A stretch of 64,000 bases of DNA, taken from Nitrospirales bacterium. Lineage in GTDB: Bacteria; Nitrospirota; Nitrospiria; Nitrospirales; UBA8639. The stretch is from assembly GCA_965223295.1 (NCBI GenBank), contig CBDCWC010000002.1, forward strand, positions 192,001-256,000, read 5' to 3'. Below, piece by piece: positions 1 through 64,000 of this stretch. The number at the start of each line of letters is the position of its first letter. Position 1 is the first letter of the stretch. The notes under the pieces were generated by a model, which made no database searches, was not told the origin of the DNA, and was given only the letters and a program-made list of their open reading frames with translations. A program made the translations under genes and the position numbers.

Positions 1-2
1 CG

Positions 3-1292
3 CCAGACTTCGAACCGATCAAAACGGTAGATATCATGGATCCGTATACGGTGAAAATTATTTATAAACGATTGTACTCCCCCGCGATTAATGCGTGGTT
101 TATGGGTATTCTTCCAGAGCATTTGCTCAATGAGGCTGCGTTGACTCGCGAAAAACAACAGCGAGGCTTATCCAAAGAAGCACAAGAAACCTTTGGCATG
201 CGCGACAGTCAATTTAATCGAAAGCCTGTGGGCAGTGGGCGTTTTCAGTTTGTGGAATGGCAGGGAGATGAATTTATTCATCTCAAGCGGTTTGATGACT
301 ATTGGGAAGGGCCTACGCAGTATCGGGATTATTATATGCGGATTATTCCCGAACTGTTTACTCAGGAAGTCGAATTTCGAACCGGAGCAATTGATTTTTA
401 TAGTGCGCTGCCACATCAAGTAGAACGTTATAAAAATGATCCCACATATCAATGGTTTTCGAGTTTGAGCTTTGCCTATAACTATATCGGCTACAACATT
501 CGAAAACCCTTGTTTGCTGAAGCAGACATTCGGAGAGCTTTAGGTATGGCCATCAATGTCGAGGAAATTATTCAATATTTGGTGTACAAAGAAGGCGAAC
601 GCGTGACCGGGCCGTATCCAAAAAATACAGAATGGTATGATCACACCATTCAACCGCTTCCGTACGACCCCGAAGGAGCACAAGCGATTTTTAAACAGTA
701 TGGGTGGGTGATCAATGAAAAGGGATGGTTAGAAAAGGATGGAAAAATTTTCGAGTTCAATTTAATTACGAATAACGGAAATCCTATTCGAAAAAATTTG
801 TTGACCATCGCTCAAAACGCCTGGAAGAAAATTGGGATAAAAGTCAATACTCAGATTTTTGAATGGGCAGTATTTTTGAGTGATTTTGTGAACACCGGGG
901 ACTTTGATGCTGTCGTGTTAGGATGGAGTATGAATCTGAATCCTGATCTGTATCAGATTTGGCATTCGAGTCAGGCGGGTCCTCAGCAATTGAATTTTGT
1001 GGGTTATGAGAGTCAGCGGGCGGATGAACTCATTGTCCGGATTCGACAAGAATATAACCGAGACCGACGACGTGAACTTGCACATGAACTACATCGATTA
1101 ATCCATGAAGATCAACCCTATACATTTTTGTATGGTCCCTTAAGCACACGAGTGTTGGATAAGAAAATTGTCCTGGTGGAACAAGGAGAAGATGGCCAAG
1201 AGCACTACCAAAAGATTTATCCCCTCAAGAGCGGAGACATTAATTTTCATTTTCACAAATGGCGCAAACTGGCATTTACCCCAGATTTTTAG
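3..1292 (+). CDS. Peptide/nickel ABC transporter substrate-binding protein (family 5), 5'-truncated by window edge
   Basis: PVGSGRFQF...LKRFDDYW, IRRALGMAIN, GPYP motifs; frame is open to the window start; followed by permease genes. Confidence 0.92.
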   Translation, partial: PDFEPIKTVDIMDPYTVKIIYKRLYSPAINAWFMGILPEHLLNEAALTREKQQRGLSKEAQETFGMRDSQFNRKPVGSGRFQFVEWQGDEFIHLKRFDDYWEGPTQYRDYYMRIIPELFTQEVEFRTGAIDFYSALPHQVERYKNDPTYQWFSSLSFAYNYIGYNIRKPLFAEADIRRALGMAINVEEIIQYLVYKEGERVTGPYPKNTEWYDHTIQPLPYDPEGAQAIFKQYGWVINEKGWLEKDGKIFEFNLITNNGNPIRKNLLTIAQNAWKKIGIKVNTQIFEWAVFLSDFVNTGDFDAVVLGWSMNLNPDLYQIWHSSQAGPQQLNFVGYESQRADELIVRIRQEYNRDRRRELAHELHRLIHEDQPYTFLYGPLSTRVLDKKIVLVEQGEDGQEHYQKIYPLKSGDINFHFHKWRKLAFTPDF

Positions 1293-1334
1293 AGCATGAA
1301 ACGCATCTAGTGCCTTGTTAGGAGCGAATCGAGG

Positions 1335-2297
1335 ATGTGGAATTTTATTCTTCGGAATATTGGACAACGATTGATTTTACTGATCATTGTGTCCTTCGTC
1401 GCACATTCCTTTATTCATTTGGCCCCTGGGGAGCCTAGCGAGGTTGATCCCATGAATCCCCGGATGAAACCTGAAGACATTGCTAAGATTCGCGCGGCGT
1501 TCCATTTGGATGATCCGCTACATGTGCAGTATGGCTATTGGATTCGGGATCTAGCGTCGGGAGAGTTAAAATCGTTTAAGGATAGTCAGCCAGTTCTTCC
1601 GAAAATTTGGGATCGGTTTCTCAATTCTCTTCCTTTATTTATCTTAGGCACAATTTTAGTGTGGACGCTGGCTTTTCCGACCGGAATTTATGGAGCTGTG
1701 TTTCGAGGTGGAGGCTATGACCGAATTTCGGTGTTTTTGTCCTATGCTCTGATTTCCATTCCACCGTTTTTCTTATCCTATCTGGCGATCATGTGGGTAG
1801 TGGGATGGTTCGGTGTCCCAGTGATTAGCATTAAAACGTTTGGGATGGAGAATGCAGAGCCAGCATATAAAATTATGGATCGCGTATGGCATCTTGTTAT
1901 TCCGTCTATTATGACGGCTATTGGAGGCATTGCCGTGTTGTCCCGATATGTGCGGTCCCAAATGTTAGAGGTCTTAAGCCAGGACTACGTGCGGACGGCT
2001 AGAGCTAAAGGTCTTGAAGAAGACACGGTGATTTACTCGCATGCCCTTGGAAATGCCTTACTCCCATTTGTGACCATGTTTGGTCTTTTACTCCCAGGAC
2101 TCATTGGTGGATCTGTCATCTTTGAGCAGATTTTTGCATGGCCAGGGTTAGGGCGACTGGCGTATGAAGCCATTTTATCGCGGGATTTCCCGGTCATTAT
2201 GACCCTAAATTTTATTGCCGCAGTCTTGACATTAGCGGGCACCTTACTCTCGGATATTCTTTATGCCGTCGTGGATCCAAGAATTCGTTTGCATTAA
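1335..2297 (+). CDS. Peptide ABC transporter permease (DppB/OppB-like)
   Basis: HLAPGEP, RSQMLEVLSQDYVRTARAKGL, DILYAVVDPRIR. Confidence 0.95.
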   Translation: MWNFILRNIGQRLILLIIVSFVAHSFIHLAPGEPSEVDPMNPRMKPEDIAKIRAAFHLDDPLHVQYGYWIRDLASGELKSFKDSQPVLPKIWDRFLNSLPLFILGTILVWTLAFPTGIYGAVFRGGGYDRISVFLSYALISIPPFFLSYLAIMWVVGWFGVPVISIKTFGMENAEPAYKIMDRVWHLVIPSIMTAIGGIAVLSRYVRSQMLEVLSQDYVRTARAKGLEEDTVIYSHALGNALLPFVTMFGLLLPGLIGGSVIFEQIFAWPGLGRLAYEAILSRDFPVIMTLNFIAAVLTLAGTLLSDILYAVVDPRIRLH

Positions 2298-2324
2298 TGG
2301 AGAGTCATTGAAAGCTAGGTATTC

Positions 2325-3317
2325 ATGAGCAGCCCTCAATCATCGGCTTTGAGCCAAGAGCCTAGGCTTTCGCTTGATCCAGAAGCTATGGCTCCTCCGG
2401 AAACTCCATGGCAGGAGTTTCTTCGTATCTTTAAAAAGGATTACCAGGCATTCTTTGGATTCTGGATCTTGATCGTGTTGTTGTTGACGGCATTTGTCGG
2501 GAAAGCCCTGACCGAATGGTGGGTGGTGTTTGATCCGGAGGTTGTCCGGCTAACCGATAAGTTTCTTCCTCCTTTTTCAGTGCCGTCAGCCGATAGTCTT
2601 TCGAGTGATCGACCGTTTGGTGGAGTGTATCTCATGGGAACTGATGAGCTAGGACGAGATGTGTTTGCTCGAATGTTCCAAGGGTCTTTTGTGTCGTTGT
2701 CAGTTGGTTTTGTAGCGGTAGGGATATCTCTAACCATTGGAATCCTGTTGGGAGGGTTAGCTGGATATTATGGTCAGGTCACGTTGGGTTTTATCACGGT
2801 CGATACACTCATCATGCGTTTCACCGACGCCATGATGTGTTTCCCAGTTTTTTTCCTTATCCTAACGGCTATAGCGTTAAGTACACCAAGTATTTTCACC
2901 ATTATGGTTATCATCGGGATTTTTGGTTGGATGGGGACGGCACGTTTTGTCCGTGCGGAATTTTTGTCGATTCGAGAATTAGACTATGTGACCGCTGCAA
3001 AGGCATTGGGAATTTCGGAAGGCCGGATTATTTTTCGCCATATGGTACCGAATGCCCTCGCGCCTGTTTTTGTCTCGGCGACGTTAGGTGTGGCCTCAGC
3101 TATTCTGACAGAGTCCAGTTTGAGTTTTTTAGGTTTTGGCGTCCCGCCGCCTTATGCGACATGGGGCAATATTCTGTCGGATGGGAAAGGATTTATTTTT
3201 GACGCGCCGTGGCTCTTTTTTATTCCCGGCCTGGCCATCTTTGTCGTGGTGCTGGCATTTAATCTTGTGGGTGAGGGGTTACGTGAAGCTCTTAATCCTA
3301 AATTGAGAAGTCGCTAA
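2325..3317 (+). CDS. Peptide ABC transporter permease (DppC/OppC-like)
   Basis: GTDELGRDVFAR, ESSLSFLGFG, NLVGEGLREALNPK. Confidence 0.95.
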   Translation: MSSPQSSALSQEPRLSLDPEAMAPPETPWQEFLRIFKKDYQAFFGFWILIVLLLTAFVGKALTEWWVVFDPEVVRLTDKFLPPFSVPSADSLSSDRPFGGVYLMGTDELGRDVFARMFQGSFVSLSVGFVAVGISLTIGILLGGLAGYYGQVTLGFITVDTLIMRFTDAMMCFPVFFLILTAIALSTPSIFTIMVIIGIFGWMGTARFVRAEFLSIRELDYVTAAKALGISEGRIIFRHMVPNALAPVFVSATLGVASAILTESSLSFLGFGVPPPYATWGNILSDGKGFIFDAPWLFFIPGLAIFVVVLAFNLVGEGLREALNPKLRSR

Positions 3318-4298
3318 ATGGAATCCAAAGTCCATCCTTTGTTACAAGTCGAAAATCTTCGGACATCGTTTTTTACCGATAAGGGCGAAATTAAAGCCGT
3401 GGATGACGTAAGTTTTGTGCTTCAGAGCGGACGAACGCTAGCTTTAGTAGGGGAGTCGGGTTGCGGCAAGTCGGTCACGGCTTTATCGGTCATGCGATTA
3501 CTGTCCTCGCCTGGGCGTGTGGTTGGCGGGACCATAAATTTTCAGGGACGAGATCTGCTGAGTCTGCCTGAGTCAGCGATGCGTCAGATACGAGGTAAGT
3601 CTATTGCCATGGTGTTTCAAGAGCCAATGACATCTTTGAATCCGGTGATGCGAATTGGTGATCAGGTTGGGGAAGTCTTGAGTATTCATACCGATTTGTC
3701 GAGTCGTGCAATTAGGCAAGAAGTCATTAGTCTTTTGGAGAAAGTGCGCATTGCCTCGCCAGAGGACCGAATCGATCAATATCCTCACGAAATGTCTGGT
3801 GGTATGAAGCAACGGGTCATGATTGCCATGGCTTTAGCCTGCAAGCCGGACTTGTTAATCGCCGATGAACCCACCACAGCGTTAGATGTGACGATTCAAG
3901 CACAAATTCTTGAGTTGTTGGCAGACCTGCAAAAAGATTTAGGCATGGCTATTTTGCTCATCACGCATAATCTTGGAGTGGTAGCGCAATTTGCACAAGA
4001 GGTGATTGTGATGTATGCCAGTAAAATCGCCGAACGGGCAGAGGTTCAAAGGCTTTTTCAGCAACCGAGTCATCCCTATACGCGTGCGCTCTTAAAATCG
4101 TTGCCGCGTCCTGGGGAACGACAGGAGCGGTTGGAAGCTATTCCAGGCACGGTCCCGTCACCTTTGCAATATCCTCAAGGATGCCATTTTTCATCACGAT
4201 GCAGCGAAGTCTTGGATCATTGTCCCACTCAGCCTCCCCCAAGGATTCAAGTGGGTGAGGCACATGAAGCTGTTTGTTGGCTGCATGAAACAAAATGA
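3318..4298 (+). CDS. Peptide ABC transporter ATP-binding protein (DppD/OppD-like)
   Basis: Walker [25 protein letters not shown]-terminal HPYT and Cys motif. Confidence 0.95.
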
Positions 4299-4406
4299 AT
4301 ATGTGGTTAATCGTTTCCTCTTATCCCTTCGAGGAAGAGGAAGGATAAAAACTAGATCGAAAAGTTTTCTCGAACCTTCTCGAACCGTAGAGATCGCTAA
4401 GCATTC

Positions 4407-5393
4407 ATGACACAATCCTCATCTCCACTTCTTCAAGTCACTGGACTTAAGAAATATTTCCCTGTGCGAAGTGGAATTTTTTCGAGAGTCTCAGCTTGGG
4501 TTAAGGCGGTTGATGATATTACTCTGCATGTAAATCACGGCGAAACACTAGGGTTGGTTGGCGAGTCGGGTTGCGGTAAAACAACAGTTGGCCGTTCCAT
4601 TCTTCGGCTCATGGAACCGACTGCTGGGGAAATCACATTTGAAGGAGAAGATGTTTTGGCTCTCAAGCCGCGGGAGTTGAGACAAGCCCGGCGGCGAATG
4701 CAAATCATCTTTCAAGATCCGTATAGTTCGCTTAATCCCCGGATGACGATTGGGGCAATTGTTTCAGAGCCGCTGGTCATTCACAAAATTGCCAAAGGGG
4801 AAGAATTGCAGGAACGGGTCAATCAATTGTTTGTAAAGGTTGGGCTTCGGCCGGAGCATCAAACCCGCTATCCTCATGAATTTTCTGGCGGACAGCGTCA
4901 ACGGGTAGGGATCGCTCGTGCGTTAGCCCTTAATCCGAAGTTTATTGTGTGCGATGAAGCGGTGTCAGCGTTGGACGTTTCTATTCAAGCCCAAATATTG
5001 AACCTGCTTCGTGATCTCCAGCAAGAATTTTCCTTGTCCTATCTTTTTATTACGCATGATCTGAATGTGGTGCAATATTTAGCCGATCGAATTGCCGTGA
5101 TGTATTTGGGACAATTGGCAGAGATCGCTCCCACAGAAGATCTCTTTACAATGCCCAAACATCCCTACACCCAAGCACTGTTATCGGCTAATCCTGTGCC
5201 GGATCCGACAGCCGTGTCCAAAAGAACGATTCTTTCCGGCGATGTCCCGTCCCCATTAAATCCTCCCAATGGCTGCCGTTTTCATCCCCGGTGCCCCGAA
5301 GTCATGGATATCTGCAAAACCACCAATCCGCCCCTCATCACCATAGGTCCACAAGATCGAGGGCACCAAGTTTGGTGCCATCTGCATTTCTGA
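4407..5393 (+). CDS. Peptide ABC transporter ATP-binding protein (DppF/OppF-like)
   Basis: [30 protein letters not shown]. Confidence 0.95.
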
Positions 5394-5410
5394 ATATAAC
5401 AATATTATAA

Positions 5411-5478
5411 GGGGTCAGACTCGAATTAATGCTCTCAGAAACCATATTTATTTATGGATTTAATTCGAGTCTGACCCC
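5411..5478. repeat. Palindromic repeat family C, copy 1
   Basis: 18-bp inverted repeat GGGGTCAGACTCGAATTA...TAATTCGAGTCTGACCCC. Confidence 0.9.
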
Positions 5479-5565
5479 TAAAATGTGGTTGCGAGGGTGC
5501 GGAATTGGCCCGTATAATCATCATCTTTGACGCATTATTCTTTATTTTCAAGATTGGACCTTTGT

Positions 5566-6834
5566 ATGAGTACTGAGACGGTGGAAAAAGATTCAAAAAA
5601 TTATCCGGTCCTGAGAAATTTGCAGTATTCGCCTCTGAAGCAAGGGGAAGAGCAATATATTGTGTTGTGGGACCCAACCGGTTTGTCCGCTGAAAAGCTT
5701 GTCTTGCCGCTGAACTACTTTTATCTGTTTCAATTTTTTGATGGAGAGCATTCTTTAGAACAGGTCGGCGGGGAATACCTGAAGAAATATGGTGAATTCA
5801 TGATGCCTGATCATCTCACCAAATTGGTGGCAGATTTGGATGAGAAGTTATTCTTGGAAGGTGATCGGCTCAAGCGGGTTCAGCAGCAGGCATTTGAGGC
5901 CTATCGAAAACTGGAAGTGAGGCCGATGGCCTTTGCTGGGAAACAATATGAAGCGGATCCAGTCAAATTGCGCGAACAGATTGACGAATTTTATGCCTCC
6001 AAGGAAGGGCCGGAAAAGGGAAAAGCAGAATGTGCGGGACAGTTGATCAAAGGCTTAGTGGCTCCCAATTTTGATGTAAAGGAGGCGGGGCCTATCTATG
6101 CTTGGGGATATCAAGAATTACAGGAGGGTCAGGTTCCGGATGTGTTTGTGATGATCGGTACCTGCCACGCTGGGCTTGAAGGGGGCATCGCCTTGACGGA
6201 TAAGGATTTTGAAACGCCGTTTGGAATGGTGCCAGTGAATCGAGCGATTCTGGATTCCATTCGGCAAGAAGCTGGTGATACGTTTTTTGCTGAAGATATC
6301 TCGCATCTTCGGGAGCATAGCTTGGAATTACAGTTGCCGTTTCTTCAGCATGCCGTTGGCGAAGGACGGGATATTTCTATTGTACCGATTCTTGTCGATT
6401 TTCCACCCGAGACATTAACTGGTGGGGACTATCAACAGCTTTTTCATCGAATCGATCAATTTTTGACTATCACCAAGCGCGCTATCAAAACCAGTGGTCA
6501 ACAAGTTTGTGTGGTTGGTAGTGCTGACCTGGCGCATATCGGTATTCGGTATGGCGATAAAACGCCACCCACAGATTTTTCCTTTCATCGTTGTATGCAG
6601 ATTGATCTAGAAATGTTGAAGAAAGTTGAAGAGGTTGATCCCGAAGGGTTTGCGGAGTTTATTCTGAAGGAAGGGAATCAACGCCGGATCTTAGGGTTTT
6701 CGGTTATATTTACGTTGATGAAACTATTGCAGCGGGATAGTGAACCTCTCAAGGGGCAGGTGTTACGGTATGATCGAGGTATCACAGATCAGTTTAATTC
6801 AACGGTGACGTATGCTTCTATCGCGTTTGTCTGA
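5566..6834 (+). CDS. amrB: MEMO1-family protein (AmmeMemoRadiSam system protein B) with N-terminal extension
   Basis: GTCH, EHSLELQLPFLQ, SADLAHIG, TYASIAF; start placed at ATG 5566. Confidence 0.85.
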   Translation: MSTETVEKDSKNYPVLRNLQYSPLKQGEEQYIVLWDPTGLSAEKLVLPLNYFYLFQFFDGEHSLEQVGGEYLKKYGEFMMPDHLTKLVADLDEKLFLEGDRLKRVQQQAFEAYRKLEVRPMAFAGKQYEADPVKLREQIDEFYASKEGPEKGKAECAGQLIKGLVAPNFDVKEAGPIYAWGYQELQEGQVPDVFVMIGTCHAGLEGGIALTDKDFETPFGMVPVNRAILDSIRQEAGDTFFAEDISHLREHSLELQLPFLQHAVGEGRDISIVPILVDFPPETLTGGDYQQLFHRIDQFLTITKRAIKTSGQQVCVVGSADLAHIGIRYGDKTPPTDFSFHRCMQIDLEMLKKVEEVDPEGFAEFILKEGNQRRILGFSVIFTLMKLLQRDSEPLKGQVLRYDRGITDQFNSTVTYASIAFV

Positions 6835-7022
6835 GAAATGTATTGAACGACTTTCTCGTCTTGTTTTTGGCAGGAGGGGGCACCGTCAAAATTCCTGGCT
6901 GCGAAGGCAGGCAGGCATTTTCAAAACGCGCAAGATGGAGACCCGATAGAAAATGTCAAGGTTGACTAAAGAGAACTTCCTGACTTTTTCGTCTTTCTTA
7001 CTTGATCCTTTGTTACTTTGAG

Positions 7023-7556
7023 CTATTCCTCAGCGCGAATCGTCATTCTTACAGGGTCTAAGGGATTGTCTCGTTCATCCCGAGGCCCGGCGACGATCTG
7101 ATCGACTACATCCATCCCTTTAACGACCCTGCCAAAGACCGAATAAGTACGGTCAAGGCTGCCCTGATCTTCCACACAAATAAAAAATTGTGAGCCACTA
7201 TCAGCAATGTCTCGCGTGGAATCTTCCGAGCGAGGTACTTTGGCCATGGATACCGCGCCTCGGCGGTGGGGTCGATCACTGGTTTCTGGCGGGAGGCTAA
7301 ATCCAGGTCCTCCTGTGCCATGTAGACTCCGGTTTGGATTTTTACTCTGTGGGTCTCCGCCCTGGATAAGGAATCCGGGGATGACCCGGTGAAACGACTG
7401 GCCATCAAAAAATTTCAATCTAGCAAGATTCAAAAAGTTCTCGACATGACGTGGGGCATCGTCCGTAAAAAATCGGATCTCAATGTCTCCCAATGATGTG
7501 GAAATCACCGCTTTGGGATTTTTCTTTTGGAATTGTACTGCAGGTGGCGTTGACAC
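7023..7556 (-). CDS. Cyclophilin-type peptidyl-prolyl cis-trans isomerase
   Basis: FHRVIPGFLIQGGDP, GSQFFI, YSVFGRV; probable GTG start at 7556 rather than 7733. Confidence 0.9.
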   Translation of the reverse strand: MSTPPAVQFQKKNPKAVISTSLGDIEIRFFTDDAPRHVENFLNLARLKFFDGQSFHRVIPGFLIQGGDPQSKNPNRSLHGTGGPGFSLPPETSDRPHRRGAVSMAKVPRSEDSTRDIADSGSQFFICVEDQGSLDRTYSVFGRVVKGMDVVDQIVAGPRDERDNPLDPVRMTIRAEE

Positions 7557-8231
7557 AGCCCCGCACTCTACCAAGCTCCTGTAACGGGCATCAACCCTTG
7601 TATGGTACAGGTTGGGATGAGTCTTGACACAAGGATTTGTCACTAAGAGACCTTGTATTTTTTGAGGAAAGTATGGGGTGGAATGAGATTTTGATCGTAT
7701 TGCATAGAGACCGTAACGTGATTGTTCAGGCACGAAATGTCAGTTTCTTTGAGAAACCGAATGGTTGGAGGATTTTTCTTCTTGCTGTCCGGTTTTTGAT
7801 TGTATCTATGACAGTTGCCGAAAGACTGTCGGGTTATGAGGTCGTCAATTTCCAGTAAGTTGTTAGTTTGTATGATTTTGACATGTGTGGTGGTCCTATT
7901 CTTTATGAAATCCACACCTTATTTTGAAGCAAGAATAAATTTGAAAAATTGGATAAAGTTTTTTGGGTACTTTCCGATCATTACTCTTTAAGCGAGTCGA
8001 AGAATGTTTCCATAAAACCCCCTCGATGTTGAGTGAAATTATATGCGGAGAGGGTAGGAAGCATTCTCATGCGTTGTTCTAAGATGTTTTACTATTTGAA
8101 AGTATGGGACTTCTTGTATTCAGTGGGTTGGGCTCAGAGGCTAGCGATAACTTGAATAGAGTCGTTCCCGTGTTTAGCCACCGTTTTATGAAGAGAAAGT
8201 GTATGAGTTTGTAAACCGTTCATCTCGAAGG

Positions 8232-8321
8232 TTCCTTCTCGAAATGGCAAACCCATCGTGAGGTGGGGACGCAAAGCCACGGGTCAAATTTTTTGATAGC
8301 CGGGTTGCCGAAAGTAAGGAA
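8232..8321 (+). ncRNA. c-di-GMP-I (GEMM-I) riboswitch
   Basis: GGCAAAC-CCATC-GTGA-GGTGG-GGACGCAAAGCCACGGGTC...GATAGCCGGGTTGCCG matches the GEMM-I pattern; enclosed by TTCCTT/AAGGAA; about 55 nt upstream of a CDS. Confidence 0.92.
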
Positions 8322-8374
8322 TGCGTTCTGTTGTTTGATGGAGCCTTCGCCTCGATGTCATAAAGGAGGGTTCC

Positions 8375-9910
8375 ATGAAATCGATTTCTTGCCTGCTAAA
8401 AACCACCAGCCTTTTTATATTTGGTTGCTATATAACCTTACTTGCGGCCAATCCAGTTCTTGGAGAAACTTCCGTGAAGCTTAACTGGGACCCTAATCAA
8501 GAAAGTGATCTAGCAGGCTATGAAGTATTTCGAGGGACCACGTCAGGTCAGTATGGTGCGCCTCAAGATGTGGGGCTAAAAACAGAGTTTATCACCTCAA
8601 ATCTTGATCCTGCCAAGATACATTATTTTGTCGTACGGGCCTATGATCAGGCTGGGAATAAGAGTGTGCCATCGGATGAGGTATTTAAATCGTTCTTTCA
8701 AAATGGTGGGGGAACAGGCGGTTCCTTTCCTCCGCCGATGGCTGAGCCTGCACCAGGCACGACGTTGACCAGTACGTCGATAACCTTTAAGGGAGGTCAT
8801 ACAAGTCAGGATTTAGAACACTGGCTTTGGGTCGGTTCCAGTGTAGGCACGAAAGATCTCCATAACAGTGGGTCAATGGGTACCGGGCACACCAGGACAG
8901 TTTCCGGGCTTCCGAAGAGTGGTTCAATTTATGTTCAGTGGTGGACTCGCAACAGCAGTGGATGGAAACTATCAAACCACACCTACAAAATGAATGTTGC
9001 CAGTAGTGGTGGGGGCGGCGGTACGATATCCTTCCCGCCACCGATGGCCGAACCTGTGCCTGGCTCGACGTTAACCAGTACCTCAGTGACGTTTGTGGGT
9101 GGTCATACTAGTCAGGATACTGCGCACTGGCTTGATATAGGCACCCATGTGGGGGGTAACGACCTCCACAACAGTGGCCAGCTGAGCAGCACAACCCATA
9201 CTTCGAAAGTGTCTGGGCTTCCAAAGAGTGGGACAATTTATGTCCGGTGGTGGAGTCTCAATAGTAGCGGTTGGAAGAACCAGGATCACACCTACAAAAT
9301 GAATGTTGCCGGGGGCGGCGGTACGATATCCTTTCCGCCACCGATGGCCGAACCTGTGCCGGGAACGACGTTGACCAGTACCTCAGTGACCTTTAAGGGC
9401 AATCATTCAAGCCAGGACTTGGAACATTGGCTATACGTGGGGACCGGTGTCGGCGCGAAGAATCTTTATAACAGTAAATCGATGGGCACCGGCCATACGA
9501 AGACGGTTTCTGGGCTTCCCAAGAGTGGGACAATTTATGTTCGATGGTGGAGTCGCAACAGTAGCGGCTGGAAGAGCCAGGACCATAGCTATACAATGAA
9601 TGTCGCTGGGGGCGGCGGTACGATATCCTTTCCGCCACCGATGGCCGAACCTGTCCCGGGCTCGACGTTAACCAGTACCTCAGTGACCTTTAAGGGCAAT
9701 CATTCAAGCCAGGACTTGGAACATTGGCTATACGTGGGGACCGGTGTCGGCGCGAAGAATCTTTATAACAGTAAATCGATGGGCACCGGCCATACGAAGA
9801 CGGTTTCTGGGCTTCCCAAGAGTGGGACAATTTATGTTCGATGGTGGAGTCGCAATAGTAGCGGCTGGAAGAGCCAGGACCATACGTACAAGATGAATGT
9901 TGGGAACTAG
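8375..9910 (+). CDS. Secreted protein: signal peptide, fibronectin type III domain and four ~100-aa beta-rich repeats
   Basis: LNWDPNQESDLAGY...YFVVRAYDQAGNKS (FN3); four SFPPPMAEPxPG...YxMNV repeats; AGGAGG RBS. Confidence 0.88.
   Translation: MKSISCLLKTTSLFIFGCYITLLAANPVLGETSVKLNWDPNQESDLAGYEVFRGTTSGQYGAPQDVGLKTEFITSNLDPAKIHYFVVRAYDQAGNKSVPSDEVFKSFFQNGGGTGGSFPPPMAEPAPGTTLTSTSITFKGGHTSQDLEHWLWVGSSVGTKDLHNSGSMGTGHTRTVSGLPKSGSIYVQWWTRNSSGWKLSNHTYKMNVASSGGGGGTISFPPPMAEPVPGSTLTSTSVTFVGGHTSQDTAHWLDIGTHVGGNDLHNSGQLSSTTHTSKVSGLPKSGTIYVRWWSLNSSGWKNQDHTYKMNVAGGGGTISFPPPMAEPVPGTTLTSTSVTFKGNHSSQDLEHWLYVGTGVGAKNLYNSKSMGTGHTKTVSGLPKSGTIYVRWWSRNSSGWKSQDHSYTMNVAGGGGTISFPPPMAEPVPGSTLTSTSVTFKGNHSSQDLEHWLYVGTGVGAKNLYNSKSMGTGHTKTVSGLPKSGTIYVRWWSRNSSGWKSQDHTYKMNVGN
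8718..9904 (+). repeat. Intragenic tandem repeat, 4 units of ~297-300 bp
   Basis: Units start near 8718, 9014, 9314 and 9611; units 3 and 4 are nearly identical in DNA. Confidence 0.92.
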
Positions 9911-10006
9911 AAAGAAATATTTAAAAAGCATTCGGTCTGAAGTTTTCTTGGAATTAGCAATGAGGTATGATCTCAGAGGCTGAAGAAGAAAGAGTTTGAG
10001 TTTCGG

Positions 10007-10031
10007 TAGCCCCGCCCTTTGGGCGGGGCTA
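10007..10031 (+). terminator. GC-rich hairpin downstream of the repeat-protein gene
   Basis: TAGCCCCGCCC-TTT-GGGCGGGGCTA followed shortly by TTTT. Confidence 0.55.
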
Positions 10032-10593
10032 TACCCGTTTTCAAGTTAGTAAAATTGTCAAATCGCAGTGCGTAGGTCTGGGTATACGGTAGTGGTCTTT
10101 CAAGTGCTTTCTTGCCTAGGGACCTTGCCCCCCGGTTAGGTCTCCAAATTTCCAAGATCCCACAAAGTTGAACTGTTACCTAATGTCGTTTTAGTCCCGG
10201 TGATGCGACATGGATCTGATATATCTCAAGTCACCAAAACATGCCTCTCACTGATGTAGGTCACTGCAATCTCCAACTTCCAACATCAGAGGAAAGAAGG
10301 TATTCTCATGGATGGGAACCAAATTCTTATGGTTGTCATGATTGAGATCTGAGAGCTATTAAAAAAATAGATCATAACAGTTTCGTCGGACAGCATTGCC
10401 AAAAAAACGGATTTCACTGTCCTCGTGTGATCTGAAAAATGTTCGGTTTGGGAGTCTTCTTCTGAAATTCTGGCGCGCCCATGAAAAGACATTCTGCTGA
10501 ACGCCTTCAAAGGGGATCAGTCCTAGAAAAATCAAGAAAAGTAGCAAGCAGCATGTTGAGAAAGAATGTAGACTCAGCCACAAAATTAGCAGG

Positions 10594-11855
10594 TTAGGGC
10601 AACAGGCACTTTTCCCCAAGTTGTTCTATCAGAGTGCAACTTTCATGCTGAGGATTGGTGTCTATGAACGATTGTTTAATGGTTTGGCAGGCAATGGTGA
10701 CTTCTGTGGAGGCCAATAGATTGTTTAAGTATCGAACAATGTTGAGGTCATGAAATGATCGTCGGGAAATCATATGTCCGACCCCTAATTGTTCGATGCG
10801 GGCCGCATTATCATATTGATCAAAGGCGTATGGTTGAATGATTTGAGGAATGCCTGCTCGTAGTGCCTGTGAACAAGTGCCAATACCTCCATGATGAACA
10901 AGCGCGGAACAATGTGGCAACAATTGACTGAGAGGAGCGTAGGACAAGTAGGTAATGTTTGGTGGCAGTCCTTGAGGGAGTTGTTCAGGGTAACGAGTCA
11001 GGAAAATTCCAGGTTGATTTATGTCTTGGCAAGCCCTAGCTGCTTCGGCAAAAAATGATGCTGCATGTTTATTAGCGGACCCTGGGGTGAAGACGATTGG
11101 TTGAGGATTGGCATCAATGCATTGTTGAATGGTCGTTGGAAGTTCAGAATCACTGACATCGTCATAGAGGGGAAAGCCAGTGAGAGCAGTGGCAAGAGGC
11201 CAATCAGGTTGAGCGGGCGCAAACCATGTGGGAAATAAGCCAAGGACTAAGTCAGGAGAATGTAACCATGTATGAAAAATGCGAGACACCGGTGGTAGCC
11301 CAGTTCTTGACGAAATCGACTAAGGTCAGGTTTTACGACAGGGTCGATCATAAGATGGTCGATCCATTTCCAGATAGTCTGCTTTACTCCAATAGGTAAC
11401 CAATTGGGAAGGGAGAACCCTGGGAGCTGCGGTGCCTGATAGGCAGAACGAAAGACTCCAGGTGACAAATGGACAGTGACGTTGGAGACCCGATGCGTTT
11501 CTTGTATTAGACGTGCAGCAAAACCCAGAGTGGAACTGATGAGGAGTGTTTCTCCTTGCTGAACATGTGCAGAAAGAAGGTTGTAGGTTGGCCGCAGTCC
11601 CTCTGACATCAATTGTTTCATCATGACTTGCCACCCTTTATGGGGATGCCACAAGTCTGGATGGCTGGCCAGTCTGTCATATTCTTCAGCAGTACTTATC
11701 TCGACAAACTTGAGTCCAGCTTGGCGAATGAGATTGGCAAAATGCCCGTTGGTGAAAAACGTGACCGCATGACCACGGGAGCACAGCTCGCGCCCTAGGC
11801 CTACAAGAGGCAAGACATCTCCGTAACTGCCTACAGCTACAATCAGAATGTACAT
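10594..11855 (-). pseudogene. GT1-family glycosyltransferase (RhlB/rhamnosyltransferase-like), frameshifted near 11297
   Basis: N-half GSYGDVLP and C-half VHHGGIGT/PYAFDQYDNA lie in different frames; one added base restores QELGLPPVSRIF. Confidence 0.85.
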
Positions 11856-11875
11856 ATAAAAGTCAGATGTTTTTG

Positions 11876-12250
11876 CTAAGGCGACATTTTTCCTGCGGCA
11901 AATGACAAATTATTTGTTTGCCATCGTTTGAGCCGGCAAAAGCTCCAGGGCATATAGAGTCCAAAGGTGATAATTGTCAGTAGCATGATCAGCAGCCAGT
12001 TCCCGAAGAATCCAATACCAGTGCCGTGAAATGCTAACTGATGTTGGTCGATAAAGGTATGCTCTGAAATCCATCGTTGTTGGGCAGAATAGGCCCAGGG
12101 GAAAAATAAGCCAAACGTGATAAGAGTTAAGACCCAGGTCCAGAAAAACAACCATAAGCAACTAAAACCTGTTCCGCGAAAATCAAATCTGTTTTGATCC
12201 AGAATGTACCTCGGTGAATAGGGTGTAAAAGATTCATTAAACTGTTTCAT
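11876..12250 (-). CDS. DUF898/YjgN-like small membrane protein
   Basis: Duplicated FxGTG...LTxITFGL(F/Y)xPW motif. Confidence 0.75.
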   Translation of the reverse strand: MKQFNESFTPYSPRYILDQNRFDFRGTGFSCLWLFFWTWVLTLITFGLFFPWAYSAQQRWISEHTFIDQHQLAFHGTGIGFFGNWLLIMLLTIITFGLYMPWSFCRLKRWQTNNLSFAAGKMSP

Positions 12251-12372
12251 CGAGAGGCATGGAGTTGACCTCTCTCATAACGTCATAATAGCCTATCAGA
12301 TGCTTGTAGTATTTGGGACGTTTAGGTTTGAGTCATATTCCCATCATTCATTCTGATAAAAAGGAGGAGAGT

Positions 12373-13026
12373 ATGAAACGCGTGGCGGTTATCCTTTCCG
12401 GCTGTGGGTTTTTAGACGGCGCTGAAATTACAGAGGCGATTAGTACGCTCATAGTTATTGGACAGCATGGGGCTGAATATAAAGTATTTGCCCCGAACAA
12501 AGATGTGGAAGAGACAAATCATCTGACGCAAAAGCCTACCGGGCAACGTCGCAATGCGCTGCAAGAAGCGGCTCGCATTGCCCGTGGTAACATTCAACCG
12601 CTAGAGGAGTTACAGGCTAAAAATTTTGACGCACTGGCTTTTCCTGGGGGATTCGGAGCGGCGCTTCATCTTTGTAATTTTGGAGAGAAAGGGAGCGAAG
12701 GAGAAATTGACTCACAAGTGGTCAGGATTGTGAAGGAATTTAGCGAGAGTCGAAAGCCCATTGCGGCGATCTGTATTGCGCCGGCCATCATGGCTTTGGC
12801 CTTCGGGGAAAAAGGAGTGAACGTGACGATTGGTGACGATGCGGGAACAGCGGCCGAAATCGAAAAAACCGGAGCCAAACATCAACAGTGTGCGGTGGAG
12901 AAATTTGTGGTGGATCAGAGCAATAAGGTCATCACGACACCAGCCTATATGTATGGATCAGCTCAACCTCATCAGATTTTCTCGGGCGTGAGCGGTGCGA
13001 TTGCCGAACTTATCAAGATGGCTTAA
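12373..13026 (+). CDS. elbB: Glyoxalase ElbB (DJ-1/PfpI family)
   Basis: ILSGCGFLDGAEITEA, EAARIARG, PGGFGAA, TTPAYM; AAGGAGG RBS. Confidence 0.92.
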   Translation: MKRVAVILSGCGFLDGAEITEAISTLIVIGQHGAEYKVFAPNKDVEETNHLTQKPTGQRRNALQEAARIARGNIQPLEELQAKNFDALAFPGGFGAALHLCNFGEKGSEGEIDSQVVRIVKEFSESRKPIAAICIAPAIMALAFGEKGVNVTIGDDAGTAAEIEKTGAKHQQCAVEKFVVDQSNKVITTPAYMYGSAQPHQIFSGVSGAIAELIKMA

Positions 13027-13413
13027 TGGTGAGGGCCGTGTCCAAATAAACGTCAGGACGCCCATGCCGATGCAGGTGAGGATACCCTTAATAAGAAATG
13101 ATACCTTGAGCCATACAAGAGAAACCGCAAACAGTCCAATGATCAGGACGGTGGCTGTGACTTTGGCATTCTGACTGATGCTTCCGTTTTGCTCCCAGTT
13201 TCTGATCATGAGACCCAGGCGGGGTTGATTGAGTAGCCAATGATGTAGCCGAGGCGAACTCTTGGAAAAACAATAGGCGGACAGTAGTACAAATGGTGTG
13301 GTGGGCAACAACGGAAGGAAAATCCCAATAATGCCTAAAATCAGGCTTATCCAACCCGAAATCATCACCACGAGATTGAGCGGAGGCGATTCGATAATCA
13401 TCAGGATTAACAA
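12958..13413 (-). CDS. ybaN: YbaN/DUF454 inner membrane protein
   Basis: LGIIGIFLPLLPTTPFVLLSAYCFSKSSPRLHHWL. Confidence 0.88.
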   Translation of the reverse strand: MLILMIIESPPLNLVVMISGWISLILGIIGIFLPLLPTTPFVLLSAYCFSKSSPRLHHWLLNQPRLGLMIRNWEQNGSISQNAKVTATVLIIGLFAVSLVWLKVSFLIKGILTCIGMGVLTFIWTRPSPLSHLDKFGNRTAHARENLMRLS

Positions 13414-13480
13414 TCTTTGTGGTTCAGTGAAAGACGTATTATGTATACATAGTATCGGCGAATTCTTCTTAAAGATTGAA

Positions 13481-13524
13481 TAAGGGGTCAGACTCGAATT
13501 AATTAATTCGAGTCTGACCCCTTA
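13481..13524. repeat. Palindromic repeat family C, copy 2 (perfect 44-bp palindrome)
   Basis: TAAGGGGTCAGACTCGAATTAATTAATTCGAGTCTGACCCCTTA equals its own reverse complement. Confidence 0.95.
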
Positions 13525-13545
13525 CATTCTCTCATATTTTTCATA

Positions 13546-14535
13546 TTACACCGTGACGACGATTTTGCCTTTTTGTTGGTTGGAGACCATATAGCGGTGG
13601 GCTTCTGCAATTTCGGCTAGGGGAAAGGTTCGGTCAATAATGGGTTTGAGAGATCCCGATTCCAAGCCTTGATAAATAAATGTCTTTCCGTGTTCCAATA
13701 TTTTCGGGATCTTCACTATTTCGAATAAGGTATATCCTCGTATGGTGAGGCCCTTAGCCAGTGCGGGGAATAGAGGAAAGGGGGTAGGATGTGGGGCTAG
13801 TGCTCCATATTCAAAGATGATTCCGCCAGGTGCTGCAACAGCCGCGAGGTGTTCTAAAAACGGTCCCGCGACAGGGTCGAACACCACCCGTACTCCTTTT
13901 CCCTTTGTATAGGACATTCCCTGTTCTACCAAGTCTTCATCATCAGTCACGATCACATGATTGGCTCCTGCTTCAAGGAGAAATGCTTTTTTGTCAGCGC
14001 CACGGGTCGTGGCGATGGCGACTCCTCCGACTGCTTTGACGATTTGAATCGCGGCTAACCCCACGCTGCTGCTGGCAGCCGTAATCAAAACTGCGTCGCC
14101 TTGTTGAATGTTTCCATAGTGGATCAGGGCACCGTAGGCCGTCATGTATTGCATCCAAATGGCTGCACCTTCAACTGGTGTTAACGTGTGGGGATAGTGA
14201 GCAGCAGCATAGGCCGGGACGATGGCGCTCTCTCCATAGACCCCGTACTGACCGATGGAAAAAGATGGGATCGTACTGACCCGATCACCGATCTGAAGAT
14301 CGGTGACCTCAGGCCCGACAGCGTCAATAATTCCAGCAGCTTCGTACCCTAACCGGGATGGAAGCTGAGGCGTCTCTAGATATTGTCCTTTCCGAAACAT
14401 GATTTCTGCACGGTTCAGTCCAAGAGCTTCCACTTTCATGCGGACTTCTCCTTTGCCGGGTTCGACCGGGGGAAGCTCTTCAATTTTCAGAACTTCGGGT
14501 CCACCTGTCTCATGAAAGCGTACAATTTTTGGCAT
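13546..14535 (-). CDS. NADPH:quinone oxidoreductase-like (MDR family)
   Basis: LGLNRAE, GYEAAG, TAASSSVGLAAIQ, GKIVVTV. Confidence 0.9.
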   Translation of the reverse strand: MPKIVRFHETGGPEVLKIEELPPVEPGKGEVRMKVEALGLNRAEIMFRKGQYLETPQLPSRLGYEAAGIIDAVGPEVTDLQIGDRVSTIPSFSIGQYGVYGESAIVPAYAAAHYPHTLTPVEGAAIWMQYMTAYGALIHYGNIQQGDAVLITAASSSVGLAAIQIVKAVGGVAIATTRGADKKAFLLEAGANHVIVTDDEDLVEQGMSYTKGKGVRVVFDPVAGPFLEHLAAVAAPGGIIFEYGALAPHPTPFPLFPALAKGLTIRGYTLFEIVKIPKILEHGKTFIYQGLESGSLKPIIDRTFPLAEIAEAHRYMVSNQQKGKIVVTV

Positions 14536-14562
14536 CAGTGCTCTCCCTATAAATCATGACAT

Positions 14563-14703
14563 GGGCACTTCTAAAAACTGTCCTTTTTCCCGATGGCGGC
14601 GTCAGCGTCATGCTCAAATCCTCATGTATTAGCCTATACACTCTGGTTTTCCGCGCGCCGCTTCCTTGCCCTAAGAAAAAATCATCAGTTTTTAGAGATG
14701 CCC
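14563..14703. mobile_element. MITE family B, copy 1
   Basis: TIRs GGGCACTTCTAAAAACTG / CAGTTTTTAGAGATGCCC; 4-bp TSD ACAT. Confidence 0.9.
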
Positions 14704-14708
14704 ACATG

Positions 14709-15311
14709 TTAGCGTTTGGCACGATCCGTCACGAACGTGACGATCTCCCCTACGTTGTCACCCGCATCCCAGACTTTTTGGAGAAATTCCACAGGATGAA
14801 TATTGACTGTCTTTAAAAATCGGCGGTCACCACCACAACTATACATCAGGTCTGGTGGGAGTTCTCCTCGAAGTTTGGCTCTGGCTTTTTCAATGATACG
14901 AGGAAACCATTGGAGCTTGGCGAGGGTCGCACTTCTTGATGGAAACTCATGTTCGCTTCGTTTGTTGTCTGAAAATTGTCCCTGTTGCTCGCTGTAAAAA
15001 TAGTCCCGGCGAATCTTCGTAATAGCCAGAGCCGTTTCCGGGTCAGGGACTCCATCCTCAACCCAGTCTTCCACAAAATCAAAAATCTCTTGAGAGGTGG
15101 CTCCAAGCGTACGGAGAAAACTTTCTTCTTCCATCGCAAACATGGCCTTGGGATTCCGCATGCCGTTTCTATAGTCGATGACTTTATTTGCAAACAGTGA
15201 TCGAAAGTGGTTACTCCAGTCATGAGATGCATCATTCATGGGAATAGAGTCGTTTTCTTTCAAGGTTCCATTTTGGCCGTCAGAAGCTGTTGATTGTACG
15301 AATGTTGCCAT
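14709..15311 (-). CDS. DUF5069-like protein
   Basis: WFPRIIEKARAKLRGELPPDLMYSCGGDRRFL; ATG at 15311 with AGGAG RBS. Confidence 0.7.
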   Translation of the reverse strand: MATFVQSTASDGQNGTLKENDSIPMNDASHDWSNHFRSLFANKVIDYRNGMRNPKAMFAMEEESFLRTLGATSQEIFDFVEDWVEDGVPDPETALAITKIRRDYFYSEQQGQFSDNKRSEHEFPSRSATLAKLQWFPRIIEKARAKLRGELPPDLMYSCGGDRRFLKTVNIHPVEFLQKVWDAGDNVGEIVTFVTDRAKR

Positions 15312-15334
15312 GTCTTTGTCTCCTTTTAGATCAT

Positions 15335-15525
15335 GGGGCTGTTGAATAATGATGATATCAATGGCCACATTTCATGTCTGAGGGGTAACATGTCAGAGAC
15401 CTCGGGTTTGTTCAAAAAAGTCCGTTCAGCAAGGCCGCAGCTATTTTTGGGTGCGGAGCATACTGGAAGTATGTGAGCACGGAAAAATAGCGAGAACGCC
15501 GCTGACGGATTTTTTCAAAAGACCC
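15335..15525 (+). mobile_element. MITE family A copy
   Basis: GGGGCTGTTGAATAAT...TTTTCAAAAGACCC; perfect 5-bp TSD ATCAT. Confidence 0.9.
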
Positions 15526-15546
15526 ATCATGTGTTCTTACAGATTG

Positions 15547-15915
15547 TCAGGGGTTGTGATAAAACCGTTCGTGAATAATCTTGCCATCCTGCCATTTGGC
15601 AACCACAACTTGTTCTACATGAACGGGGGTGTTATCTGTGGCGACCCAATCCATCACAGTTTCGTAGAATGTGACGTCTTGGCCGCTACCCTGGGAGATG
15701 ACCTGGAATCCTTTCCATTCTTTGATCATGGAGAGAAACTGTTTCTCACGCTCAATATTGGCGTCCCGTCCCGCGGTCGGTGGCTCCAAATTTTCCTGCA
15801 TGACCACATCTTCAGCATAAAACTCGTTCATGGCGTCGATGATGAGTCCTTCTCGAATGTAAGCAAGCAAGTTAGTTAACCGATCGTTCAGATTGACAGA
15901 TGTTGAAACACTCAT
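15547..15915 (-). CDS. SnoaL/NTF2-like protein
   Basis: FYAEDVVMQEN, KWQDGKIIHERFY. Confidence 0.85.
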   Translation of the reverse strand: MSVSTSVNLNDRLTNLLAYIREGLIIDAMNEFYAEDVVMQENLEPPTAGRDANIEREKQFLSMIKEWKGFQVISQGSGQDVTFYETVMDWVATDNTPVHVEQVVVAKWQDGKIIHERFYHNP

Positions 15916-15961
15916 GATAGCTCCTCCTTTGTTCGTTCAAGCATGAATAGTGTGGGTGTTC

Positions 15962-16495
15962 TCAGCTTGTAGCAATGGGCTGTTTGGCAAATTGAACATC
16001 CACTGGGGTTTGTGCAAGATGGTTAATGTAATTGGTGATAGTTTTGAGCCCGATATACGCAATGGTTTCATACAACTTTGGTTTGGTAATTCCCTTTGCT
16101 TCAAGGTGTTGCACCTCATTGGCTGACAACCACCCACGTTTGGTCATCAAGAGTCTGGTTGCTTCGACTACAGCTGTTAACGCTGAATTGCTTGGTGTCT
16201 TTCCTCCCCGGATCGCGGCGATATCTTCAGCAGAGATTCCTGTCATGCTGCTTATAGAACTGTGGGCAGCCTGACAATAGTGGCATTCATTAACTGAGGA
16301 CACCGTTAGTTGAACCGCCTGCTGTTCTGTGGGCGTCAAGGCCCCCTTGGCCAGTGCATCTTGCCCTTGCAGGTAAGTTTGTGCTGTAGGGATGCTGGCG
16401 CTCATTTCTTGAATAAGATTTGGCACGAACCCATACTTTTTTTTGACAATGTTGAAGAGTGCTTGAGCATCTGAGTCTGAGGATGTTGTGTTCAT
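15962..16495 (-). CDS. Carboxymuconolactone decarboxylase/AhpD-like peroxidase-related protein
   Basis: GFVPNL, VSSVNECHYCQAAH, TNYINH. Confidence 0.88.
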   Translation of the reverse strand: MNTTSSDSDAQALFNIVKKKYGFVPNLIQEMSASIPTAQTYLQGQDALAKGALTPTEQQAVQLTVSSVNECHYCQAAHSSISSMTGISAEDIAAIRGGKTPSNSALTAVVEATRLLMTKRGWLSANEVQHLEAKGITKPKLYETIAYIGLKTITNYINHLAQTPVDVQFAKQPIATS

Positions 16496-16588
16496 GTTAT
16501 GCCTCCTTTGGTTGAAAAAATAGTTGTTTGATTTTTGAGCACAGATCCCGGTTCCTAATTCCCTCATGTGAGATGGATAGAGCAATAA

Positions 16589-16608
16589 TTTGGAATGATC
16601 GTTCCAAA
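16589..16608. promoter_or_regulatory. Putative TetR operator
   Basis: Near-perfect palindrome TTTGGAATGATCGTTCCAAA; related site upstream of tetR. Confidence 0.7.
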
Positions 16609-16622
16609 AATAGTCAAAAAAA

Positions 16623-17204
16623 TTAGTCTAAGGTGGACAGGGTGGTTTTCATAATGTCTTGAAGCGTGTGCTTATCAGCGCCAGCTTTGGCCATGACTGC
16701 TGCTCCCTGTAAGAAACATGTGAATGTTCTGGCCATAGCTCGGATATCTTTGGCTTTGCCTAGCTCACCCTGTGCCTGTGCACGCTGCAATGTCACCCTG
16801 AATCGGTGTTCAACCCATTTCAAAGCTTTTGCGACCCGTCGGTTGGCTTCATCGTCATGGGGACTCAGTTCCATGACAGAATTTGTGACCAGGCATCCTT
16901 TTTTGGCAGCCTCTGTCCCTGCCAGTTTTACAATTTGTCCAAAAAAAGTTTTAATTGCCTCGCAAGCCGACCCTGGCTGATCTAATACTTTTAATCGATC
17001 ATGCATGATCTGGCTGCAATATCGCTCTAAGGCCGCCGAATACAGTTGGTGTTTGTCGCCAAATGTTTCATACAAGCTTCCTCGATTGATACCCATATGC
17101 TTCACAAGATCTTCAATCGAAGTGGCTTCATAGCCTTGCTGCCAAAACACATCCATTGCTTTTTCTAATGTTTCTTCGGGTATAAATTCTTTGGGCCGTG
17201 CCAT
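16623..17204 (-). CDS. TetR/AcrR family regulator (NemR/ComR-like)
   Basis: MARPKEF...FWQQGYEATSIEDLV...GSLYETFGDK, GCLVTNS. Confidence 0.92.
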   Translation of the reverse strand: MARPKEFIPEETLEKAMDVFWQQGYEATSIEDLVKHMGINRGSLYETFGDKHQLYSAALERYCSQIMHDRLKVLDQPGSACEAIKTFFGQIVKLAGTEAAKKGCLVTNSVMELSPHDDEANRRVAKALKWVEHRFRVTLQRAQAQGELGKAKDIRAMARTFTCFLQGAAVMAKAGADKHTLQDIMKTTLSTLD

Positions 17205-17241
17205 GCAGTTTCTCCGTATCACTAGATGACATATCACATTC

Positions 17242-17257
17242 TGGAATGATCAGTCAA
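17242..17257. promoter_or_regulatory. Putative TetR autoregulatory operator
   Basis: TGGAATGATCAGTCAA, similar to the 16589 site; overlaps a minus-strand TTGACT hexamer. Confidence 0.6.
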
Positions 17258-17608
17258 TAATTTAATTGTGATCGATAACAGTTCTGAACCAGAATAGTGA
17301 GATCAGACAATATATCTTGCTTCTACGAAAAAACCGGAAGAAAATTACCTGTTATTTGAAGTATATTTGTTGCCGGAAATGACATGGCGAATGGCGCTAA
17401 TGTCGTAACCGATCCTATGCTGTTATTGACAGTTTGGCTCTTTCAGAAAGCAGGTGATTTCTCAACTTCTTTATAGGCTCTGACGTATTTATGTTGGAGA
17501 AAATAGGGTGAAGACTTATTGACACTTAACACTTTTTACGTGCTAGCATGATGAGAATAAACTCTGAGTGACACTTCACTTATTGAACATGTTGAATGGA
17601 GGACTTTG

Positions 17609-17965
17609 ATGGGTGTTTTTCAAAAAAAATCTGCGAAACTCGTGGCGATTGTTGTGATGATAGTTTTGCTCGGCGCGTGTTCATTTTCTACTCGAATAAA
17701 TACGGAACCTGAAGGTGCGGATGTCTACATCAACAATATTTATGTTGGGAAAACCCCTACTCTCTACAAGTACAGATCTGGCTTTCCTGAAACCACATAC
17801 TTGGAAGTGAAAAAACCTGGGTATACAGAAATTCGCAATGGGACGATCGAAAAAACTTATCGAGCTGACATTCAACTCTTATGGTTAATCCCCGGTATCA
17901 TTCCCTATTTCGTTGGGACTGCCCGCTATGAAGATGACTATGTGTTTCATTTGAAAAAGCGCTAA
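17609..17965 (+). CDS. PEGA-domain lipoprotein
   Basis: Lipobox LGAC; INTEPEGADVYIN..VGKTP. Confidence 0.8.
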   Translation: MGVFQKKSAKLVAIVVMIVLLGACSFSTRINTEPEGADVYINNIYVGKTPTLYKYRSGFPETTYLEVKKPGYTEIRNGTIEKTYRADIQLLWLIPGIIPYFVGTARYEDDYVFHLKKR

Positions 17966-18328
17966 AGCTTGAAGCGTTTTTTTCGCTGATGAATATATTG
18001 ACCATTATATGAAAGAATGAATAATAACCTTTTGTCCAAAAATTTTTAGTAGTAATTATCAGTTTCAGTATGTTTTTGCCAGTCTACTTGTCTATGTTGC
18101 TAGCTGTGTCTTCTCTAAGCTCAAGTTCTGATCATCTCTCAACTTTTGCCAGAGTTCGCAACCCCTTTTCTCATAAAAACCTCTTCCCAACTTCCCACGT
18201 AGTTGTTTCTATCCGTTCAAAAGATGGTTTCTAGTTTTGTGTTGTCTGCAATTCGGTAAGAAGATTGACAGAGCCATATATATGGAGCTGTAGTAGTATT
18301 TTAGAAGGATATCGAGGGAGCTTTAATC

Positions 18329-18583
18329 ATGGCCGCTGACGAAATTGGTGAAGCGTTTCTTCGTGTAGTTTTTCGATATGTCGTGTATTTTTTTGTAGAA
18401 ATACTATGGGAGCTAATCTGTTATTACATAGGCTTTCCGGTTGTACGGTTGGTTACTCTTGGAAAATATCCACAGGATCAGCCCACCATGGCTCAAGAAA
18501 TTATTGCCTCCACAGTTGGTTTCCTTCTTTTACTGTTTGGAATGATGTGGCTAATTGGCTTTTTGGCATTAAGGAACGCTTGA
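18329..18583 (+). CDS. Small hypothetical membrane protein
   Basis: Hydrophobic 84-aa ORF with RLVTLGKYP motif and a GAGGGAG RBS. Confidence 0.6.
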   Translation: MAADEIGEAFLRVVFRYVVYFFVEILWELICYYIGFPVVRLVTLGKYPQDQPTMAQEIIASTVGFLLLLFGMMWLIGFLALRNA

Positions 18584-18915
18584 GGCGACTACCGGTGTAA
18601 GTCAGTGCCTCAACAAAAGTGGATTATGAAGGAAGTGTGAACTCAGAAGACGAATGCAAAAAAAATTCAATATCCAGTACAACCCATCCTCTGCTTCTAA
18701 GTATTGCACTGACTATCTATCTGAGAAAAAAGTTATCTAGGTTATCCTCACTAGTTCTCTTTCTGTGTCCTCTTGTTGAGATCTCTCCAAAGCTACCCTA
18801 AGTTTTAGAATCAACCACATATCCTGCCCTCCTTGAATGAAAAGGCAATTTTCACAATTTTTCCCTTAAATTTAAGATCCCGGTACATTTCCCAGCTTGA
18901 GAAATGACAAGGGTA

Positions 18916-19599
18916 CTAAGAAAGGGAGAGTAAATGATGGCCCGTCAATCCTAGGTAGGCCTCTTCGATCGTGGTGACGGGAGACACGTGCATAAGAAAT
19001 GGAGTGCGCCAATCATCTTCACGTGGATCATACTCACCTGGAATCAACACACGTTGGAAATGTTGATTATACGCTGCCAATATCTTCAGTTGGAGTCCCC
19101 CCACTGCCCCTATGGATCCCTGGTCGGTGATCGTTCCGGTCAACGCTCGACCCTCTAATAACGGGTCTCCCTTGGCCATAGCCACGACGCTCAGGGCCAC
19201 CATAGCCGATAAACTTTCTCCATATATGGTCAGACCGGCATAAGGGAGTTGTAACTGGACGGTCCACGAATCTGAAGGGAGATTGGCCAATTGAAAAGTT
19301 CGTTTGATAGCTTGTTGGATAGTTTTTTGGGCAAACAAGGAGAATTGTCCCGGTTGGAGATGAAATTGAATTTGCAGACCGTTGCGATCTTGGCGTTCCC
19401 ATAAATCAATTAAAATCTGGCATACTAACCCCACGGGGTGATATTGCTCACTAACAGACGTGCCTAGGATTGGGACACTGAGATGAGAAATCCTATTCGT
19501 GGTCGAACCCGCAGCGACTCCATTCACACATACCAGCATGAGGAGTAAAACGTACCCTACCATTGTCAGTCGCTGGCCCCAGTCAATTGGATTCTTCAT
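18916..19599 (-). CDS. Stand-alone Lon protease (S16) proteolytic domain with signal peptide
   Basis: YGESLSAM, ALTGTI..GSIGAVGGLQLKILAA. Confidence 0.8.
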   Translation of the reverse strand: MKNPIDWGQRLTMVGYVLLLMLVCVNGVAAGSTTNRISHLSVPILGTSVSEQYHPVGLVCQILIDLWERQDRNGLQIQFHLQPGQFSLFAQKTIQQAIKRTFQLANLPSDSWTVQLQLPYAGLTIYGESLSAMVALSVVAMAKGDPLLEGRALTGTITDQGSIGAVGGLQLKILAAYNQHFQRVLIPGEYDPREDDWRTPFLMHVSPVTTIEEAYLGLTGHHLLSLS

Positions 19600-19940
19600 C
19601 CGAAAACCTTCCTTGGCTTGTTAGGGGATTTTTCTTCATTAGTTTTTGTTGCATAAATTGTTCCTTCTACTTTTCTTAGCTCTTATTCTTCCTCATCCAC
19701 ACAAAAGACAGAAAAAATACGATTTTTCAACAGTTTTCTCGATGCCCCCTGCCTACCGCATTCCATCTTATTTTTAGAAAGTTGAAATTTCTTCAGTTCA
19801 CTTTCCTTTCTCTGGTTGTCAGATTTGACAACCAGGGGTGCAGTGGCCAACTTGAAATATATTTCGTTCGGGATGAAAGATGGCGGCGATTGAATCCGGA
19901 AAAGTCGATTTGCGAGTCAACCCTTCAGCGGATCTATTAG

Positions 19941-20208
19941 CTGAGTGTTGAATAATGAAGATATCAAAAGCCATACTTCGCCATGGAGCTCTTGGCGTTC
20001 AACGACGTTGGGGTCTGTTCAAAAAAGCTCGCTCGCCTGCGCGAAGCTGCTTCGGCGAAGCCAGGTCCAGCAAGGCCACAGCCATTTTTGGCCGCGGAGC
20101 GTACTGGTCCTACGTGAGCATGGGAAAATGGGGAGCACGCCGCTCCCGGCCTTCGTAGCCTATCGAGTTACTTCGGTGGAGTAGTCGGCGACTTTTTTCA
20201 ACAGGCCC
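19941..20208 (+). mobile_element. MITE family A copy with two nested REP-like hairpin insertions
   Basis: Family A ends and core plus inserts CTCGCCTGCGCGAAGCTGCTTCGGCGAAGCCAG and CCCGGCCTTCGTAGCCTATCGAGTTACTTCGGTGGAGTAGTC. Confidence 0.88.
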
Positions 20209-20536
20209 ACCAGGGCCCTTGCTGTCATTTTAGTCTGGAACTCGGACTCTCAAAAATCACGTGAAGAGATATTTCGTGTCCGTGCTCCAGTCATCGCACT
20301 GAAACGATTGAAAAAGATGATGAGGACGATGGCACTCGAAGACCAGGCGGTAGGTAGAGAAATTTTCGAGAGGCTTCTTGAAAAACGAACCAATCAAATT
20401 CTCCATAATCTTCGCGAAAAAAATATAGCGCTAAGATCCTGTTACTTGGAGATGTCTACGAGTTTCAAGTCGATTGTATTATGATTTTTCTTGCTATAGT
20501 GTCACGTGTATTACAATATAATACTTGGAGGAAATC

Positions 20537-20795
20537 ATAGTAGTTCTTAGGCTGAGGTTAGATGATCAATGAGAGAAGAAACTTAAGGGCACCTCTAAAA
20601 ACTGTCCTTTTTCCCGATGGCGGCGTCAGCGGCGTGCTCAAATCCTCATGTATTGGCCCATACACTGCGGTTTTCCGCCCGCCGCTTCCTTGCCCTCAGA
20701 AAAACCTTCAGTTTTTAGAGGTGCCCTTAAGCGACTTTCTAGGAAAACGGAACGTCCCAAGAACTTATTTTTTGAAGAAAGCGCTAGGTGTTTAA
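20537..20795 (+). pseudogene. Ribbon-helix-helix antitoxin remnant interrupted by MITE-B
   Basis: Removing the MITE gives IVVLRLRLDDQ*EKKLKRLSRKTERPK/TYFLKKAL after a GGAGG RBS; has a stop and a frameshift. Confidence 0.6.
20587..20726. mobile_element. MITE family B, copy 2
   Basis: Perfect 18-bp TIR GGGCACCTCTAAAAACTG; TSD TTAA. Confidence 0.92.
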
Positions 20796-21091
20796 AGTTT
20801 ATTTCAGAAAATCTGTGGAGAAAAAATCTTAAGGCATTATCCAAAGCTGACCCCCAAAAGTTGTTAGACCAAATTGGAAAGGTGCTCGCAAAAGATCCCT
20901 GCTCGGGAAAAGTGCTAGGCGAAGAATTCAAAGGATTATACTGTTGGAGAACCGGTCGATTCCGTGTGATTTATGAAATTCAAAAAGATGTGTTTGTTCT
21001 CCTTCTCCTAAAAATTAGTCATCGAAAAGACACCTACCGATGTATAGTTGATGAGAATGTTTCGACTCAAAAAGAGCATTTATTTGCCTAG
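20788..21091 (+). pseudogene. relE: RelE/ParE-family toxin, frameshifted in the A-run near 20821-20826
   Basis: GTG-FKVYFRKSVEK, shift, then NLKALSK...GLYCWRTGRFRVIYEI...KISHRKDTYR. Confidence 0.75.
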
Positions 21092-21101
21092 AATGGATTG
21101 A

Positions 21102-21440
21102 TTGAATAACGAATCCCCACCAGCAAAGACTCGCGAAACTCAGCCTAAACGATCGTCTTATGGACATTGGCATGAGAACATTCGTTTGATGGCCGTGCTC
21201 CTCTTGATCTGGTTTGTGGTTTCTTATCTGCTTGGCATTGTCTTTGTTGAGCCGTTGAACCAATTTCATTTTGGTGGTTTCCCTCTAGGCTTTTGGTTTG
21301 CTCAACAGGGATCGATCTTTGTTTTTATCGTCTTGACACTTGTCTATGCATTAGGGATGGATCGAATCGATCGGCGTTACGGTGTCAACGATGGGCCTGC
21401 TCCGAGTTGTTCCAAAAGTTCTTCGGAGACGCCTGAGTGA
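21102..21440 (+). CDS. DUF4212 small subunit of solute:sodium symporter
   Basis: GFPLGFWFAQQGSI; overlaps the symporter start. Confidence 0.9.
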   Translation: MNNESPPAKTRETQPKRSSYGHWHENIRLMAVLLLIWFVVSYLLGIVFVEPLNQFHFGGFPLGFWFAQQGSIFVFIVLTLVYALGMDRIDRRYGVNDGPAPSCSKSSSETPE

Positions 21441-23140
21441 GCATTCAGGCGTGGACGTATCTGCTCGTTGGCCTCACGTTTACCATCTACATCGGTATAG
21501 CCATCTGGAGCCGTGTTGTGTCTACCTCCGGCTTTTATGTCGCGGGGCGTGGTGTCCCGCCGCTGGCAAATGGGATGGCGACTGCTGCCGACTGGATGAG
21601 TGCGGCGTCGTTTATTTCGATGGCAGGCCTTATCTCGTTCATGGGCTATACGGGTACGATTTATCTTATGGGGTGGACAGGTGGCTATGTGCTTCTCGCT
21701 CTCCTCCTTGCCCCATACTTGCGTAAATACGGCCGTTATACCATTCCCGAATTTGTCGGTGATCGCTACTATTCGCAAACGGCACGTGTGATAGCCGTCT
21801 TTTGCGCCATTTTTGTGTCCTTTACCTATGTGGCAGGGCAAATGCGCGGGGTTGGCGTGGTCTTTTCACGTTTCCTGGAAGTAGACGTGAACATTGGGGT
21901 CATTATCGGTGTGGCCATTGTGTTTTTTTATGCCGTAGTGGGTGGAATGCGCGGCATTACCTATACGCAAGTCGCGCAATTCTGTGTGCTCATTGTCGCG
22001 TATTTAATTCCCGCCGTGGCGATTTCCTGGAAAATGACCGGCTGGGCTATTCCTCAAATTGGGTTTGGCTCGACCATGATTGAAGGTCAGTATGCGGGCA
22101 TGGCGCTTCTTGAAAGGCTTGATATGATTCACCGTGACTTAGGACTTCCTGAATATACAGGCGCATGGGTCGATGGGAAAAAGAGCCTGGTCGATGTTCT
22201 GGCGATTACGATGGCGCTGATGGTTGGGACGGCAGGGCTGCCGCATGTGCTGATTCGCTTCTACACCGTTCCCAACGCACGTGCAGCTCGGTGGAGTGCC
22301 ATGTGGGCCTTGATCTTTATTGGACTCCTTTATACCACTGCGCCGGCGGTGAGTGCATTTGCCCGGGTGAATATGATTGAGACCCTTCATATGCAACCGT
22401 ACACGGATGCACCAGCATGGTTTAAAAGTTGGGAAGGAACAGGCCTGATTGTCTTCAATGACCGTAATGGCGACGGCCTCATTCAGTATAGTGGCAATGC
22501 CGTGGCGAACGAACTCACTGTTGATCGAGATATCATGGTTCTGGCTAATCCAGAGATTGCGAAACTTCCGGCATGGGTTGTGGCGCTTGTAGCGGCAGGT
22601 GGGCTCGCCGCCGCTCTCTCGACCGCTGCGGGCTTACTACTGGTAATCTCGGCGTCCGTATCACATGATTTGCTGAAATCGGTACTGTGGAAAAATATGC
22701 CGCAAAATGTGGAATTGCGCATGGCGCGTGTCGCGGCCGCCTTTGCCGTCGTTGTAGCTGGGATTCTTGGCATTTATCCACCAGGCTTTGTTGCACAAGT
22801 GGTGGCGTTTGCTTTCGGGTTGGCCGCCGCCAGTTTTTTCCCAATCTTATTGCTTGGAATTTTTGACAAGCGTACGACCAAGGAAGGAGCGATCGCAGGG
22901 ATGATTCTTGGTATCGGGTTTACTGCAGCCTATATTATCTGGTTTCGTTTTGTTGATCCAACGGCTGCTGCCGAACAATGGCTGTTTGGGATCAGCCCCG
23001 AAGGCATTGGTTCTATTGGGATGATGCTCAATTTCATTGTAGCGATCAGCGTCAGCCGTTTCACTGCATCACCACCGATGGATGTTCAACATATGATTGA
23101 AGACATTCGTCTCCCAGGTGGGACTCGGGACTTGGCATGA
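21437..23140 (+). CDS. Sodium:solute symporter (ActP-like cation/acetate symporter family)
   Basis: NGMATAADWMSAASF, GTAGLPHVLIRFYTV, AAALSTAAGLL. Confidence 0.92.
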   Translation: MSIQAWTYLLVGLTFTIYIGIAIWSRVVSTSGFYVAGRGVPPLANGMATAADWMSAASFISMAGLISFMGYTGTIYLMGWTGGYVLLALLLAPYLRKYGRYTIPEFVGDRYYSQTARVIAVFCAIFVSFTYVAGQMRGVGVVFSRFLEVDVNIGVIIGVAIVFFYAVVGGMRGITYTQVAQFCVLIVAYLIPAVAISWKMTGWAIPQIGFGSTMIEGQYAGMALLERLDMIHRDLGLPEYTGAWVDGKKSLVDVLAITMALMVGTAGLPHVLIRFYTVPNARAARWSAMWALIFIGLLYTTAPAVSAFARVNMIETLHMQPYTDAPAWFKSWEGTGLIVFNDRNGDGLIQYSGNAVANELTVDRDIMVLANPEIAKLPAWVVALVAAGGLAAALSTAAGLLLVISASVSHDLLKSVLWKNMPQNVELRMARVAAAFAVVVAGILGIYPPGFVAQVVAFAFGLAAASFFPILLLGIFDKRTTKEGAIAGMILGIGFTAAYIIWFRFVDPTAAAEQWLFGISPEGIGSIGMMLNFIVAISVSRFTASPPMDVQHMIEDIRLPGGTRDLA

Positions 23141-23394
23141 TTGAACAAGCCAAAGATTACTGAAATCCTCTGTATGTTAACAACTGTCTCGATTTTTAAA
23201 TATTGGTTTTTTTGTCTTGGAGAGGAGAAATCATTTGCAAGAAACTAGTCTTTTAGTATATGTTCTCGGTTTAAAATTTTCATCCCACCTGCGTTTTGAA
23301 CTCTTAAAGAGTAACATGAGTATGCCCGATTAGAGCAAAAGGCATGGATGCGATTGCTGCAATACCTTCAGTCGAAAGAGAGGAATAGCAAGAT

Positions 23395-24402
23395 ATGAAG
23401 ACTGATGCTTCTACGGTTTCTGGAATACGGCGACTACTCTCGTTTCTGAGAAAAATAGGGTTATCTTGGTTTGATGGTGATGCCGAGGCTGGGCTGGTGC
23501 TGGATCCCCAGAGCAAGCAAATGGATCGAGTTCGTACGATTCCATTTTTTCTCATGCACCTGGCTGTGCTCACAGTGATAGTGGTGGGCTGGAGCCCGGT
23601 GGCCATTGCAACTGCTGTCTTGTTGTATGTTGTACGTATGTTTGCGATTACAGGGTTTTATCATCGATATTTTTCCCATCGAACATTTCGGACGTCTCGA
23701 GGGATGCAGTTCGTCTTTGCCTGTATTGGAGCGTCTGCCGCACAACGGGGTCCATTATGGTGGGCGGCCAATCATCGTGTGCACCATGCGAATTCTGATA
23801 AACCAGAAGATGTTCATTCTCCGGTGCACCATGGTTTGTGGTGGAGTCATATGGGCTGGTTTTTGGCACAAAACCAACTGGCGACCAAGTTGAATCGCAT
23901 CAAAGATTTTGCACGCTATCCTGAATTACATTTCCTCAATCGCTATGATGTCCTGGTGCCTATCATTTTGGCTGTTGGCGTATTTTTGGTGGGTGAAGTG
24001 CTCGCTTCTTTCTATCCGAATTTAGGGACAAATGGCTGGCAGATGCTCGTGTGGGGTTTTGTGATTTCCACGGTCGCTCTGTGGCACGGGACCTTTACGA
24101 TTAATTCCTTGTCGCATCGTTTCGGTACACGACGGTATGCGACTGGGGACCATAGTCGAAATAATTTTGCCTTAGCGCTCCTGACTATGGGTGAGGGGTG
24201 GCATAATAATCATCATCAATATCCCAGCGCCGCTCGGCAGGGATTTCGATGGTGGGAAATTGATCTGACCTATTATCTTCTGCGAGGGCTGCAATTTTTC
24301 GGGGTGATTTGGGACGTTCGTCCGGTTCCGTCTTGGGTCTTGAATCAGCCGACTCCAGACCAAATGAGTAAAGATCCCGACTCCGAAAAAATTGCGGTAT
24401 AA
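23395..24402 (+). CDS. Acyl-CoA (delta-9) fatty acid desaturase
   Basis: His boxes HRYFSH, HRVHH, GEGWHNNHH. Confidence 0.92.
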   Translation: MKTDASTVSGIRRLLSFLRKIGLSWFDGDAEAGLVLDPQSKQMDRVRTIPFFLMHLAVLTVIVVGWSPVAIATAVLLYVVRMFAITGFYHRYFSHRTFRTSRGMQFVFACIGASAAQRGPLWWAANHRVHHANSDKPEDVHSPVHHGLWWSHMGWFLAQNQLATKLNRIKDFARYPELHFLNRYDVLVPIILAVGVFLVGEVLASFYPNLGTNGWQMLVWGFVISTVALWHGTFTINSLSHRFGTRRYATGDHSRNNFALALLTMGEGWHNNHHQYPSAARQGFRWWEIDLTYYLLRGLQFFGVIWDVRPVPSWVLNQPTPDQMSKDPDSEKIAV

Positions 24403-24522
24403 GAATCCCATCAGCCTGAGAAGGTCTTTCTTCTCTCTCCTCTGGCAGATCACACTATTGTTGAACCCGTCTCCTAGATTCTAGCTTTAGCAATCTGCTA
24501 GCTAAAAAGAAGTTTACCATCT

Positions 24523-24713
24523 GGGCCTGTTGAAAAAAGCCGCCATTGGCGTTCTCGCCATTGTTCCGTGCTCACTTACTGTCAGTACGCTCCCCGCGCT
24601 AAAACGGCTGTGGCCTTGCTGGGCGGACTTTTTTGAACCGACCCGACGTTGTTGATCGCCAAGGGCCTCCTGGCGAAATATGGCCCTTGATATCTTCATT
24701 ATTCAACACTCCC
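24523..24713 (-). mobile_element. MITE family A copy
   Basis: Full-length reverse copy; perfect TSD CATCT. Confidence 0.92.
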
Positions 24714-24934
24714 CATCTGAGATTCTTGTGGAACAGTTTTGGGACACTTTTGTGTCTTAAGCAATGGGATCGTGTGTATCAAGGACGCAGTAGTTTATCT
24801 GTTCCATTGAGTCAGCAGAATTTTTTGGCACGAAAAATAAGTGAAAATTCCTTCTCGCTTAATATGGCATGCTTTTTGAGTAATCCATTGATTGTCAATC
24901 GAAAATTTTGAACCTTCAACCAAAGGATTGCACA

Positions 24935-25330
24935 GTGAAACGAATTTTGATTGTCGATGATGATCCCGACCATCGGTTATATTTACGAACAATATTTGAG
25001 GCTAAAGGCTATGGGTGCGAAGAAGCTCGGGATTGTTGGAAGGCGTTGGTTAAGCTCAAAACAGAGCATATCTCACTTGTCTTAACCGATCTACATATGC
25101 GTGGGATGAGTGGCCTCCAGCTCATTGAGCAAATGAGAGAGTTGTCATGGTCTCGATCGATACCCGTCATGATTATGACCAGCCAATTTGTGTCTGATAT
25201 TTCTTCTCAGGCCCTCCAGCTTGGGGTATGTGCCGTGATAGAGAAACCCTACGACTCGCCTAAACTTTTGAAAAAAATTGAATCGTTCATTGGAACATCA
25301 GAAATACTGTGTAGCCCATCAATAGCGTAG
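24935..25330 (+). CDS. Single-domain response regulator (CheY-like)
   Basis: ILIVDDD, LTDLHMRGMSG, EKP. Confidence 0.88.
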   Translation: MKRILIVDDDPDHRLYLRTIFEAKGYGCEEARDCWKALVKLKTEHISLVLTDLHMRGMSGLQLIEQMRELSWSRSIPVMIMTSQFVSDISSQALQLGVCAVIEKPYDSPKLLKKIESFIGTSEILCSPSIA

Positions 25331-25342
25331 CTTTGGCGTAAT

Positions 25343-25535
25343 CAGAGTGTTAACACGTTCAAGAAGGAGAGACTCGGCCAAGTTTCGTTTCTGCGACGTC
25401 ACAGGTCAGAGGCCGCGGGTCTGTTCAAAAAAGTCCGCTCTCCTGCGCGAAGCCATTTCAGCCTTCGTAGCCACTGCGGCGAAGGAGGCCCGGCGAAGGC
25501 AGGGTACGCCGCTGGCGACTTTTCTTAACAGACTC
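25343..25535 (+). mobile_element. MITE family A, degenerate copy; core replaced by nested REP-like hairpins
   Basis: Inner TIR GGGTCTGTTCAAAAAAG at 25417 and right end TTAACAGACTC. Confidence 0.7.
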
Positions 25536-25637
25536 ATGTGAAACGGGGCAGAGTCAACTAGTATAGGCATTTACTTGTGGCAGGCTAGGGTCGGTTTGGC
25601 TTCGCGAAAATTTCTGAGGAATGGAAAAGTGGAAACT

Positions 25638-26027
25638 CTATGGAGTTTCCAGTATACGAACGATTTCTGAGAGAAGTTCTTGCTCATTGTAGGGTTTCGG
25701 AAATATTGCCAGTAATCCCGTCTTACGTGCTTCACGATAGAGGCGATCAGATGGCTGCCCTGTGAGAAGAATGATGGGTGTTCGTTGGTTGAGGGGGGTT
25801 GTTGCGAGAGATTGAGCCATTTCCAAACCCGTCATGACAGGCATGGCATTGTCTGTAATGATTAAATCAAACTGCTTGATTTTTAAAGTATTCAGAGCCT
25901 CTAACCCATTAACACTTTCCTGGCAGGAATACCCCTGCATTTCAAGTGTTTCTCGAAGTACGAGTCGTCCTGGTTGGAAATCATCAACAATAAGGATTCG
26001 CTTCATGCCCACAGCCTGGGTTTGCAA
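25638..26027 (-). CDS. Single-domain response regulator
   Basis: ILIVDD, ITDNAMPVMTG, PKP. Confidence 0.88.
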   Translation of the reverse strand: MQTQAVGMKRILIVDDFQPGRLVLRETLEMQGYSCQESVNGLEALNTLKIKQFDLIITDNAMPVMTGLEMAQSLATTPLNQRTPIILLTGQPSDRLYREARKTGLLAIFPKPYNEQELLSEIVRILETP

Positions 26028-26047
26028 GTGACACCTCTAATATTGAC

Positions 26048-26440
26048 TTACCGTGAGTGTATCTGTTGGCGACTGACCCTCGAGGAAAAAGTTGTCGAAC
26101 ATTTTTGGGATAAGAGATCGATGTCAATTGGTTTAAGCAAATAATCTTGCGCTCCCTGTCCAATCGTCTGAATCAATGTATTCTTGTTCGCTTCTGCGCT
26201 CATGACGATGACAGGGATATTCGAATGCATTTCACGGACTTGTTCCAACATCTCCAATCCGTCCATGACCGGCATCTGAATATCCAGCAGAATGCCATCG
26301 ATAGGCATTTGCTCCAGTAGGGCGAGTCCCTCAGCTCCGTTCTTGGCCACGGTTGAATAGTAGCCGAGAAACGTCAGGCGATCCTTCAACATGAGGCTGA
26401 TATCCTCTTCATCTTCAACGATCAAAAGTGAAAGTGCCAT
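26048..26440 (-). CDS. Single-domain response regulator
   Basis: LIVEDE, LLDIQMPVMDG, DYLLKP. Confidence 0.9.
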   Translation of the reverse strand: MALSLLIVEDEEDISLMLKDRLTFLGYYSTVAKNGAEGLALLEQMPIDGILLDIQMPVMDGLEMLEQVREMHSNIPVIVMSAEANKNTLIQTIGQGAQDYLLKPIDIDLLSQKCSTTFSSRVSRQQIHSR

Positions 26441-26597
26441 GCCTTGGTTTAGAGCTTGTGTAAGCTTAACTTTAATCCTAACTTTTTAAAGGTATTCCAC
26501 GAAGCCATAAAGAGACCATTCATATTTTTGGCAATGGTTGTAAAGATTTCATAAAGATTCTGTTGAAGGAACGAGTTGAACCGAAAACAAATAGTTT

Positions 26598-26788
26598 GAG
26601 AGTGTTGAATAGTGAAGATATCAAAGGCCATATTTCGCCAGGAGGCCCTTGGCGATCAACAACGTCGGGTCGGTTCAAAAAAGTCCGTCCAGCAAGGCCG
26701 CAGCCTTTTTTGCGCGCGGAGCATACTGGCATTATGTGAGCACGGAACAATCGCGAGAACACCGCTGGCGGGTTTTTTCAACAGACTC
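26598..26788 (+). mobile_element. MITE family A copy
   Basis: Full-length; flanks AGTTT/AGTTG (4/5 match). Confidence 0.9.
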
Positions 26789-26935
26789 AGTTGGGATGAG
26801 CCGTATGTCCGAGACCATTCTTCTCGCAGAGGGATTGTTCTTGTACAAGGAAGAGAGGGGATTGTTGGCAGGAAGACCGTGCAAACTTTGAAAATCTTGA
26901 GAAAAATGATGAGGAGTGGTGTGGAAAGAAACTTC

Positions 26936-27646
26936 TTAGGTCTTTTCCTCCTCTATCTGATGGTTAAAACGGTATCCGACTCCGGGGTCGGTCAGAATGA
27001 ATTGCGGGCGGGCAGTATTACGTTCCAGTTTCTTTCTGAGTTGACCAATGAACACCCGAAGATATTGTGCTTGATCGGAGTAGGTCTCCCCCCAGATAGC
27101 GGTGAGGAGGGTGCGGTGGGTGAGAACTTTTCCGGCATATTGAATCATATATTTTAAGAGATCATACTCGGTCGGGGTCAGCTTCACGGGTTCGTGATCA
27201 AGCCGTACCTCTCGTCGCTCAAAGTTGATGGAAAGTGCTCCGGTTTTAAACACTGGTTGGGTGCCAGATACAATGATCGTCCGGCGTAAGGCTGAACGAA
27301 CTCTGGCGAGCACTTCTTCCATGCCAAAGGGTTTCGTGACATAGTCATCTGCCCCGCATTCAAGCGCTTCGACTTTTTTGCGCTCATCTCCCAGGGCTGA
27401 AAGTATGATGATGGGAACAGGCGATTGTTTGCGGATATGGCGCGTGAGTTCAATGCCATCCATGGATGGCAGAAGAAGGTCGATAATCACAAGATCTGGT
27501 TTCCAGCGAGTCATCGTTTCGATGGCTTCTTCCCCAGAAGAGGCCGAGAGTACAGCGTAGTGTTTTGACTCCAAATTCACTTGTAATGAACGGCGAATTT
27601 GCGGTTCGTCATCAACCACGAGAATCCGCGCGCCTTGATGACTCAT
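26936..27646 (-). CDS. KdpE-like OmpR-family response regulator
   Basis: VVDDEPQIRR, GADDYVTKPFG, AGKVLTHR, QYLRVFIGQLRKKLE, TDPGVGYR. Confidence 0.9.
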   Translation of the reverse strand: MSHQGARILVVDDEPQIRRSLQVNLESKHYAVLSASSGEEAIETMTRWKPDLVIIDLLLPSMDGIELTRHIRKQSPVPIIILSALGDERKKVEALECGADDYVTKPFGMEEVLARVRSALRRTIIVSGTQPVFKTGALSINFERREVRLDHEPVKLTPTEYDLLKYMIQYAGKVLTHRTLLTAIWGETYSDQAQYLRVFIGQLRKKLERNTARPQFILTDPGVGYRFNHQIEEEKT

Positions 27647-30627
27647 CCCACTTGGCCTTTCTGAAGTCCTTCTAGCGTAAAACTTTTCAAAGATTCCGTG
27701 ATGGGTAAGATAAACGTGATGGTGACGTTCGATCCGATGGACTCAGCCCAAATCTCTCCGCCATGAGCTTCGATAATGCCTTTACAAATAGCTAATCCCA
27801 GACCCGTGCCACGGATGGTGTGGCCGCGTCGCAATGGACAGCGATAAAACCGGTCAAAGATTCGTTCCAAGTCCTGAGTTTGGATCGGTTCTCCCTCATT
27901 AGAGACTTGGATGACGATTTGTTGTAACTTCTCGAGGACGTTGAGTTGAATGAGTGAGCCGGGTGCAGAATATTTGGTGGCATTATCGAACAAGTTGATG
28001 AGAACCTGCTGTATGCCTAACGCATCAACATAGATGGGAGGGACATGCTCTGGAAAGTGTATGTCGATGTTTTGCCGAGTGACCGCCGATTCAATATGCC
28101 GGAGCGCACCTTCAACAATGTCCTCTAGCAGATGCCATTCGCGACGAGGCACGAGAGTGCCCGCCTCAATTTGAGACATATCTAACAGATTATCAATGAG
28201 CCGACTCATGTAGTTAATTTCCTGATCAATGCCGTTGAGAAACTCTTGTTGAATTCTTGACATCTCGCTAAGGGAATTTCCGGTAATACTGGATAGTGCG
28301 GTTTTCATGGCGGTCAGGGGCGTTCGCAATTCATGAGAGACGGAAGCAAGTAAAGCTGATTTCAGTTCATCGCTTTGGCGGAGGGCATCTCTCCGTTTGG
28401 ACTCGCTTTGTCGCAAGCGTTCTTCGGCGCTCCTGCGTTCGGTGATATCTTCTGAAACCCCAAGTATTTTTAATACCTCACCGCCTTGCCCATGAATGGG
28501 AATGAAGCTCTTCGTGAAGATGTGAACTTTCTCATGTATTGTGACGGTGAATTCACAATGTATCTGTTGGCCTTGGAGCGCTTGTCTAAAGTACCCTCTA
28601 AAGCGCTGGTGGTCGTGTGCTTCTACCAGCTCCAGGTAGGAGCACCCGATGATTTGTGATTCATCCTCGATTCTGATCATCTTCTGGCCAGCTTTGTTCA
28701 TGGAGCGAATTGTTCCGTCTAGTGATATTTCGTGAATACAAAACGGAATATGTTCAACCAAGGTTCGAAATCGGCCTTCACTGGCGCGCAGCTCGTTCTC
28801 GATGCGTTTGTGCTCGGTGATATCAATATTTAAGCCATCTAGGTAGAGAAGTTGACCTGTATCATCGAAAACGAAACGGCCTCTTGCCAGGATCCATTTT
28901 CCCTTTCCCTCCTTGGTAATAATTTGATGCTCGTTTTCATATGGAAGACCCTTGGCAAGCGCATCTTGAACTAGTGGCCAGACTCGTTCATTTTCACCAG
29001 GGGCTAGTAAGGTATCGTAGGTTACAGCTCCACTTAAGAATTCAGAAGCCGGAATTCCTGTGACTTCTTGAATCCCATCACTTGCATAGATGATTGTCCA
29101 CTTTTTGTTATTCAAACAACGGTAGGCAAACCCTTTGGGCAGCTGCCCCAGCATACTGTCAGTTAAGGTTTTCCATTCCTGTAAGGATTTTTCCCCTTCT
29201 TTGTGAGGCGTGATATCATAGCAGGAGCCGATAAAGCCGGCGAATTCTCCCTCAAGACTATTGAAAGGGTGTCCGACGTCAGTAATCCAACGATAGGTTC
29301 CATCATAGCGACGTAACCGATACTCCATTTCGAATCTCTCACGCGCCTCGAATGCGTTCTTGTAGGTTGTGAGGCAGTGCTCACGATCCTCAGGGTGGAC
29401 CCCGTACGTCCATCCGTTTCCTCTTTCTTCCTCTATAGCGCGCCCCGTGAATGCTAACCACGTCTGGTTAAAATATTCACACCCGGCATCTAGACCAGAT
29501 TGCCAAACCATTGCCGGAAATTTATCAAGCAGAGTCCGTGAAAAGTCTCTGGATCGGATAATCATTTCTTCCGCTTGTTTGCGTTCAGTGATATCACGTG
29601 CGACTCCGACCAATTTTTTTGCTTGACCGGTGTCCCCGGCTAGAGGAGCCTTGATGGTGTGGAACAAGCGAACCGTCCCATCGTGCCGAATAACGGGTTC
29701 CTCAGGAATGTCCAAGACCGTGCCAGCTTCAAACACACTTGTATCGGCCTTATGGTATTGCTTCGTATATTCAGGCTCATTAATTGGAGAATCCACAAGA
29801 CCTATGAGCTCATCGTTGGTCATGTTGTAAAACGCTCGAAAGGCCTTGTTCCCCCATATGAGCTTGAACTGCTGGTCTTTTAGAAAGACCATGTCAGAAA
29901 TAGAGTCTAGGATTTCTCGGTACATCTGTTCGGTATGACGAAGGTTGACTTCTGCCTGTTTGCGTTCTTCAATTTCTTTTTCCAATCTTCGACCATCTCG
30001 GACCCCTTTGCTGGTTGCAAGTATTCCCAGTAACCCAACGACAATGGCCATCACGAGTTCCCATCTTACCATTGTGCGTATGGCTGCCGACGAATAGGTA
30101 TTTAATTGTTTGACGGCCTGATCGGCGGCCTGGATCACCATCGTATGTTGGGTGCGGAGGGTTTGGAGTTGTGGCTGAAACTCTGGATGATCAGGGGGAA
30201 GCGAGAGTAAATGATCAGCCAGTTGGAAGATGTGATCGCTTTGCCTCTGCTGCTGCTGAAGTTTTTTGAGAATTTCTTGAGTGGGCACGGCAGGGACCGT
30301 TTGACGCTGATCAGTCTCGGGATTCACTATCACCGTTCCGCCCTCCATGAGTGTCTTAAGTGCTGACTGAATGAGGTGTCTGGTGGAAGCGTAGTCTGCT
30401 GCGGTTCCCTGAGACGTGAGGAACACTTCATTAAAATGTCGTTGGAACAGCATTCGCTGGCGACCTGCCGTATCGATCAGCAAGGCAGTCGAGTTATCTT
30501 TATGGAGTACCGTGATTGTGTAGACTAACAATCCTATCACGACGCATAAAAACATGACTGTAATGATGATGAAACGACGGCTGAGCGTAGATTGTTTGAA
30601 GAATTGTCGGAGCGATGATGGGGCCAT
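27643..30627 (-). CDS. Sensor histidine kinase: NarX/PilJ-type periplasmic domain, four PAS domains, KdpD-like kinase core
   Basis: TM, IDTAGRQRML, TM; four PAS/PAC units; SVSHELRTPL, EWHLLEDIV, GTGLGLAICKGIIEAHGG. Confidence 0.88.
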   Translation of the reverse strand: MAPSSLRQFFKQSTLSRRFIIITVMFLCVVIGLLVYTITVLHKDNSTALLIDTAGRQRMLFQRHFNEVFLTSQGTAADYASTRHLIQSALKTLMEGGTVIVNPETDQRQTVPAVPTQEILKKLQQQQRQSDHIFQLADHLLSLPPDHPEFQPQLQTLRTQHTMVIQAADQAVKQLNTYSSAAIRTMVRWELVMAIVVGLLGILATSKGVRDGRRLEKEIEERKQAEVNLRHTEQMYREILDSISDMVFLKDQQFKLIWGNKAFRAFYNMTNDELIGLVDSPINEPEYTKQYHKADTSVFEAGTVLDIPEEPVIRHDGTVRLFHTIKAPLAGDTGQAKKLVGVARDITERKQAEEMIIRSRDFSRTLLDKFPAMVWQSGLDAGCEYFNQTWLAFTGRAIEEERGNGWTYGVHPEDREHCLTTYKNAFEARERFEMEYRLRRYDGTYRWITDVGHPFNSLEGEFAGFIGSCYDITPHKEGEKSLQEWKTLTDSMLGQLPKGFAYRCLNNKKWTIIYASDGIQEVTGIPASEFLSGAVTYDTLLAPGENERVWPLVQDALAKGLPYENEHQIITKEGKGKWILARGRFVFDDTGQLLYLDGLNIDITEHKRIENELRASEGRFRTLVEHIPFCIHEISLDGTIRSMNKAGQKMIRIEDESQIIGCSYLELVEAHDHQRFRGYFRQALQGQQIHCEFTVTIHEKVHIFTKSFIPIHGQGGEVLKILGVSEDITERRSAEERLRQSESKRRDALRQSDELKSALLASVSHELRTPLTAMKTALSSITGNSLSEMSRIQQEFLNGIDQEINYMSRLIDNLLDMSQIEAGTLVPRREWHLLEDIVEGALRHIESAVTRQNIDIHFPEHVPPIYVDALGIQQVLINLFDNATKYSAPGSLIQLNVLEKLQQIVIQVSNEGEPIQTQDLERIFDRFYRCPLRRGHTIRGTGLGLAICKGIIEAHGGEIWAESIGSNVTITFILPITESLKSFTLEGLQKGQVG

Positions 30628-30920
30628 TGTCTAACCCTATTTCTTGCGGAATAGAAAAATGGTATTGGGTGCTTTACTTGGACTTTTCCCTCATAAATCT
30701 CTTACAGAGGATGTCCGCGACCCAGTATGATACCTGACAACGTAGAAAATTTTGAGCTGTAAGGTATGAAAATTAGGAAGAAATCATTCGCCATGTGATT
30801 TGGACGATGAGTTACTATACTCAACTGCCGTATGTGGATTCAAATTTTCAGCCTCACGAGATATACGTCTTCTACACATATTTATGAAACGAATGCTATG
30901 ATAGCTTTGGGAACAATGAT

Positions 30921-31111
30921 GGGAGTGTTGAATCATGAAGATATCAAAAGCCATGCTTCGCCATGGAGCCCTTGGCGATCAACAACCTCGGGTCTGTTCA
31001 AAAAAGTCCGTCCAGCAAGGCCGCAGCCCTTTTTGCGCGCGGAGCGTCCTGGCACGACGTGAGCACGGAACAATGGCGAGAACGCTGCTGGTGGCTTTTT
31101 TCAACTGACCC
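30921..31111 (+). mobile_element. MITE family A copy
   Basis: Full-length; perfect TSD ATGAT. Confidence 0.92.
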
Positions 31112-31135
31112 ATGATTGATCTGTGAGGTTAGTGC

Positions 31136-32158
31136 ATGTTTCGTTCGTTCATGACCATCAAGACCTTAGGAATATTGATTTTTCTCGCCATCTTGTCTGT
31201 TTCTCAACGAGCTTGGCCGTTTTCTATTGCTGAGCCTAAAGCATCGAGTGTGTATGACGCTGGGGAACAGATCAACGTCACAATGGATTTAGGCGACCTG
31301 CCTGGAGTGACCAAAGTGAAATACTTTTGGTATCGAGAAGATGAGGATATGCTGAAAGAACTCGTCGAAAATCGATTAGCCTTGGTTTCAACGGCGAAAC
31401 ATACCCCTCCTTTTGGCGGAACAGTGTTGGTTCCACAGGATGCCATTGGCACATATCGTCTTTTAGCTGTAGCTGAGCAGGGAGGGCGGCAAGTCCAAAT
31501 GGCCCTCGAGGCGATTTTCGATGAAGTCATGATTCAGATTAAGCCCAATGCGCAACTCCTGAAAATTCAATTCCAAACAGATAAGCCCCTTCGGTTCGGG
31601 CGGGCAGGCAGTGCTCGAGTGTATGACCAATTAGACTCGTTGGGAACCACGTATGAGTTGCCGGTGGTGGGGGAATTTTCAGATGGTGTCATGCGTGGGC
31701 TTCGTTCACATACCACCGGTACCACCTATGTCTCGGCTAACGAAGCCGTGATCAGCGTGAATCAAGACGGCGTCTTGCGTCTCATGGGAAATGGGGAAAC
31801 GGTGCTCACGGTGAAAAACGGGGAGCATATGGAATCCCTTGATATTGTGGTGGAAGTCAATGATGAACCGAATGAAGCACCCGTGGCAGATGCTGGGAAG
31901 ACGCAAATTGTCTCTACGGGAGAACGTGTCATCTTAAATGGCTTGAACAGTTATGACCCTGATGGTGGTTCACTGCAGTATCATTGGTCGCAAGTGCGGG
32001 GAAGTAAAATTCCACTCCTTGATCCGTATTCGGGTAAGCCCACATTCTTGGCTCCACTGGTAGTTGAAGAACGAACTTTCCGATTCAAACTTCGTGTCAC
32101 CGACATGAAGCTTGCCGATAGTCTGCCTGCCTTCGTCGACGTGGTGGTCAGTCCCTAA
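31136..32158 (+). CDS. Secreted Ig-like/PKD domain protein
   Basis: Signal peptide; NEAPVADAG...LNGLNSYDPDG..LQYHWSQ PKD-like motif. Confidence 0.78.
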   Translation: MFRSFMTIKTLGILIFLAILSVSQRAWPFSIAEPKASSVYDAGEQINVTMDLGDLPGVTKVKYFWYREDEDMLKELVENRLALVSTAKHTPPFGGTVLVPQDAIGTYRLLAVAEQGGRQVQMALEAIFDEVMIQIKPNAQLLKIQFQTDKPLRFGRAGSARVYDQLDSLGTTYELPVVGEFSDGVMRGLRSHTTGTTYVSANEAVISVNQDGVLRLMGNGETVLTVKNGEHMESLDIVVEVNDEPNEAPVADAGKTQIVSTGERVILNGLNSYDPDGGSLQYHWSQVRGSKIPLLDPYSGKPTFLAPLVVEERTFRFKLRVTDMKLADSLPAFVDVVVSP

Positions 32159-32354
32159 GCGTGCTGTCTCTCTATCCAGAGTTTTCATCAATTGACCTGA
32201 CTTCTCTACTATCATCTACTCTTCTGGCGAAAGAGTAAAGAAAAGCGTAGATGCTGTGTCGGTAAGTTTCCCACTTGGCTAAGGTCACTGATAGTCTGAA
32301 AGCCGATAAAACGTATCGGTGCACGACAGCTTCGCTTAGGCTATTCCGTCTTGT

Positions 32355-32951
32355 TCATGGCTTCCGGGTGTATGTGATCTCCATCATCTTCATTTCCTTT
32401 GCGCCATGGTGAGCGCCGTACATGTCAAATGTCTGCGTATTCTCATCCACAAGCTTCCACACCGCGCGATGCGACATCGATCCTCCGCCCGGTTCATCAT
32501 GCTGACCCTCTAACGTGATCGTCTTACCATCTGGGCTCGCTGAACCTTCCATGAGGAAAATTCCCGTGCCCATAGTGTCAAACCAGGCCGTGACATATTT
32601 TTGTCGAAGGTTGTCGTAACCATCGATTCCGATTCCAGAAAAGGGTTGACCCATCATCTCACTGGTGAATTCTTGGAGGAGAAATCGCCCACCCAAAACC
32701 ATTTTCATTACAGCGGTACCGGTTGATTCCGTAGGCGGCTTGCCAGAGTCCATCCAGGATTTGGTTATGGTCGTCCAGTTGCCTGCCAGACTTGCCAACA
32801 ACTTATGCGGTTCTCCAGGCGTGGCCAATTGTTTGTACATCTCCATCATGGCTTGCGAATCATCTGGGGCATTTTCTTTATCAGTGGCTGTGGCAACGGA
32901 CCCCAATGCCACCAAACACAGACAACTGAACATCATGGTTATGGAACGCAT
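32355..32951 (-). CDS. DUF1579 family secreted protein
   Basis: ATPGEPHKLL, LGGRFL, GYDNLRQKYV..WFDTMGT, MEITYTRK. Confidence 0.85.
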   Translation of the reverse strand: MRSITMMFSCLCLVALGSVATATDKENAPDDSQAMMEMYKQLATPGEPHKLLASLAGNWTTITKSWMDSGKPPTESTGTAVMKMVLGGRFLLQEFTSEMMGQPFSGIGIDGYDNLRQKYVTAWFDTMGTGIFLMEGSASPDGKTITLEGQHDEPGGGSMSHRAVWKLVDENTQTFDMYGAHHGAKEMKMMEITYTRKP

Positions 32952-33081
32952 AACCGACCTCCTTGTTTAATGAGTGGTAGATGAATTAATAATTCCCTTA
33001 TTGATGTTCCCGGTTATTTTTTCCTCCAAGAATTATTCTATCTTTTTTAACCTCTGAAGCGTGCTTACAAGGATTGATTCA

Positions 33082-33202
33082 GGAGCTGTTTAATAATTCA
33101 ATTTCACGTTACGAAAAGGCCTTGCTGGGACTCGACGCTGTTGATCGTCAAGAACTTCCTGGCGAAATATGGCTGTTGATGTCTTCATTATTCAGTACTC
33201 CC
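33082..33202 (-). mobile_element. MITE family A, internally deleted copy
   Basis: Clear similarity over 33118-33202 (GGCCTTGCTGG...GGCGAAATATGGC...TTCATTATTCAGTACTCCC). Confidence 0.7.
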
Positions 33203-33271
33203 ATAGGGACAAGATATCCCAAATTCAAAAATTGCTAAAAACTAGGTCCTGTCGCCATAATACCTATCCTC

Positions 33272-35587
33272 ATGACTCATCCATCAATGCCCGGTGATTC
33301 CCAACTTTCCGATTCCAATCAGGTTTCTGCTCAAGAGCCAGGTGCTCATGAACGCGAAGAGACGCGAGAGCACTTAAAACGAACTCTTCATCATTTAGGC
33401 GAGCGAGTCAAGGAGCTTACGGCGCTCCATACCACGGCACGTCTGTTTCAAGAGGAAGGGCCTGTCGATCAATTACTTGAAAAAATTGTGGCGTTGCTAC
33501 CTCCATCCTGGCAATACCCGGAAATTACAGTCGCACGAATCCAGTTTGATCAGTTCACCATTACCACGCCAAATTTTCAATTGACCCCTTGGGTCCAACG
33601 TGCGGAATTCGTTTGCCAAAATAAAGTGCCAGGGAGCATTGAAGTGGTGTACTTGGAAGAGAAACCCCAGGCTGACGATGGGCCGTTTTTGGCTGAAGAG
33701 CGCCATCTTATTCATTCTCTTGCCGAAATGCTCCGAGTTCATTTAGACGGCAAGCGGTCTCATGAAGAACTTCGCAAATTATCCAAAGTCTATCAGGACG
33801 CCACGGATCCTATTATCATCGAAGATCTTCATGGGATTATTTTGGCTGTGAACCCAGAAGCAGAACGGGCATATGGATGGACCGCGAACGAATTGATTGG
33901 GCAATCCTCGATGAAGTTGATTCCTCCCGAATGGCAAGCTTTGGCTCAAGAACTCAGAGCACAATGCCATCAGGGTCAAGTGGTCAGAAATATTTCTGCT
34001 TGTCGGCAATCAAAATCTGGAGTGGTGAGTCCCGTGTTGGTCTCGCTTTCTCTTTTGACTGGAGAAACTGAAGAACCAACAGGTCTTGCCAGCTTTACCA
34101 AAGATATTTCGGAATTAAAACAAGCAGAAGCTGCGTTGAAAAAGGCTCACGATGACTTGGAAGAAAGAGTTCAGGAACGTACCGCTGAACTCTCGAAAGC
34201 CAATCAGTCGTTACAACTTGAAATTGGCCAACGAAAAGAAACGGAACAACGCTTGGAACAGGTGCTTCAGCAACTTCAACGAAGTCACGACGATCTTCAG
34301 GCGATCATGAATCAACTCAATATTGGCATGGTCTTGATCAATCGTGAGGGCACGATCATTTTTTTGAGTCGTGGTATGGAACAGATTTCCCGCAAACCGC
34401 AGGAACGTTTTCTTGGACACTGCTGGGAAGAGCTCTTTGACGATCAGGAAAGCATCCGTCTTTTGAAAGACATCATCGATCGTCCGCTTCATAAACGTGA
34501 TAGCATAACGGTGAAGATGCCAACTGTCTCGGGGGGAAGGATTTGTTGGGTTAAGGTTGATGTGCGTGAAGACCCAAGAGATTCACAGCAAAAAATCTTG
34601 TATTTGTATGACACGTCGGAAGTGGAGGATCTTCGACGTCTACTGGGAGAAGCGGAAAAATTCGAAGACTTAATCGGGAAAAGCCCCGAAATGCAAGTTG
34701 TGTTTCAACAAATACAGGAACTGGGCCGAGTCGATTCTACGGTCTTAATCGAGGGAGAAACCGGAACGGGCAAGGAATTGGTCGCGCGGGCCATTCATCG
34801 CTCAAGCCATCGTCATCGCGGGCCATTTATCGGAGTAAATTGTGCTGGGTTGACGGAATCACTTGTTGGAAGTCAATTGTTTGGGCATAAGCGCGGGGCG
34901 TTTACGGGAGCCGTCTCCGATCAGGAAGGCTTGTTCGAAGCTGCAGAAGGTGGAACGCTCTTTTTAGACGAAATTGGTGATATTCCTCTTCCCATTCAAA
35001 CCAGTCTGCTTCGGGTTTTACAGGAACGCGAAGTGACGCGTTTAGGAGAATCGAAACTTCGAAAGGTCAATGTGCGTGTGATTGCCGCCACGCATCATAA
35101 TTTGGCAAATGATGTCAAAGCGGAGCGGTTTCGTGCGGATTTGCTCTATCGAATTCGAGTTGGGCGAATCCTCCTCCCCCCGTTGCGGCAACGGCGGGAA
35201 GATATTCCCCTTCTCTCAAGTGCCTTTTTGGGGCAGTGCCGCGCCACAACTGGTCGACCTGTTGACATGATCAGTCATCAAGCCATACGACTGTTGATGG
35301 GATATTCCTGGCCTGGGAATGTGCGAGAGCTTCAACATGCGATTGAATTTGCGGTGATTCGAAGTCGTGATAACACGTTACAGGTCTACGATTTCCCCCC
35401 TGAAATTTTAGAGCAAAAGGACGTGACGCTCCTTCCCACAGGAAAAAATGCTCCTGTTCGGCATCAGGATACTCAAATTCTTGAGACCTTGGAGAAAACT
35501 GGTGGAAATCGATCTGCTGCCGCAAAGCTGCTTGGTATCAGTCGTGTGACCTTGTATCGGCGCCTTCATCGTCTTGGAATTCAGTAA
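33272..35587 (+). CDS. Sigma-54-dependent transcriptional activator with PAS domains and Fis HTH
   Basis: GETGTGKE, GAFTGA, LFLDEIGD, WPGNVREL, AAKLLGISRVTLYR. Confidence 0.93.
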   Translation: MTHPSMPGDSQLSDSNQVSAQEPGAHEREETREHLKRTLHHLGERVKELTALHTTARLFQEEGPVDQLLEKIVALLPPSWQYPEITVARIQFDQFTITTPNFQLTPWVQRAEFVCQNKVPGSIEVVYLEEKPQADDGPFLAEERHLIHSLAEMLRVHLDGKRSHEELRKLSKVYQDATDPIIIEDLHGIILAVNPEAERAYGWTANELIGQSSMKLIPPEWQALAQELRAQCHQGQVVRNISACRQSKSGVVSPVLVSLSLLTGETEEPTGLASFTKDISELKQAEAALKKAHDDLEERVQERTAELSKANQSLQLEIGQRKETEQRLEQVLQQLQRSHDDLQAIMNQLNIGMVLINREGTIIFLSRGMEQISRKPQERFLGHCWEELFDDQESIRLLKDIIDRPLHKRDSITVKMPTVSGGRICWVKVDVREDPRDSQQKILYLYDTSEVEDLRRLLGEAEKFEDLIGKSPEMQVVFQQIQELGRVDSTVLIEGETGTGKELVARAIHRSSHRHRGPFIGVNCAGLTESLVGSQLFGHKRGAFTGAVSDQEGLFEAAEGGTLFLDEIGDIPLPIQTSLLRVLQEREVTRLGESKLRKVNVRVIAATHHNLANDVKAERFRADLLYRIRVGRILLPPLRQRREDIPLLSSAFLGQCRATTGRPVDMISHQAIRLLMGYSWPGNVRELQHAIEFAVIRSRDNTLQVYDFPPEILEQKDVTLLPTGKNAPVRHQDTQILETLEKTGGNRSAAAKLLGISRVTLYRRLHRLGIQ

Positions 35588-35617
35588 GCACCACTCTATC
35601 CCGCAAAAATTCAATAA

Positions 35618-35757
35618 GGGCACCTCTAAAAACTGTCCTTTTTCCCGATGGCGGCGTCAGCGGCGTGCTCAAATCCTCCTGTATTTCCATATACACCGCG
35701 GTTTTCCGCGCGCCGCTTCCTTGCCTCAGAAAAAATCATCAGTTTTTAGAGGTTCCC
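35618..35757. mobile_element. MITE family B, copy 3
   Basis: Same TIRs (one mismatch); flanks ATAA/GTAA. Confidence 0.88.
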
Positions 35758-35770
35758 GTAAGTTTGTGCC

Positions 35771-35907
35771 TGTAACAAATGATACACATTGTTAACATAT
35801 CTGTAGCATTGTAAAGGTGATGTATTTACATGTTTATAGCAATAGATTTATAGAAGATATTGTAAATATTGATATTTTTAGTGATTTGTTTTGGCATAGA
35901 CATTGAT
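35771..35907 (+). promoter_or_regulatory. Putative enhancer (TGT-N10-ACA) and sigma-54 -24/-12 promoter
   Basis: TGTAACAAATGATACA at 35771; TTGGCATAGACATTGAT at 35891 with an AT-rich spacer. Confidence 0.5.
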
Positions 35908-35990
35908 GTACCTTGTTGTATGGAAATTGATATCAAGATCGTCACTGTAAACCCGTCTGATATTTTGACGAGTTGAAAGGAGAGCAAAAT

Positions 35991-36554
35991 ATGTTGAAAT
36001 CACCATTTGTCTTAGCTGCCATGTTTGTCGTCCTTGGGAATTCAGGCGTCTGGGCGGAAAGTACCAACCCAAATCACAAGGAATCTCTCAGGATGGTCAC
36101 CTTTCAAGATTTGTCAGTAACCGAGCGGGATGGAGTAACGCATCAAGAAAAGTTAGACCTTCTTCAGTCAAAGTTGCAGGAATTGGAAGCCCAAATGAAA
36201 CAGTTGCTGCCAGAAGCATCGCTTCAAGGGCAAGCCTCAAAGAATATTCCTTACGATTCCCACACTGTCAAAGTGATGCAAGGTTGGTCTTCGACTGATC
36301 ATTTACGTGAAGCCAATGTCAGTGAGCAAAACATGGTCTCTGTGGAAGAGAAGTTACAAAAAATTCAAAGCCGGCTTGATCGATTGGCTGCGAAGCCATA
36401 TTTAGATACGAAAGGCTTCAAACGTTCCGGTTTGAAAACTTTAAAAGGCCGTCTCACTCAAAAGTTGCATGAGGCCAGACAAAAAATTGCCTGGCATCGT
36501 TCACAAGCTCAAACGATTATGAGCTCAAAATCTCACCAGCCACAATCTTCCTAA
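35991..36554 (+). CDS. Secreted coiled-coil hypothetical protein
   Basis: AAGGAG RBS, signal peptide ending VWA. Confidence 0.7.
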   Translation: MLKSPFVLAAMFVVLGNSGVWAESTNPNHKESLRMVTFQDLSVTERDGVTHQEKLDLLQSKLQELEAQMKQLLPEASLQGQASKNIPYDSHTVKVMQGWSSTDHLREANVSEQNMVSVEEKLQKIQSRLDRLAAKPYLDTKGFKRSGLKTLKGRLTQKLHEARQKIAWHRSQAQTIMSSKSHQPQSS

Positions 36555-36661
36555 AGCCTATCGTAAGCCAGAGCCCCTGCCGTTACCGGCGGGGGTGAAG
36601 TTTTGAAAGTACTTCAGAGAAACTCTTGGGAAGCCTTCTCCCTTAAGGTTTTTCGGAGGAG

Positions 36662-36701
36662 TGCAAGAGCTGACGCCTTAGGCGTCAGCTCTTGCTTTTT
36701 T
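36662..36701 (+). terminator. Rho-independent terminator
   Basis: GCAAGAGCTGACGCC-TTA-GGCGTCAGCTCTTGC followed by TTTTTT. Confidence 0.85.
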
Positions 36702-36709
36702 CAAGGGTT

Positions 36710-36899
36710 GGGTCTGTTGAAAAAAGCCGCCAGCGGCGTTCTCGCCCTTTTCCCGTGCTCACGTACTGCCCGTACGCTCCGCGCGCAACAATGGCTGTGG
36801 CCTTGCTGGACGACATTTTTGAACAGTCCCGACACTGTTGATCGCCACAGGTTTCCGGGCGAAATATGGCCCTTGATCACTTCATTATTCAACACTCCA
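36710..36899 (-). mobile_element. MITE family A copy
   Basis: Full-length reverse copy; no TSD visible; ends 3 bp before the ATG at 36903. Confidence 0.88.
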
Positions 36900-36902
36900 C
36901 CT

Positions 36903-37838
36903 ATGCGGATGTTGCTTATTCAGGTTGTAGCGTCTGTGTTTGCATGCATCAGTTTTTCTGCTTGTGTCGGCAAATTTGAAACGAAGGACACGTTAACGGC
37001 AGAGTGCCAACGTCACTGGCAGCAGGAAGCGGGCATGGATACAGATGCGCTTCGTCATTCCTTATCTCGTGAGGGATGGCATGTCTTAGTGTGGAATATT
37101 CATGATCGGTTGTTGCCGGGATCGCTTATTTTAGGAAAAGGGCACTCGGAAGAAGACGTGGTGTGTATAGGGGATCTGGCCTCAAAGTTTGACTTGGTGT
37201 TGTTCCAAGAAGCCTTTGTGCGTCCAGCTCAGATCGCTCGCTATACCAACCATCGTTGGGCTGATCATCCTGTCTTTGAGGAAGGTGGTGGCGGGGATTG
37301 GTGGCCGTTGAGGATGATGTGTGAGATTTGTCTTACTCCAGGGCTGCTCATGCTCGCGCAGGAGGAACCTCAGTTTGTGTATGCTGAACCTTATAAGGCC
37401 TACGCTGGTTGGAATACCGACCTGAATAAAGCAGACGATTTCTTCTCAAAGGGATTTCAGCTGGTGCAATTCCCAGCCTTTTGGGTATTGAATAGTCATA
37501 TGGATTCCGGAAGAGGACAAGCCAGCATCGAGGCTAGGGTGATGCAATTTCAGCAAATTACGGCAGCTCTCAAAAGACTCGTTCCCGAGGATGCGCCGCT
37601 CCTCATTGGCATGGATTCAAATTTACGACCAGATCAAGAAGAACAAGATGAAGAAATCCTACAGAGGTTTCTTCAAGACAATGATTTGTCTTTGATGCGT
37701 CATAATGGACCAGATCTTATTGCGGCCAGATATCTTGGGCTAGAGAATGTCCAAACACTTCCCTCAGAAAACATTCTCAGCGATCATAATGCTCTGTCAG
37801 TGACAGTTTCAGTTGCCAACGAAAAACTAATAGACTAA
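36903..37838 (+). CDS. Endonuclease/exonuclease/phosphatase (EEP) family lipoprotein
   Basis: FSAC lipobox; VWNI, LFQEAF, NSHMD, GMDSN, SDHNAL; the upstream ORF extension is MITE/terminator sequence. Confidence 0.8.
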   Translation: MRMLLIQVVASVFACISFSACVGKFETKDTLTAECQRHWQQEAGMDTDALRHSLSREGWHVLVWNIHDRLLPGSLILGKGHSEEDVVCIGDLASKFDLVLFQEAFVRPAQIARYTNHRWADHPVFEEGGGGDWWPLRMMCEICLTPGLLMLAQEEPQFVYAEPYKAYAGWNTDLNKADDFFSKGFQLVQFPAFWVLNSHMDSGRGQASIEARVMQFQQITAALKRLVPEDAPLLIGMDSNLRPDQEEQDEEILQRFLQDNDLSLMRHNGPDLIAARYLGLENVQTLPSENILSDHNALSVTVSVANEKLID

Positions 37839-37905
37839 CGATAAAGGCGTTTCATTCGACTCTTGTTTCGTGTAGGAAGACCGGAAATATTCGAGTCAGA
37901 CTTCT

Positions 37906-38046
37906 GGGCACCTCTAAAAACGGTCCTTTTTCCCGACGGCGGCGTCAGCGGCATGCTCAAATCCTCATGTATTTCCATCTACACTGAGGTTTTCCGCGCG
38001 CCGCTTCCTTGCCCTCAGAAAAAATCATCAGTTTTTAGAGGTGCCC
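37906..38046. mobile_element. MITE family B, copy 4
   Basis: TIRs; TSD TTCT. Confidence 0.92.
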
Positions 38047-38064
38047 TTCTGTGAAATCAATGTT

Positions 38065-38238
38065 TGGGCTGTTGAAAAAAGCCGCTGCTTATTCCGCCGA
38101 AGTTACTCGATAAGCTACGAAGGCTGAAAGCGGATTCGTGCAGGCGAGCGGACTTTTTGGAGTCGCCCCGAGGCTGATGGTAGCCGATGTTATCTTAAGG
38201 AAACTTATTTATGGTGTATTATGTTATTCACCACTCCC
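38065..38238 (-). mobile_element. MITE family A, core-deleted copy with nested REP-like hairpins
   Basis: Both ends present; perfect TSD ATGTT. Confidence 0.82.
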
Positions 38239-38555
38239 ATGTTGAAAGTTCGAGATGTGCTTCAAATTGACACCCCTCATTGTAATCGACCTAAGAGAAA
38301 ATTCTCTCGGAAAATTCAAAGAAAGAAATCAGTAAAATTTGTAGTAAATTTTCTCTTGGCGAAAGTATGACTGAGCATCAAGCCCCAAAGTTTTTTCTAT
38401 GCTGAAAAACATTTGGTGAGAGTTGTAACCCATAAGGGGTATCTATATTTATACGTAAAGGGTTTGAAAATAAGAAGAAATCAGGTAAAATTTTTCTATA
38501 CAGACAAAAGGTTTCTGATATCTGAAGTCGCGTACTCTAGAGAAAGGAGAAAGGT

Positions 38556-38825
38556 GTGAGTTTCAAAATCGGTGATTTCGTCATCTTCAGAAAACCGAAA
38601 AACTCAATCCATCCGACCCTTCGAGCCATACATGTTAAACCTGCTCGTCATGGAGAGACTTATCATTATTTCGTCGACAAGTTATGGAAAGTCGTCAATG
38701 TGTTCGATAATACGATTGAAATTGAAACTCGTCGCGGAAAACGCCACTGTTTAAGTATTGATTCTCCACAGCTACGTAAGGTCGGGCTTCTGGACCGCCT
38801 GTCTTTCCGAAATCGATTTTTCTAA
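38556..38825 (+). CDS. Small basic hypothetical protein
   Basis: AGGAG RBS with GTG start; KPKNSIHP...GETYHYFVDKLWKV...TRRGKRH. Confidence 0.65.
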   Translation: MSFKIGDFVIFRKPKNSIHPTLRAIHVKPARHGETYHYFVDKLWKVVNVFDNTIEIETRRGKRHCLSIDSPQLRKVGLLDRLSFRNRFF

Positions 38826-38898
38826 ATCCGGAGTTTAGCTTAACCGTATTCATCTTCCCACCCGATTTACCGTCGGTGGATTGAATGTTTGAGATGAC

Positions 38899-39780
38899 TC
38901 AAGGTTTTTTCTGTTTAGGCCAGCGTTCTTGAATGAGCTGTTCGACCGCAGACTGCATCTCTCGACATGGTAAGTGGATGCGCTCACCATGTCCCGGTAG
39001 TAACCATTCAAAGGAATAGTGGAGTAATTTTCTGACAGATTGTTCCAGTTGAGCCTCATTCCACACGAGGTTTTCCGGTGTCCCCAGTTGCTGGAGATCC
39101 CGATCCCACCATAGATGATCGCCTGAAAATAAATACCGATTCTTATATAACAAAGACATGCTGCCTGGAGTATGGCCTGGAACAGGAATACACATACATT
39201 CTGATTCGACTGGTACCGTATCCTGGCCTTTGACGATCTGTTCCGCATCCGGCATGGCATCGGCATCTGCCTCGTGGATCATACGAGTGGCTCCAAACAC
39301 TTTGGCATAGCGAGCTGCTTCAGCGACATCGTCTCGATGACTAAGAAAGATATATTGAATGCCTCCCAGATCTTCAAAAGCTTGGATGAGTTGCTTGAGA
39401 TAGCGAGGGGAATCGATTAGCCAGTTTCCCTTAGGATGTTTGATGAAATAACTGTGGGCGCCAAATGATTTTTCTGAGTTAAATCCCACATAGTACACGT
39501 TGTCTTCTAGTTTTAGTGGAAAGGAAGTTTGGGCTTTTGAGAATAGGATAGGATCGTTTTTGACGGTGCCGATGGATCCCACTGGACAGGCAATCAGGGC
39601 TTGGTACGCAGCGAATATGCCTTTTGAAGATTTTGGCTGCTGGAAAACGGTAGAATAGTTGTCGTCTTCAATAAACGTTGTGGGCGCCAATTGCCTGCAG
39701 GTATCGCAGTCGATGCAGGTGGAATCAACGAAAAAGTTCCCTTTAGCGTTGGTATCTAATCGCTTTGCCAGGTTAGCCAT
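38899..39780 (-). CDS. MBL-fold metallohydrolase with N-terminal ferredoxin domain
   Basis: CIDCDTC...ACPVGSIG; SHRDDV, PGHTPGS, SGDH, PGHG. Confidence 0.9.
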   Translation of the reverse strand: MANLAKRLDTNAKGNFFVDSTCIDCDTCRQLAPTTFIEDDNYSTVFQQPKSSKGIFAAYQALIACPVGSIGTVKNDPILFSKAQTSFPLKLEDNVYYVGFNSEKSFGAHSYFIKHPKGNWLIDSPRYLKQLIQAFEDLGGIQYIFLSHRDDVAEAARYAKVFGATRMIHEADADAMPDAEQIVKGQDTVPVESECMCIPVPGHTPGSMSLLYKNRYLFSGDHLWWDRDLQQLGTPENLVWNEAQLEQSVRKLLHYSFEWLLPGHGERIHLPCREMQSAVEQLIQERWPKQKKP

Positions 39781-39860
39781 GATCAGAATTTCTCATTCTT
39801 GGGAGTATACCCGTGAGTTAGAGATTCATCCACACATTCACTTTAGCTATGGAGGCATGT

Positions 39861-40295
39861 ATGCACAAGCTCACGTCTATTTTGGCCGTAGTAGTTCTGA
39901 GCGTTAGTTTTAGCGGGTGTAGTTACCTCTTCTACCCTCGCGCAGATGACTATGCTGCGAAAGCGAAAGGGGCCACGAGCGTTGATACTGTGATCAATCT
40001 CACGACGATGATGGAGGCGAGTGCGGAAGCATCGAAAGGTGGCCAGGGGTATGATCAAGCGTTAGACGATCTGCACAATCAATTTCATGCTTTTGACGAT
40101 TCGCTATGTTGTGTGGATGAAGCGAAACGGGCCACTCCCGCTTACGATTTAGCGGTAACCCATAATAAGGAACTATGGGCTATTTTTAAACGGGTCTGGA
40201 AATTTAAGGATACCCAGCCTCAACGGGATGAACATCTGGCGCTATTTAAGACAGAGGTCCAAGAACTTCGTACGACCCTTGAGGCCTTGAAATAA
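39861..40295 (+). CDS. Helical lipoprotein, hypothetical
   Basis: GGAGG RBS; lipobox FSGC. Confidence 0.7.
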   Translation: MHKLTSILAVVVLSVSFSGCSYLFYPRADDYAAKAKGATSVDTVINLTTMMEASAEASKGGQGYDQALDDLHNQFHAFDDSLCCVDEAKRATPAYDLAVTHNKELWAIFKRVWKFKDTQPQRDEHLALFKTEVQELRTTLEALK

Positions 40296-40474
40296 TCAAG
40301 ATGTACATAGTTATCCTCCGTAGGTGGTAAACCAGTGTACGTGAATACGCTTACATCAGGCATGAGGTTGGGATGTGGAAAGAATTTTCGGACTTTGCCG
40401 TAGCGATAGATCCGTCTTAACCTCTTGTCTCATTGTTGCAAGTAAACGTTGATGAATGAGTTTGTATCGTCCGA

Positions 40475-41224
40475 TCAGGTATAGCGAGTATAGGTGCTCC
40501 GTTTAGGCGGGCGTGATTTAATGACGACCCCAAGTAATAGCCCAAGAAGTACTAAGCCGCCACCGTATACAAGCCATTCGCGTTGAACGTTTTCCTCTAG
40601 TCGCCTGTTTTGATCAGATAGTTCGTCGACTTGAGCAACTAAACGCTGGTTCTGCTTTGTAAGCTCAACGTTGAGGGTATGTTCATGGATTGGATCGGCT
40701 GATACTCGCTTCAGTTCTGCAAGTTCTTTAGTCAGGGTTTGTACCTGCGAATTCAGTGTCCGGTTGTTTGTCTGAGTTTTTGTGTGTTCAGCTTGTAGGT
40801 TGGCAAGCGCTTCGCGTTCTTTGTCAAATTTGACTTTGAGATTTTGAAGACGTTTTTCGGAAGCCGCCAGTTTAACGCGGGCAATTGGTTCCTGGACGAG
40901 ATACTGAGAGGTGACCCAACCTTCCAGTCCACCAGCCGTCCGAATTTGGGTAAACCCGGCCTCTTCGTCGATTGCGAGAATGGTCAATTGCGTCCCGCTT
41001 GGTAGTCCACGATGTAGGATGCGATGTGAGGTGGAAGGCCCACTGCGTAACGGCACATTCAATACGTCAGAGATGTAATTGGTGTCTCCAATTGCGGCTA
41101 AAGATTGTGTGGCCAGCGACAGAAAAGAAAACAATAAGAAGACGAGAGAAATCAAAATTTTCAAAGTCGGTAACCTCCTTGTATTGTCGGGTATCTCGAA
41201 AAAGGAGTTCTTCCTGCGAATCAT
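40475..41224 (-). CDS. SH3 domain protein (YgiM/TIGR04211-like)
   Basis: YISDVLNVPLRSGPS, EGWV, coiled coil, C-terminal TM WLVYGGGLV. Confidence 0.88.
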   Translation of the reverse strand: MIRRKNSFFEIPDNTRRLPTLKILISLVFLLFSFLSLATQSLAAIGDTNYISDVLNVPLRSGPSTSHRILHRGLPSGTQLTILAIDEEAGFTQIRTAGGLEGWVTSQYLVQEPIARVKLAASEKRLQNLKVKFDKEREALANLQAEHTKTQTNNRTLNSQVQTLTKELAELKRVSADPIHEHTLNVELTKQNQRLVAQVDELSDQNRRLEENVQREWLVYGGGLVLLGLLLGVVIKSRPPKRSTYTRYT

Positions 41225-41963
41225 TGTGTGGGGTGATCACCGTGAATATGAAAGATCAATGCCCTGAAGAACCACGCGATAAGTAGCAAAGGAGACGCGA
41301 GGTGTCAATGATATCAAGCAATCGGCTCGTAAAAATAAACGGGATGCAGCAAAAAATAGTCCCATTAATCATTTTATCTTATTTGTTGCCTTCACTTTTA
41401 CTACAATCTTGGAGATTTGAAAACGCACTTCCCACTGATCTTTATCAAAATACGTTGAAATATCATTCTTAAAGCCTGCCTTAGCGCCTCTCTATTGTAT
41501 TTATGCTTCGAATACCCTGCTAGGCCTCAAGCTTTTGAATTGATGAATCACTCTTGTTAGCGATTGGTCTCAAGCTGGCAAGATCTTAGTCGAATCCGCA
41601 CTTGTTTCCTGAGCGCTGGGACGAGGTCGTTTGTGAACTAAGGATTTCTTTTTAGCCACGTATTATTGTGTGGGCTAAGATGGGGAACCACACTGCGGGT
41701 TCAGGTTCACGTCCAAGAGATAGATGATTGTTAAATAGGATAGAGGTGTTCTGTCCCGATGCATTTTAGGAAAAACACAAAGACTGCAATTTTTTGATTG
41801 ATAGAAAATTATATAAATACAGAAATAATTCATTGAGAACGATTCACGCCAATTAATGGATAGATTTGTTCGGTGAAGGATGGGAGTAAGATTTAAGTTG
41901 AATCTGCCCAAGATTGCCCTTTCTATACTTTACTTGCATCGAGAGCTCTTATGTAGGCACATC

Positions 41964-42515
41964 TCATTCTTCTTCGTCTTTTCCTTGCATACGTGTGATG
42001 AACTCACGCACATCCGGCGGTGCATTGCTGAGAAGCTCTTCATCTGTTTGAAAAGGTTTTTCTTTGAGGAAATCAGGGCCTTGCTCTTCCTCGAAAGGTG
42101 CGCCTGAGTCTTTCCCTTCCAACTCAGTCAAGACAATTTGAGTTGGAACGGCCGTGATATTTGTCTCCTCAACGCCCATTCGACGTGAGACAACTATGAG
42201 GCTTTTGACTGTGCCAGTTATTGGGTCTTTGCTCAAGGCATAATTCCATCCATTTAAGAGACGGCCAAGCCCCAATTCAAGAGGTATTTCTTCAAAGACT
42301 GCAGAAATCGTCGCTTCCGTATATTTCGATGTAGTGAAAACGGTAACATTGATCCCCGCTTCCACCTCGATCTGATTCATTACATTTGCAAGAGACGTGT
42401 TTCTGAGATTTGCGGAAAGTTTTTGTCCGTTTACACGGACTTCCGCATGGCTATCGAATGCGAAGAGTACCCATATTGTGAGTGGTACTACCCATATGAG
42501 GACAAGTTTTTTCAT
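41964..42515 (-). CDS. Secreted protein with STN/secretin-N0-like domain
   Basis: LSANLRNTSLANVM...ISAVFEEIPLELGLGRLL..NYAL; acidic tail. Confidence 0.6.
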   Translation of the reverse strand: MKKLVLIWVVPLTIWVLFAFDSHAEVRVNGQKLSANLRNTSLANVMNQIEVEAGINVTVFTTSKYTEATISAVFEEIPLELGLGRLLNGWNYALSKDPITGTVKSLIVVSRRMGVEETNITAVPTQIVLTELEGKDSGAPFEEEQGPDFLKEKPFQTDEELLSNAPPDVREFITRMQGKDEEE

Positions 42516-42674
42516 AAGATCGAATATTCCCTTAGTTTAAGGTGAGATAACCATGCAATAAAGTAAAAACAGAAAGCTCCGCCCCTTATGGACATCGTGA
42601 AGTTTTTGATGTTGTGCAGTAATCCTGGCATCCTCTGGCCGGTGCTTACCACGGCCAGAGGATAATCAGTTTTT

Positions 42675-43205
42675 TTAGTTGTTGTTGTTCTCCCATGCTG
42701 AATAGGATACAACCGTGAATGCTCCTACGCCTCCAATTCTTTGGGGTAGCCTACATCTTACATTGTATACTCCTCCGCTTCCGTCATAATTCATATTCAT
42801 CAAAAACACATCGCTATTTCCGCCGAAAAATTCTTCACTATTTCCTGACTCAGAATGGACAAGGTCTCCATTGAGGCCTCGGACATACGCTGTACAGGAG
42901 ATCGTGGCTTCATCACTTTGGTCTTTGACATCAATAATGACAGAGCTGAGTTTCCCACCCGATAAGGTATATGGAATCGGACAATACACAGTCAGGGATT
43001 GCGTGGTACTCTGGTTGTAAGCGCCAGATGAGGTATACCTGATATCGTTTACGCTGGAGCCACCGAAGGGTTGACACATTGTTCCAGGGTACGTCGTGAC
43101 CGTACTTTCAGCCAAGGCTGTTGCACCTTCTACGATACTGACGATCATCATCATTCCTATTACTCCATAGAACAATTTGGACACTGGTTTGAGATATTTT
43201 CTCAT
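42675..43205 (-). CDS. Secreted Cys-containing beta-rich hypothetical protein
   Basis: Signal peptide ending ALA; YPGTMC, VYCPI, ISC, VRC; GGGAG RBS. Confidence 0.7.
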   Translation of the reverse strand: MRKYLKPVSKLFYGVIGMMMIVSIVEGATALAESTVTTYPGTMCQPFGGSSVNDIRYTSSGAYNQSTTQSLTVYCPIPYTLSGGKLSSVIIDVKDQSDEATISCTAYVRGLNGDLVHSESGNSEEFFGGNSDVFLMNMNYDGSGGVYNVRCRLPQRIGGVGAFTVVSYSAWENNNN

Positions 43206-43313
43206 GATAGCACTCCCTTTTTTCTCGATCCTTAGTCGATCGATCAGTTAGATAGTTGTTTAAAAGATCTTTTCCCTTCAGATCTGCTTTGTGTGCATGC
43301 AAAATTACCTTAG

Positions 43314-43330
43314 AGCACAGATCATGCCAG
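43314..43330 (-). promoter_or_regulatory. Sigma-54 -24/-12 promoter
   Basis: Minus strand CTGGCATGATCTGTGCT, correct GG-N10-GC spacing, about 110 bp upstream of 43205. Confidence 0.65.
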
Positions 43331-43938
43331 TATTGGGCAGACGTTATAGGATGCAAATATTTTGTCTGTAAATAAGGATGTTTGTGACTTTTGCCTGATC
43401 GGAAATCCATCAATGCATGATAGCTGGCAACCTCAAGATGTATCTGAACGAACAGAATTTGTATAACAAAAGGTACAGATTGTTCAGGCCTGTCTTAGAA
43501 TTTTGGCCGTGGCCATCCCATTCGCTAGTGGAGAATGATTGTCATGGGCCCTGTGATTTCTGAGTCTGATGGAATCTAGATTGACCGCACCAATAAGATC
43601 TCAATAATTGCGAAAGCAGGACAGTCCAATATGTATAAGGAGATAGAGGTCCCGAAGCAATCCGGGGAAATATATTGATTAGAATCCAGATATGACCATT
43701 GATTTTTTGAGATGAGTCAAGAAGTCGAGGGAGTAAGGCCATGAAAAACATGATAAGTTTGTCTGTGTCTATGTGATGAGAGAAATTTACACTTACCGCT
43801 TTTGGCCTCCTTCTGGGTCTCTTTCCTCAATCATCTTCAATATATCCATAGAGAGGGCGGGTGTGTTAAGTAAATATTACAGTTCTTATTAGGATTGTCG
43901 TGAAAGTAAAATATCGAAAAATTGAGGAGGACATGTGA

Positions 43939-45183
43939 ATGGCAACGATTGCACCGTTTCGTGCTGTGAGACCGAAATCTGAGTTGGCCGCTCAAGTGGC
44001 AGCTCCACCCTATGACGTGGTGTCATTGAAAGAAGCGCGCGCTTTGGCAGAAGGAAATCCCCACTGCTTTCTTCGTATTGGGCGGGCCGAACTTGAGTTG
44101 AAGGATGACGTTGACTCGTATTCGGCCGAAGTCTATCAACGCGGTGCGGACAATTTACAAAAATTGATAAAGCAAGGGGTGTTGGTACAAGAACCCCAAC
44201 CTCTCTTGGGCGTTTACCGGCAGAGATGGGGACAGCATGAACAGACGGGTATTGTAGCTCTGGCTTCCGTAGACGAGTATGACAAAGGCATCATTAAAAA
44301 ACATGAATTTACCAGACCGGTCAAGGAAAACGATCGAGTAAAGATTATCGAAACCCATGAATCGCAATCTGGGCCAGTTCTTCTCTTTTTTCGACAAACG
44401 GCCCATATCGGTAAATGGCTCAAAGACGTAACAGATACGAACCCAGATGTGCAGTTTGTGGCGGATGATCAGGTTGAACACACGGTATGGAGCGTACGGA
44501 AGGATTCGGCGATTCAACAAGTCATCAAAGATTTTCAGGACATTCCAGCTCTCTATATTGCTGATGGCCATCATCGTTCGGCAGCAGCGTCCCGTGTGCG
44601 GGAGTCTCGCGGCCATTCAAGCGCGTTGCCTGCTGGGAGCCACGAAGAAGGATTTTTGGCGGTCATCTTTCCGCATGACCAATTGCAAATCCTTCCCTAC
44701 AATCGAGTGGTTCGAGATTTGAACGGACTCACGCCCAAAGGATTGATTGAAAAGTTAGCCACGCACTTTGAGTTACAAGCGACCACGCAACCAGGCGACG
44801 CGCCAGCCGCAGGTTTCGAGATGTATCTGGAAGGGCAGTGGCACCGCGCCACACCCAAACAGGATCCGTCTTTAAACAGTCAGCACGATCCGGTTCGTGC
44901 TTTAGCGGTCTCAGAATTAACGGAGCGCGTACTGGATCCGCTCTTAGGTATCAAAGATCAACGATCCGATCCACGCATAGATTTTGTTGGCGGCATTCGT
45001 GGCACACAGCAACTTGAGGCGTTGGTAGACAGTGGGGACTGGGCAGTGGCATTTTGGTTATATCCCACCACTGTGGATGAACTCATGGCTGTTGCCGATG
45101 CCGATCGTGTCATGCCTCCCAAAAGCACCTGGTTCGAACCCAAGCTCCGTGACGGCCTCTTTGTGCATATGCTAAGGGACTGA
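43939..45183 (+). CDS. DUF1015 family protein
   Basis: APPYDV, IKKHEFTR, YIADGHHR, MPPKSTWFEPKLRDGL. Confidence 0.92.
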   Translation: MATIAPFRAVRPKSELAAQVAAPPYDVVSLKEARALAEGNPHCFLRIGRAELELKDDVDSYSAEVYQRGADNLQKLIKQGVLVQEPQPLLGVYRQRWGQHEQTGIVALASVDEYDKGIIKKHEFTRPVKENDRVKIIETHESQSGPVLLFFRQTAHIGKWLKDVTDTNPDVQFVADDQVEHTVWSVRKDSAIQQVIKDFQDIPALYIADGHHRSAAASRVRESRGHSSALPAGSHEEGFLAVIFPHDQLQILPYNRVVRDLNGLTPKGLIEKLATHFELQATTQPGDAPAAGFEMYLEGQWHRATPKQDPSLNSQHDPVRALAVSELTERVLDPLLGIKDQRSDPRIDFVGGIRGTQQLEALVDSGDWAVAFWLYPTTVDELMAVADADRVMPPKSTWFEPKLRDGLFVHMLRD

Positions 45184-45268
45184 GCTGCGAGCGACTTTCC
45201 TGTCAATGAGGTTCTGGTGGTGACTAGTTAGTTGGTCAGACTAGACAAATATATTAGAACTCTTTCTC

Positions 45269-45496
45269 ATGAAAATCGTTAATGTCTATGAAGCGAAGAC
45301 TCGCCTATCGCAACTTCTGGACTTAGCGGCCTCAGGGGAAAAAGTTGTCATTATCCGTGCCGGTAGGTCAATGGCCAAACTTATTCGTTCCCAAGTATCA
45401 CCCAAATCGGGAAAGCCTGGCTGCTCGAAGGGAAAAGTCAAAATTTCTAAAGATTTTGATCAACTTCCTGAAAATTTTTCTCGAGGCTCGATTTAA
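45269..45496 (+). CDS. Phd/YefM family antitoxin
   Basis: VNVYEAKTRLSQLL..A.SGEKVVI.RAG; GKVKISKDFD. Confidence 0.85.
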   Translation: MKIVNVYEAKTRLSQLLDLAASGEKVVIIRAGRSMAKLIRSQVSPKSGKPGCSKGKVKISKDFDQLPENFSRGSI

Positions 45497-45508
45497 AGAA
45501 GAGGCCGG

Positions 45509-45943
45509 GTGACATTTTTGTTCGATACTCATGTCTTGCTATTAATGGTGGCTATGACTTGTGGCGCTTGTGCTGTAACTCAGAAAGAGCTCAGCGAGGA
45601 GTTGAGTTTTCCTCCTCTTGAGTTGATTGAGCGTAATATTCACCAAACGGATATAACGTTTGTCCTGGCAATAAGAGATGTGCACCGTATTGAAACAATT
45701 GGTTCCTACTCGAGCTGGGAAATCACTGCGAAAGTTCGAAATTCCTTGAAAGGCCATCTTGTTGAAGGAACAACCATTCAATACGATCGAACCATTGAAG
45801 GGAGTTCGCTTGCGCTTCCCATAGGAAGTCTTCATCTCGTCAGTTTTGTCTGGAAAGAAGAACGGTTTGTTATTCCGGACAGCGGGTATCACTTCCCGTA
45901 CTCTCAAAAATTGAGGAGACAGCTTGAGGCGAAATTTCCATAA
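45509..45943 (+). CDS. Chimeric ORF: VapC/PIN N-terminal stub fused to a lipoprotein-like domain
   Basis: Starts FLFDTHVLL (PIN LLDTHxLL motif) directly after phd, then MTCGAC and unrelated sequence. Confidence 0.55.
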   Translation: MTFLFDTHVLLLMVAMTCGACAVTQKELSEELSFPPLELIERNIHQTDITFVLAIRDVHRIETIGSYSSWEITAKVRNSLKGHLVEGTTIQYDRTIEGSSLALPIGSLHLVSFVWKEERFVIPDSGYHFPYSQKLRRQLEAKFP

Positions 45944-46005
45944 TCACTACCAGTGGCTTTGGATAGGTTAGCATTTTCATAAAAATAGTAGCGCAGATCC
46001 GAAGA

Positions 46006-46237
46006 GAGTGGGTTGAATGCGACGACACATCAGAGGTAAATTTTCCCATGATGACGTCAGTTGCCAAGAGTCTCGGGGGCTGTTCAAAAAAATCATCCAG
46101 CAAGGCCACAGCCATTTTTGTGAGCGGAGCGTACTGCCTGTACGTGAGTACCGAAAAAGGCGAGAGCGCTGCTCACGGTCTTTGTAGACTATCGAGTTAC
46201 TTCGGCGGAGTAGGCGGTGGCTTTTTTCAACAGGCCC
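46006..46237 (+). mobile_element. MITE family A copy with nested REP-like insertion
   Basis: Degenerate left arm, intact core and right end; flanks GAAGA/TAAGA. Confidence 0.85.
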
Positions 46238-46256
46238 TAAGAGATAAATTGGTTTA

Positions 46257-46721
46257 ATGGAGAACATACAATGGTCCGTTTTTACCTTTTCGGATTTCTC
46301 TCCGGAGCAACTATATGCGGTGCTGAAGTTGCGCGTGGATGTGTTTGTTGTGGAGCAACAATGCGCGTATCCAGAATTAGATGAATATGATCGGCATCCT
46401 GAGGCCAGGCATCTTTCGGGGCGAAATGATGTTGGGGAATTGCTTGCTTATGCACGCCTTCTTCCACCTGGACTTCGCTATCAGGAAGTAAATCTTGGGC
46501 GAGTTGTGGTGAGAGCGGATTTTCGTAAGCAGGGAGTTGGGCATCAACTGTTACAGAACGCACTAGAAGAGATCTCTGGTTGTTGGCGCAAGACGCCTGT
46601 GAAAATTTCTGCTCAGGAGTATCTTCAGAAATTATATGAACAGTATGGGTTTGTTCGTGTTTCTGATGTATTTTTAGAAGATGGGATTCCTCATGTTGAG
46701 ATGCTGAGGGAATCTGAATAA
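46257..46721 (+). CDS. elaA: ElaA-like GNAT acetyltransferase
   Basis: LRVDVFVVEQQCAYPELD, GRVVV, ISAQEYL, LEDGIPHVEM. Confidence 0.9.
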   Translation: MENIQWSVFTFSDFSPEQLYAVLKLRVDVFVVEQQCAYPELDEYDRHPEARHLSGRNDVGELLAYARLLPPGLRYQEVNLGRVVVRADFRKQGVGHQLLQNALEEISGCWRKTPVKISAQEYLQKLYEQYGFVRVSDVFLEDGIPHVEMLRESE

Positions 46722-46736
46722 ATACTGTTATAGTTT

Positions 46737-46763
46737 GTCATACCCGCGGAGGCGGGTATCCAG
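46737..46763. repeat. REP-like palindrome
   Basis: GTCATACCCGCGGAGGCGGGTATCCAG: GTCA tetranucleotide followed by a hairpin. Confidence 0.65.
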
Positions 46764-46852
46764 AAAACGATAGAGAAGGTTCATTGCCTGTTTTTTCGGA
46801 AAGGATACGCATGGTTTTCATCTGAAAGTTTATTGCTGTTTTCACGACTCTA

Positions 46853-46885
46853 CCCCACCTTAGTCCTCCCCTTACAAAGGGGAGA
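46853..46885. repeat. REP-like element of CCCC..CCTCCCC-loop-GGGGAG type (family D)
   Basis: CCCCACCTTAGTCCTCCCCTTACAAAGGGGAGA; relatives at 60449 and 61222. Confidence 0.6.
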
Positions 46886-46911
46886 AACTTGAATCAAAAT
46901 ACTTTAAACTG

Positions 46912-48060
46912 ATGAATAATTTATCTCTTGGTAAATTTTCGATTGAAACATTTTTGGCTGAGTATTGGCAGAAGAAGCCGTTGTTGATTCGGCAGGCGTT
47001 GCCTGGGATTCAGCCGGTAATTGCGGCTGACGAACTAGCCGGTCTTGCTTGTGAGGAGGAAGTCGAGTCACGGCTGATTATTCAGAATGCCGAGACTGAT
47101 GAGTGGACATTGACTCATGGGCCATTTGTGGAGGCCAATTTTTCTGAGTTGCCTAAAACTCATTGGACCCTACTAGTCCAGGCCGTCGATCATTGGGTGC
47201 CCGTTGCTGCGGATTTTCTTGCACAGTTTTATTTTATCCCCAGTTGGCGGGTCGATGACCTGATGGTCAGCTATTCTGGGGACAAAGGCGGCGTCGGGCC
47301 GCATTATGATAATTATGATGTCTTTTTGGTGCAGGTGAGCGGACGGCGGCAATGGGAAGTGGGCGGACTGTATGACGAAACCTCACCTTGTCGGCCTGAT
47401 GTGCCTCTGAAGATTTTGACTGAATGGGAGCGTCAAGAGTCTTGGGTGTTGGAGCCGGGTGACATGCTCTATGTGCCTCCCCGTGCCGGGCATAGTGGAG
47501 TTGCGGTGGGAGAGAATTGTATGACCTACTCAGTGGGATTCCGCGCCCCGTCTCACCGGGATCTTTTGCTCGATTTTCCTGAATATGTTGGGGAACAGCT
47601 CAGCGAAGATGTGCGCTATGCGGATCCTGACTTGGTTCCTCACGACAATCCCGGACACATGACTCCTGATGCCGTCACAAAAGTTCAGAGGATCTTATCT
47701 CACTACGTTGATGATTTTGAAAATGTCGCTCAATGGTTTGGCCGATATATGACAGCTCCGAAATATGCTGAGGATGATACACCTCAGGAGGAGTTGAGTT
47801 TAGAAGATGTTCGTGGACACGTAGCAACCGGAGGGATGCTGATTCGAAATGAAGGTTCCCGGTTTGCGTTTCAGGAGTATGGGACGAATGTGTGGTTGTT
47901 TGTTGAAGGCCGACAATATACCTGTCATGAATCAATGACTGGCTTTGTCAAGGCCTTATGCGCCGAACGAACATTCTCTGATGTTCTTGGCCGGTCGAAA
48001 GAACAAGATTCGTTAATTCTTGATTTGTTAAATCATGGCAGTCTTTATCTTTCTGACTGA
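46912..48060 (+). CDS. roxA: JmjC/cupin ribosomal protein uL16 3-hydroxylase (RoxA/YcfD)
   Basis: YWQKKPLLIR, WTLLVQAVD, GVGPHYDNYDVFL, YSVGFRAP. Confidence 0.9.
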   Translation: MNNLSLGKFSIETFLAEYWQKKPLLIRQALPGIQPVIAADELAGLACEEEVESRLIIQNAETDEWTLTHGPFVEANFSELPKTHWTLLVQAVDHWVPVAADFLAQFYFIPSWRVDDLMVSYSGDKGGVGPHYDNYDVFLVQVSGRRQWEVGGLYDETSPCRPDVPLKILTEWERQESWVLEPGDMLYVPPRAGHSGVAVGENCMTYSVGFRAPSHRDLLLDFPEYVGEQLSEDVRYADPDLVPHDNPGHMTPDAVTKVQRILSHYVDDFENVAQWFGRYMTAPKYAEDDTPQEELSLEDVRGHVATGGMLIRNEGSRFAFQEYGTNVWLFVEGRQYTCHESMTGFVKALCAERTFSDVLGRSKEQDSLILDLLNHGSLYLSD

Positions 48061-48069
48061 AAGCGCGTT

Positions 48070-48504
48070 CTAAAGTGGGATTTTTCGAGGTTGAGACAGG
48101 TCCTCATACGAGAGGATACGTCGATGGCCGACTTCATCAAGCTGGATCACCATTTCAATAGATGTCCCTTTTTCTATCGTTTCCAACTTTTTATATTGTT
48201 CGGGATCCAGCGGATAGACCAATAGCGTCGTCCCATCAGGCACCAATTTCCAACCAGTATTGAATAACGGACGATCATCTGACCGTTGTTCCTAATTGAG
48301 CCAGATATTCTGTTCGCCCTTGTCGATGTATCGGACAGTGCCTCGTATGCCGGTTGGTTCACGAAAATTCAGAATGTCGGTTAGAAATGTGTCCAGAGGG
48401 TGCGGTTCTGGCTCGAGAGCGGTTGCCGGGATAGAAGGTAGTAGGAGTCCCGGAAGACTGATATATATCAAAAATTGCAGGTAAGAGAATTTCCGACTTC
48501 TCAT
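48070..48504 (-). pseudogene. Secreted hypothetical protein with an internal amber (TAG) codon at 48292-48294
   Basis: Frame stays open 73 codons past the TAG: ...NIWLN*EQRSDDRPLFNTGWKL...QPRKIPL. Confidence 0.65.
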
Positions 48505-48523
48505 AGGGTGCGTTTTTCCTTGC

Positions 48524-49276
48524 TTATAATTGAGTCGCACCACCATCTACGGTCAGGTCAATTCCTGTAATATACGTTGAATCATCTGAACCTAGAAACA
48601 ATACGGCTTTGGCAATTTCTTCTGGTGTTCCCATTCGTTTCATGGGGTTTTGATTTGCAAAGCTGTCTTTCATTTCGGGAACGGCTTCTGCCGGCATCCC
48701 AATTTTGTCAAAGATGGGGGTTTCGATGGGACCCGGAGCAATGGCATTCACGCGTATTTTTTTCTCGAGAAGCTCGGTCGAAAGGGTTCTGGCCAAACTT
48801 CGAACAGCAGCTTTCGTGGCGGCATAAATATTGGTACTGGGAAACCCTTTCTGGTCAGCAATCGAAGAATTGAGGACGATGGAACTTCCTTCATTCATGA
48901 GCGGCACGGCTTTTTGAATATTAAAAAATAGGCCTTTGAAGTTCACATTCACCATGGTATCGAATGTAGCCTCGTCGATAGTGTCATAGGGACCAAAGAT
49001 CGCAATGCCAGCGTTGAGGAATAGTATATCGATCTTAAATCCTGACTGCTGAATTTTTTCATAAAGCTGAACAATGTCCTGAAGATTTCCCGTGTCCGAG
49101 ACGATTCCCTTGCAGGTTCCTCTGATTTCTTTAACTGCGGCATCTACGGCCTCTTGCCGTCTTCCCGTAATAATCACCCTTGCCCCTTCGGCCTGAAGCA
49201 ATTTAGCGGTGGCTAATCCAATTCCGCTATTCCCGCCAGTAATGACAGCGATTTTTTCTTTGAGTTTTAACGACAT
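48524..49276 (-). CDS. SDR family oxidoreductase
   Basis: TGGNSGIG, NAG, YAATKAA, NAIAPGPI, DGG. Confidence 0.93.
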   Translation of the reverse strand: MSLKLKEKIAVITGGNSGIGLATAKLLQAEGARVIITGRRQEAVDAAVKEIRGTCKGIVSDTGNLQDIVQLYEKIQQSGFKIDILFLNAGIAIFGPYDTIDEATFDTMVNVNFKGLFFNIQKAVPLMNEGSSIVLNSSIADQKGFPSTNIYAATKAAVRSLARTLSTELLEKKIRVNAIAPGPIETPIFDKIGMPAEAVPEMKDSFANQNPMKRMGTPEEIAKAVLFLGSDDSTYITGIDLTVDGGATQL

Positions 49277-49354
49277 CAATTCTTTCCTTTCACATGATAA
49301 AGAAGCCTTAAAAGACCTAGTGTCATAGCAAATACGGTTGCCGAGGTGCAATTA

Positions 49355-50290
49355 TCATAGGTCCCACTCATCTTCTTGCCATCGTTTCTTAATAGCTGAA
49401 GTCCTTCTTCGCTGTTTCGTATAGGCCCATAAGGCCAGCAGTGTGATCGTGAGCCACACCACGCTAGGACTCGTCGCGACCGGGACCCACCGATTCCAGA
49501 TTGTCTGTCGACTCCAAAAACGTTCTTCGGCCTGTGTGAGGGACATAGCAGTCGTTTGGGCAAAGGCTTCAGAAAAGGACAATCCTAGTCTGACCTTTGC
49601 CAGAATACGTTTGGGGACTTGCTGGTGAGTGCGTTCCAAAAGATCTAGAATAAAGGCATAGGCCAAGACATAAGCGTACCGGACTGACGTATCGTCTTTA
49701 ATAAAGAGCTGATTCAATTCCGCCAGCGAAACCTGTGTGCCGGAGACCATAGCCCATATTAATCTTGCTCGATCTTCAAAATCCCATGTTCGGGCGGCCA
49801 GCATTGCCAATCCTTCGTCAAACCATCGGGGGAGTGGTTGGCCGCCTGCTGCCCGGTAGGCCAGGATATGTCCGACTTCATGCAAAAATACCTGGTTGAG
49901 TGAATCATTCGGATAACTCAAACTTCGGTCCGTAAGAAGGACGATAGTCGATGCATGACTTAGCGCGTAGCCGGACATCCAATCTGCCGCTTCCTGGGCT
50001 GCGGGAGAGTTGTCTGGCGTCAGAATGACTCGAATGGCAGGCCCAGGATGTTTGAGACCCATAAGACTCATCATTCTCTCAAATGTGAAAGGATTAGTTC
50101 TCCCTAAGCGAGCCGCTATTGGTTGTAATGCGTCTGATGCTTCAAAGATAAATTCTAGAGAGGGGGCTCCAAGGAGGATCCGAGGAAATATGGGCATTAA
50201 GATGATTGTGAACAGCCCTATCTGCAATAGACGATACGTTGTTAGGCCATACCATCCGTAACCATTCAATTGTTTGTGACAACAACCCAT
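49355..50290 (-). CDS. Peptidase MA-like zinc metallopeptidase domain protein
   Basis: HEVGH, PRWFDEGLA; C-terminal TM; true start uncertain. Confidence 0.8.
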   Translation of the reverse strand: MGCCHKQLNGYGWYGLTTYRLLQIGLFTIILMPIFPRILLGAPSLEFIFEASDALQPIAARLGRTNPFTFERMMSLMGLKHPGPAIRVILTPDNSPAAQEAADWMSGYALSHASTIVLLTDRSLSYPNDSLNQVFLHEVGHILAYRAAGGQPLPRWFDEGLAMLAARTWDFEDRARLIWAMVSGTQVSLAELNQLFIKDDTSVRYAYVLAYAFILDLLERTHQQVPKRILAKVRLGLSFSEAFAQTTAMSLTQAEERFWSRQTIWNRWVPVATSPSVVWLTITLLALWAYTKQRRRTSAIKKRWQEDEWDL

Positions 50291-50378
50291 CCGTTTGTCT
50301 AGCAGAGTGATTTCATTGAGACCATTAGAAACATCATATTTCTGAACAACTCAGGTTGAGCAAGCGAAGGTGTGGAAG

Positions 50379-50569
50379 GGGACCGTTGAGTAATGAAGAT
50401 ATCAAAAGCCATATTTCGCTATGAAGCCCTTGGCGATCAACAACCTCGGGTCTGTTCAAAAAAGTTCGTCCAGCAAGGCCACAGCTATTTTTGCGCGCGG
50501 AGCGTCCTGGCACGACGTGAGCACGGAAAAATGGCGAGAACGCGGCTGGCGGCTTTTTTCAACAGACCC
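50379..50569 (+). mobile_element. MITE family A copy
   Basis: Full-length; perfect TSD GGAAG. Confidence 0.93.
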
Positions 50570-50597
50570 GGAAGTACGAAAATGAGGCAGAGACGGC

Positions 50598-52232
50598 TCA
50601 AAAGCTGCCAGCTTGGACGACATCGTCGAGATTGTTGATATCCAACCAGTGGCCGACAGTATAGAGGACGCGAATAGGCTGATGTTGTCTTAGTAACTCC
50701 TGAAACAAAGTTGCCATGCCGGCTTTCTGGTTCTCTGGCGCACTTAAGAGTCTAGGAAGCAGTTCTTGTAACTGTATGGTTCCCGATGCTGAAACCTTGA
50801 GAAAGCCCATCCAGACGCCATGGATATTATCAGGGTGGATGTGGGTACCGAGTTGCTTGAGGTGAATAGGAGTCTTGAATGCTTTGCGGGAATTGGGCGC
50901 GGTGCATTCAGCAAATCCTCCTAGACGGGTATAGCTAGTTTTTTCTTGCCAGTTGCTATCGACAAAAATGACGAAGTCGCCTTTAGCTTGCAAGAGTGCT
51001 TGTGGAATATATGAGTTAAACAATACATCGCCATAGGAGACGATGAGGTCTTGTGTGTGACATGTCTTGGCTTCGAGTGCCTTCAACAGGGAATCGAGTT
51101 CGCCTGTTGACGAAAAATCATCATTATCCACATAGGTTAAATGAGGCAGATTGACGGCTTCTTTTTTATATCCACGAACGACACAGATATCTTTTATCCC
51201 AACCGTATTATACGCATCCATAATGTGTCCCAGAATGGGGACTCCTCGAATGGGCACCATGGTTTTAGGTTTATCGTTCGTTAGTTCGCCCAACTCATCT
51301 CCACGGGAAGCGGCCAACACAATTGCAGAAGCACGCTCTGTACCCTTAGGAAGATAGCGTTGTTCGGCTTCTTGTAGATCTGCGGCGCCTTGCAAGCGAA
51401 AGACTTCGGCGACGGGAACGATCTTGTCTTCCACCGAGAGCAGGTTTTCCTGTTCTCGAAGAATACGGGCAGTGGATTGCATGGTCGCAATTGCCGCACG
51501 GAGGAGATGATTCGCCCAAATCACCATTGAGATGTTTTGCTGTCGAAAGACATCCATCGGTGTGGAGTAATATTTGGTTGGTACAATCACCACCGGGCAA
51601 CGGTCAGCCCATTCCCGTTTGAAGGCCAGTATCTCATCAGGTATGGTCAATGCACTATGTATCAAGATTCCGTCGGCTCCTGCTTGATGATAGGCTTCTG
51701 CCCGACGAATGGCTTCGGCTAGTCCCCAACCACAAATAAATGCTTCGATGCGCGCAATGAGACAGAAATCCGTGTCCGACTGCGCATCTTTTCCGGCTTT
51801 AATCTTTCCACAGAATTCTTCCATGTTGGCAAGAGGTTGTGCCTCGCCTTGAAGAAAGCTATTGGTTTTGGGAAATAACTTATCTTCAATGCAGACGGCT
51901 GCAATGTCCCGCTGCTCTAATTTCCGGATGAGACGCTGCATATTGTTGAAGTTGCCATAGCCGGTATCACCATCAAGTAAGATAGGAATACAAGTTGCGT
52001 CGGACATAAATTCCAGATTGTCCAAGACCTGGGTCCAGCTGGCTTCGTTGTTGTCCCGTACCCCAAACTGTGCAGAAATAGACAACCCGCTTGCCCAAAT
52101 CCCTTCAAATCCGGCCTCTTCCACAATTTTGGCACTGAGACCGTTGTGGGCTTCGCAAAGAAACTCGAGTTGTGGGGACAAAAGGAGTTGTTTGAATTGC
52201 TTAGACTTTGATGGTTGTCGTTCGCTTGGCAT
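50598..52232 (-). CDS. pepM: Phosphoenolpyruvate mutase fused to a C-terminal nucleotidyl(cytidylyl)transferase domain
   Basis: PepM signature [10 protein letters not shown] (EDKx5NS), [19 protein letters not shown]...PKTM NTP-transferase motif. Confidence 0.93.
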
Positions 52233-52331
52233 AAGTTAGAGAAGCAGAGTAAGCGTCAGATCGTGAGAAAACGTGCACAAGTCTACAGCAAGGCGAATCT
52301 TGCTGCCAAATTCTTTCACCGGATGAGAAAA

Positions 52332-52523
52332 TGGAGTGTTGAATAATGAAGATATCAAAGGCCATATTTCGCCAGGAAGCCCTTGGCGATCAACAACGTC
52401 GGGTCGGTTCCAAAAAGTCCATCCAGCAAGGCCGTAGTCATTTTTGCGCGCGGAGCGTACTGGCATTATGTGAGCACGGAATAAATGGCGAGAAGTCCGC
52501 TGGCGGGTTTTTTCAACAGACCC
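52332..52523 (+). mobile_element. MITE family A copy
   Basis: Full-length; perfect TSD GAAAA. Confidence 0.93.
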
Positions 52524-52635
52524 GAAAATGGCATGGAGAAGTACGAGGTAGTCTTAGAGACGGGTCTGCGAAGAGAGACTTGGAAAGCAAGGACATCATT
52601 CTTAGGTGATGACCTTGCCCGCGACAACCAATGGG

Positions 52636-52917
52636 TTATGGCGTACGGCTGGTGATTTCAAGGAGGTGATAGCCGAACTGGGTTTTGACTGGTCCATGGA
52701 CTTTTCCGAGTTCGCCACTAAAGACTACTTCGTCAAATTCCTTCACCATTTGGCCTGGGCCGAACTCTCCCAGATCTCCACCTTGTTTGCCGGAAGGACA
52801 GGTCGAATGTTCTTTGGCTGCAGCGGCAAAATCTCCTCCGCCTTCAATTTCCGTTTTTAACTTGTTACAGGCTTCTTCGGTGGACACTAAAATGTGGCGT
52901 GCTCGTGCTTTGGACAT
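52636..52917 (-). CDS. ppiC: Parvulin peptidyl-prolyl isomerase
   Basis: ARHILV, HSTCPSGKQGGDLG, QMVKEFD, KTQFGYHL. Confidence 0.95.
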   Translation of the reverse strand: MSKARARHILVSTEEACNKLKTEIEGGGDFAAAAKEHSTCPSGKQGGDLGEFGPGQMVKEFDEVVFSGELGKVHGPVKTQFGYHLLEITSRTP

Positions 52918-53082
52918 GGATGTTCTCCTTTACGTCTCGAAAGATGGACCAGCGCCTTTTTCGCATGAATGGTCTCTTGAGGTCAAATTTTTCTCAAGCG
53001 CATTATTTTGTTTCAACTAAACGTTGGCTCTTCAGTCACGTTTGAGCTGGTTCGGGCTGAATGCTCTTGATGGGGTGACGGC

Positions 53083-53499
53083 CTAGTTCTTGGGATTCAT
53101 CGCCAAATAATCACAAATAAAATCAAAGACTAGTGCATCAACATTGTCGAAGATAGTTTTAACGCCGCCAGTTGTCACGACTCCTTGCTCCCATGTGCTA
53201 GCATGTCCTTTGGCGGAACGATGTACGAGGTTCACGAGTTGGTGGACTTCAAGGTCAATCCCGCAGGCATAACGTTTTGGTCCCAAGGGGATAGCCGCTA
53301 CATTAAGATAAAGATATGGCTCGCCGGGCAACTTCGCCGCTTCGAGCTTTTTGACTAGACGGATGCCTGCTGTCAACAGTTGCATCTCGATGCGTTTGCG
53401 TAAGGCCGTCCTTGTGATGACCCCCTTTAATTCCGGCCCGAGGTCTTCGATGACCACATAGATGCCGGGTATCCCGATGAGTGATTTTTTCCTCAGCAT
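53083..53499 (-). CDS. Hypothetical protein
   Basis: 138-aa ORF with AAGGAG RBS and a plausible alpha/beta pattern. Confidence 0.65.
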   Translation of the reverse strand: MLRKKSLIGIPGIYVVIEDLGPELKGVITRTALRKRIEMQLLTAGIRLVKKLEAAKLPGEPYLYLNVAAIPLGPKRYACGIDLEVHQLVNLVHRSAKGHASTWEQGVVTTGGVKTIFDNVDALVFDFICDYLAMNPKN

Positions 53500-53685
53500 A
53501 CAATCATTGGTCTCCTTCTATTTGGTGAGTACTCACATCCAATTTTCTGTAGGGTCAGGAATTACTGTCAAATTCTCTAGCCGATGGCTTGAAAACTTGA
53601 TCCCAGATAATGGCGCAATTTTGGAAGGTTTACGGCTATTTGTCAATTTAAACCAGAGCTTGAAGGTGGCGCTTATCGTGGTGTG

Positions 53686-55050
53686 TCATGAGTTCGGAAA
53701 ACAGCGGGCAAAGGCCTGGAGAAATTTCAGTGAACCTTTGATTCGAATTTTCCCTGTGAACAAGGCCCATAGCAAATTGCGTTCTTTCGCTAAAAATTTT
53801 AGCCAGGTTTGGCTGTCGGCTGTCAGGCGGAGGTTGGCTTCTTTCTGGAGTCCTTTCAAAGCTGTTAAGGTCTGATTCTGAATGATAATGGTTGCTTCTT
53901 CCGTCTCTTGCCCAACAAAACAGAAATGATAAACCGCATCGAGTCCTTTGGATTTTTCTCGTTGAAATACCAAAGGTAAGCCATCAAGAAAACCTTGAAT
54001 GGAACGCGGCCGCAAGCTGTTGCTGACATGTTTGATAGGTTTGTGCGGATAGCGTTGTTTTCCATAAATCTCTGCATCCGAGCCAGGAAGGACGTACAAG
54101 ACTTCTTTCTTGCGCTGCAACGGTTTGACGAGGTCTCTCACAAACTTCTTTCGATTTATGGAAAATGGCTGAATGACATCATCGCCAGCCGGACAAACGG
54201 CCATACAGTAGGCAGCCTTGTAATTAGCCCCAAACGAAAGACTTTGCCACATCGAGGCTGATTCTGCGTCGGGCACCTTCTGGCGATATTTTTTCGCTGA
54301 TCGGCTGTCGGCAATATTCCCCACCCAGTCGGTAAACCCACCCATAAATTCTCGATAATTATGGGTGTAGCAGGCTGAAAAATTAAAATATCCGCTAGAA
54401 CTTATCGCGCCCACAGGGCAGGCGGCCACACACAACTTACATTCCATGCAAGGGTTATAGTTAATGGGCGTGCTCGTGCTGGACACTTCGGTATCTATTA
54501 AAACGGTCCCCAGTAAAATAAAATTTCCAAATTTGGGATGAATGACATTACGATGAATACCCATCTGTCCTAGTCCAGCAGCCACAGCCACGGTTTTATG
54601 TGAGACCACCCAAATCTTTCCTGGAAAACGATCTATCTCCATCGGAAAGCCCATTGCGGGATTGAGTGCACGAATGCCTCGGATTTCAAGCTGCTGCACA
54701 ATACTTCGAGCCACTTCATTGACGTACTCTCCGGTATGATGAAATTCAAGGTTCGCGACTGAACGTTGAGGGCTTCGGATGGGCTCACGATTCATGCGAA
54801 CGACAAAACTAATGAGAGTTTTTGTGTGAGGAAAAGTTGCAAGAACATCCTCTCGGTCGTTCTCGAGAGCAGGTTGATTAATTGTGACGAATCCTACATC
54901 GTCAGCTCCACTTGCGACGCACAACTGGCGAAGCCAGTTTGAATCGAGCTTTGAAGGTATTTCATCTGTGAGATGCACCTGTGCAGGATCTGTCTGAGAA
55001 ACAATAGAAACATTTGTAGCAATTGGAAGTTCGTTGGTGCGTGGCATCAT
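53686..55050 (-). CDS. QueG/reductive-dehalogenase-like 4Fe-4S protein with C-terminal SCP2 sterol-carrier domain
   Basis: GADDVGF, SHKTVAVAAGLG..G, HPKFG, CMECKLCVAACP, CMAVCP; C-terminal ALFTGKIRIKG. Confidence 0.82.
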   Translation of the reverse strand: MMPRTNELPIATNVSIVSQTDPAQVHLTDEIPSKLDSNWLRQLCVASGADDVGFVTINQPALENDREDVLATFPHTKTLISFVVRMNREPIRSPQRSVANLEFHHTGEYVNEVARSIVQQLEIRGIRALNPAMGFPMEIDRFPGKIWVVSHKTVAVAAGLGQMGIHRNVIHPKFGNFILLGTVLIDTEVSSTSTPINYNPCMECKLCVAACPVGAISSSGYFNFSACYTHNYREFMGGFTDWVGNIADSRSAKKYRQKVPDAESASMWQSLSFGANYKAAYCMAVCPAGDDVIQPFSINRKKFVRDLVKPLQRKKEVLYVLPGSDAEIYGKQRYPHKPIKHVSNSLRPRSIQGFLDGLPLVFQREKSKGLDAVYHFCFVGQETEEATIIIQNQTLTALKGLQKEANLRLTADSQTWLKFLAKERNLLWALFTGKIRIKGSLKFLQAFARCFPNS

Positions 55051-55061
55051 GCCCTCATTTA

Positions 55062-55077
55062 AAGTGTATATACACTT
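55062..55077. promoter_or_regulatory. Putative MarR operator
   Basis: Perfect palindrome AAGTGTATATACACTT; 13/16 match at 55552-55567 upstream of marR. Confidence 0.7.
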
Positions 55078-55089
55078 AATTAGAAAAAA

Positions 55090-55548
55090 CTATTCAACTA
55101 GCGTTAGTTCCTGAGTGTAAGAAAGGTCCTTCATAAGCCTCTCGACGCGATGGTGCCCAAGATCGTTCATGACATATTGTTGAACGGCTTTCCACAGGGG
55201 GAGTGCTTCAGAAAGGACCTTCTGGCCTGCCAAAGTTAACGTCACTTCCCGCTCTCGTCGATCTTCTTTCCCCGGGATAATTCGTATAAATCCTTGCTTT
55301 TCCAATGGTTTTATATTCCTTGAAAGAGTTGTTCGGTCCATAACCAAGCTTTTGGCCAAACTGTTGATTGTAGCGGTTCCCATGATGCGGGTGGCGACTA
55401 ACAGGCTGAATTGTGTGGCGCGAAGTCTGGTTGGTCGGAGCGCCTCTTCATAAAGTTGGGTAATCACTCGTGCGGACTTGCGAATATTGAAACAGATGCA
55501 CTCTTGAGCCGGTTCAAGATATTGAGTGAATTGTGTCCGTTTAGACAT
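55090..55548 (-). CDS. MarR family regulator
   Basis: CICFNIRKSAR, TQFSLL, MDRTTLSRN, DRRER. Confidence 0.92.
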   Translation of the reverse strand: MSKRTQFTQYLEPAQECICFNIRKSARVITQLYEEALRPTRLRATQFSLLVATRIMGTATINSLAKSLVMDRTTLSRNIKPLEKQGFIRIIPGKEDRREREVTLTLAGQKVLSEALPLWKAVQQYVMNDLGHHRVERLMKDLSYTQELTLVE

Positions 55549-55654
55549 AATAAGAGCATATACACATAAATTTTCTCTGTCAAGATTTCTCTGAAAAGAA
55601 AATGTGAAGAAGCTATCTTGTATGAAGATGGAAGTCTGTAACGTCGAATGTTTT

Positions 55655-56467
55655 TTACAGAATTAGATCTTTCGTTTTCTTTTCAGGAAAGCCAAGTTCT
55701 TGAGCGAGTTGGTGGAGATCGTTGATGCGTTGTTGGAGTTGGGGATGGCTGTCAAAATAGTGTGCGAGTTCAAAGTCAGAATTTCCTTCCTGAGATTTAA
55801 GGCTTTCAAATAATTCTGTGGCGCCGCCGACATGTCCAAAGTGGCATTGGAGAGCCTGCAGGGCCGTCCGGTCAGCTTGGCTTTCGCGGGTTTGAGAATA
55901 TTTAGCGGTTCGTAGGTTAATTGTCGAGGCCAGGATATCGGAAAATCCTGAATCTCCTCCAAATGCCAACATGGCGAGGATACTGAGGACAATGCCTCTT
56001 CCCAATAATCGCAAGTGGTCACGGTTTTGAAAATGGCCTAACTCATGGGCCAAAACAAACATCAGGCCATTGGTGGACGAGACGGCATCTAGAAGGCCGG
56101 AAAAGATGAGCATTTTTCCACCTGGGACGGCCATAGCATTGACCAGATCTGATTTCACGAGGCTGACGGTAATGGGGTAGGGAAGGGACAGACAAGGGTG
56201 AAAGGCATCGACAAAGCCTTGAAGTTGAGCCTGCTCTTTGGGCATCGACTCATCCCCAAAGTCCCAATCAATGTTGATTTTCGAATGGAGTTGAGCTTCT
56301 TGCTCTGGGGAGAGATAATTCACCGCGATATCGACCGCGAACCCTAGAGCCCAGTATCCGAGGAGGACGACAAGCACCCCGCCAGCTATGAGCAAGAAAA
56401 ACTCTCGCACGGGTTGTTGGTGCGAGACATTGTCGTTGTGTTCAGGAAGAGAGGGTTGGTATTTCAC
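55655..56467 (-). CDS. M48 family metallopeptidase
   Basis: NAMAVPGG, HELGH, ESQAD, SHP. Confidence 0.9.
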   Translation of the reverse strand: MKYQPSLPEHNDNVSHQQPVREFFLLIAGGVLVVLLGYWALGFAVDIAVNYLSPEQEAQLHSKINIDWDFGDESMPKEQAQLQGFVDAFHPCLSLPYPITVSLVKSDLVNAMAVPGGKMLIFSGLLDAVSSTNGLMFVLAHELGHFQNRDHLRLLGRGIVLSILAMLAFGGDSGFSDILASTINLRTAKYSQTRESQADRTALQALQCHFGHVGGATELFESLKSQEGNSDFELAHYFDSHPQLQQRINDLHQLAQELGFPEKKTKDLIL

Positions 56468-56931
56468 AAAGAAGGATTGTGGGGCGATCGTTGAAAAGAA
56501 ATCGCAGTGCCGTAGGCCAAGACTTCGACCGAGCCAATCCGGTCACCACTCCCTTTATAAATGGACGACGTTTCAATACGGAGATTGAGGATTTGATCGG
56601 CAGTGGGGCAACTTTCTTTCATACGGAGAATCGCTTCGCGTCGGGCTCGATCAAGCAGAGTTTCGTAGGCTTGAACGGTTCCGCCAAACAAATTTCGTAA
56701 TCCGGCCAGAATTTGCTTGAAGTAATCTACCGAAATCACGACGTGGCCGTGAACTAATTCGGCATGGTGAATAGGAGAATCATTCCCGACGGGTTTTTTG
56801 CTTGAGACGGTGGGTAATCTGACCAGAGCCTGCTCTCTGGCCCGAATGGATCGGTAATGGCGGCTCTCGGCCATTTTTCCAAACACATAGCCCAGCGAGA
56901 GTAGGATGAGAAAAAAGATCAGGTTTTCCAT
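56464..56931 (-). CDS. YbjQ/UPF0145 family protein with N-terminal TM
   Basis: RNLFGG..YETLLDRARREA.LRM, AYGTA. Confidence 0.88.
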   Translation of the reverse strand: MENLIFFLILLSLGYVFGKMAESRHYRSIRAREQALVRLPTVSSKKPVGNDSPIHHAELVHGHVVISVDYFKQILAGLRNLFGGTVQAYETLLDRARREAILRMKESCPTADQILNLRIETSSIYKGSGDRIGSVEVLAYGTAISFQRSPHNPSL

Positions 56932-56936
56932 GTTTC

Positions 56937-57251
56937 TTATTCCACGGTTACGGCGGTGCCGTAGACATAAATTTCAGCGGCTCCTGCTGCCACAGATGAG
57001 GTTGAAAAACGGACATTGACAATAGCATTGGCGCCTAATTGTTGAGCTTGGGCTTTCATCCGATCCAAGGCCTCATCTCGAGATTCACCGAGCAGTTCGG
57101 TATAGCCTTTCAGTTCTCCCCCAAATATATTTTTAATGCTAGCGAAAATATCACGGCCAACATGTTTGGCTCGAACCGTACTGCCTGACACAATGCCATA
57201 GCAGGTGGTAATCGTTTTGCCTGGTATTTCTTCAATATTGCTGACGAACAT
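56937..57251 (-). CDS. ybjQ: YbjQ/UPF0145 family protein
   Basis: GSTVRAKHVGRD, GGELKGYTELL, GANAIVNVRF, YGTAV. Confidence 0.92.
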   Translation of the reverse strand: MFVSNIEEIPGKTITTCYGIVSGSTVRAKHVGRDIFASIKNIFGGELKGYTELLGESRDEALDRMKAQAQQLGANAIVNVRFSTSSVAAGAAEIYVYGTAVTVE

Positions 57252-57546
57252 GGCTCCTCCTTACCTGATAGCCCAGCACCAAGAAAAAGACTGAGAATCC
57301 AATGCCTACTAGTATATCAGTCTTTGAAAAATGTTTCCCCATACCGACATATATCGGAAAACACAATGTCAGACTAGAGTGATCGGGTTTTGAAAATATA
57401 TGTTCAAGAGGCAGCAGTGGATAAATCGACTTTCAGGATGTTGGACTCTGGCCCCAGAGAATCCATACTATAGCGGTAACATTATGAAAAAGAGAGGCCT
57501 ATTTCATCGCGATGGGCAAGAGAGGTAACCGCTTTCCTAGGAGGTT

Positions 57547-57942
57547 GTGATGTTTGGACCTATTACGATTCCTTTTGGAACGAAAATGTTGTTCAACACG
57601 GTGAAACTAAAGCCCGGTGTCGAGTTTGATCAGTTAGAAATGGCGGTGGGAGAAATGTGTATGGTGGTCAAGCAGACGTACGGCGGAGACAAAGGCGGGT
57701 TTATCGCTGGACAAGTGTTTAAATTCTCGGGATTTGTCTCCCTTGAAGGCTCAATGAATCCCGCACAGACTGCGGACGAACATTACGTCATTGTTACCTA
57801 TTGGAAATCATTCAAGGATCACGAACGCTCTCATGCCGACGAGGTATTTCATAAGACGTTTTCCGCAGTCGCTGAAATGTGCACGGATACGATGGAATTG
57901 GGCTATGACATGCTCTGGCAAGGCGAGGCCAAGGCTTCTTAA
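57547..57942 (+). CDS. Dimeric alpha+beta barrel (ABM-like) protein
   Basis: VTYWKSFKDHERSH motif; AGGAGG RBS. Confidence 0.65.
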   Translation: MMFGPITIPFGTKMLFNTVKLKPGVEFDQLEMAVGEMCMVVKQTYGGDKGGFIAGQVFKFSGFVSLEGSMNPAQTADEHYVIVTYWKSFKDHERSHADEVFHKTFSAVAEMCTDTMELGYDMLWQGEAKAS

Positions 57943-57970
57943 GCCGTAGGTTGAAAAAAGCGTATCTTTT

Positions 57971-58459
57971 TTATTTGTTGCCACAGCATTTTTTATATTT
58001 TTTGCCGCTGCCGCAGGGGCAGGGGGCATTGCGGCCCACTTTAGGTTGGCTGCGCACGACGGGTGTCTTTGTCGGATCACTCGCATCTACGAAGTACCAT
58101 TTCCCGTTTTCTTTGCGAAAGAGGCTTCGTTCATGGTGCTCTTGAATCCCCTCGTCGGTTTCAAATTTGGCTGTAAAGGTGACGCTGCCAACTTCATCTT
58201 CCGCACCACCTTGTTGGGTTTCTAAAATTTCCAAGCCTGTCCACTTGGTAGATTCGGCCCATTTTCGATTGGCCTCCATGTCGGTTTGGTCACGCGTTTT
58301 GGGATCGTGGGTCTTTTCAATATAGTCCATTTCCACTTGGGTATAGGCCGTGTATCTGGAACGCATCAGTTGCTCGGCCGTCTCCGCTTCTTTCGCGCCA
58401 CTGATAAATGGTTCGCAGCATTTACTATAGGTTTCCCCACTTTCACACGGACATCGCAT
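57971..58459 (-). CDS. ychJ: YchJ family SEC-C motif protein
   Basis: [46 protein letters not shown]. Confidence 0.93.
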
Positions 58460-58540
58460 GTTGACTCCTCTGAGGTAATTGGGATGATGTTGTGTTTTTT
58501 TACGTTGTCTGTGCTGAAAAAGTCAAAACCCTTGTGAATA

Positions 58541-58612
58541 GGGGTCAGACTCGAATTAAATTTTCGCGTAGTCAATGATCGCCCATGTTAAATTTAATTC
58601 GAGTCTGACTCC
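58541..58612. repeat. Palindromic repeat family C, copy 3
   Basis: GGGGTCAGACTCGAATTAAATTT...AAATTTAATTCGAGTCTGACTCC. Confidence 0.9.
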
Positions 58613-58685
58613 TTATTGCAGGGTTGTTGTATCTCCTCAAATTGCCATGGGCTGTCTTTACAGCCAGAGAGGAGAAGAGGAAACA

Positions 58686-59042
58686 CTAATTGTCGCCTGT
58701 GTATACTTTTGAAGGATTATGTGGTCCAGATTCTGTTTCTGCATAAAATTTTCTACCCGTTGCATCAATTATTAGCAACCCATCACCCAAGCCCATGTGT
58801 TTTTCAGCTAGTGCCCAGGTTGTTTCTTCAAGTTTATTCCCTGATAGCCTCAAGCATTGGTCTTCAGGTTGGTAGGTTATAGATCCTCCGGTATATTTTG
58901 AACTGAAGATTTTCTCGATTTCGTGACAAATTCGAGCATGGAGATCTCCGGGTTTCTTTTTCGCTTCATGCATGAATCTTTCTCGAAAGTGTTTTTCTAC
59001 GAATTGTTTTGTGAAATCTCTTATTATCTGGTTTTTATCCAT
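58686..59042 (-). CDS. Hypothetical protein
   Basis: 118-aa AT-rich ORF with ATG start. Confidence 0.55.
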   Translation of the reverse strand: MDKNQIIRDFTKQFVEKHFRERFMHEAKKKPGDLHARICHEIEKIFSSKYTGGSITYQPEDQCLRLSGNKLEETTWALAEKHMGLGDGLLIIDATGRKFYAETESGPHNPSKVYTGDN

Positions 59043-59104
59043 AACGCTTAACCATACTTAAGCTATTTATGAAGTTTTAAGGATTTTCTCAATCGAAAAA
59101 TACC

Positions 59105-59248
59105 ATGTTTTAAACCAGATTCTGGGCAGAGTATAAGCCAACGGAGGCCACCAGTGAGAGCAGTGGCAGCGGAGAGGCTGAGGGTGACGGGCCAACCGTG
59201 ACGGGTCATGATAAGGGACGCGTTTGGGGGAGGATAGAGTATCCCCAT
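59105..59248 (-). pseudogene. Degenerate duplicate of the 3' end of the MFS gene
   Basis: HGWPVTLSLSAATALTGGLRWLILCPESG aligns with MFS YGWPVALGLAAGIALIGSLCWFMIRPGQG. Confidence 0.75.
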
Positions 59249-59289
59249 TCATGAGAATTTCTCTTTGCCTTACGGTTGCTAAAAAAATG

Positions 59290-59559
59290 TTACGTATTGT
59301 TTTTTGCTTTGAGGGGAAATTGGGTAGGGTGTTTGATGCTCTCAATTCCCAAGTCTATGTCCAAGTCTGGCCAATAGTAATGGCCTGGTGTAGGTTCTTC
59401 TACATTTAAAATTTTCCCGACTGGGGCTTCTTTAAACCATGGGAAATCCTGGTATGAAAGGAAGAGTTCTTCTTCATTCGTGAATAACCATAATCCATGA
59501 GAGGAAATATTTGTGACTTCAAGTTCTGAAGTGGTTTTTCCAGGCGTTGACGAACTCAT
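59290..59559 (-). CDS. DUF2442 family protein (putative antitoxin)
   Basis: EVTNISSHGLWL, FPWFK, YWPDLDIDL. Confidence 0.88.
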   Translation of the reverse strand: MSSSTPGKTTSELEVTNISSHGLWLFTNEEELFLSYQDFPWFKEAPVGKILNVEEPTPGHYYWPDLDIDLGIESIKHPTQFPLKAKNNT

Positions 59560-59757
59560 GGTGGTGCTCCTTTATCAGTTGCTCAATTTCTCGAAGATGC
59601 GAACCTGATAATGAATAATTGTGGGCCAATTGAATTTCAGGTTCAAGCCAAAACTTTGCTTCCCCATCTCCGCAATGTACGTGAATGTCATTCGTTCTTC
59701 TTCGCGAGAAAAGAAGAAAAAGCGAAACCCTCGAATTTTGAGTACTGTTGGACTCAT
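59519..59757 (-). pseudogene. DUF4160 family protein (putative toxin), frameshifted near 59688
   Basis: MSPTV..GFRFFFFSREE; one added base restores RMHIHVHCGDGEAKFWLEP...AWKNHF. Confidence 0.8.
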
Positions 59758-59827
59758 CAAGTTAGTGTAGCATGGGTTATCGGAATTTTCTTTTGGATCT
59801 GAAGGAAATAAGCTTCAAGTTTCTGTC

Positions 59828-61177
59828 TCAGGTTTTTATTCCCTGACCTGGGCGGATCATGAACCAGCAGAGGCTGCCGATAAGAGCGATGCCTGCGGCG
59901 AGGCCGAGAGCGACGGGCCAGCCATAGGTGTCGGCGATCCAGGGCGTTAACGTTGGGGAAAGTGTTCCACCTAAATTGGCTCCGGTGTTCATGAGACCGG
60001 AGAGTGTGCCGGCGTGGGGTTTCGAAAGATCAGTCGTTGAGGACCAAAAGGGGCCGACGGTGAAGTAGAGCCACCCTGCTCCTAGGGATAAGAACCCGAT
60101 GGCGACATAAGGCGACTCCACGTTTGCGCCAATGATAATGAATAATGCGGCTAGGATCATACCCGTTCCGCCAACGCTGGCTCGTCCCCAATTGATGCCG
60201 TATTTTTCCGTGAGCCGGTCAGTGACCCAGCCGCCCACTGGGCAAAAAATCGTCATGGCGATAAATGGAGCGGAAGCAAAGAAGGCGCCTTGCAGGATGG
60301 CGAATCCTCTGATGTTAACTAGATACAAGTAGAACCAGGACATGTAGATGTAGGCGACGTAGCCCAGGCAGGTATAGCTGAGGACGAGCCACCAGACAGT
60401 TGGTGTAGTGAGAATGGCTTTCCAGTGGACGGCAATTTCATGAGGCTTCCCCCCTTCATCCTGGCCCTCCCCCCTCTGGGGGAGAGGGGATATTGGGGGA
60501 TCACAAGACTTTCCTTCAATGATCGCGGCTTCGGCGTCATTAACGTGTCGATGTTGTCGCGGAAAGTCCGTGGCATACCAGTACCATAGAAGTGCGATGC
60601 CGATGCCCAGAAGACCGGCAGCATAAAATGCTGTTTGCCAGCCATAATTCACCATGATCCATGCGGTGACGGGTGGTGTGAGCGCAGAGCCAATGCCGAT
60701 GCCGCCGATGGTGATGCCGATACCTAGTCCACGCTCTTGCGGTGGATGCCAGTTGGCGACTGATCGATTGAAGTTGGGGAGGGCGGCGGCTTCACCAACC
60801 CCAATGAGGAATCGTATGACGATGAGCGACCCCATGACGCCAATGAAATTGACAAGAGGGAGAGTTGGTGCAAGAGCTGTCAGTGCAGTGAAAACAGACC
60901 ACCAGATAATCGCGAAGGTCAAAATCCGGTGTGGTCCCCAGCGGTCACCCATCCACCCGCCGGGTACTTGAAAAAGCGCATAACCAAAAACAAATGCCGA
61001 AAAAATCCATCCCATTTGAAGATCGCTGAGTTCTAACGCCGGCATCATGTGGCGGGCCGTGATGGAAATGTTGACGCGATCAATATAGGTGACGATGCTG
61101 ATGAGGAGCAGGAGAAAGAGAATTCTCCACCGAACGCGGGTTGGTTGCGGCGAAAGAATTGATGGAGGTACGTACAT
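59828..61177 (-). CDS. MFS transporter (anion:cation symporter, glucarate/galactonate-like)
   Basis: TYIDRVNIS, GGWMGDRWG, RFLIGVGEA, GLMNTGANLGG. Confidence 0.92.
   Translation of the reverse strand: MYVPPSILSPQPTRVRWRILFLLLLISIVTYIDRVNISITARHMMPALELSDLQMGWIFSAFVFGYALFQVPGGWMGDRWGPHRILTFAIIWWSVFTALTALAPTLPLVNFIGVMGSLIVIRFLIGVGEAAALPNFNRSVANWHPPQERGLGIGITIGGIGIGSALTPPVTAWIMVNYGWQTAFYAAGLLGIGIALLWYWYATDFPRQHRHVNDAEAAIIEGKSCDPPISPLPQRGEGQDEGGKPHEIAVHWKAILTTPTVWWLVLSYTCLGYVAYIYMSWFYLYLVNIRGFAILQGAFFASAPFIAMTIFCPVGGWVTDRLTEKYGINWGRASVGGTGMILAALFIIIGANVESPYVAIGFLSLGAGWLYFTVGPFWSSTTDLSKPHAGTLSGLMNTGANLGGTLSPTLTPWIADTYGWPVALGLAAGIALIGSLCWFMIRPGQGIKT
60449..60490. repeat. Family D palindromic element in frame within the MFS central loop
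   Basis: CCCCCCTTCATCCTGGCCCTCCCCCCTCTGGGGGAGAGGGGA encodes SPLPQRGEGQDEGG on the minus strand. Confidence 0.7.
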
Positions 61178-61218
61178 GGATAAAGGAAGGAAGATAAGGT
61201 TTTGAACTCCGGGGAACT

Positions 61219-63957
61219 CTATCTCCCCTTGGCCCTCCTGACAAAGGAGGGGGAGGTGCGACGGCTCGCTGAAGAGATTTCTTTTTCAATGAGGGTTTTT
61301 ACGAGGCGGTATTCGTCTTCCTCCGTGACCACCATGCCGTCGAGTTTGGCTTTGAATGTGGCATCCAAGACACGGTGATATGCTGGTCCTTTCGGGAGAC
61401 CTAAGTCTTCAAGATCGTGGCCAGTCAGGGAAATTGAAACGTGTTGCCATGTGGTGAAGTATTCACGAACCCTTTCCATGGCTCTCAGAGTGGTTGGTTT
61501 GAGTTGAGCTTTAGCCATCAAGAACAAGAGGATTTCGTTTGGCCAAGATGATAGTAGGGCGTATGCCTCCGATGGGGCCAGGTTTTGTCTATTTAAGGTT
61601 CGGATGAGTGTCGATTGCGCGACCACATAATTTCCCACCATTTTAATGTGTCCTAGTGGGAAGCCTAGGCGTTTCCATGTTTTTGAGAGTTCAGTGTTTC
61701 CTAACGATTCAAACCACGCCAATCCATATAGTAGCCATTGCTTCACTGGAGAGTTCGGGTGTTCGACGGTGAACCAGACCAATATTGTTTCGACTGATTT
61801 GAACGTTTTTTGCACATGTGACTTCGTGTGTAACTGCGGATGAATGAACGGCACGAGCTGAAATTCTTCGAGTCGTCGAATTCCTTTGAGCGGGGAGGGT
61901 TCTTCTAGCATATGAATCAGTTCATTGCCTAATCGAGAACTGGACAATCGCTGAAAGAGCTCCATCGTTTGGGCTTGGTGAATGAATGATTCGGTTTCTT
62001 TGCTGATACGAAATCCGAATCGCTGTTCAAAGCGAATGGCGCGAAACACTCGCGTGGGATCTTCCACGAAACTTAAACTGTGCAGTACGCGAATAACCTT
62101 GTTTTTGATGTCTCGCCGTCCCCCAAAGTAATCTAAGAGTTCCCCTGGGGAGCGATTGATGCGGATGGCCAGTGCGTTGATCGTAAAGTCTCGACGATAG
62201 AGGTCTTTTTTAATAGAGCTTCGTTCAACGGTGGGCAGGGCCGTGGGATATTCGTAATATTCCGTGCGGGCGGTAGCCACATCCAGATGATGCATGTGTG
62301 GAAGACGGAGTGCTTGAGGGAGTTTAATCGAAACCGTGCCGAAGCGTTCGTGGGCAGTCCATTCTGTGGCTAATTCCTTGGCGAGCAATTGTCCGAATTG
62401 TATCCCGTCTCCTTCGACGACGAAGTCTAAGTCAATGTTACTGATATCTAGTAACAGGTCACGAACGAACCCACCAACCAGAAATACTGAGATATTCACC
62501 TTGTCAGCTATTTGTTCAACGGTTTCCAGCAAAGAAAGGAGCGGAGGCGGAAGGTGTTTAGTGAGTAGGTGACGGACGTTCCAGGTATGTAACGGAGTGG
62601 AAGACGAGGGAGTAGGAATGGTGGGAGCAACCCCTAAGGGTTGTGACGGTGTTAATCGCTGCCCGGGTTCTTGGTGAAGGGCACGTAAGAGGTCCGTTCG
62701 GCTAAAAATGCCGATGACCGTTTCATGATCGAGAACGGGGACAATCCGTTGATTCCGTTCCACCATTTGCAGTTGAACATCTTCAAATGGAGTCTTGGAG
62801 TTAGCCACGAAAATGTCCCGCAACATGATATGCTCGACCGGTTGGCTAGCTAATTTATGATAGAGAGCTTTTTGAATAGCTTCTCGCGTGGCCAGTCCGA
62901 TGAATTGTCCGCGAGGGCTCACAACCGGTAGCGCATTGACCTCATGTTGAGTCATGAGACGTTCGGTCTGTTTAATTGTGGTGCCTTCCTCGACTGTTCG
63001 CACCGGAAACGTCATCAATTGGCGAATGGGGAGCCAGGTTTTAGCCTGTTCTTGAAGCAATTCGTGTAAGTGTTGCTCCACTTCAGCCAAGGTTTGTCCT
63101 TTGATGCTGGCGGCGGCAGCCATGACATGCCCCGCACCACCAAAGTGCTGAGCAATGCGGTTCATGTCCATCTCCATATGGCGGCTGCGTCCGATAAATT
63201 GAACCTTTCCTTCCATGGCGATAGCGATGAGAACCGCATCAGCATTATAGAGTTGACCCAGCTGGTGGGTGACGGGTGCGAGGTCGGAGACATATTCTGA
63301 CCAGGCCAATGTCGCGAAAGCGACGCGGCGTCTTCCCAACATCAGAAGTTGTGTTGCTTGTAACAGTGCATGAAAGAGGACAGCTTGCGGCTCGGTCCAT
63401 TTGCGTTGTATGAAATCGTTTATGATGGTGAGATTTGCGCCTGTTTCAAGTAATCGTGCGCCAACCGCAAGGTCACGAGGTGTGGTATGCAAGTAGGTGA
63501 AGTGGCCAGTTTCTTCATACAGAGCGAGGGCAAAGAGCGTGGCTTCTTCTGGTGACCAACTCAGTGATTGTTCTTGAAGCGCTTCGACTAACAGAGTGAT
63601 GCAGGCTCCTACAGGCTCTAGTTTTAGCCACTCGGCTCTTTTGGCTAACGGATTTGTGGTTTCTAGTGGATGATGGTCCCAAATATGTAAAGAAAGAAGT
63701 TGATTTTTAAATATTGTTTCTATATGACCTAAACGATCCTGGTGGTCCGCATCGACCAGAATGATTCTCGAGATTTCCGCCAGGGAAAGATCTGAAAGTG
63801 GTGTTAATGTAATCGGATAATGAGCCAGGTAGGCCCGTTCTCGGGTTTGTGCTCCTCCCGGAAGCACCAAATGCGCATCTGGATAAAGCTTGTGGGCGGC
63901 CACCATGGAAGCAATTCCGTCAAAATCTGCTTCCAAATGTGTGGTAATAACCTCCAT
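61219..63957 (-). CDS. DHH-CBS-fused tRNA nucleotidyltransferase (probable A-adding enzyme)
   Basis: THLEADFD/WDHH/GGAGH (DHH), CBS pair, VGGFVRD, DLD, KDLYRRDFTINAL, EDPTRVFRAIRF. Confidence 0.9.
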   Translation of the reverse strand: MEVITTHLEADFDGIASMVAAHKLYPDAHLVLPGGAQTRERAYLAHYPITLTPLSDLSLAEISRIILVDADHQDRLGHIETIFKNQLLSLHIWDHHPLETTNPLAKRAEWLKLEPVGACITLLVEALQEQSLSWSPEEATLFALALYEETGHFTYLHTTPRDLAVGARLLETGANLTIINDFIQRKWTEPQAVLFHALLQATQLLMLGRRRVAFATLAWSEYVSDLAPVTHQLGQLYNADAVLIAIAMEGKVQFIGRSRHMEMDMNRIAQHFGGAGHVMAAAASIKGQTLAEVEQHLHELLQEQAKTWLPIRQLMTFPVRTVEEGTTIKQTERLMTQHEVNALPVVSPRGQFIGLATREAIQKALYHKLASQPVEHIMLRDIFVANSKTPFEDVQLQMVERNQRIVPVLDHETVIGIFSRTDLLRALHQEPGQRLTPSQPLGVAPTIPTPSSSTPLHTWNVRHLLTKHLPPPLLSLLETVEQIADKVNISVFLVGGFVRDLLLDISNIDLDFVVEGDGIQFGQLLAKELATEWTAHERFGTVSIKLPQALRLPHMHHLDVATARTEYYEYPTALPTVERSSIKKDLYRRDFTINALAIRINRSPGELLDYFGGRRDIKNKVIRVLHSLSFVEDPTRVFRAIRFEQRFGFRISKETESFIHQAQTMELFQRLSSSRLGNELIHMLEEPSPLKGIRRLEEFQLVPFIHPQLHTKSHVQKTFKSVETILVWFTVEHPNSPVKQWLLYGLAWFESLGNTELSKTWKRLGFPLGHIKMVGNYVVAQSTLIRTLNRQNLAPSEAYALLSSWPNEILLFLMAKAQLKPTTLRAMERVREYFTTWQHVSISLTGHDLEDLGLPKGPAYHRVLDATFKAKLDGMVVTEEDEYRLVKTLIEKEISSASRRTSPSFVRRAKGR

Positions 63958-64000
63958 GAGAGAAACATCTTAGCAGGGATCATGAAGGGCCGGAAGGTCT

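Follow-up and report, generated by a model that had tools for sequence, protein, structure and literature searches.

The described systems closest to the repeats considered here are small hairpin elements of bacterial genomes. ERIC sequences have TA flanks (PMC3184786) and are hosted by Enterobacteriaceae and Vibrionaceae (PMC10969869), the only groups in which literature searches found them placed. In transcripts ERIC reportedly folds and exposes an RNase E site; MITE hairpins are described as being co-transcribed and cleaved, Correia elements by RNase III and ERIC by RNase E (PMC10969869, PMC3184786). For Correia/NEMIS and other RNA-hairpin MITEs, the effects have been credited to TIR pairing or AU-rich sites, not to a tip common to several phyla. 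The REP/REPIN superfamilies are moved by RAYT transposases and carry conserved GTAG or CGTC tags; like the repeats analysed here, they are hairpins in which a short conserved tag is common to many phyla while the stems vary (PMC3733652).

Two repeat families of a Nitrospirales bacterium, A and B, differ from each of these systems. From REP/REPIN they are distinguished by the DDE-type signatures of TIRs and target duplications, and by a conserved part that is the hairpin tip instead of a 5' tag; from ERIC by other TIRs, by 5-bp or 4-bp duplications in place of TA flanks and by hosts belonging to other phyla. Both are short and multicopy, with units of about 190 nt (A) and 147 nt (B), and contain no transposase gene. 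Iterated nhmmer searches of the 3.78-Mb genome recovered 282 distinct loci of family A, 211 of them with the full inner unit, and 49 loci of family B, 45 of them near-full. The window, i.e., the whole 64-kb stretch of DNA that was analysed, holds ten family A and four family B matches, at the positions given in the preliminary description. Its elements are listed below, where R1 is a covariance model built from family A only.

14563..14708, minus strand: family B element with ACAT flanks; ERIC-like core on the minus strand at 14591-14673; R1 18.4 bits, E 0.032.
15335..15525, plus strand: family A element of 191 nt, left module and inner hairpin unit, ATCAT on both flanks; core 15425-15507, apex GCATAC/GTATGT; R1 101.7 bits.
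19941..20208, plus strand: long variant of family A that has additional small hairpin modules and a degenerate left end; core 20066-20148; R1 78.4 bits.
20586..20732, minus strand: family B element with TTAA flanks, resembling the E. coli repeat Ec2; core on the minus strand at 20615-20697; R1 18.9 bits.
24523..24713, minus strand: family A element with CATCT flanks; core 24541-24623; R1 75.6 bits.
25376..25535, plus strand: A-type inner and right TIRs with another interior and no ERIC-like core; R1 gives only a 10-bit partial match.
26598..26788, plus strand: family A element; core 26688-26770; R1 94.9 bits.
30921..31111, plus strand: family A element with ATGAT flanks; core 31011-31093, apex GCGTC/GACGT; R1 104.3 bits.
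33115..33217, minus strand: family A fragment, left module only.
35617..35762, minus strand: family B element; core on the minus strand at 35646-35728; R1 15.5 bits.
36710..36899, minus strand: family A element; core 36728-36810, apex GCGTAC/GTACGT; R1 103 bits.
37906..38052, minus strand: family B element with TTCT flanks; core on the minus strand at 37934-38016; R1 14.2 bits.
38065..38238, minus strand: A-type TIRs around another interior, no ERIC-like core; recognised from ends and sequence, no R1 match.
46006..46237, plus strand: long family A variant, left end unplaced by the end pattern; core 46096-46177, apex GCGTAC/GTACGT; R1 73.2 bits.
50379..50569, plus strand: family A element with GGAAG flanks; core 50469-50551, apex GCGTC/GACGT; R1 103.8 bits.
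52332..52523, plus strand: family A element; core 52422-52505; R1 87.3 bits.

The termini of family A read GGGWSTGTT and those of family B GGGCACCTCT, the latter matching an IS5-family element. Both ends could be placed in 137 of the 211 family A elements, and among these the 5-bp duplication is perfect in 77 and has one mismatch in 26; the 4-bp duplication of family B is perfect in 29 of 43 elements, with one mismatch in nine more. Shifted flanks, used as a control, gave no perfect duplication in either family, so the different ends and duplication lengths claimed beforehand are borne out. TIRs, fixed-length duplications, small size and lack of a transposase gene identify both families as MITEs. 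IS5-group elements generate 4-bp target duplications, and family B is, by its IS5-type TIRs and 4-bp duplication, an IS5-family derived MITE. In a related genome an IS5-family transposase remnant sits between B-type TIRs, and 34 of 35 longer relatives contain PF05598 and/or PF01609, seven being named IS5 family transposase. No partner IS for family A was found in its own genome or in one Desulforudis genome. The two MITE families are mobilised by different transposases, and the proposal that the core is spread by different transposition systems agrees with the 5-bp versus 4-bp duplications, the IS5-family remnant within B-type TIRs and the TA flanks of ERIC. Ends and cores combine as modules, as the element at 25376..25535 shows, where A-type TIRs surround a different interior; such TIRs also enclose another interior at 38065..38238, an element that lies 12 nt downstream of the family B copy ending at 38052.

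Inside these different ends, the plus strand of A and the reverse strand of B contain a common ordered core. Plain alignment of the two consensus sequences is weak (p 0.008-0.07 in the orientation of the preliminary description, 0.12-0.73 in the other). In the window, however, R1 ranks the four family B copies directly below nine family A copies and first among all other matches, each on the minus strand and at full length, with 14.2-18.9 bits (E 0.02-0.37; these E-values are rough, and scores of 14-19 bits would fail a blind whole-genome search), versus 8.5 bits for family A's own reverse strand, a hairpin of identical shape. The interiors of A and B are diverged versions of one hairpin core, and the original observation on the two families is confirmed.

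The apex of this core reads G-N-GC-G-GA-GCRUAC, loop, GUAYGU-GA-GC-A-C. From the base upwards, a short helix is followed by a 1x1 N.A loop and a 2-bp helix; then come a single bulged G and tandem G.A/A.G pairs, which together form a 3x2 internal loop in the computed fold; above them stands a 6-bp stem, GCRUAC/GUAYGU, closed by a G.U pair and carrying a free loop. The loop varies from 4 to 8 nt even inside single genomes, as freely as had been claimed. The apical variants are also present as listed earlier: GCATAC/GTATGT (15404 unit), GCGTAC/GTACGT (36710 and 46006), GCGTC/GACGT (30921 and 50379) and GTGTAT/ATACAT (family B). Many families have, in addition, two outer boxes defined post hoc from data already seen, one GCAAGG-like 24 nt upstream and one AACGC-like about 15 nt downstream; ERIC loci have the former in 11 and the latter in 10 of 13 cases, while the boxes occur in none of the five Ec2 loci and are missing from most of an alphaproteobacterial cluster. 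The tandem sheared-type G.A/A.G pairs beside a non-Watson-Crick G.U at the foot of the stem recall kink-turns and K-loops, and a kink-turn-like geometry with a bulge of about 3 nt had been suggested. In the canonical kink-turn a 3-nt bulge precedes the G.A pairs; the fold shows instead a single bulged G plus tandem G.A, and ERIC has no bulge at all, so the kink-turn identity was rejected because a 1-nt bulge does not fit it.

Compensatory changes extend over the entire family A hairpin, TIRs included. Over 222 aligned rows pair 57/69 is GC in 157 and AT in 16, and pair 59/67 is AT in 142 and CG in 18; these rows include 11 second-strand or overlapping matches, which affect the pair counts as well as the strand polarity, apex-versus-arm and fold-energy figures. 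In 60 diverse family A cores there are 44 double-change cells versus 16.6 +/- 3.5 after shuffling, and in the cross-family alignment 80 versus 26.2 +/- 4.2, with none of 500 shuffles as high in either case, although such cell counts, like the binomial p-values, overstate the evidence because copies inside a family are related. Across families 91.9% of cells are paired (74.1% when shuffled), and the G.U and tandem G.A/G.A pairs are invariant in 41 of 41 rows while the stem pairs covary. The apical stem of family B is invariant inside the family (42-44 of 45 rows); relative to the other families it has undergone two further C-G to U-A swaps, with G.U and A.G unchanged. The claim of a covarying, selected structure with compensatory apical changes thus stands within family A and across families. 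As a separate observation, the apex of resident family A copies shows no better conservation than the arms (0.93 versus 0.89-0.94 over the same rows, overlapping matches included), which was counted against an RNA role in host transcripts.

The likeness to ERIC concerns the apex. A shared pattern, GGAGCNTAC-N3-8-GTANGTGA, covers the ERIC central inverted repeat (the ERIC1R/ERIC2 primer region) and has 18 matches in E. coli K-12 versus none for the reversed control; the N/N' pair is complementary in all 18, and seven have family A's exact G:C version. Three of these loci, L209, L211 and L214, match both ERIC primers exactly at the apex and were labelled ERIC by them. ERIC and the present core share an identical apex (GGAGC-N-TAC, loop, GTA-N'-GTGA, with G.U closure and flanking GA/GA) within long imperfect palindromes of similar size. 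Below the tandem G.A pairs ERIC has neither the bulged G nor the 1x1 loop, its arms cannot be aligned with those of A or B, and family A has an additional 70-nt left module. Whole-sequence homology of A or B to ERIC (127-bp consensus) was not found, Smith-Waterman comparison with ERIC loci giving p 0.03-1.0; only the structure-aware model scores the relationship. Searched against the entire E. coli K-12 chromosome, R1 returned three matches (E 0.004-0.03), two of them copies of a second repeat family, Ec2 (L200, L203, L204, L205 and L212), and one an ERIC-like repeat. Applied to the 18 loci it reached E<0.01 in eight, and it scores ERIC and Ec2 loci at 17-29 bits (maximum 29.5), so that a model made from A alone recognises both B and E. 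coli repeats, as the proposed link to ERIC implied.

Ec2, possibly the repeat called RSA in old E. coli annotations, shares with the B reverse strand about 50 nt, GCGGA(G)AAACCG.AG.GTA .. TAC.TGAGGATTT(C)GAGCAC.GCC. The architecture is identical too, an A.A 1x1 loop and a 2-bp helix followed by the bulged G and the tandem mismatch; the ends differ, and B has C.A for the first G.A and U-A for two C-G pairs. Smith-Waterman scores of the B reverse strand against Ec2 are 32-34 versus 16 +/- 2.2 for shuffled sequences (z 7.3-8.0, 0/500 as high), while the B forward strand gives no signal. Family B has a diverged form of the ERIC apex pattern that retains its architecture.

The apex is not confined to these two genomes. 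In the Nitrospirales genome the pattern has 33 matches and its 5-bp-stem form 115, both reversed controls being zero, and five other genomes have 2, 14, 4, 12 and 3 matches, again versus none. It occurs in 62 of 401 Pseudomonadota genomes (four with a reversed-control match) and in 5 of 121 genomes of the Desulforudis phylum, centre included (one control); among the Pseudomonadota matches listed, N/N' is complementary in 147 of 150, with all four Watson-Crick types seen. The exact 22-nt apex was found in at least 118 stretches of species genomes, 80 of which were examined and fell into 18 flank clusters; since these loci were selected by pattern their apex identity holds by construction, and the information lies solely in the flanks, the free N/N' pair and the excess over controls. 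In all, the apex is present in hairpin repeats that form at least 18 sequence clusters and come from Nitrospirota, Alphaproteobacteria, Bacillota, Myxococcota, Syntrophales and Opitutia contigs, with reversed controls near zero, in line with the claimed presence across phyla. Assembly contamination is an unlikely source of the non-enteric matches because some of these come from isolates and complete genomes. Outside its own genome, family A itself has its best copies (R1 73-90 bits) on contigs labelled Nitrospira, Nitrospiraceae, Nitrospirales or Nitrospirota. No Rfam 15 family was found for the core: in the window Rfam gives only one match, a c-di-GMP-I-GGC riboswitch, and in 20 cross-phylum loci at E<=1 only five weak unrelated ones, far below gathering scores. 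The core is thus one member of a superfamily, together with E. coli ERIC, Ec2 and hairpin repeats on Alphaproteobacteria, Bacillota, Nitrospirota, Myxococcota, Syntrophales and Opitutia contigs.

Two differently mobilised MITE families thus carry versions of one superfamily core, which is probably maintained by selection acting on a single strand in its folded form, namely the one bearing GGAGC...GUGA; the testable parts of the earlier interpretation are supported. Of the two strands, the one with the apex has the better fold in 71 of 77 cross-phylum loci, 13 of 13 ERIC and 41 of 45 family B copies, and in family A in 132 copies versus 89, the 11 second-strand or overlapping matches included; this polarity and the 4-8 nt loop agree with a single-strand form. 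In family A, G.T exceeds A.C (461 versus 253, same rows), and A>G is commoner than T>C at paired sites only. By analogy with ERIC, RNA is a tentative first choice for the form of that strand; ssDNA or a cruciform during mobilisation or replication is also possible, as a tentative second choice, and it is rather unlikely that neither form applies or that there is no function. Family A shows no bias in orientation to flanking ORFs (135 versus 118, crude ORF calls), nor do the 13 E. coli ERIC loci (sense (+,+) 1 versus (-,-) 4), which makes a simple role in host mRNAs less likely, and the absence of GC-skew strand bias (150 versus 129) speaks against a lagging-strand ssDNA role.

The shared apex could also have been inherited geometrically and without function, the centre of a palindrome surviving whenever its outer parts erode or new TIRs capture a remnant, and a single young core having recently spread horizontally and been re-coated with new ends. 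Modular ends and interiors, with A-type TIRs on other interiors and IS5-type TIRs around a core foreign to them in B, fit this idea, as do the nested and abutting insertions observed, a family A apex that decays like the arms and the lack of orientation bias; it is nonetheless clearly unlikely, because point changes in the apex are compensated, with four Watson-Crick types at one pair and the two C-G to U-A swaps in B, because a palindrome drifting neutrally would not be expected to keep G.U and G.A/G.A invariant in 41 of 41 rows, and because folding polarity is consistent over at least 18 clusters. A double-stranded DNA site, an operator or recombination core in which a spacer separates two arms of about 11 bp and to which a dimeric protein or a tyrosine recombinase would bind, has very little probability: its outer divergent and inner palindromic 5 bp, spacer and mirror resemble the layout of dif-type sites, but spaced dimer sites do not tolerate spacers of 4-8 nt within single genomes or families, the arms extend as a long hairpin with compensating changes, and folding is strand-polar. 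Chance likeness of unrelated GC-rich palindromes, which the marginal or non-significant plain A-B and A-ERIC alignments and the tendency of a hairpin model to give some score to any hairpin might suggest, is already disfavoured and scarcely credible in view of the 8.5 bits of reverse-strand A versus 14-19 for B and up to 29.5 for E. coli repeats, the near-zero reversed controls and the z of B versus Ec2.

Under selection on the folded strand, ends and arms would be swapped, or would evolve through compensating changes, while the tip is retained. Selection seems to act on the multiplying lineages and not on each resident copy, so that the tip would be a signal needed by any such element, whichever transposase moves it; most simply, it may be a site of binding or processing by a conserved host factor. 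The finding suggests a conserved mobile structural module.

The two MITE families A and B were defined in the source genome (3.78 Mb in three contigs, about 47% G+C; the window is G000:C2:192001-256000) by iterated nhmmer together with repeat finding; both are abundant. The family A inner unit is 121 nt long, GGGTCTGTTCAAAAAAG ... CTTTTTTCAACAGACCC, and nearly all the inner units of this genome are preceded by a left module of about 70 nt, which starts with the outer TIR GGGWSTGTTGAATAATGA; thus, the mobile unit is about 190 nt, with 190-199 nt found in 112 of the 137 elements measured. Family A counts 282 distinct loci, 211 of them with the full inner unit, and family B, about 147 nt long with GGGCACCTCTAAAAACTG ends, counts 49, of which 45 are near-full. 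Ten A matches and four B matches lie in the window, together with the following features:

8237-8313, plus strand: c-di-GMP-I-GGC riboswitch aptamer (72.5 bits, gathering score 59)
25376-25535, plus strand: A-type TIRs with other small hairpin modules inside, without the ERIC-like core
38065-38238, minus strand: A-type TIRs with other small hairpin modules inside, without the ERIC-like core

These small modules recur as additional insertions in the two long A variants, at 19941-20208 and 46006-46237, and also in three Nitrospirales loci (L094, L106 and L134). The riboswitch lies directly upstream of a run of tandem repeats of about 300 bp (8704-9870), which probably belong to a gene for a repetitive surface protein controlled by c-di-GMP. 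The region from 200 to 300 kb of the same contig is a local hot spot for family A, with 18 copies per 100 kb vs about 7 elsewhere; 15 of these copies have plus-strand orientation. In one B copy outside the window the right arm GCCGCTAACGCCGCC replaces GCCGCTTCCTTGCCC, so that the two arms are mirror images, as though one were a copy of the other. No match to a family A element was present in the plasmid collection.

Both ends could be placed in 137 of the 211 full A copies (the right end is unplaced in 46 and the outer left end in 28), and the 5-bp duplication is perfect in 77 of the 137 and has one mismatch in 26, vs none and six when the left flank is shifted by 7 nt. The 4-bp duplication of family B is perfect in 29 of 43 copies and has one mismatch in nine, with no perfect case in the control, so that the different ends and duplication lengths that a preliminary description had assigned to the two families are confirmed. 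TIRs of the B type are found, too, on a 470-bp element of a same-genus genome (L078, 1504-1969), flanked by TTAA and TAAA. It is an IS5-family element with an internal deletion, and its interior is what remains of the N-terminal part of a transposase. A Pfam search of this 100-aa remnant gave no family; it was resolved by searching longer proteins, since 34 of 35 longer relatives carry PF05598 and/or PF01609 and seven of the 35 bear the name IS5 family transposase, including one from a Nitrospirales bacterium. The ends of B and of this element are unlike beyond about 20 nt; therefore, family B consists of IS5-type TIRs around a foreign interior. For family A, no autonomous element with the same type of TIR was found in the source genome, nor in one complete Desulforudis genome, which has the same kind of TIR; three TIR pairs 0.9-1.4 kb apart in the source genome, considered as candidate autonomous insertion sequences, are each two MITEs flanking ordinary genes.

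The family A consensus folds into a single long hairpin (-62.8 kcal/mol), and compensating double changes span all of it, TIRs included, in an alignment of 222 rows (the 211 distinct loci plus 11 second-strand or overlapping matches left in), as at pairs 4/119 (TA 117, GC 22, AT 20) and 23/102 (CG 142, UG 41, UA 24). The apical stem, for which compensatory changes had been described, indeed shows them at pairs 57/69 (GC 157, AU 16) and 59/67 (AU 142, CG 18). In 60 diverse A cores, 90.0% of the cells are paired vs 87.7 ± 0.3% in shuffles and 44 cells carry double changes vs 16.6 ± 3.5, with 0 of 500 shuffles as high, even if kinship among sequences can beat such shuffles without any structure; slid controls pair 31-42%. 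In family B the apical stem GUGUAU/AUACAU is invariant (42-44 of 45 rows).

Plain local or global alignment of the A and B core consensuses is marginal, with p of 0.008-0.07 in the orientation first proposed and 0.12-0.73 in the other one, and an A profile HMM does not reach family B. A covariance model was then built from the 60 A cores only (R1; 83 positions, 26 pairs) and run on the window with filters off. It scores nine A cores at 73-104 bits and ranks the four B copies next, all on the minus strand and aligned end to end, at 14.2-18.9 bits (E-values 0.023-0.37 for 128 kb), vs 8.5 bits for A's own reverse strand; the B forward strand is absent from the list. The R1 alignment displays GCAAGG, the apex (the hairpin end, or tip, on the strand that reads GGAGC...GUGA) and ACGCCGC, the ordered core that A was said to share with the reverse strand of B. 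The B tip wholly keeps the architecture, formed by an A.A 1x1 loop, a 2-bp helix, a bulged G and a G.U closure; C.A/A.G replaces G.A/A.G, and two C-G pairs become U-A.

The apex pattern GGAGCNTAC-N3-8-GTANGTGA has 18 matches in E. coli K-12 and none for the reversed control. The variable, or free, pair of the apical stem is complementary in all 18, being T:A in 11 and G:C, the family A version, in seven. Three of these loci (L209, L211 and L214) are exact matches to the two ERIC primers, which abut back to back at the apex; these loci are therefore ERIC. Five of the G:C copies have other arms and are about 150 nt long; they form a second repeat family, named Ec2, at these E. coli K-12 positions:

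near 192.7 kb: Ec2 copy L200
near 1007.7 kb: Ec2 copy L212
near 2543.7 kb: Ec2 copy L203
near 2689.6 kb: Ec2 copy L204
near 2746.4 kb: Ec2 copy L205

At the two copies looked up, one of Ec2 and one of ERIC, the RefSeq record has no repeat feature. R1 scores eight of the 18 pattern-chosen loci at E<0.01 (best 29.4 bits), and a pattern-free search of the whole E. coli chromosome gave three matches, all of them these repeats (E 0.004, 0.006 and 0.03). The reverse strand of B is significantly similar to Ec2 over about 50 nt (Smith-Waterman 32-34; dinucleotide shuffles give 16 ± 2.2, and none of 500 scores as high), and the forward strand gives no signal; A and ERIC are not significantly similar by plain Smith-Waterman (p 0.05-0.8). 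ERIC resembles family A in having both outer boxes, GCAAGG-like in 11 of 13 loci and AACGC-like in 10 of 13, vs about 0.1 in shuffled flanks, with patterns that were set after the data were seen.

The core was also proposed to be spread across phyla, and this holds. With one genome per species, GCGGAGCRTMC-N7-KAYGTGAGCAC is found in at least 118 stretches, about one chance match being expected from an arithmetic estimate that is separate from any control. Titles among the 80 matches listed include Nitrospira and Nitrospirales MAGs, Mesorhizobium, Brucella/Ochrobactrum, Devosia, Pelagibacterium, Desulforudis, Paenibacillus and other Bacillota, Polyangia, Syntrophales, Opitutia and Rickettsiales. 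Their flanks sort into 18 clusters: an alpha-type (37 of the 80 listed), a Desulforudis-type (12), family A (nine), a second Nitrospirae family (five), Paenibacillus (three), one pair and 12 singletons. Among the matches listed, R1 reaches 73-90 bits in six loci only, all on Nitrospira- or Nitrospirales-titled contigs, which are family A outside the genus. By eye, A-like TIRs occur in several further families, such as those of Desulforudis (GGGGCTGTTCAAAAA) and Syntrophales (CAGGCTGTTCAAAAA), and the TIR of the alpha family is GGTGTGTTGAGATTC. The elements are multi-copy: five genomes hold 14, 12, 4, 3 and 2 matches to the pattern, and none to the control. Of 401 Pseudomonadota genomes, drawn evenly, 62 contain the pattern and four the control pattern, with up to 47 apex matches in a single genome; the free pair is complementary in 147 of 150 among the matches listed, and G:C, U:A, A:U and C:G are all seen. 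In the phylum of the Desulforudis genome the figures are five of 121 genomes, that genome included, vs one with a control match. Within the order of the source genome, all 24 genomes of the genus have family A, which is found more weakly in other families, and 13 of the 24 have family B, which is confined to the genus. No Rfam family covers the window repeats or the cross-phylum loci. The exact 22-nt apex is also carried by 20 viral or proviral IMG/VR contigs (L218-L237). Several families in different phyla (loci L105, L091, L093, L124, L104 and their relatives) keep further non-complementary boxes beside the apex, each at a constant distance: ATGCAAGGCG to its left and either TGACAACGCnGCAGAT or CTGACAAAGC to its right. 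These look like a conserved internal loop.

With 28 representatives, none of them from A, B or E. coli, RNAalifold yields the fold of the tip with covarying lower pairs. An alignment of 41 rows (three A, two B, seven ERIC, four Ec2 and 25 others) has 91.9% of the cells paired vs 74.1 ± 1.2% in shuffles, and 80 double-change cells vs 26.2 ± 4.2, 0 of 500 shuffles being as high; slid controls pair 17-46%. Covariation across families, as first proposed, exceeds these controls. The G.U is kept in all 41 rows. Of the apical pairs, three are invariant and three show compensating changes, as do all six pairs of the lower helix. Rows taken from the pattern scan had been chosen by their apex, so that the apex columns are fixed in advance there; neither the lower helix nor the rows of A, B and E. 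coli are subject to this constraint.

The hairpin is also polar. Single changes in family A keep a G.T wobble more often than they break the pair as A.C (461 vs 253), and this direction prevails in 29 pairs vs 12, among copy-private changes (231 vs 156) and among shared ones (230 vs 97). Per site, A>G exceeds T>C at paired positions (8.8 vs 4.7) and not at unpaired ones (13.0 vs 15.3), and C>T exceeds G>A at both alike. When fold energies of the GGAGC...GUGA strand and of its complement are compared with RNA parameters, the former is the better folder in A copies (132 vs 89), in 41 of 45 B copies, in 13 of 13 ERIC loci, in three of five Ec2 copies and in 71 of 77 cross-phylum loci (mean -59.7 vs -50.7 kcal/mol).

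The fixed non-complementary pairs and this common folding polarity point to one folded strand; a spaced duplex site is ruled out by the varying loop length. That strand may plausibly, if tentatively, act as RNA, a preference based on two reports: in Yersinia transcripts ERIC exposes an RNase E site, according to passages of PMC3184786 and PMC10969869, and a read from two loci in a Thalassospira small-RNA table holds the apex complement (PMC6413936, Table 5). Single-stranded DNA is nearly as probable, and a role as neither of the two is less so. A simple role in host transcripts is opposed by three observations: A copies have no preferred orientation relative to flanking ORFs (135 sense-downstream vs 118; in tandem, 85 vs 71; crude ORF calls), a small E. 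coli sample has no such preference either, and inside family A the apex is conserved no better than the arms (0.93 vs 0.89-0.94; loop 0.78). There is likewise no leading- or lagging-strand bias of A copies (150 vs 129). The pattern fits selection on lineages that multiply, and for this reason the tip may be read as a signal that the element itself would need, whatever transposase moves it. Three other candidates fail: mimicry of the 23S sarcin-ricin loop, which is the best E. coli rRNA operon match of the alpha-type (14/16) and is equalled by shuffles (p 0.2); a sigma-70 promoter inside the left module of A, as a scan of two copies found none within the element; and a small conserved ORF, ATG..TGA across the apex, which by eye is in frame in some families only.

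A broader and rather doubtful proposal would make the ERIC apex a sequence-specific hairpin ligand, pan-bacterial in range, of a universally conserved host machine, and one that unrelated transposons have captured repeatedly. Candidate machines would be RNA polymerase, a ribonuclease, the ribosome, or replication and repair factors acting on folded single strands, and unrelated transposons would capture the apex as cargo because short palindromic elements then multiply or are tolerated. If true, the apex would represent a new class of functional nucleic-acid motifs that are mobile and range from E. coli to Nitrospirota and Bacillota.

ERIC repeats have been typing targets for thirty years. Reviews and surveys place them in Enterobacteriaceae and Vibrionaceae (PMC10969869, PMC3184786, PMC2267715, PMC2759123), and the reviews consulted treat them as an enteric and vibrio peculiarity without an agreed function. 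Our search of the open-access literature found no paper that connects ERIC with repeats beyond the Gammaproteobacteria or gives the apex as a motif, the one exception being the Thalassospira table, a read of which contains the apex complement (PMC6413936); an earlier description is possible. According to the abstract of a 2024 census, 97.4% of prokaryotic MITEs are specific within genus boundaries (PMC11602168), and whole-element clustering would probably miss a common 22-nt core. If the same tip, with the same non-Watson-Crick pairs, is indeed carried in distant phyla by different transposases, the tip is the conserved unit; the old question of what ERIC is for would then become testable, as the motif is short and clearly delimited, occurs in E. 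coli K-12 and predicts a specific partner.
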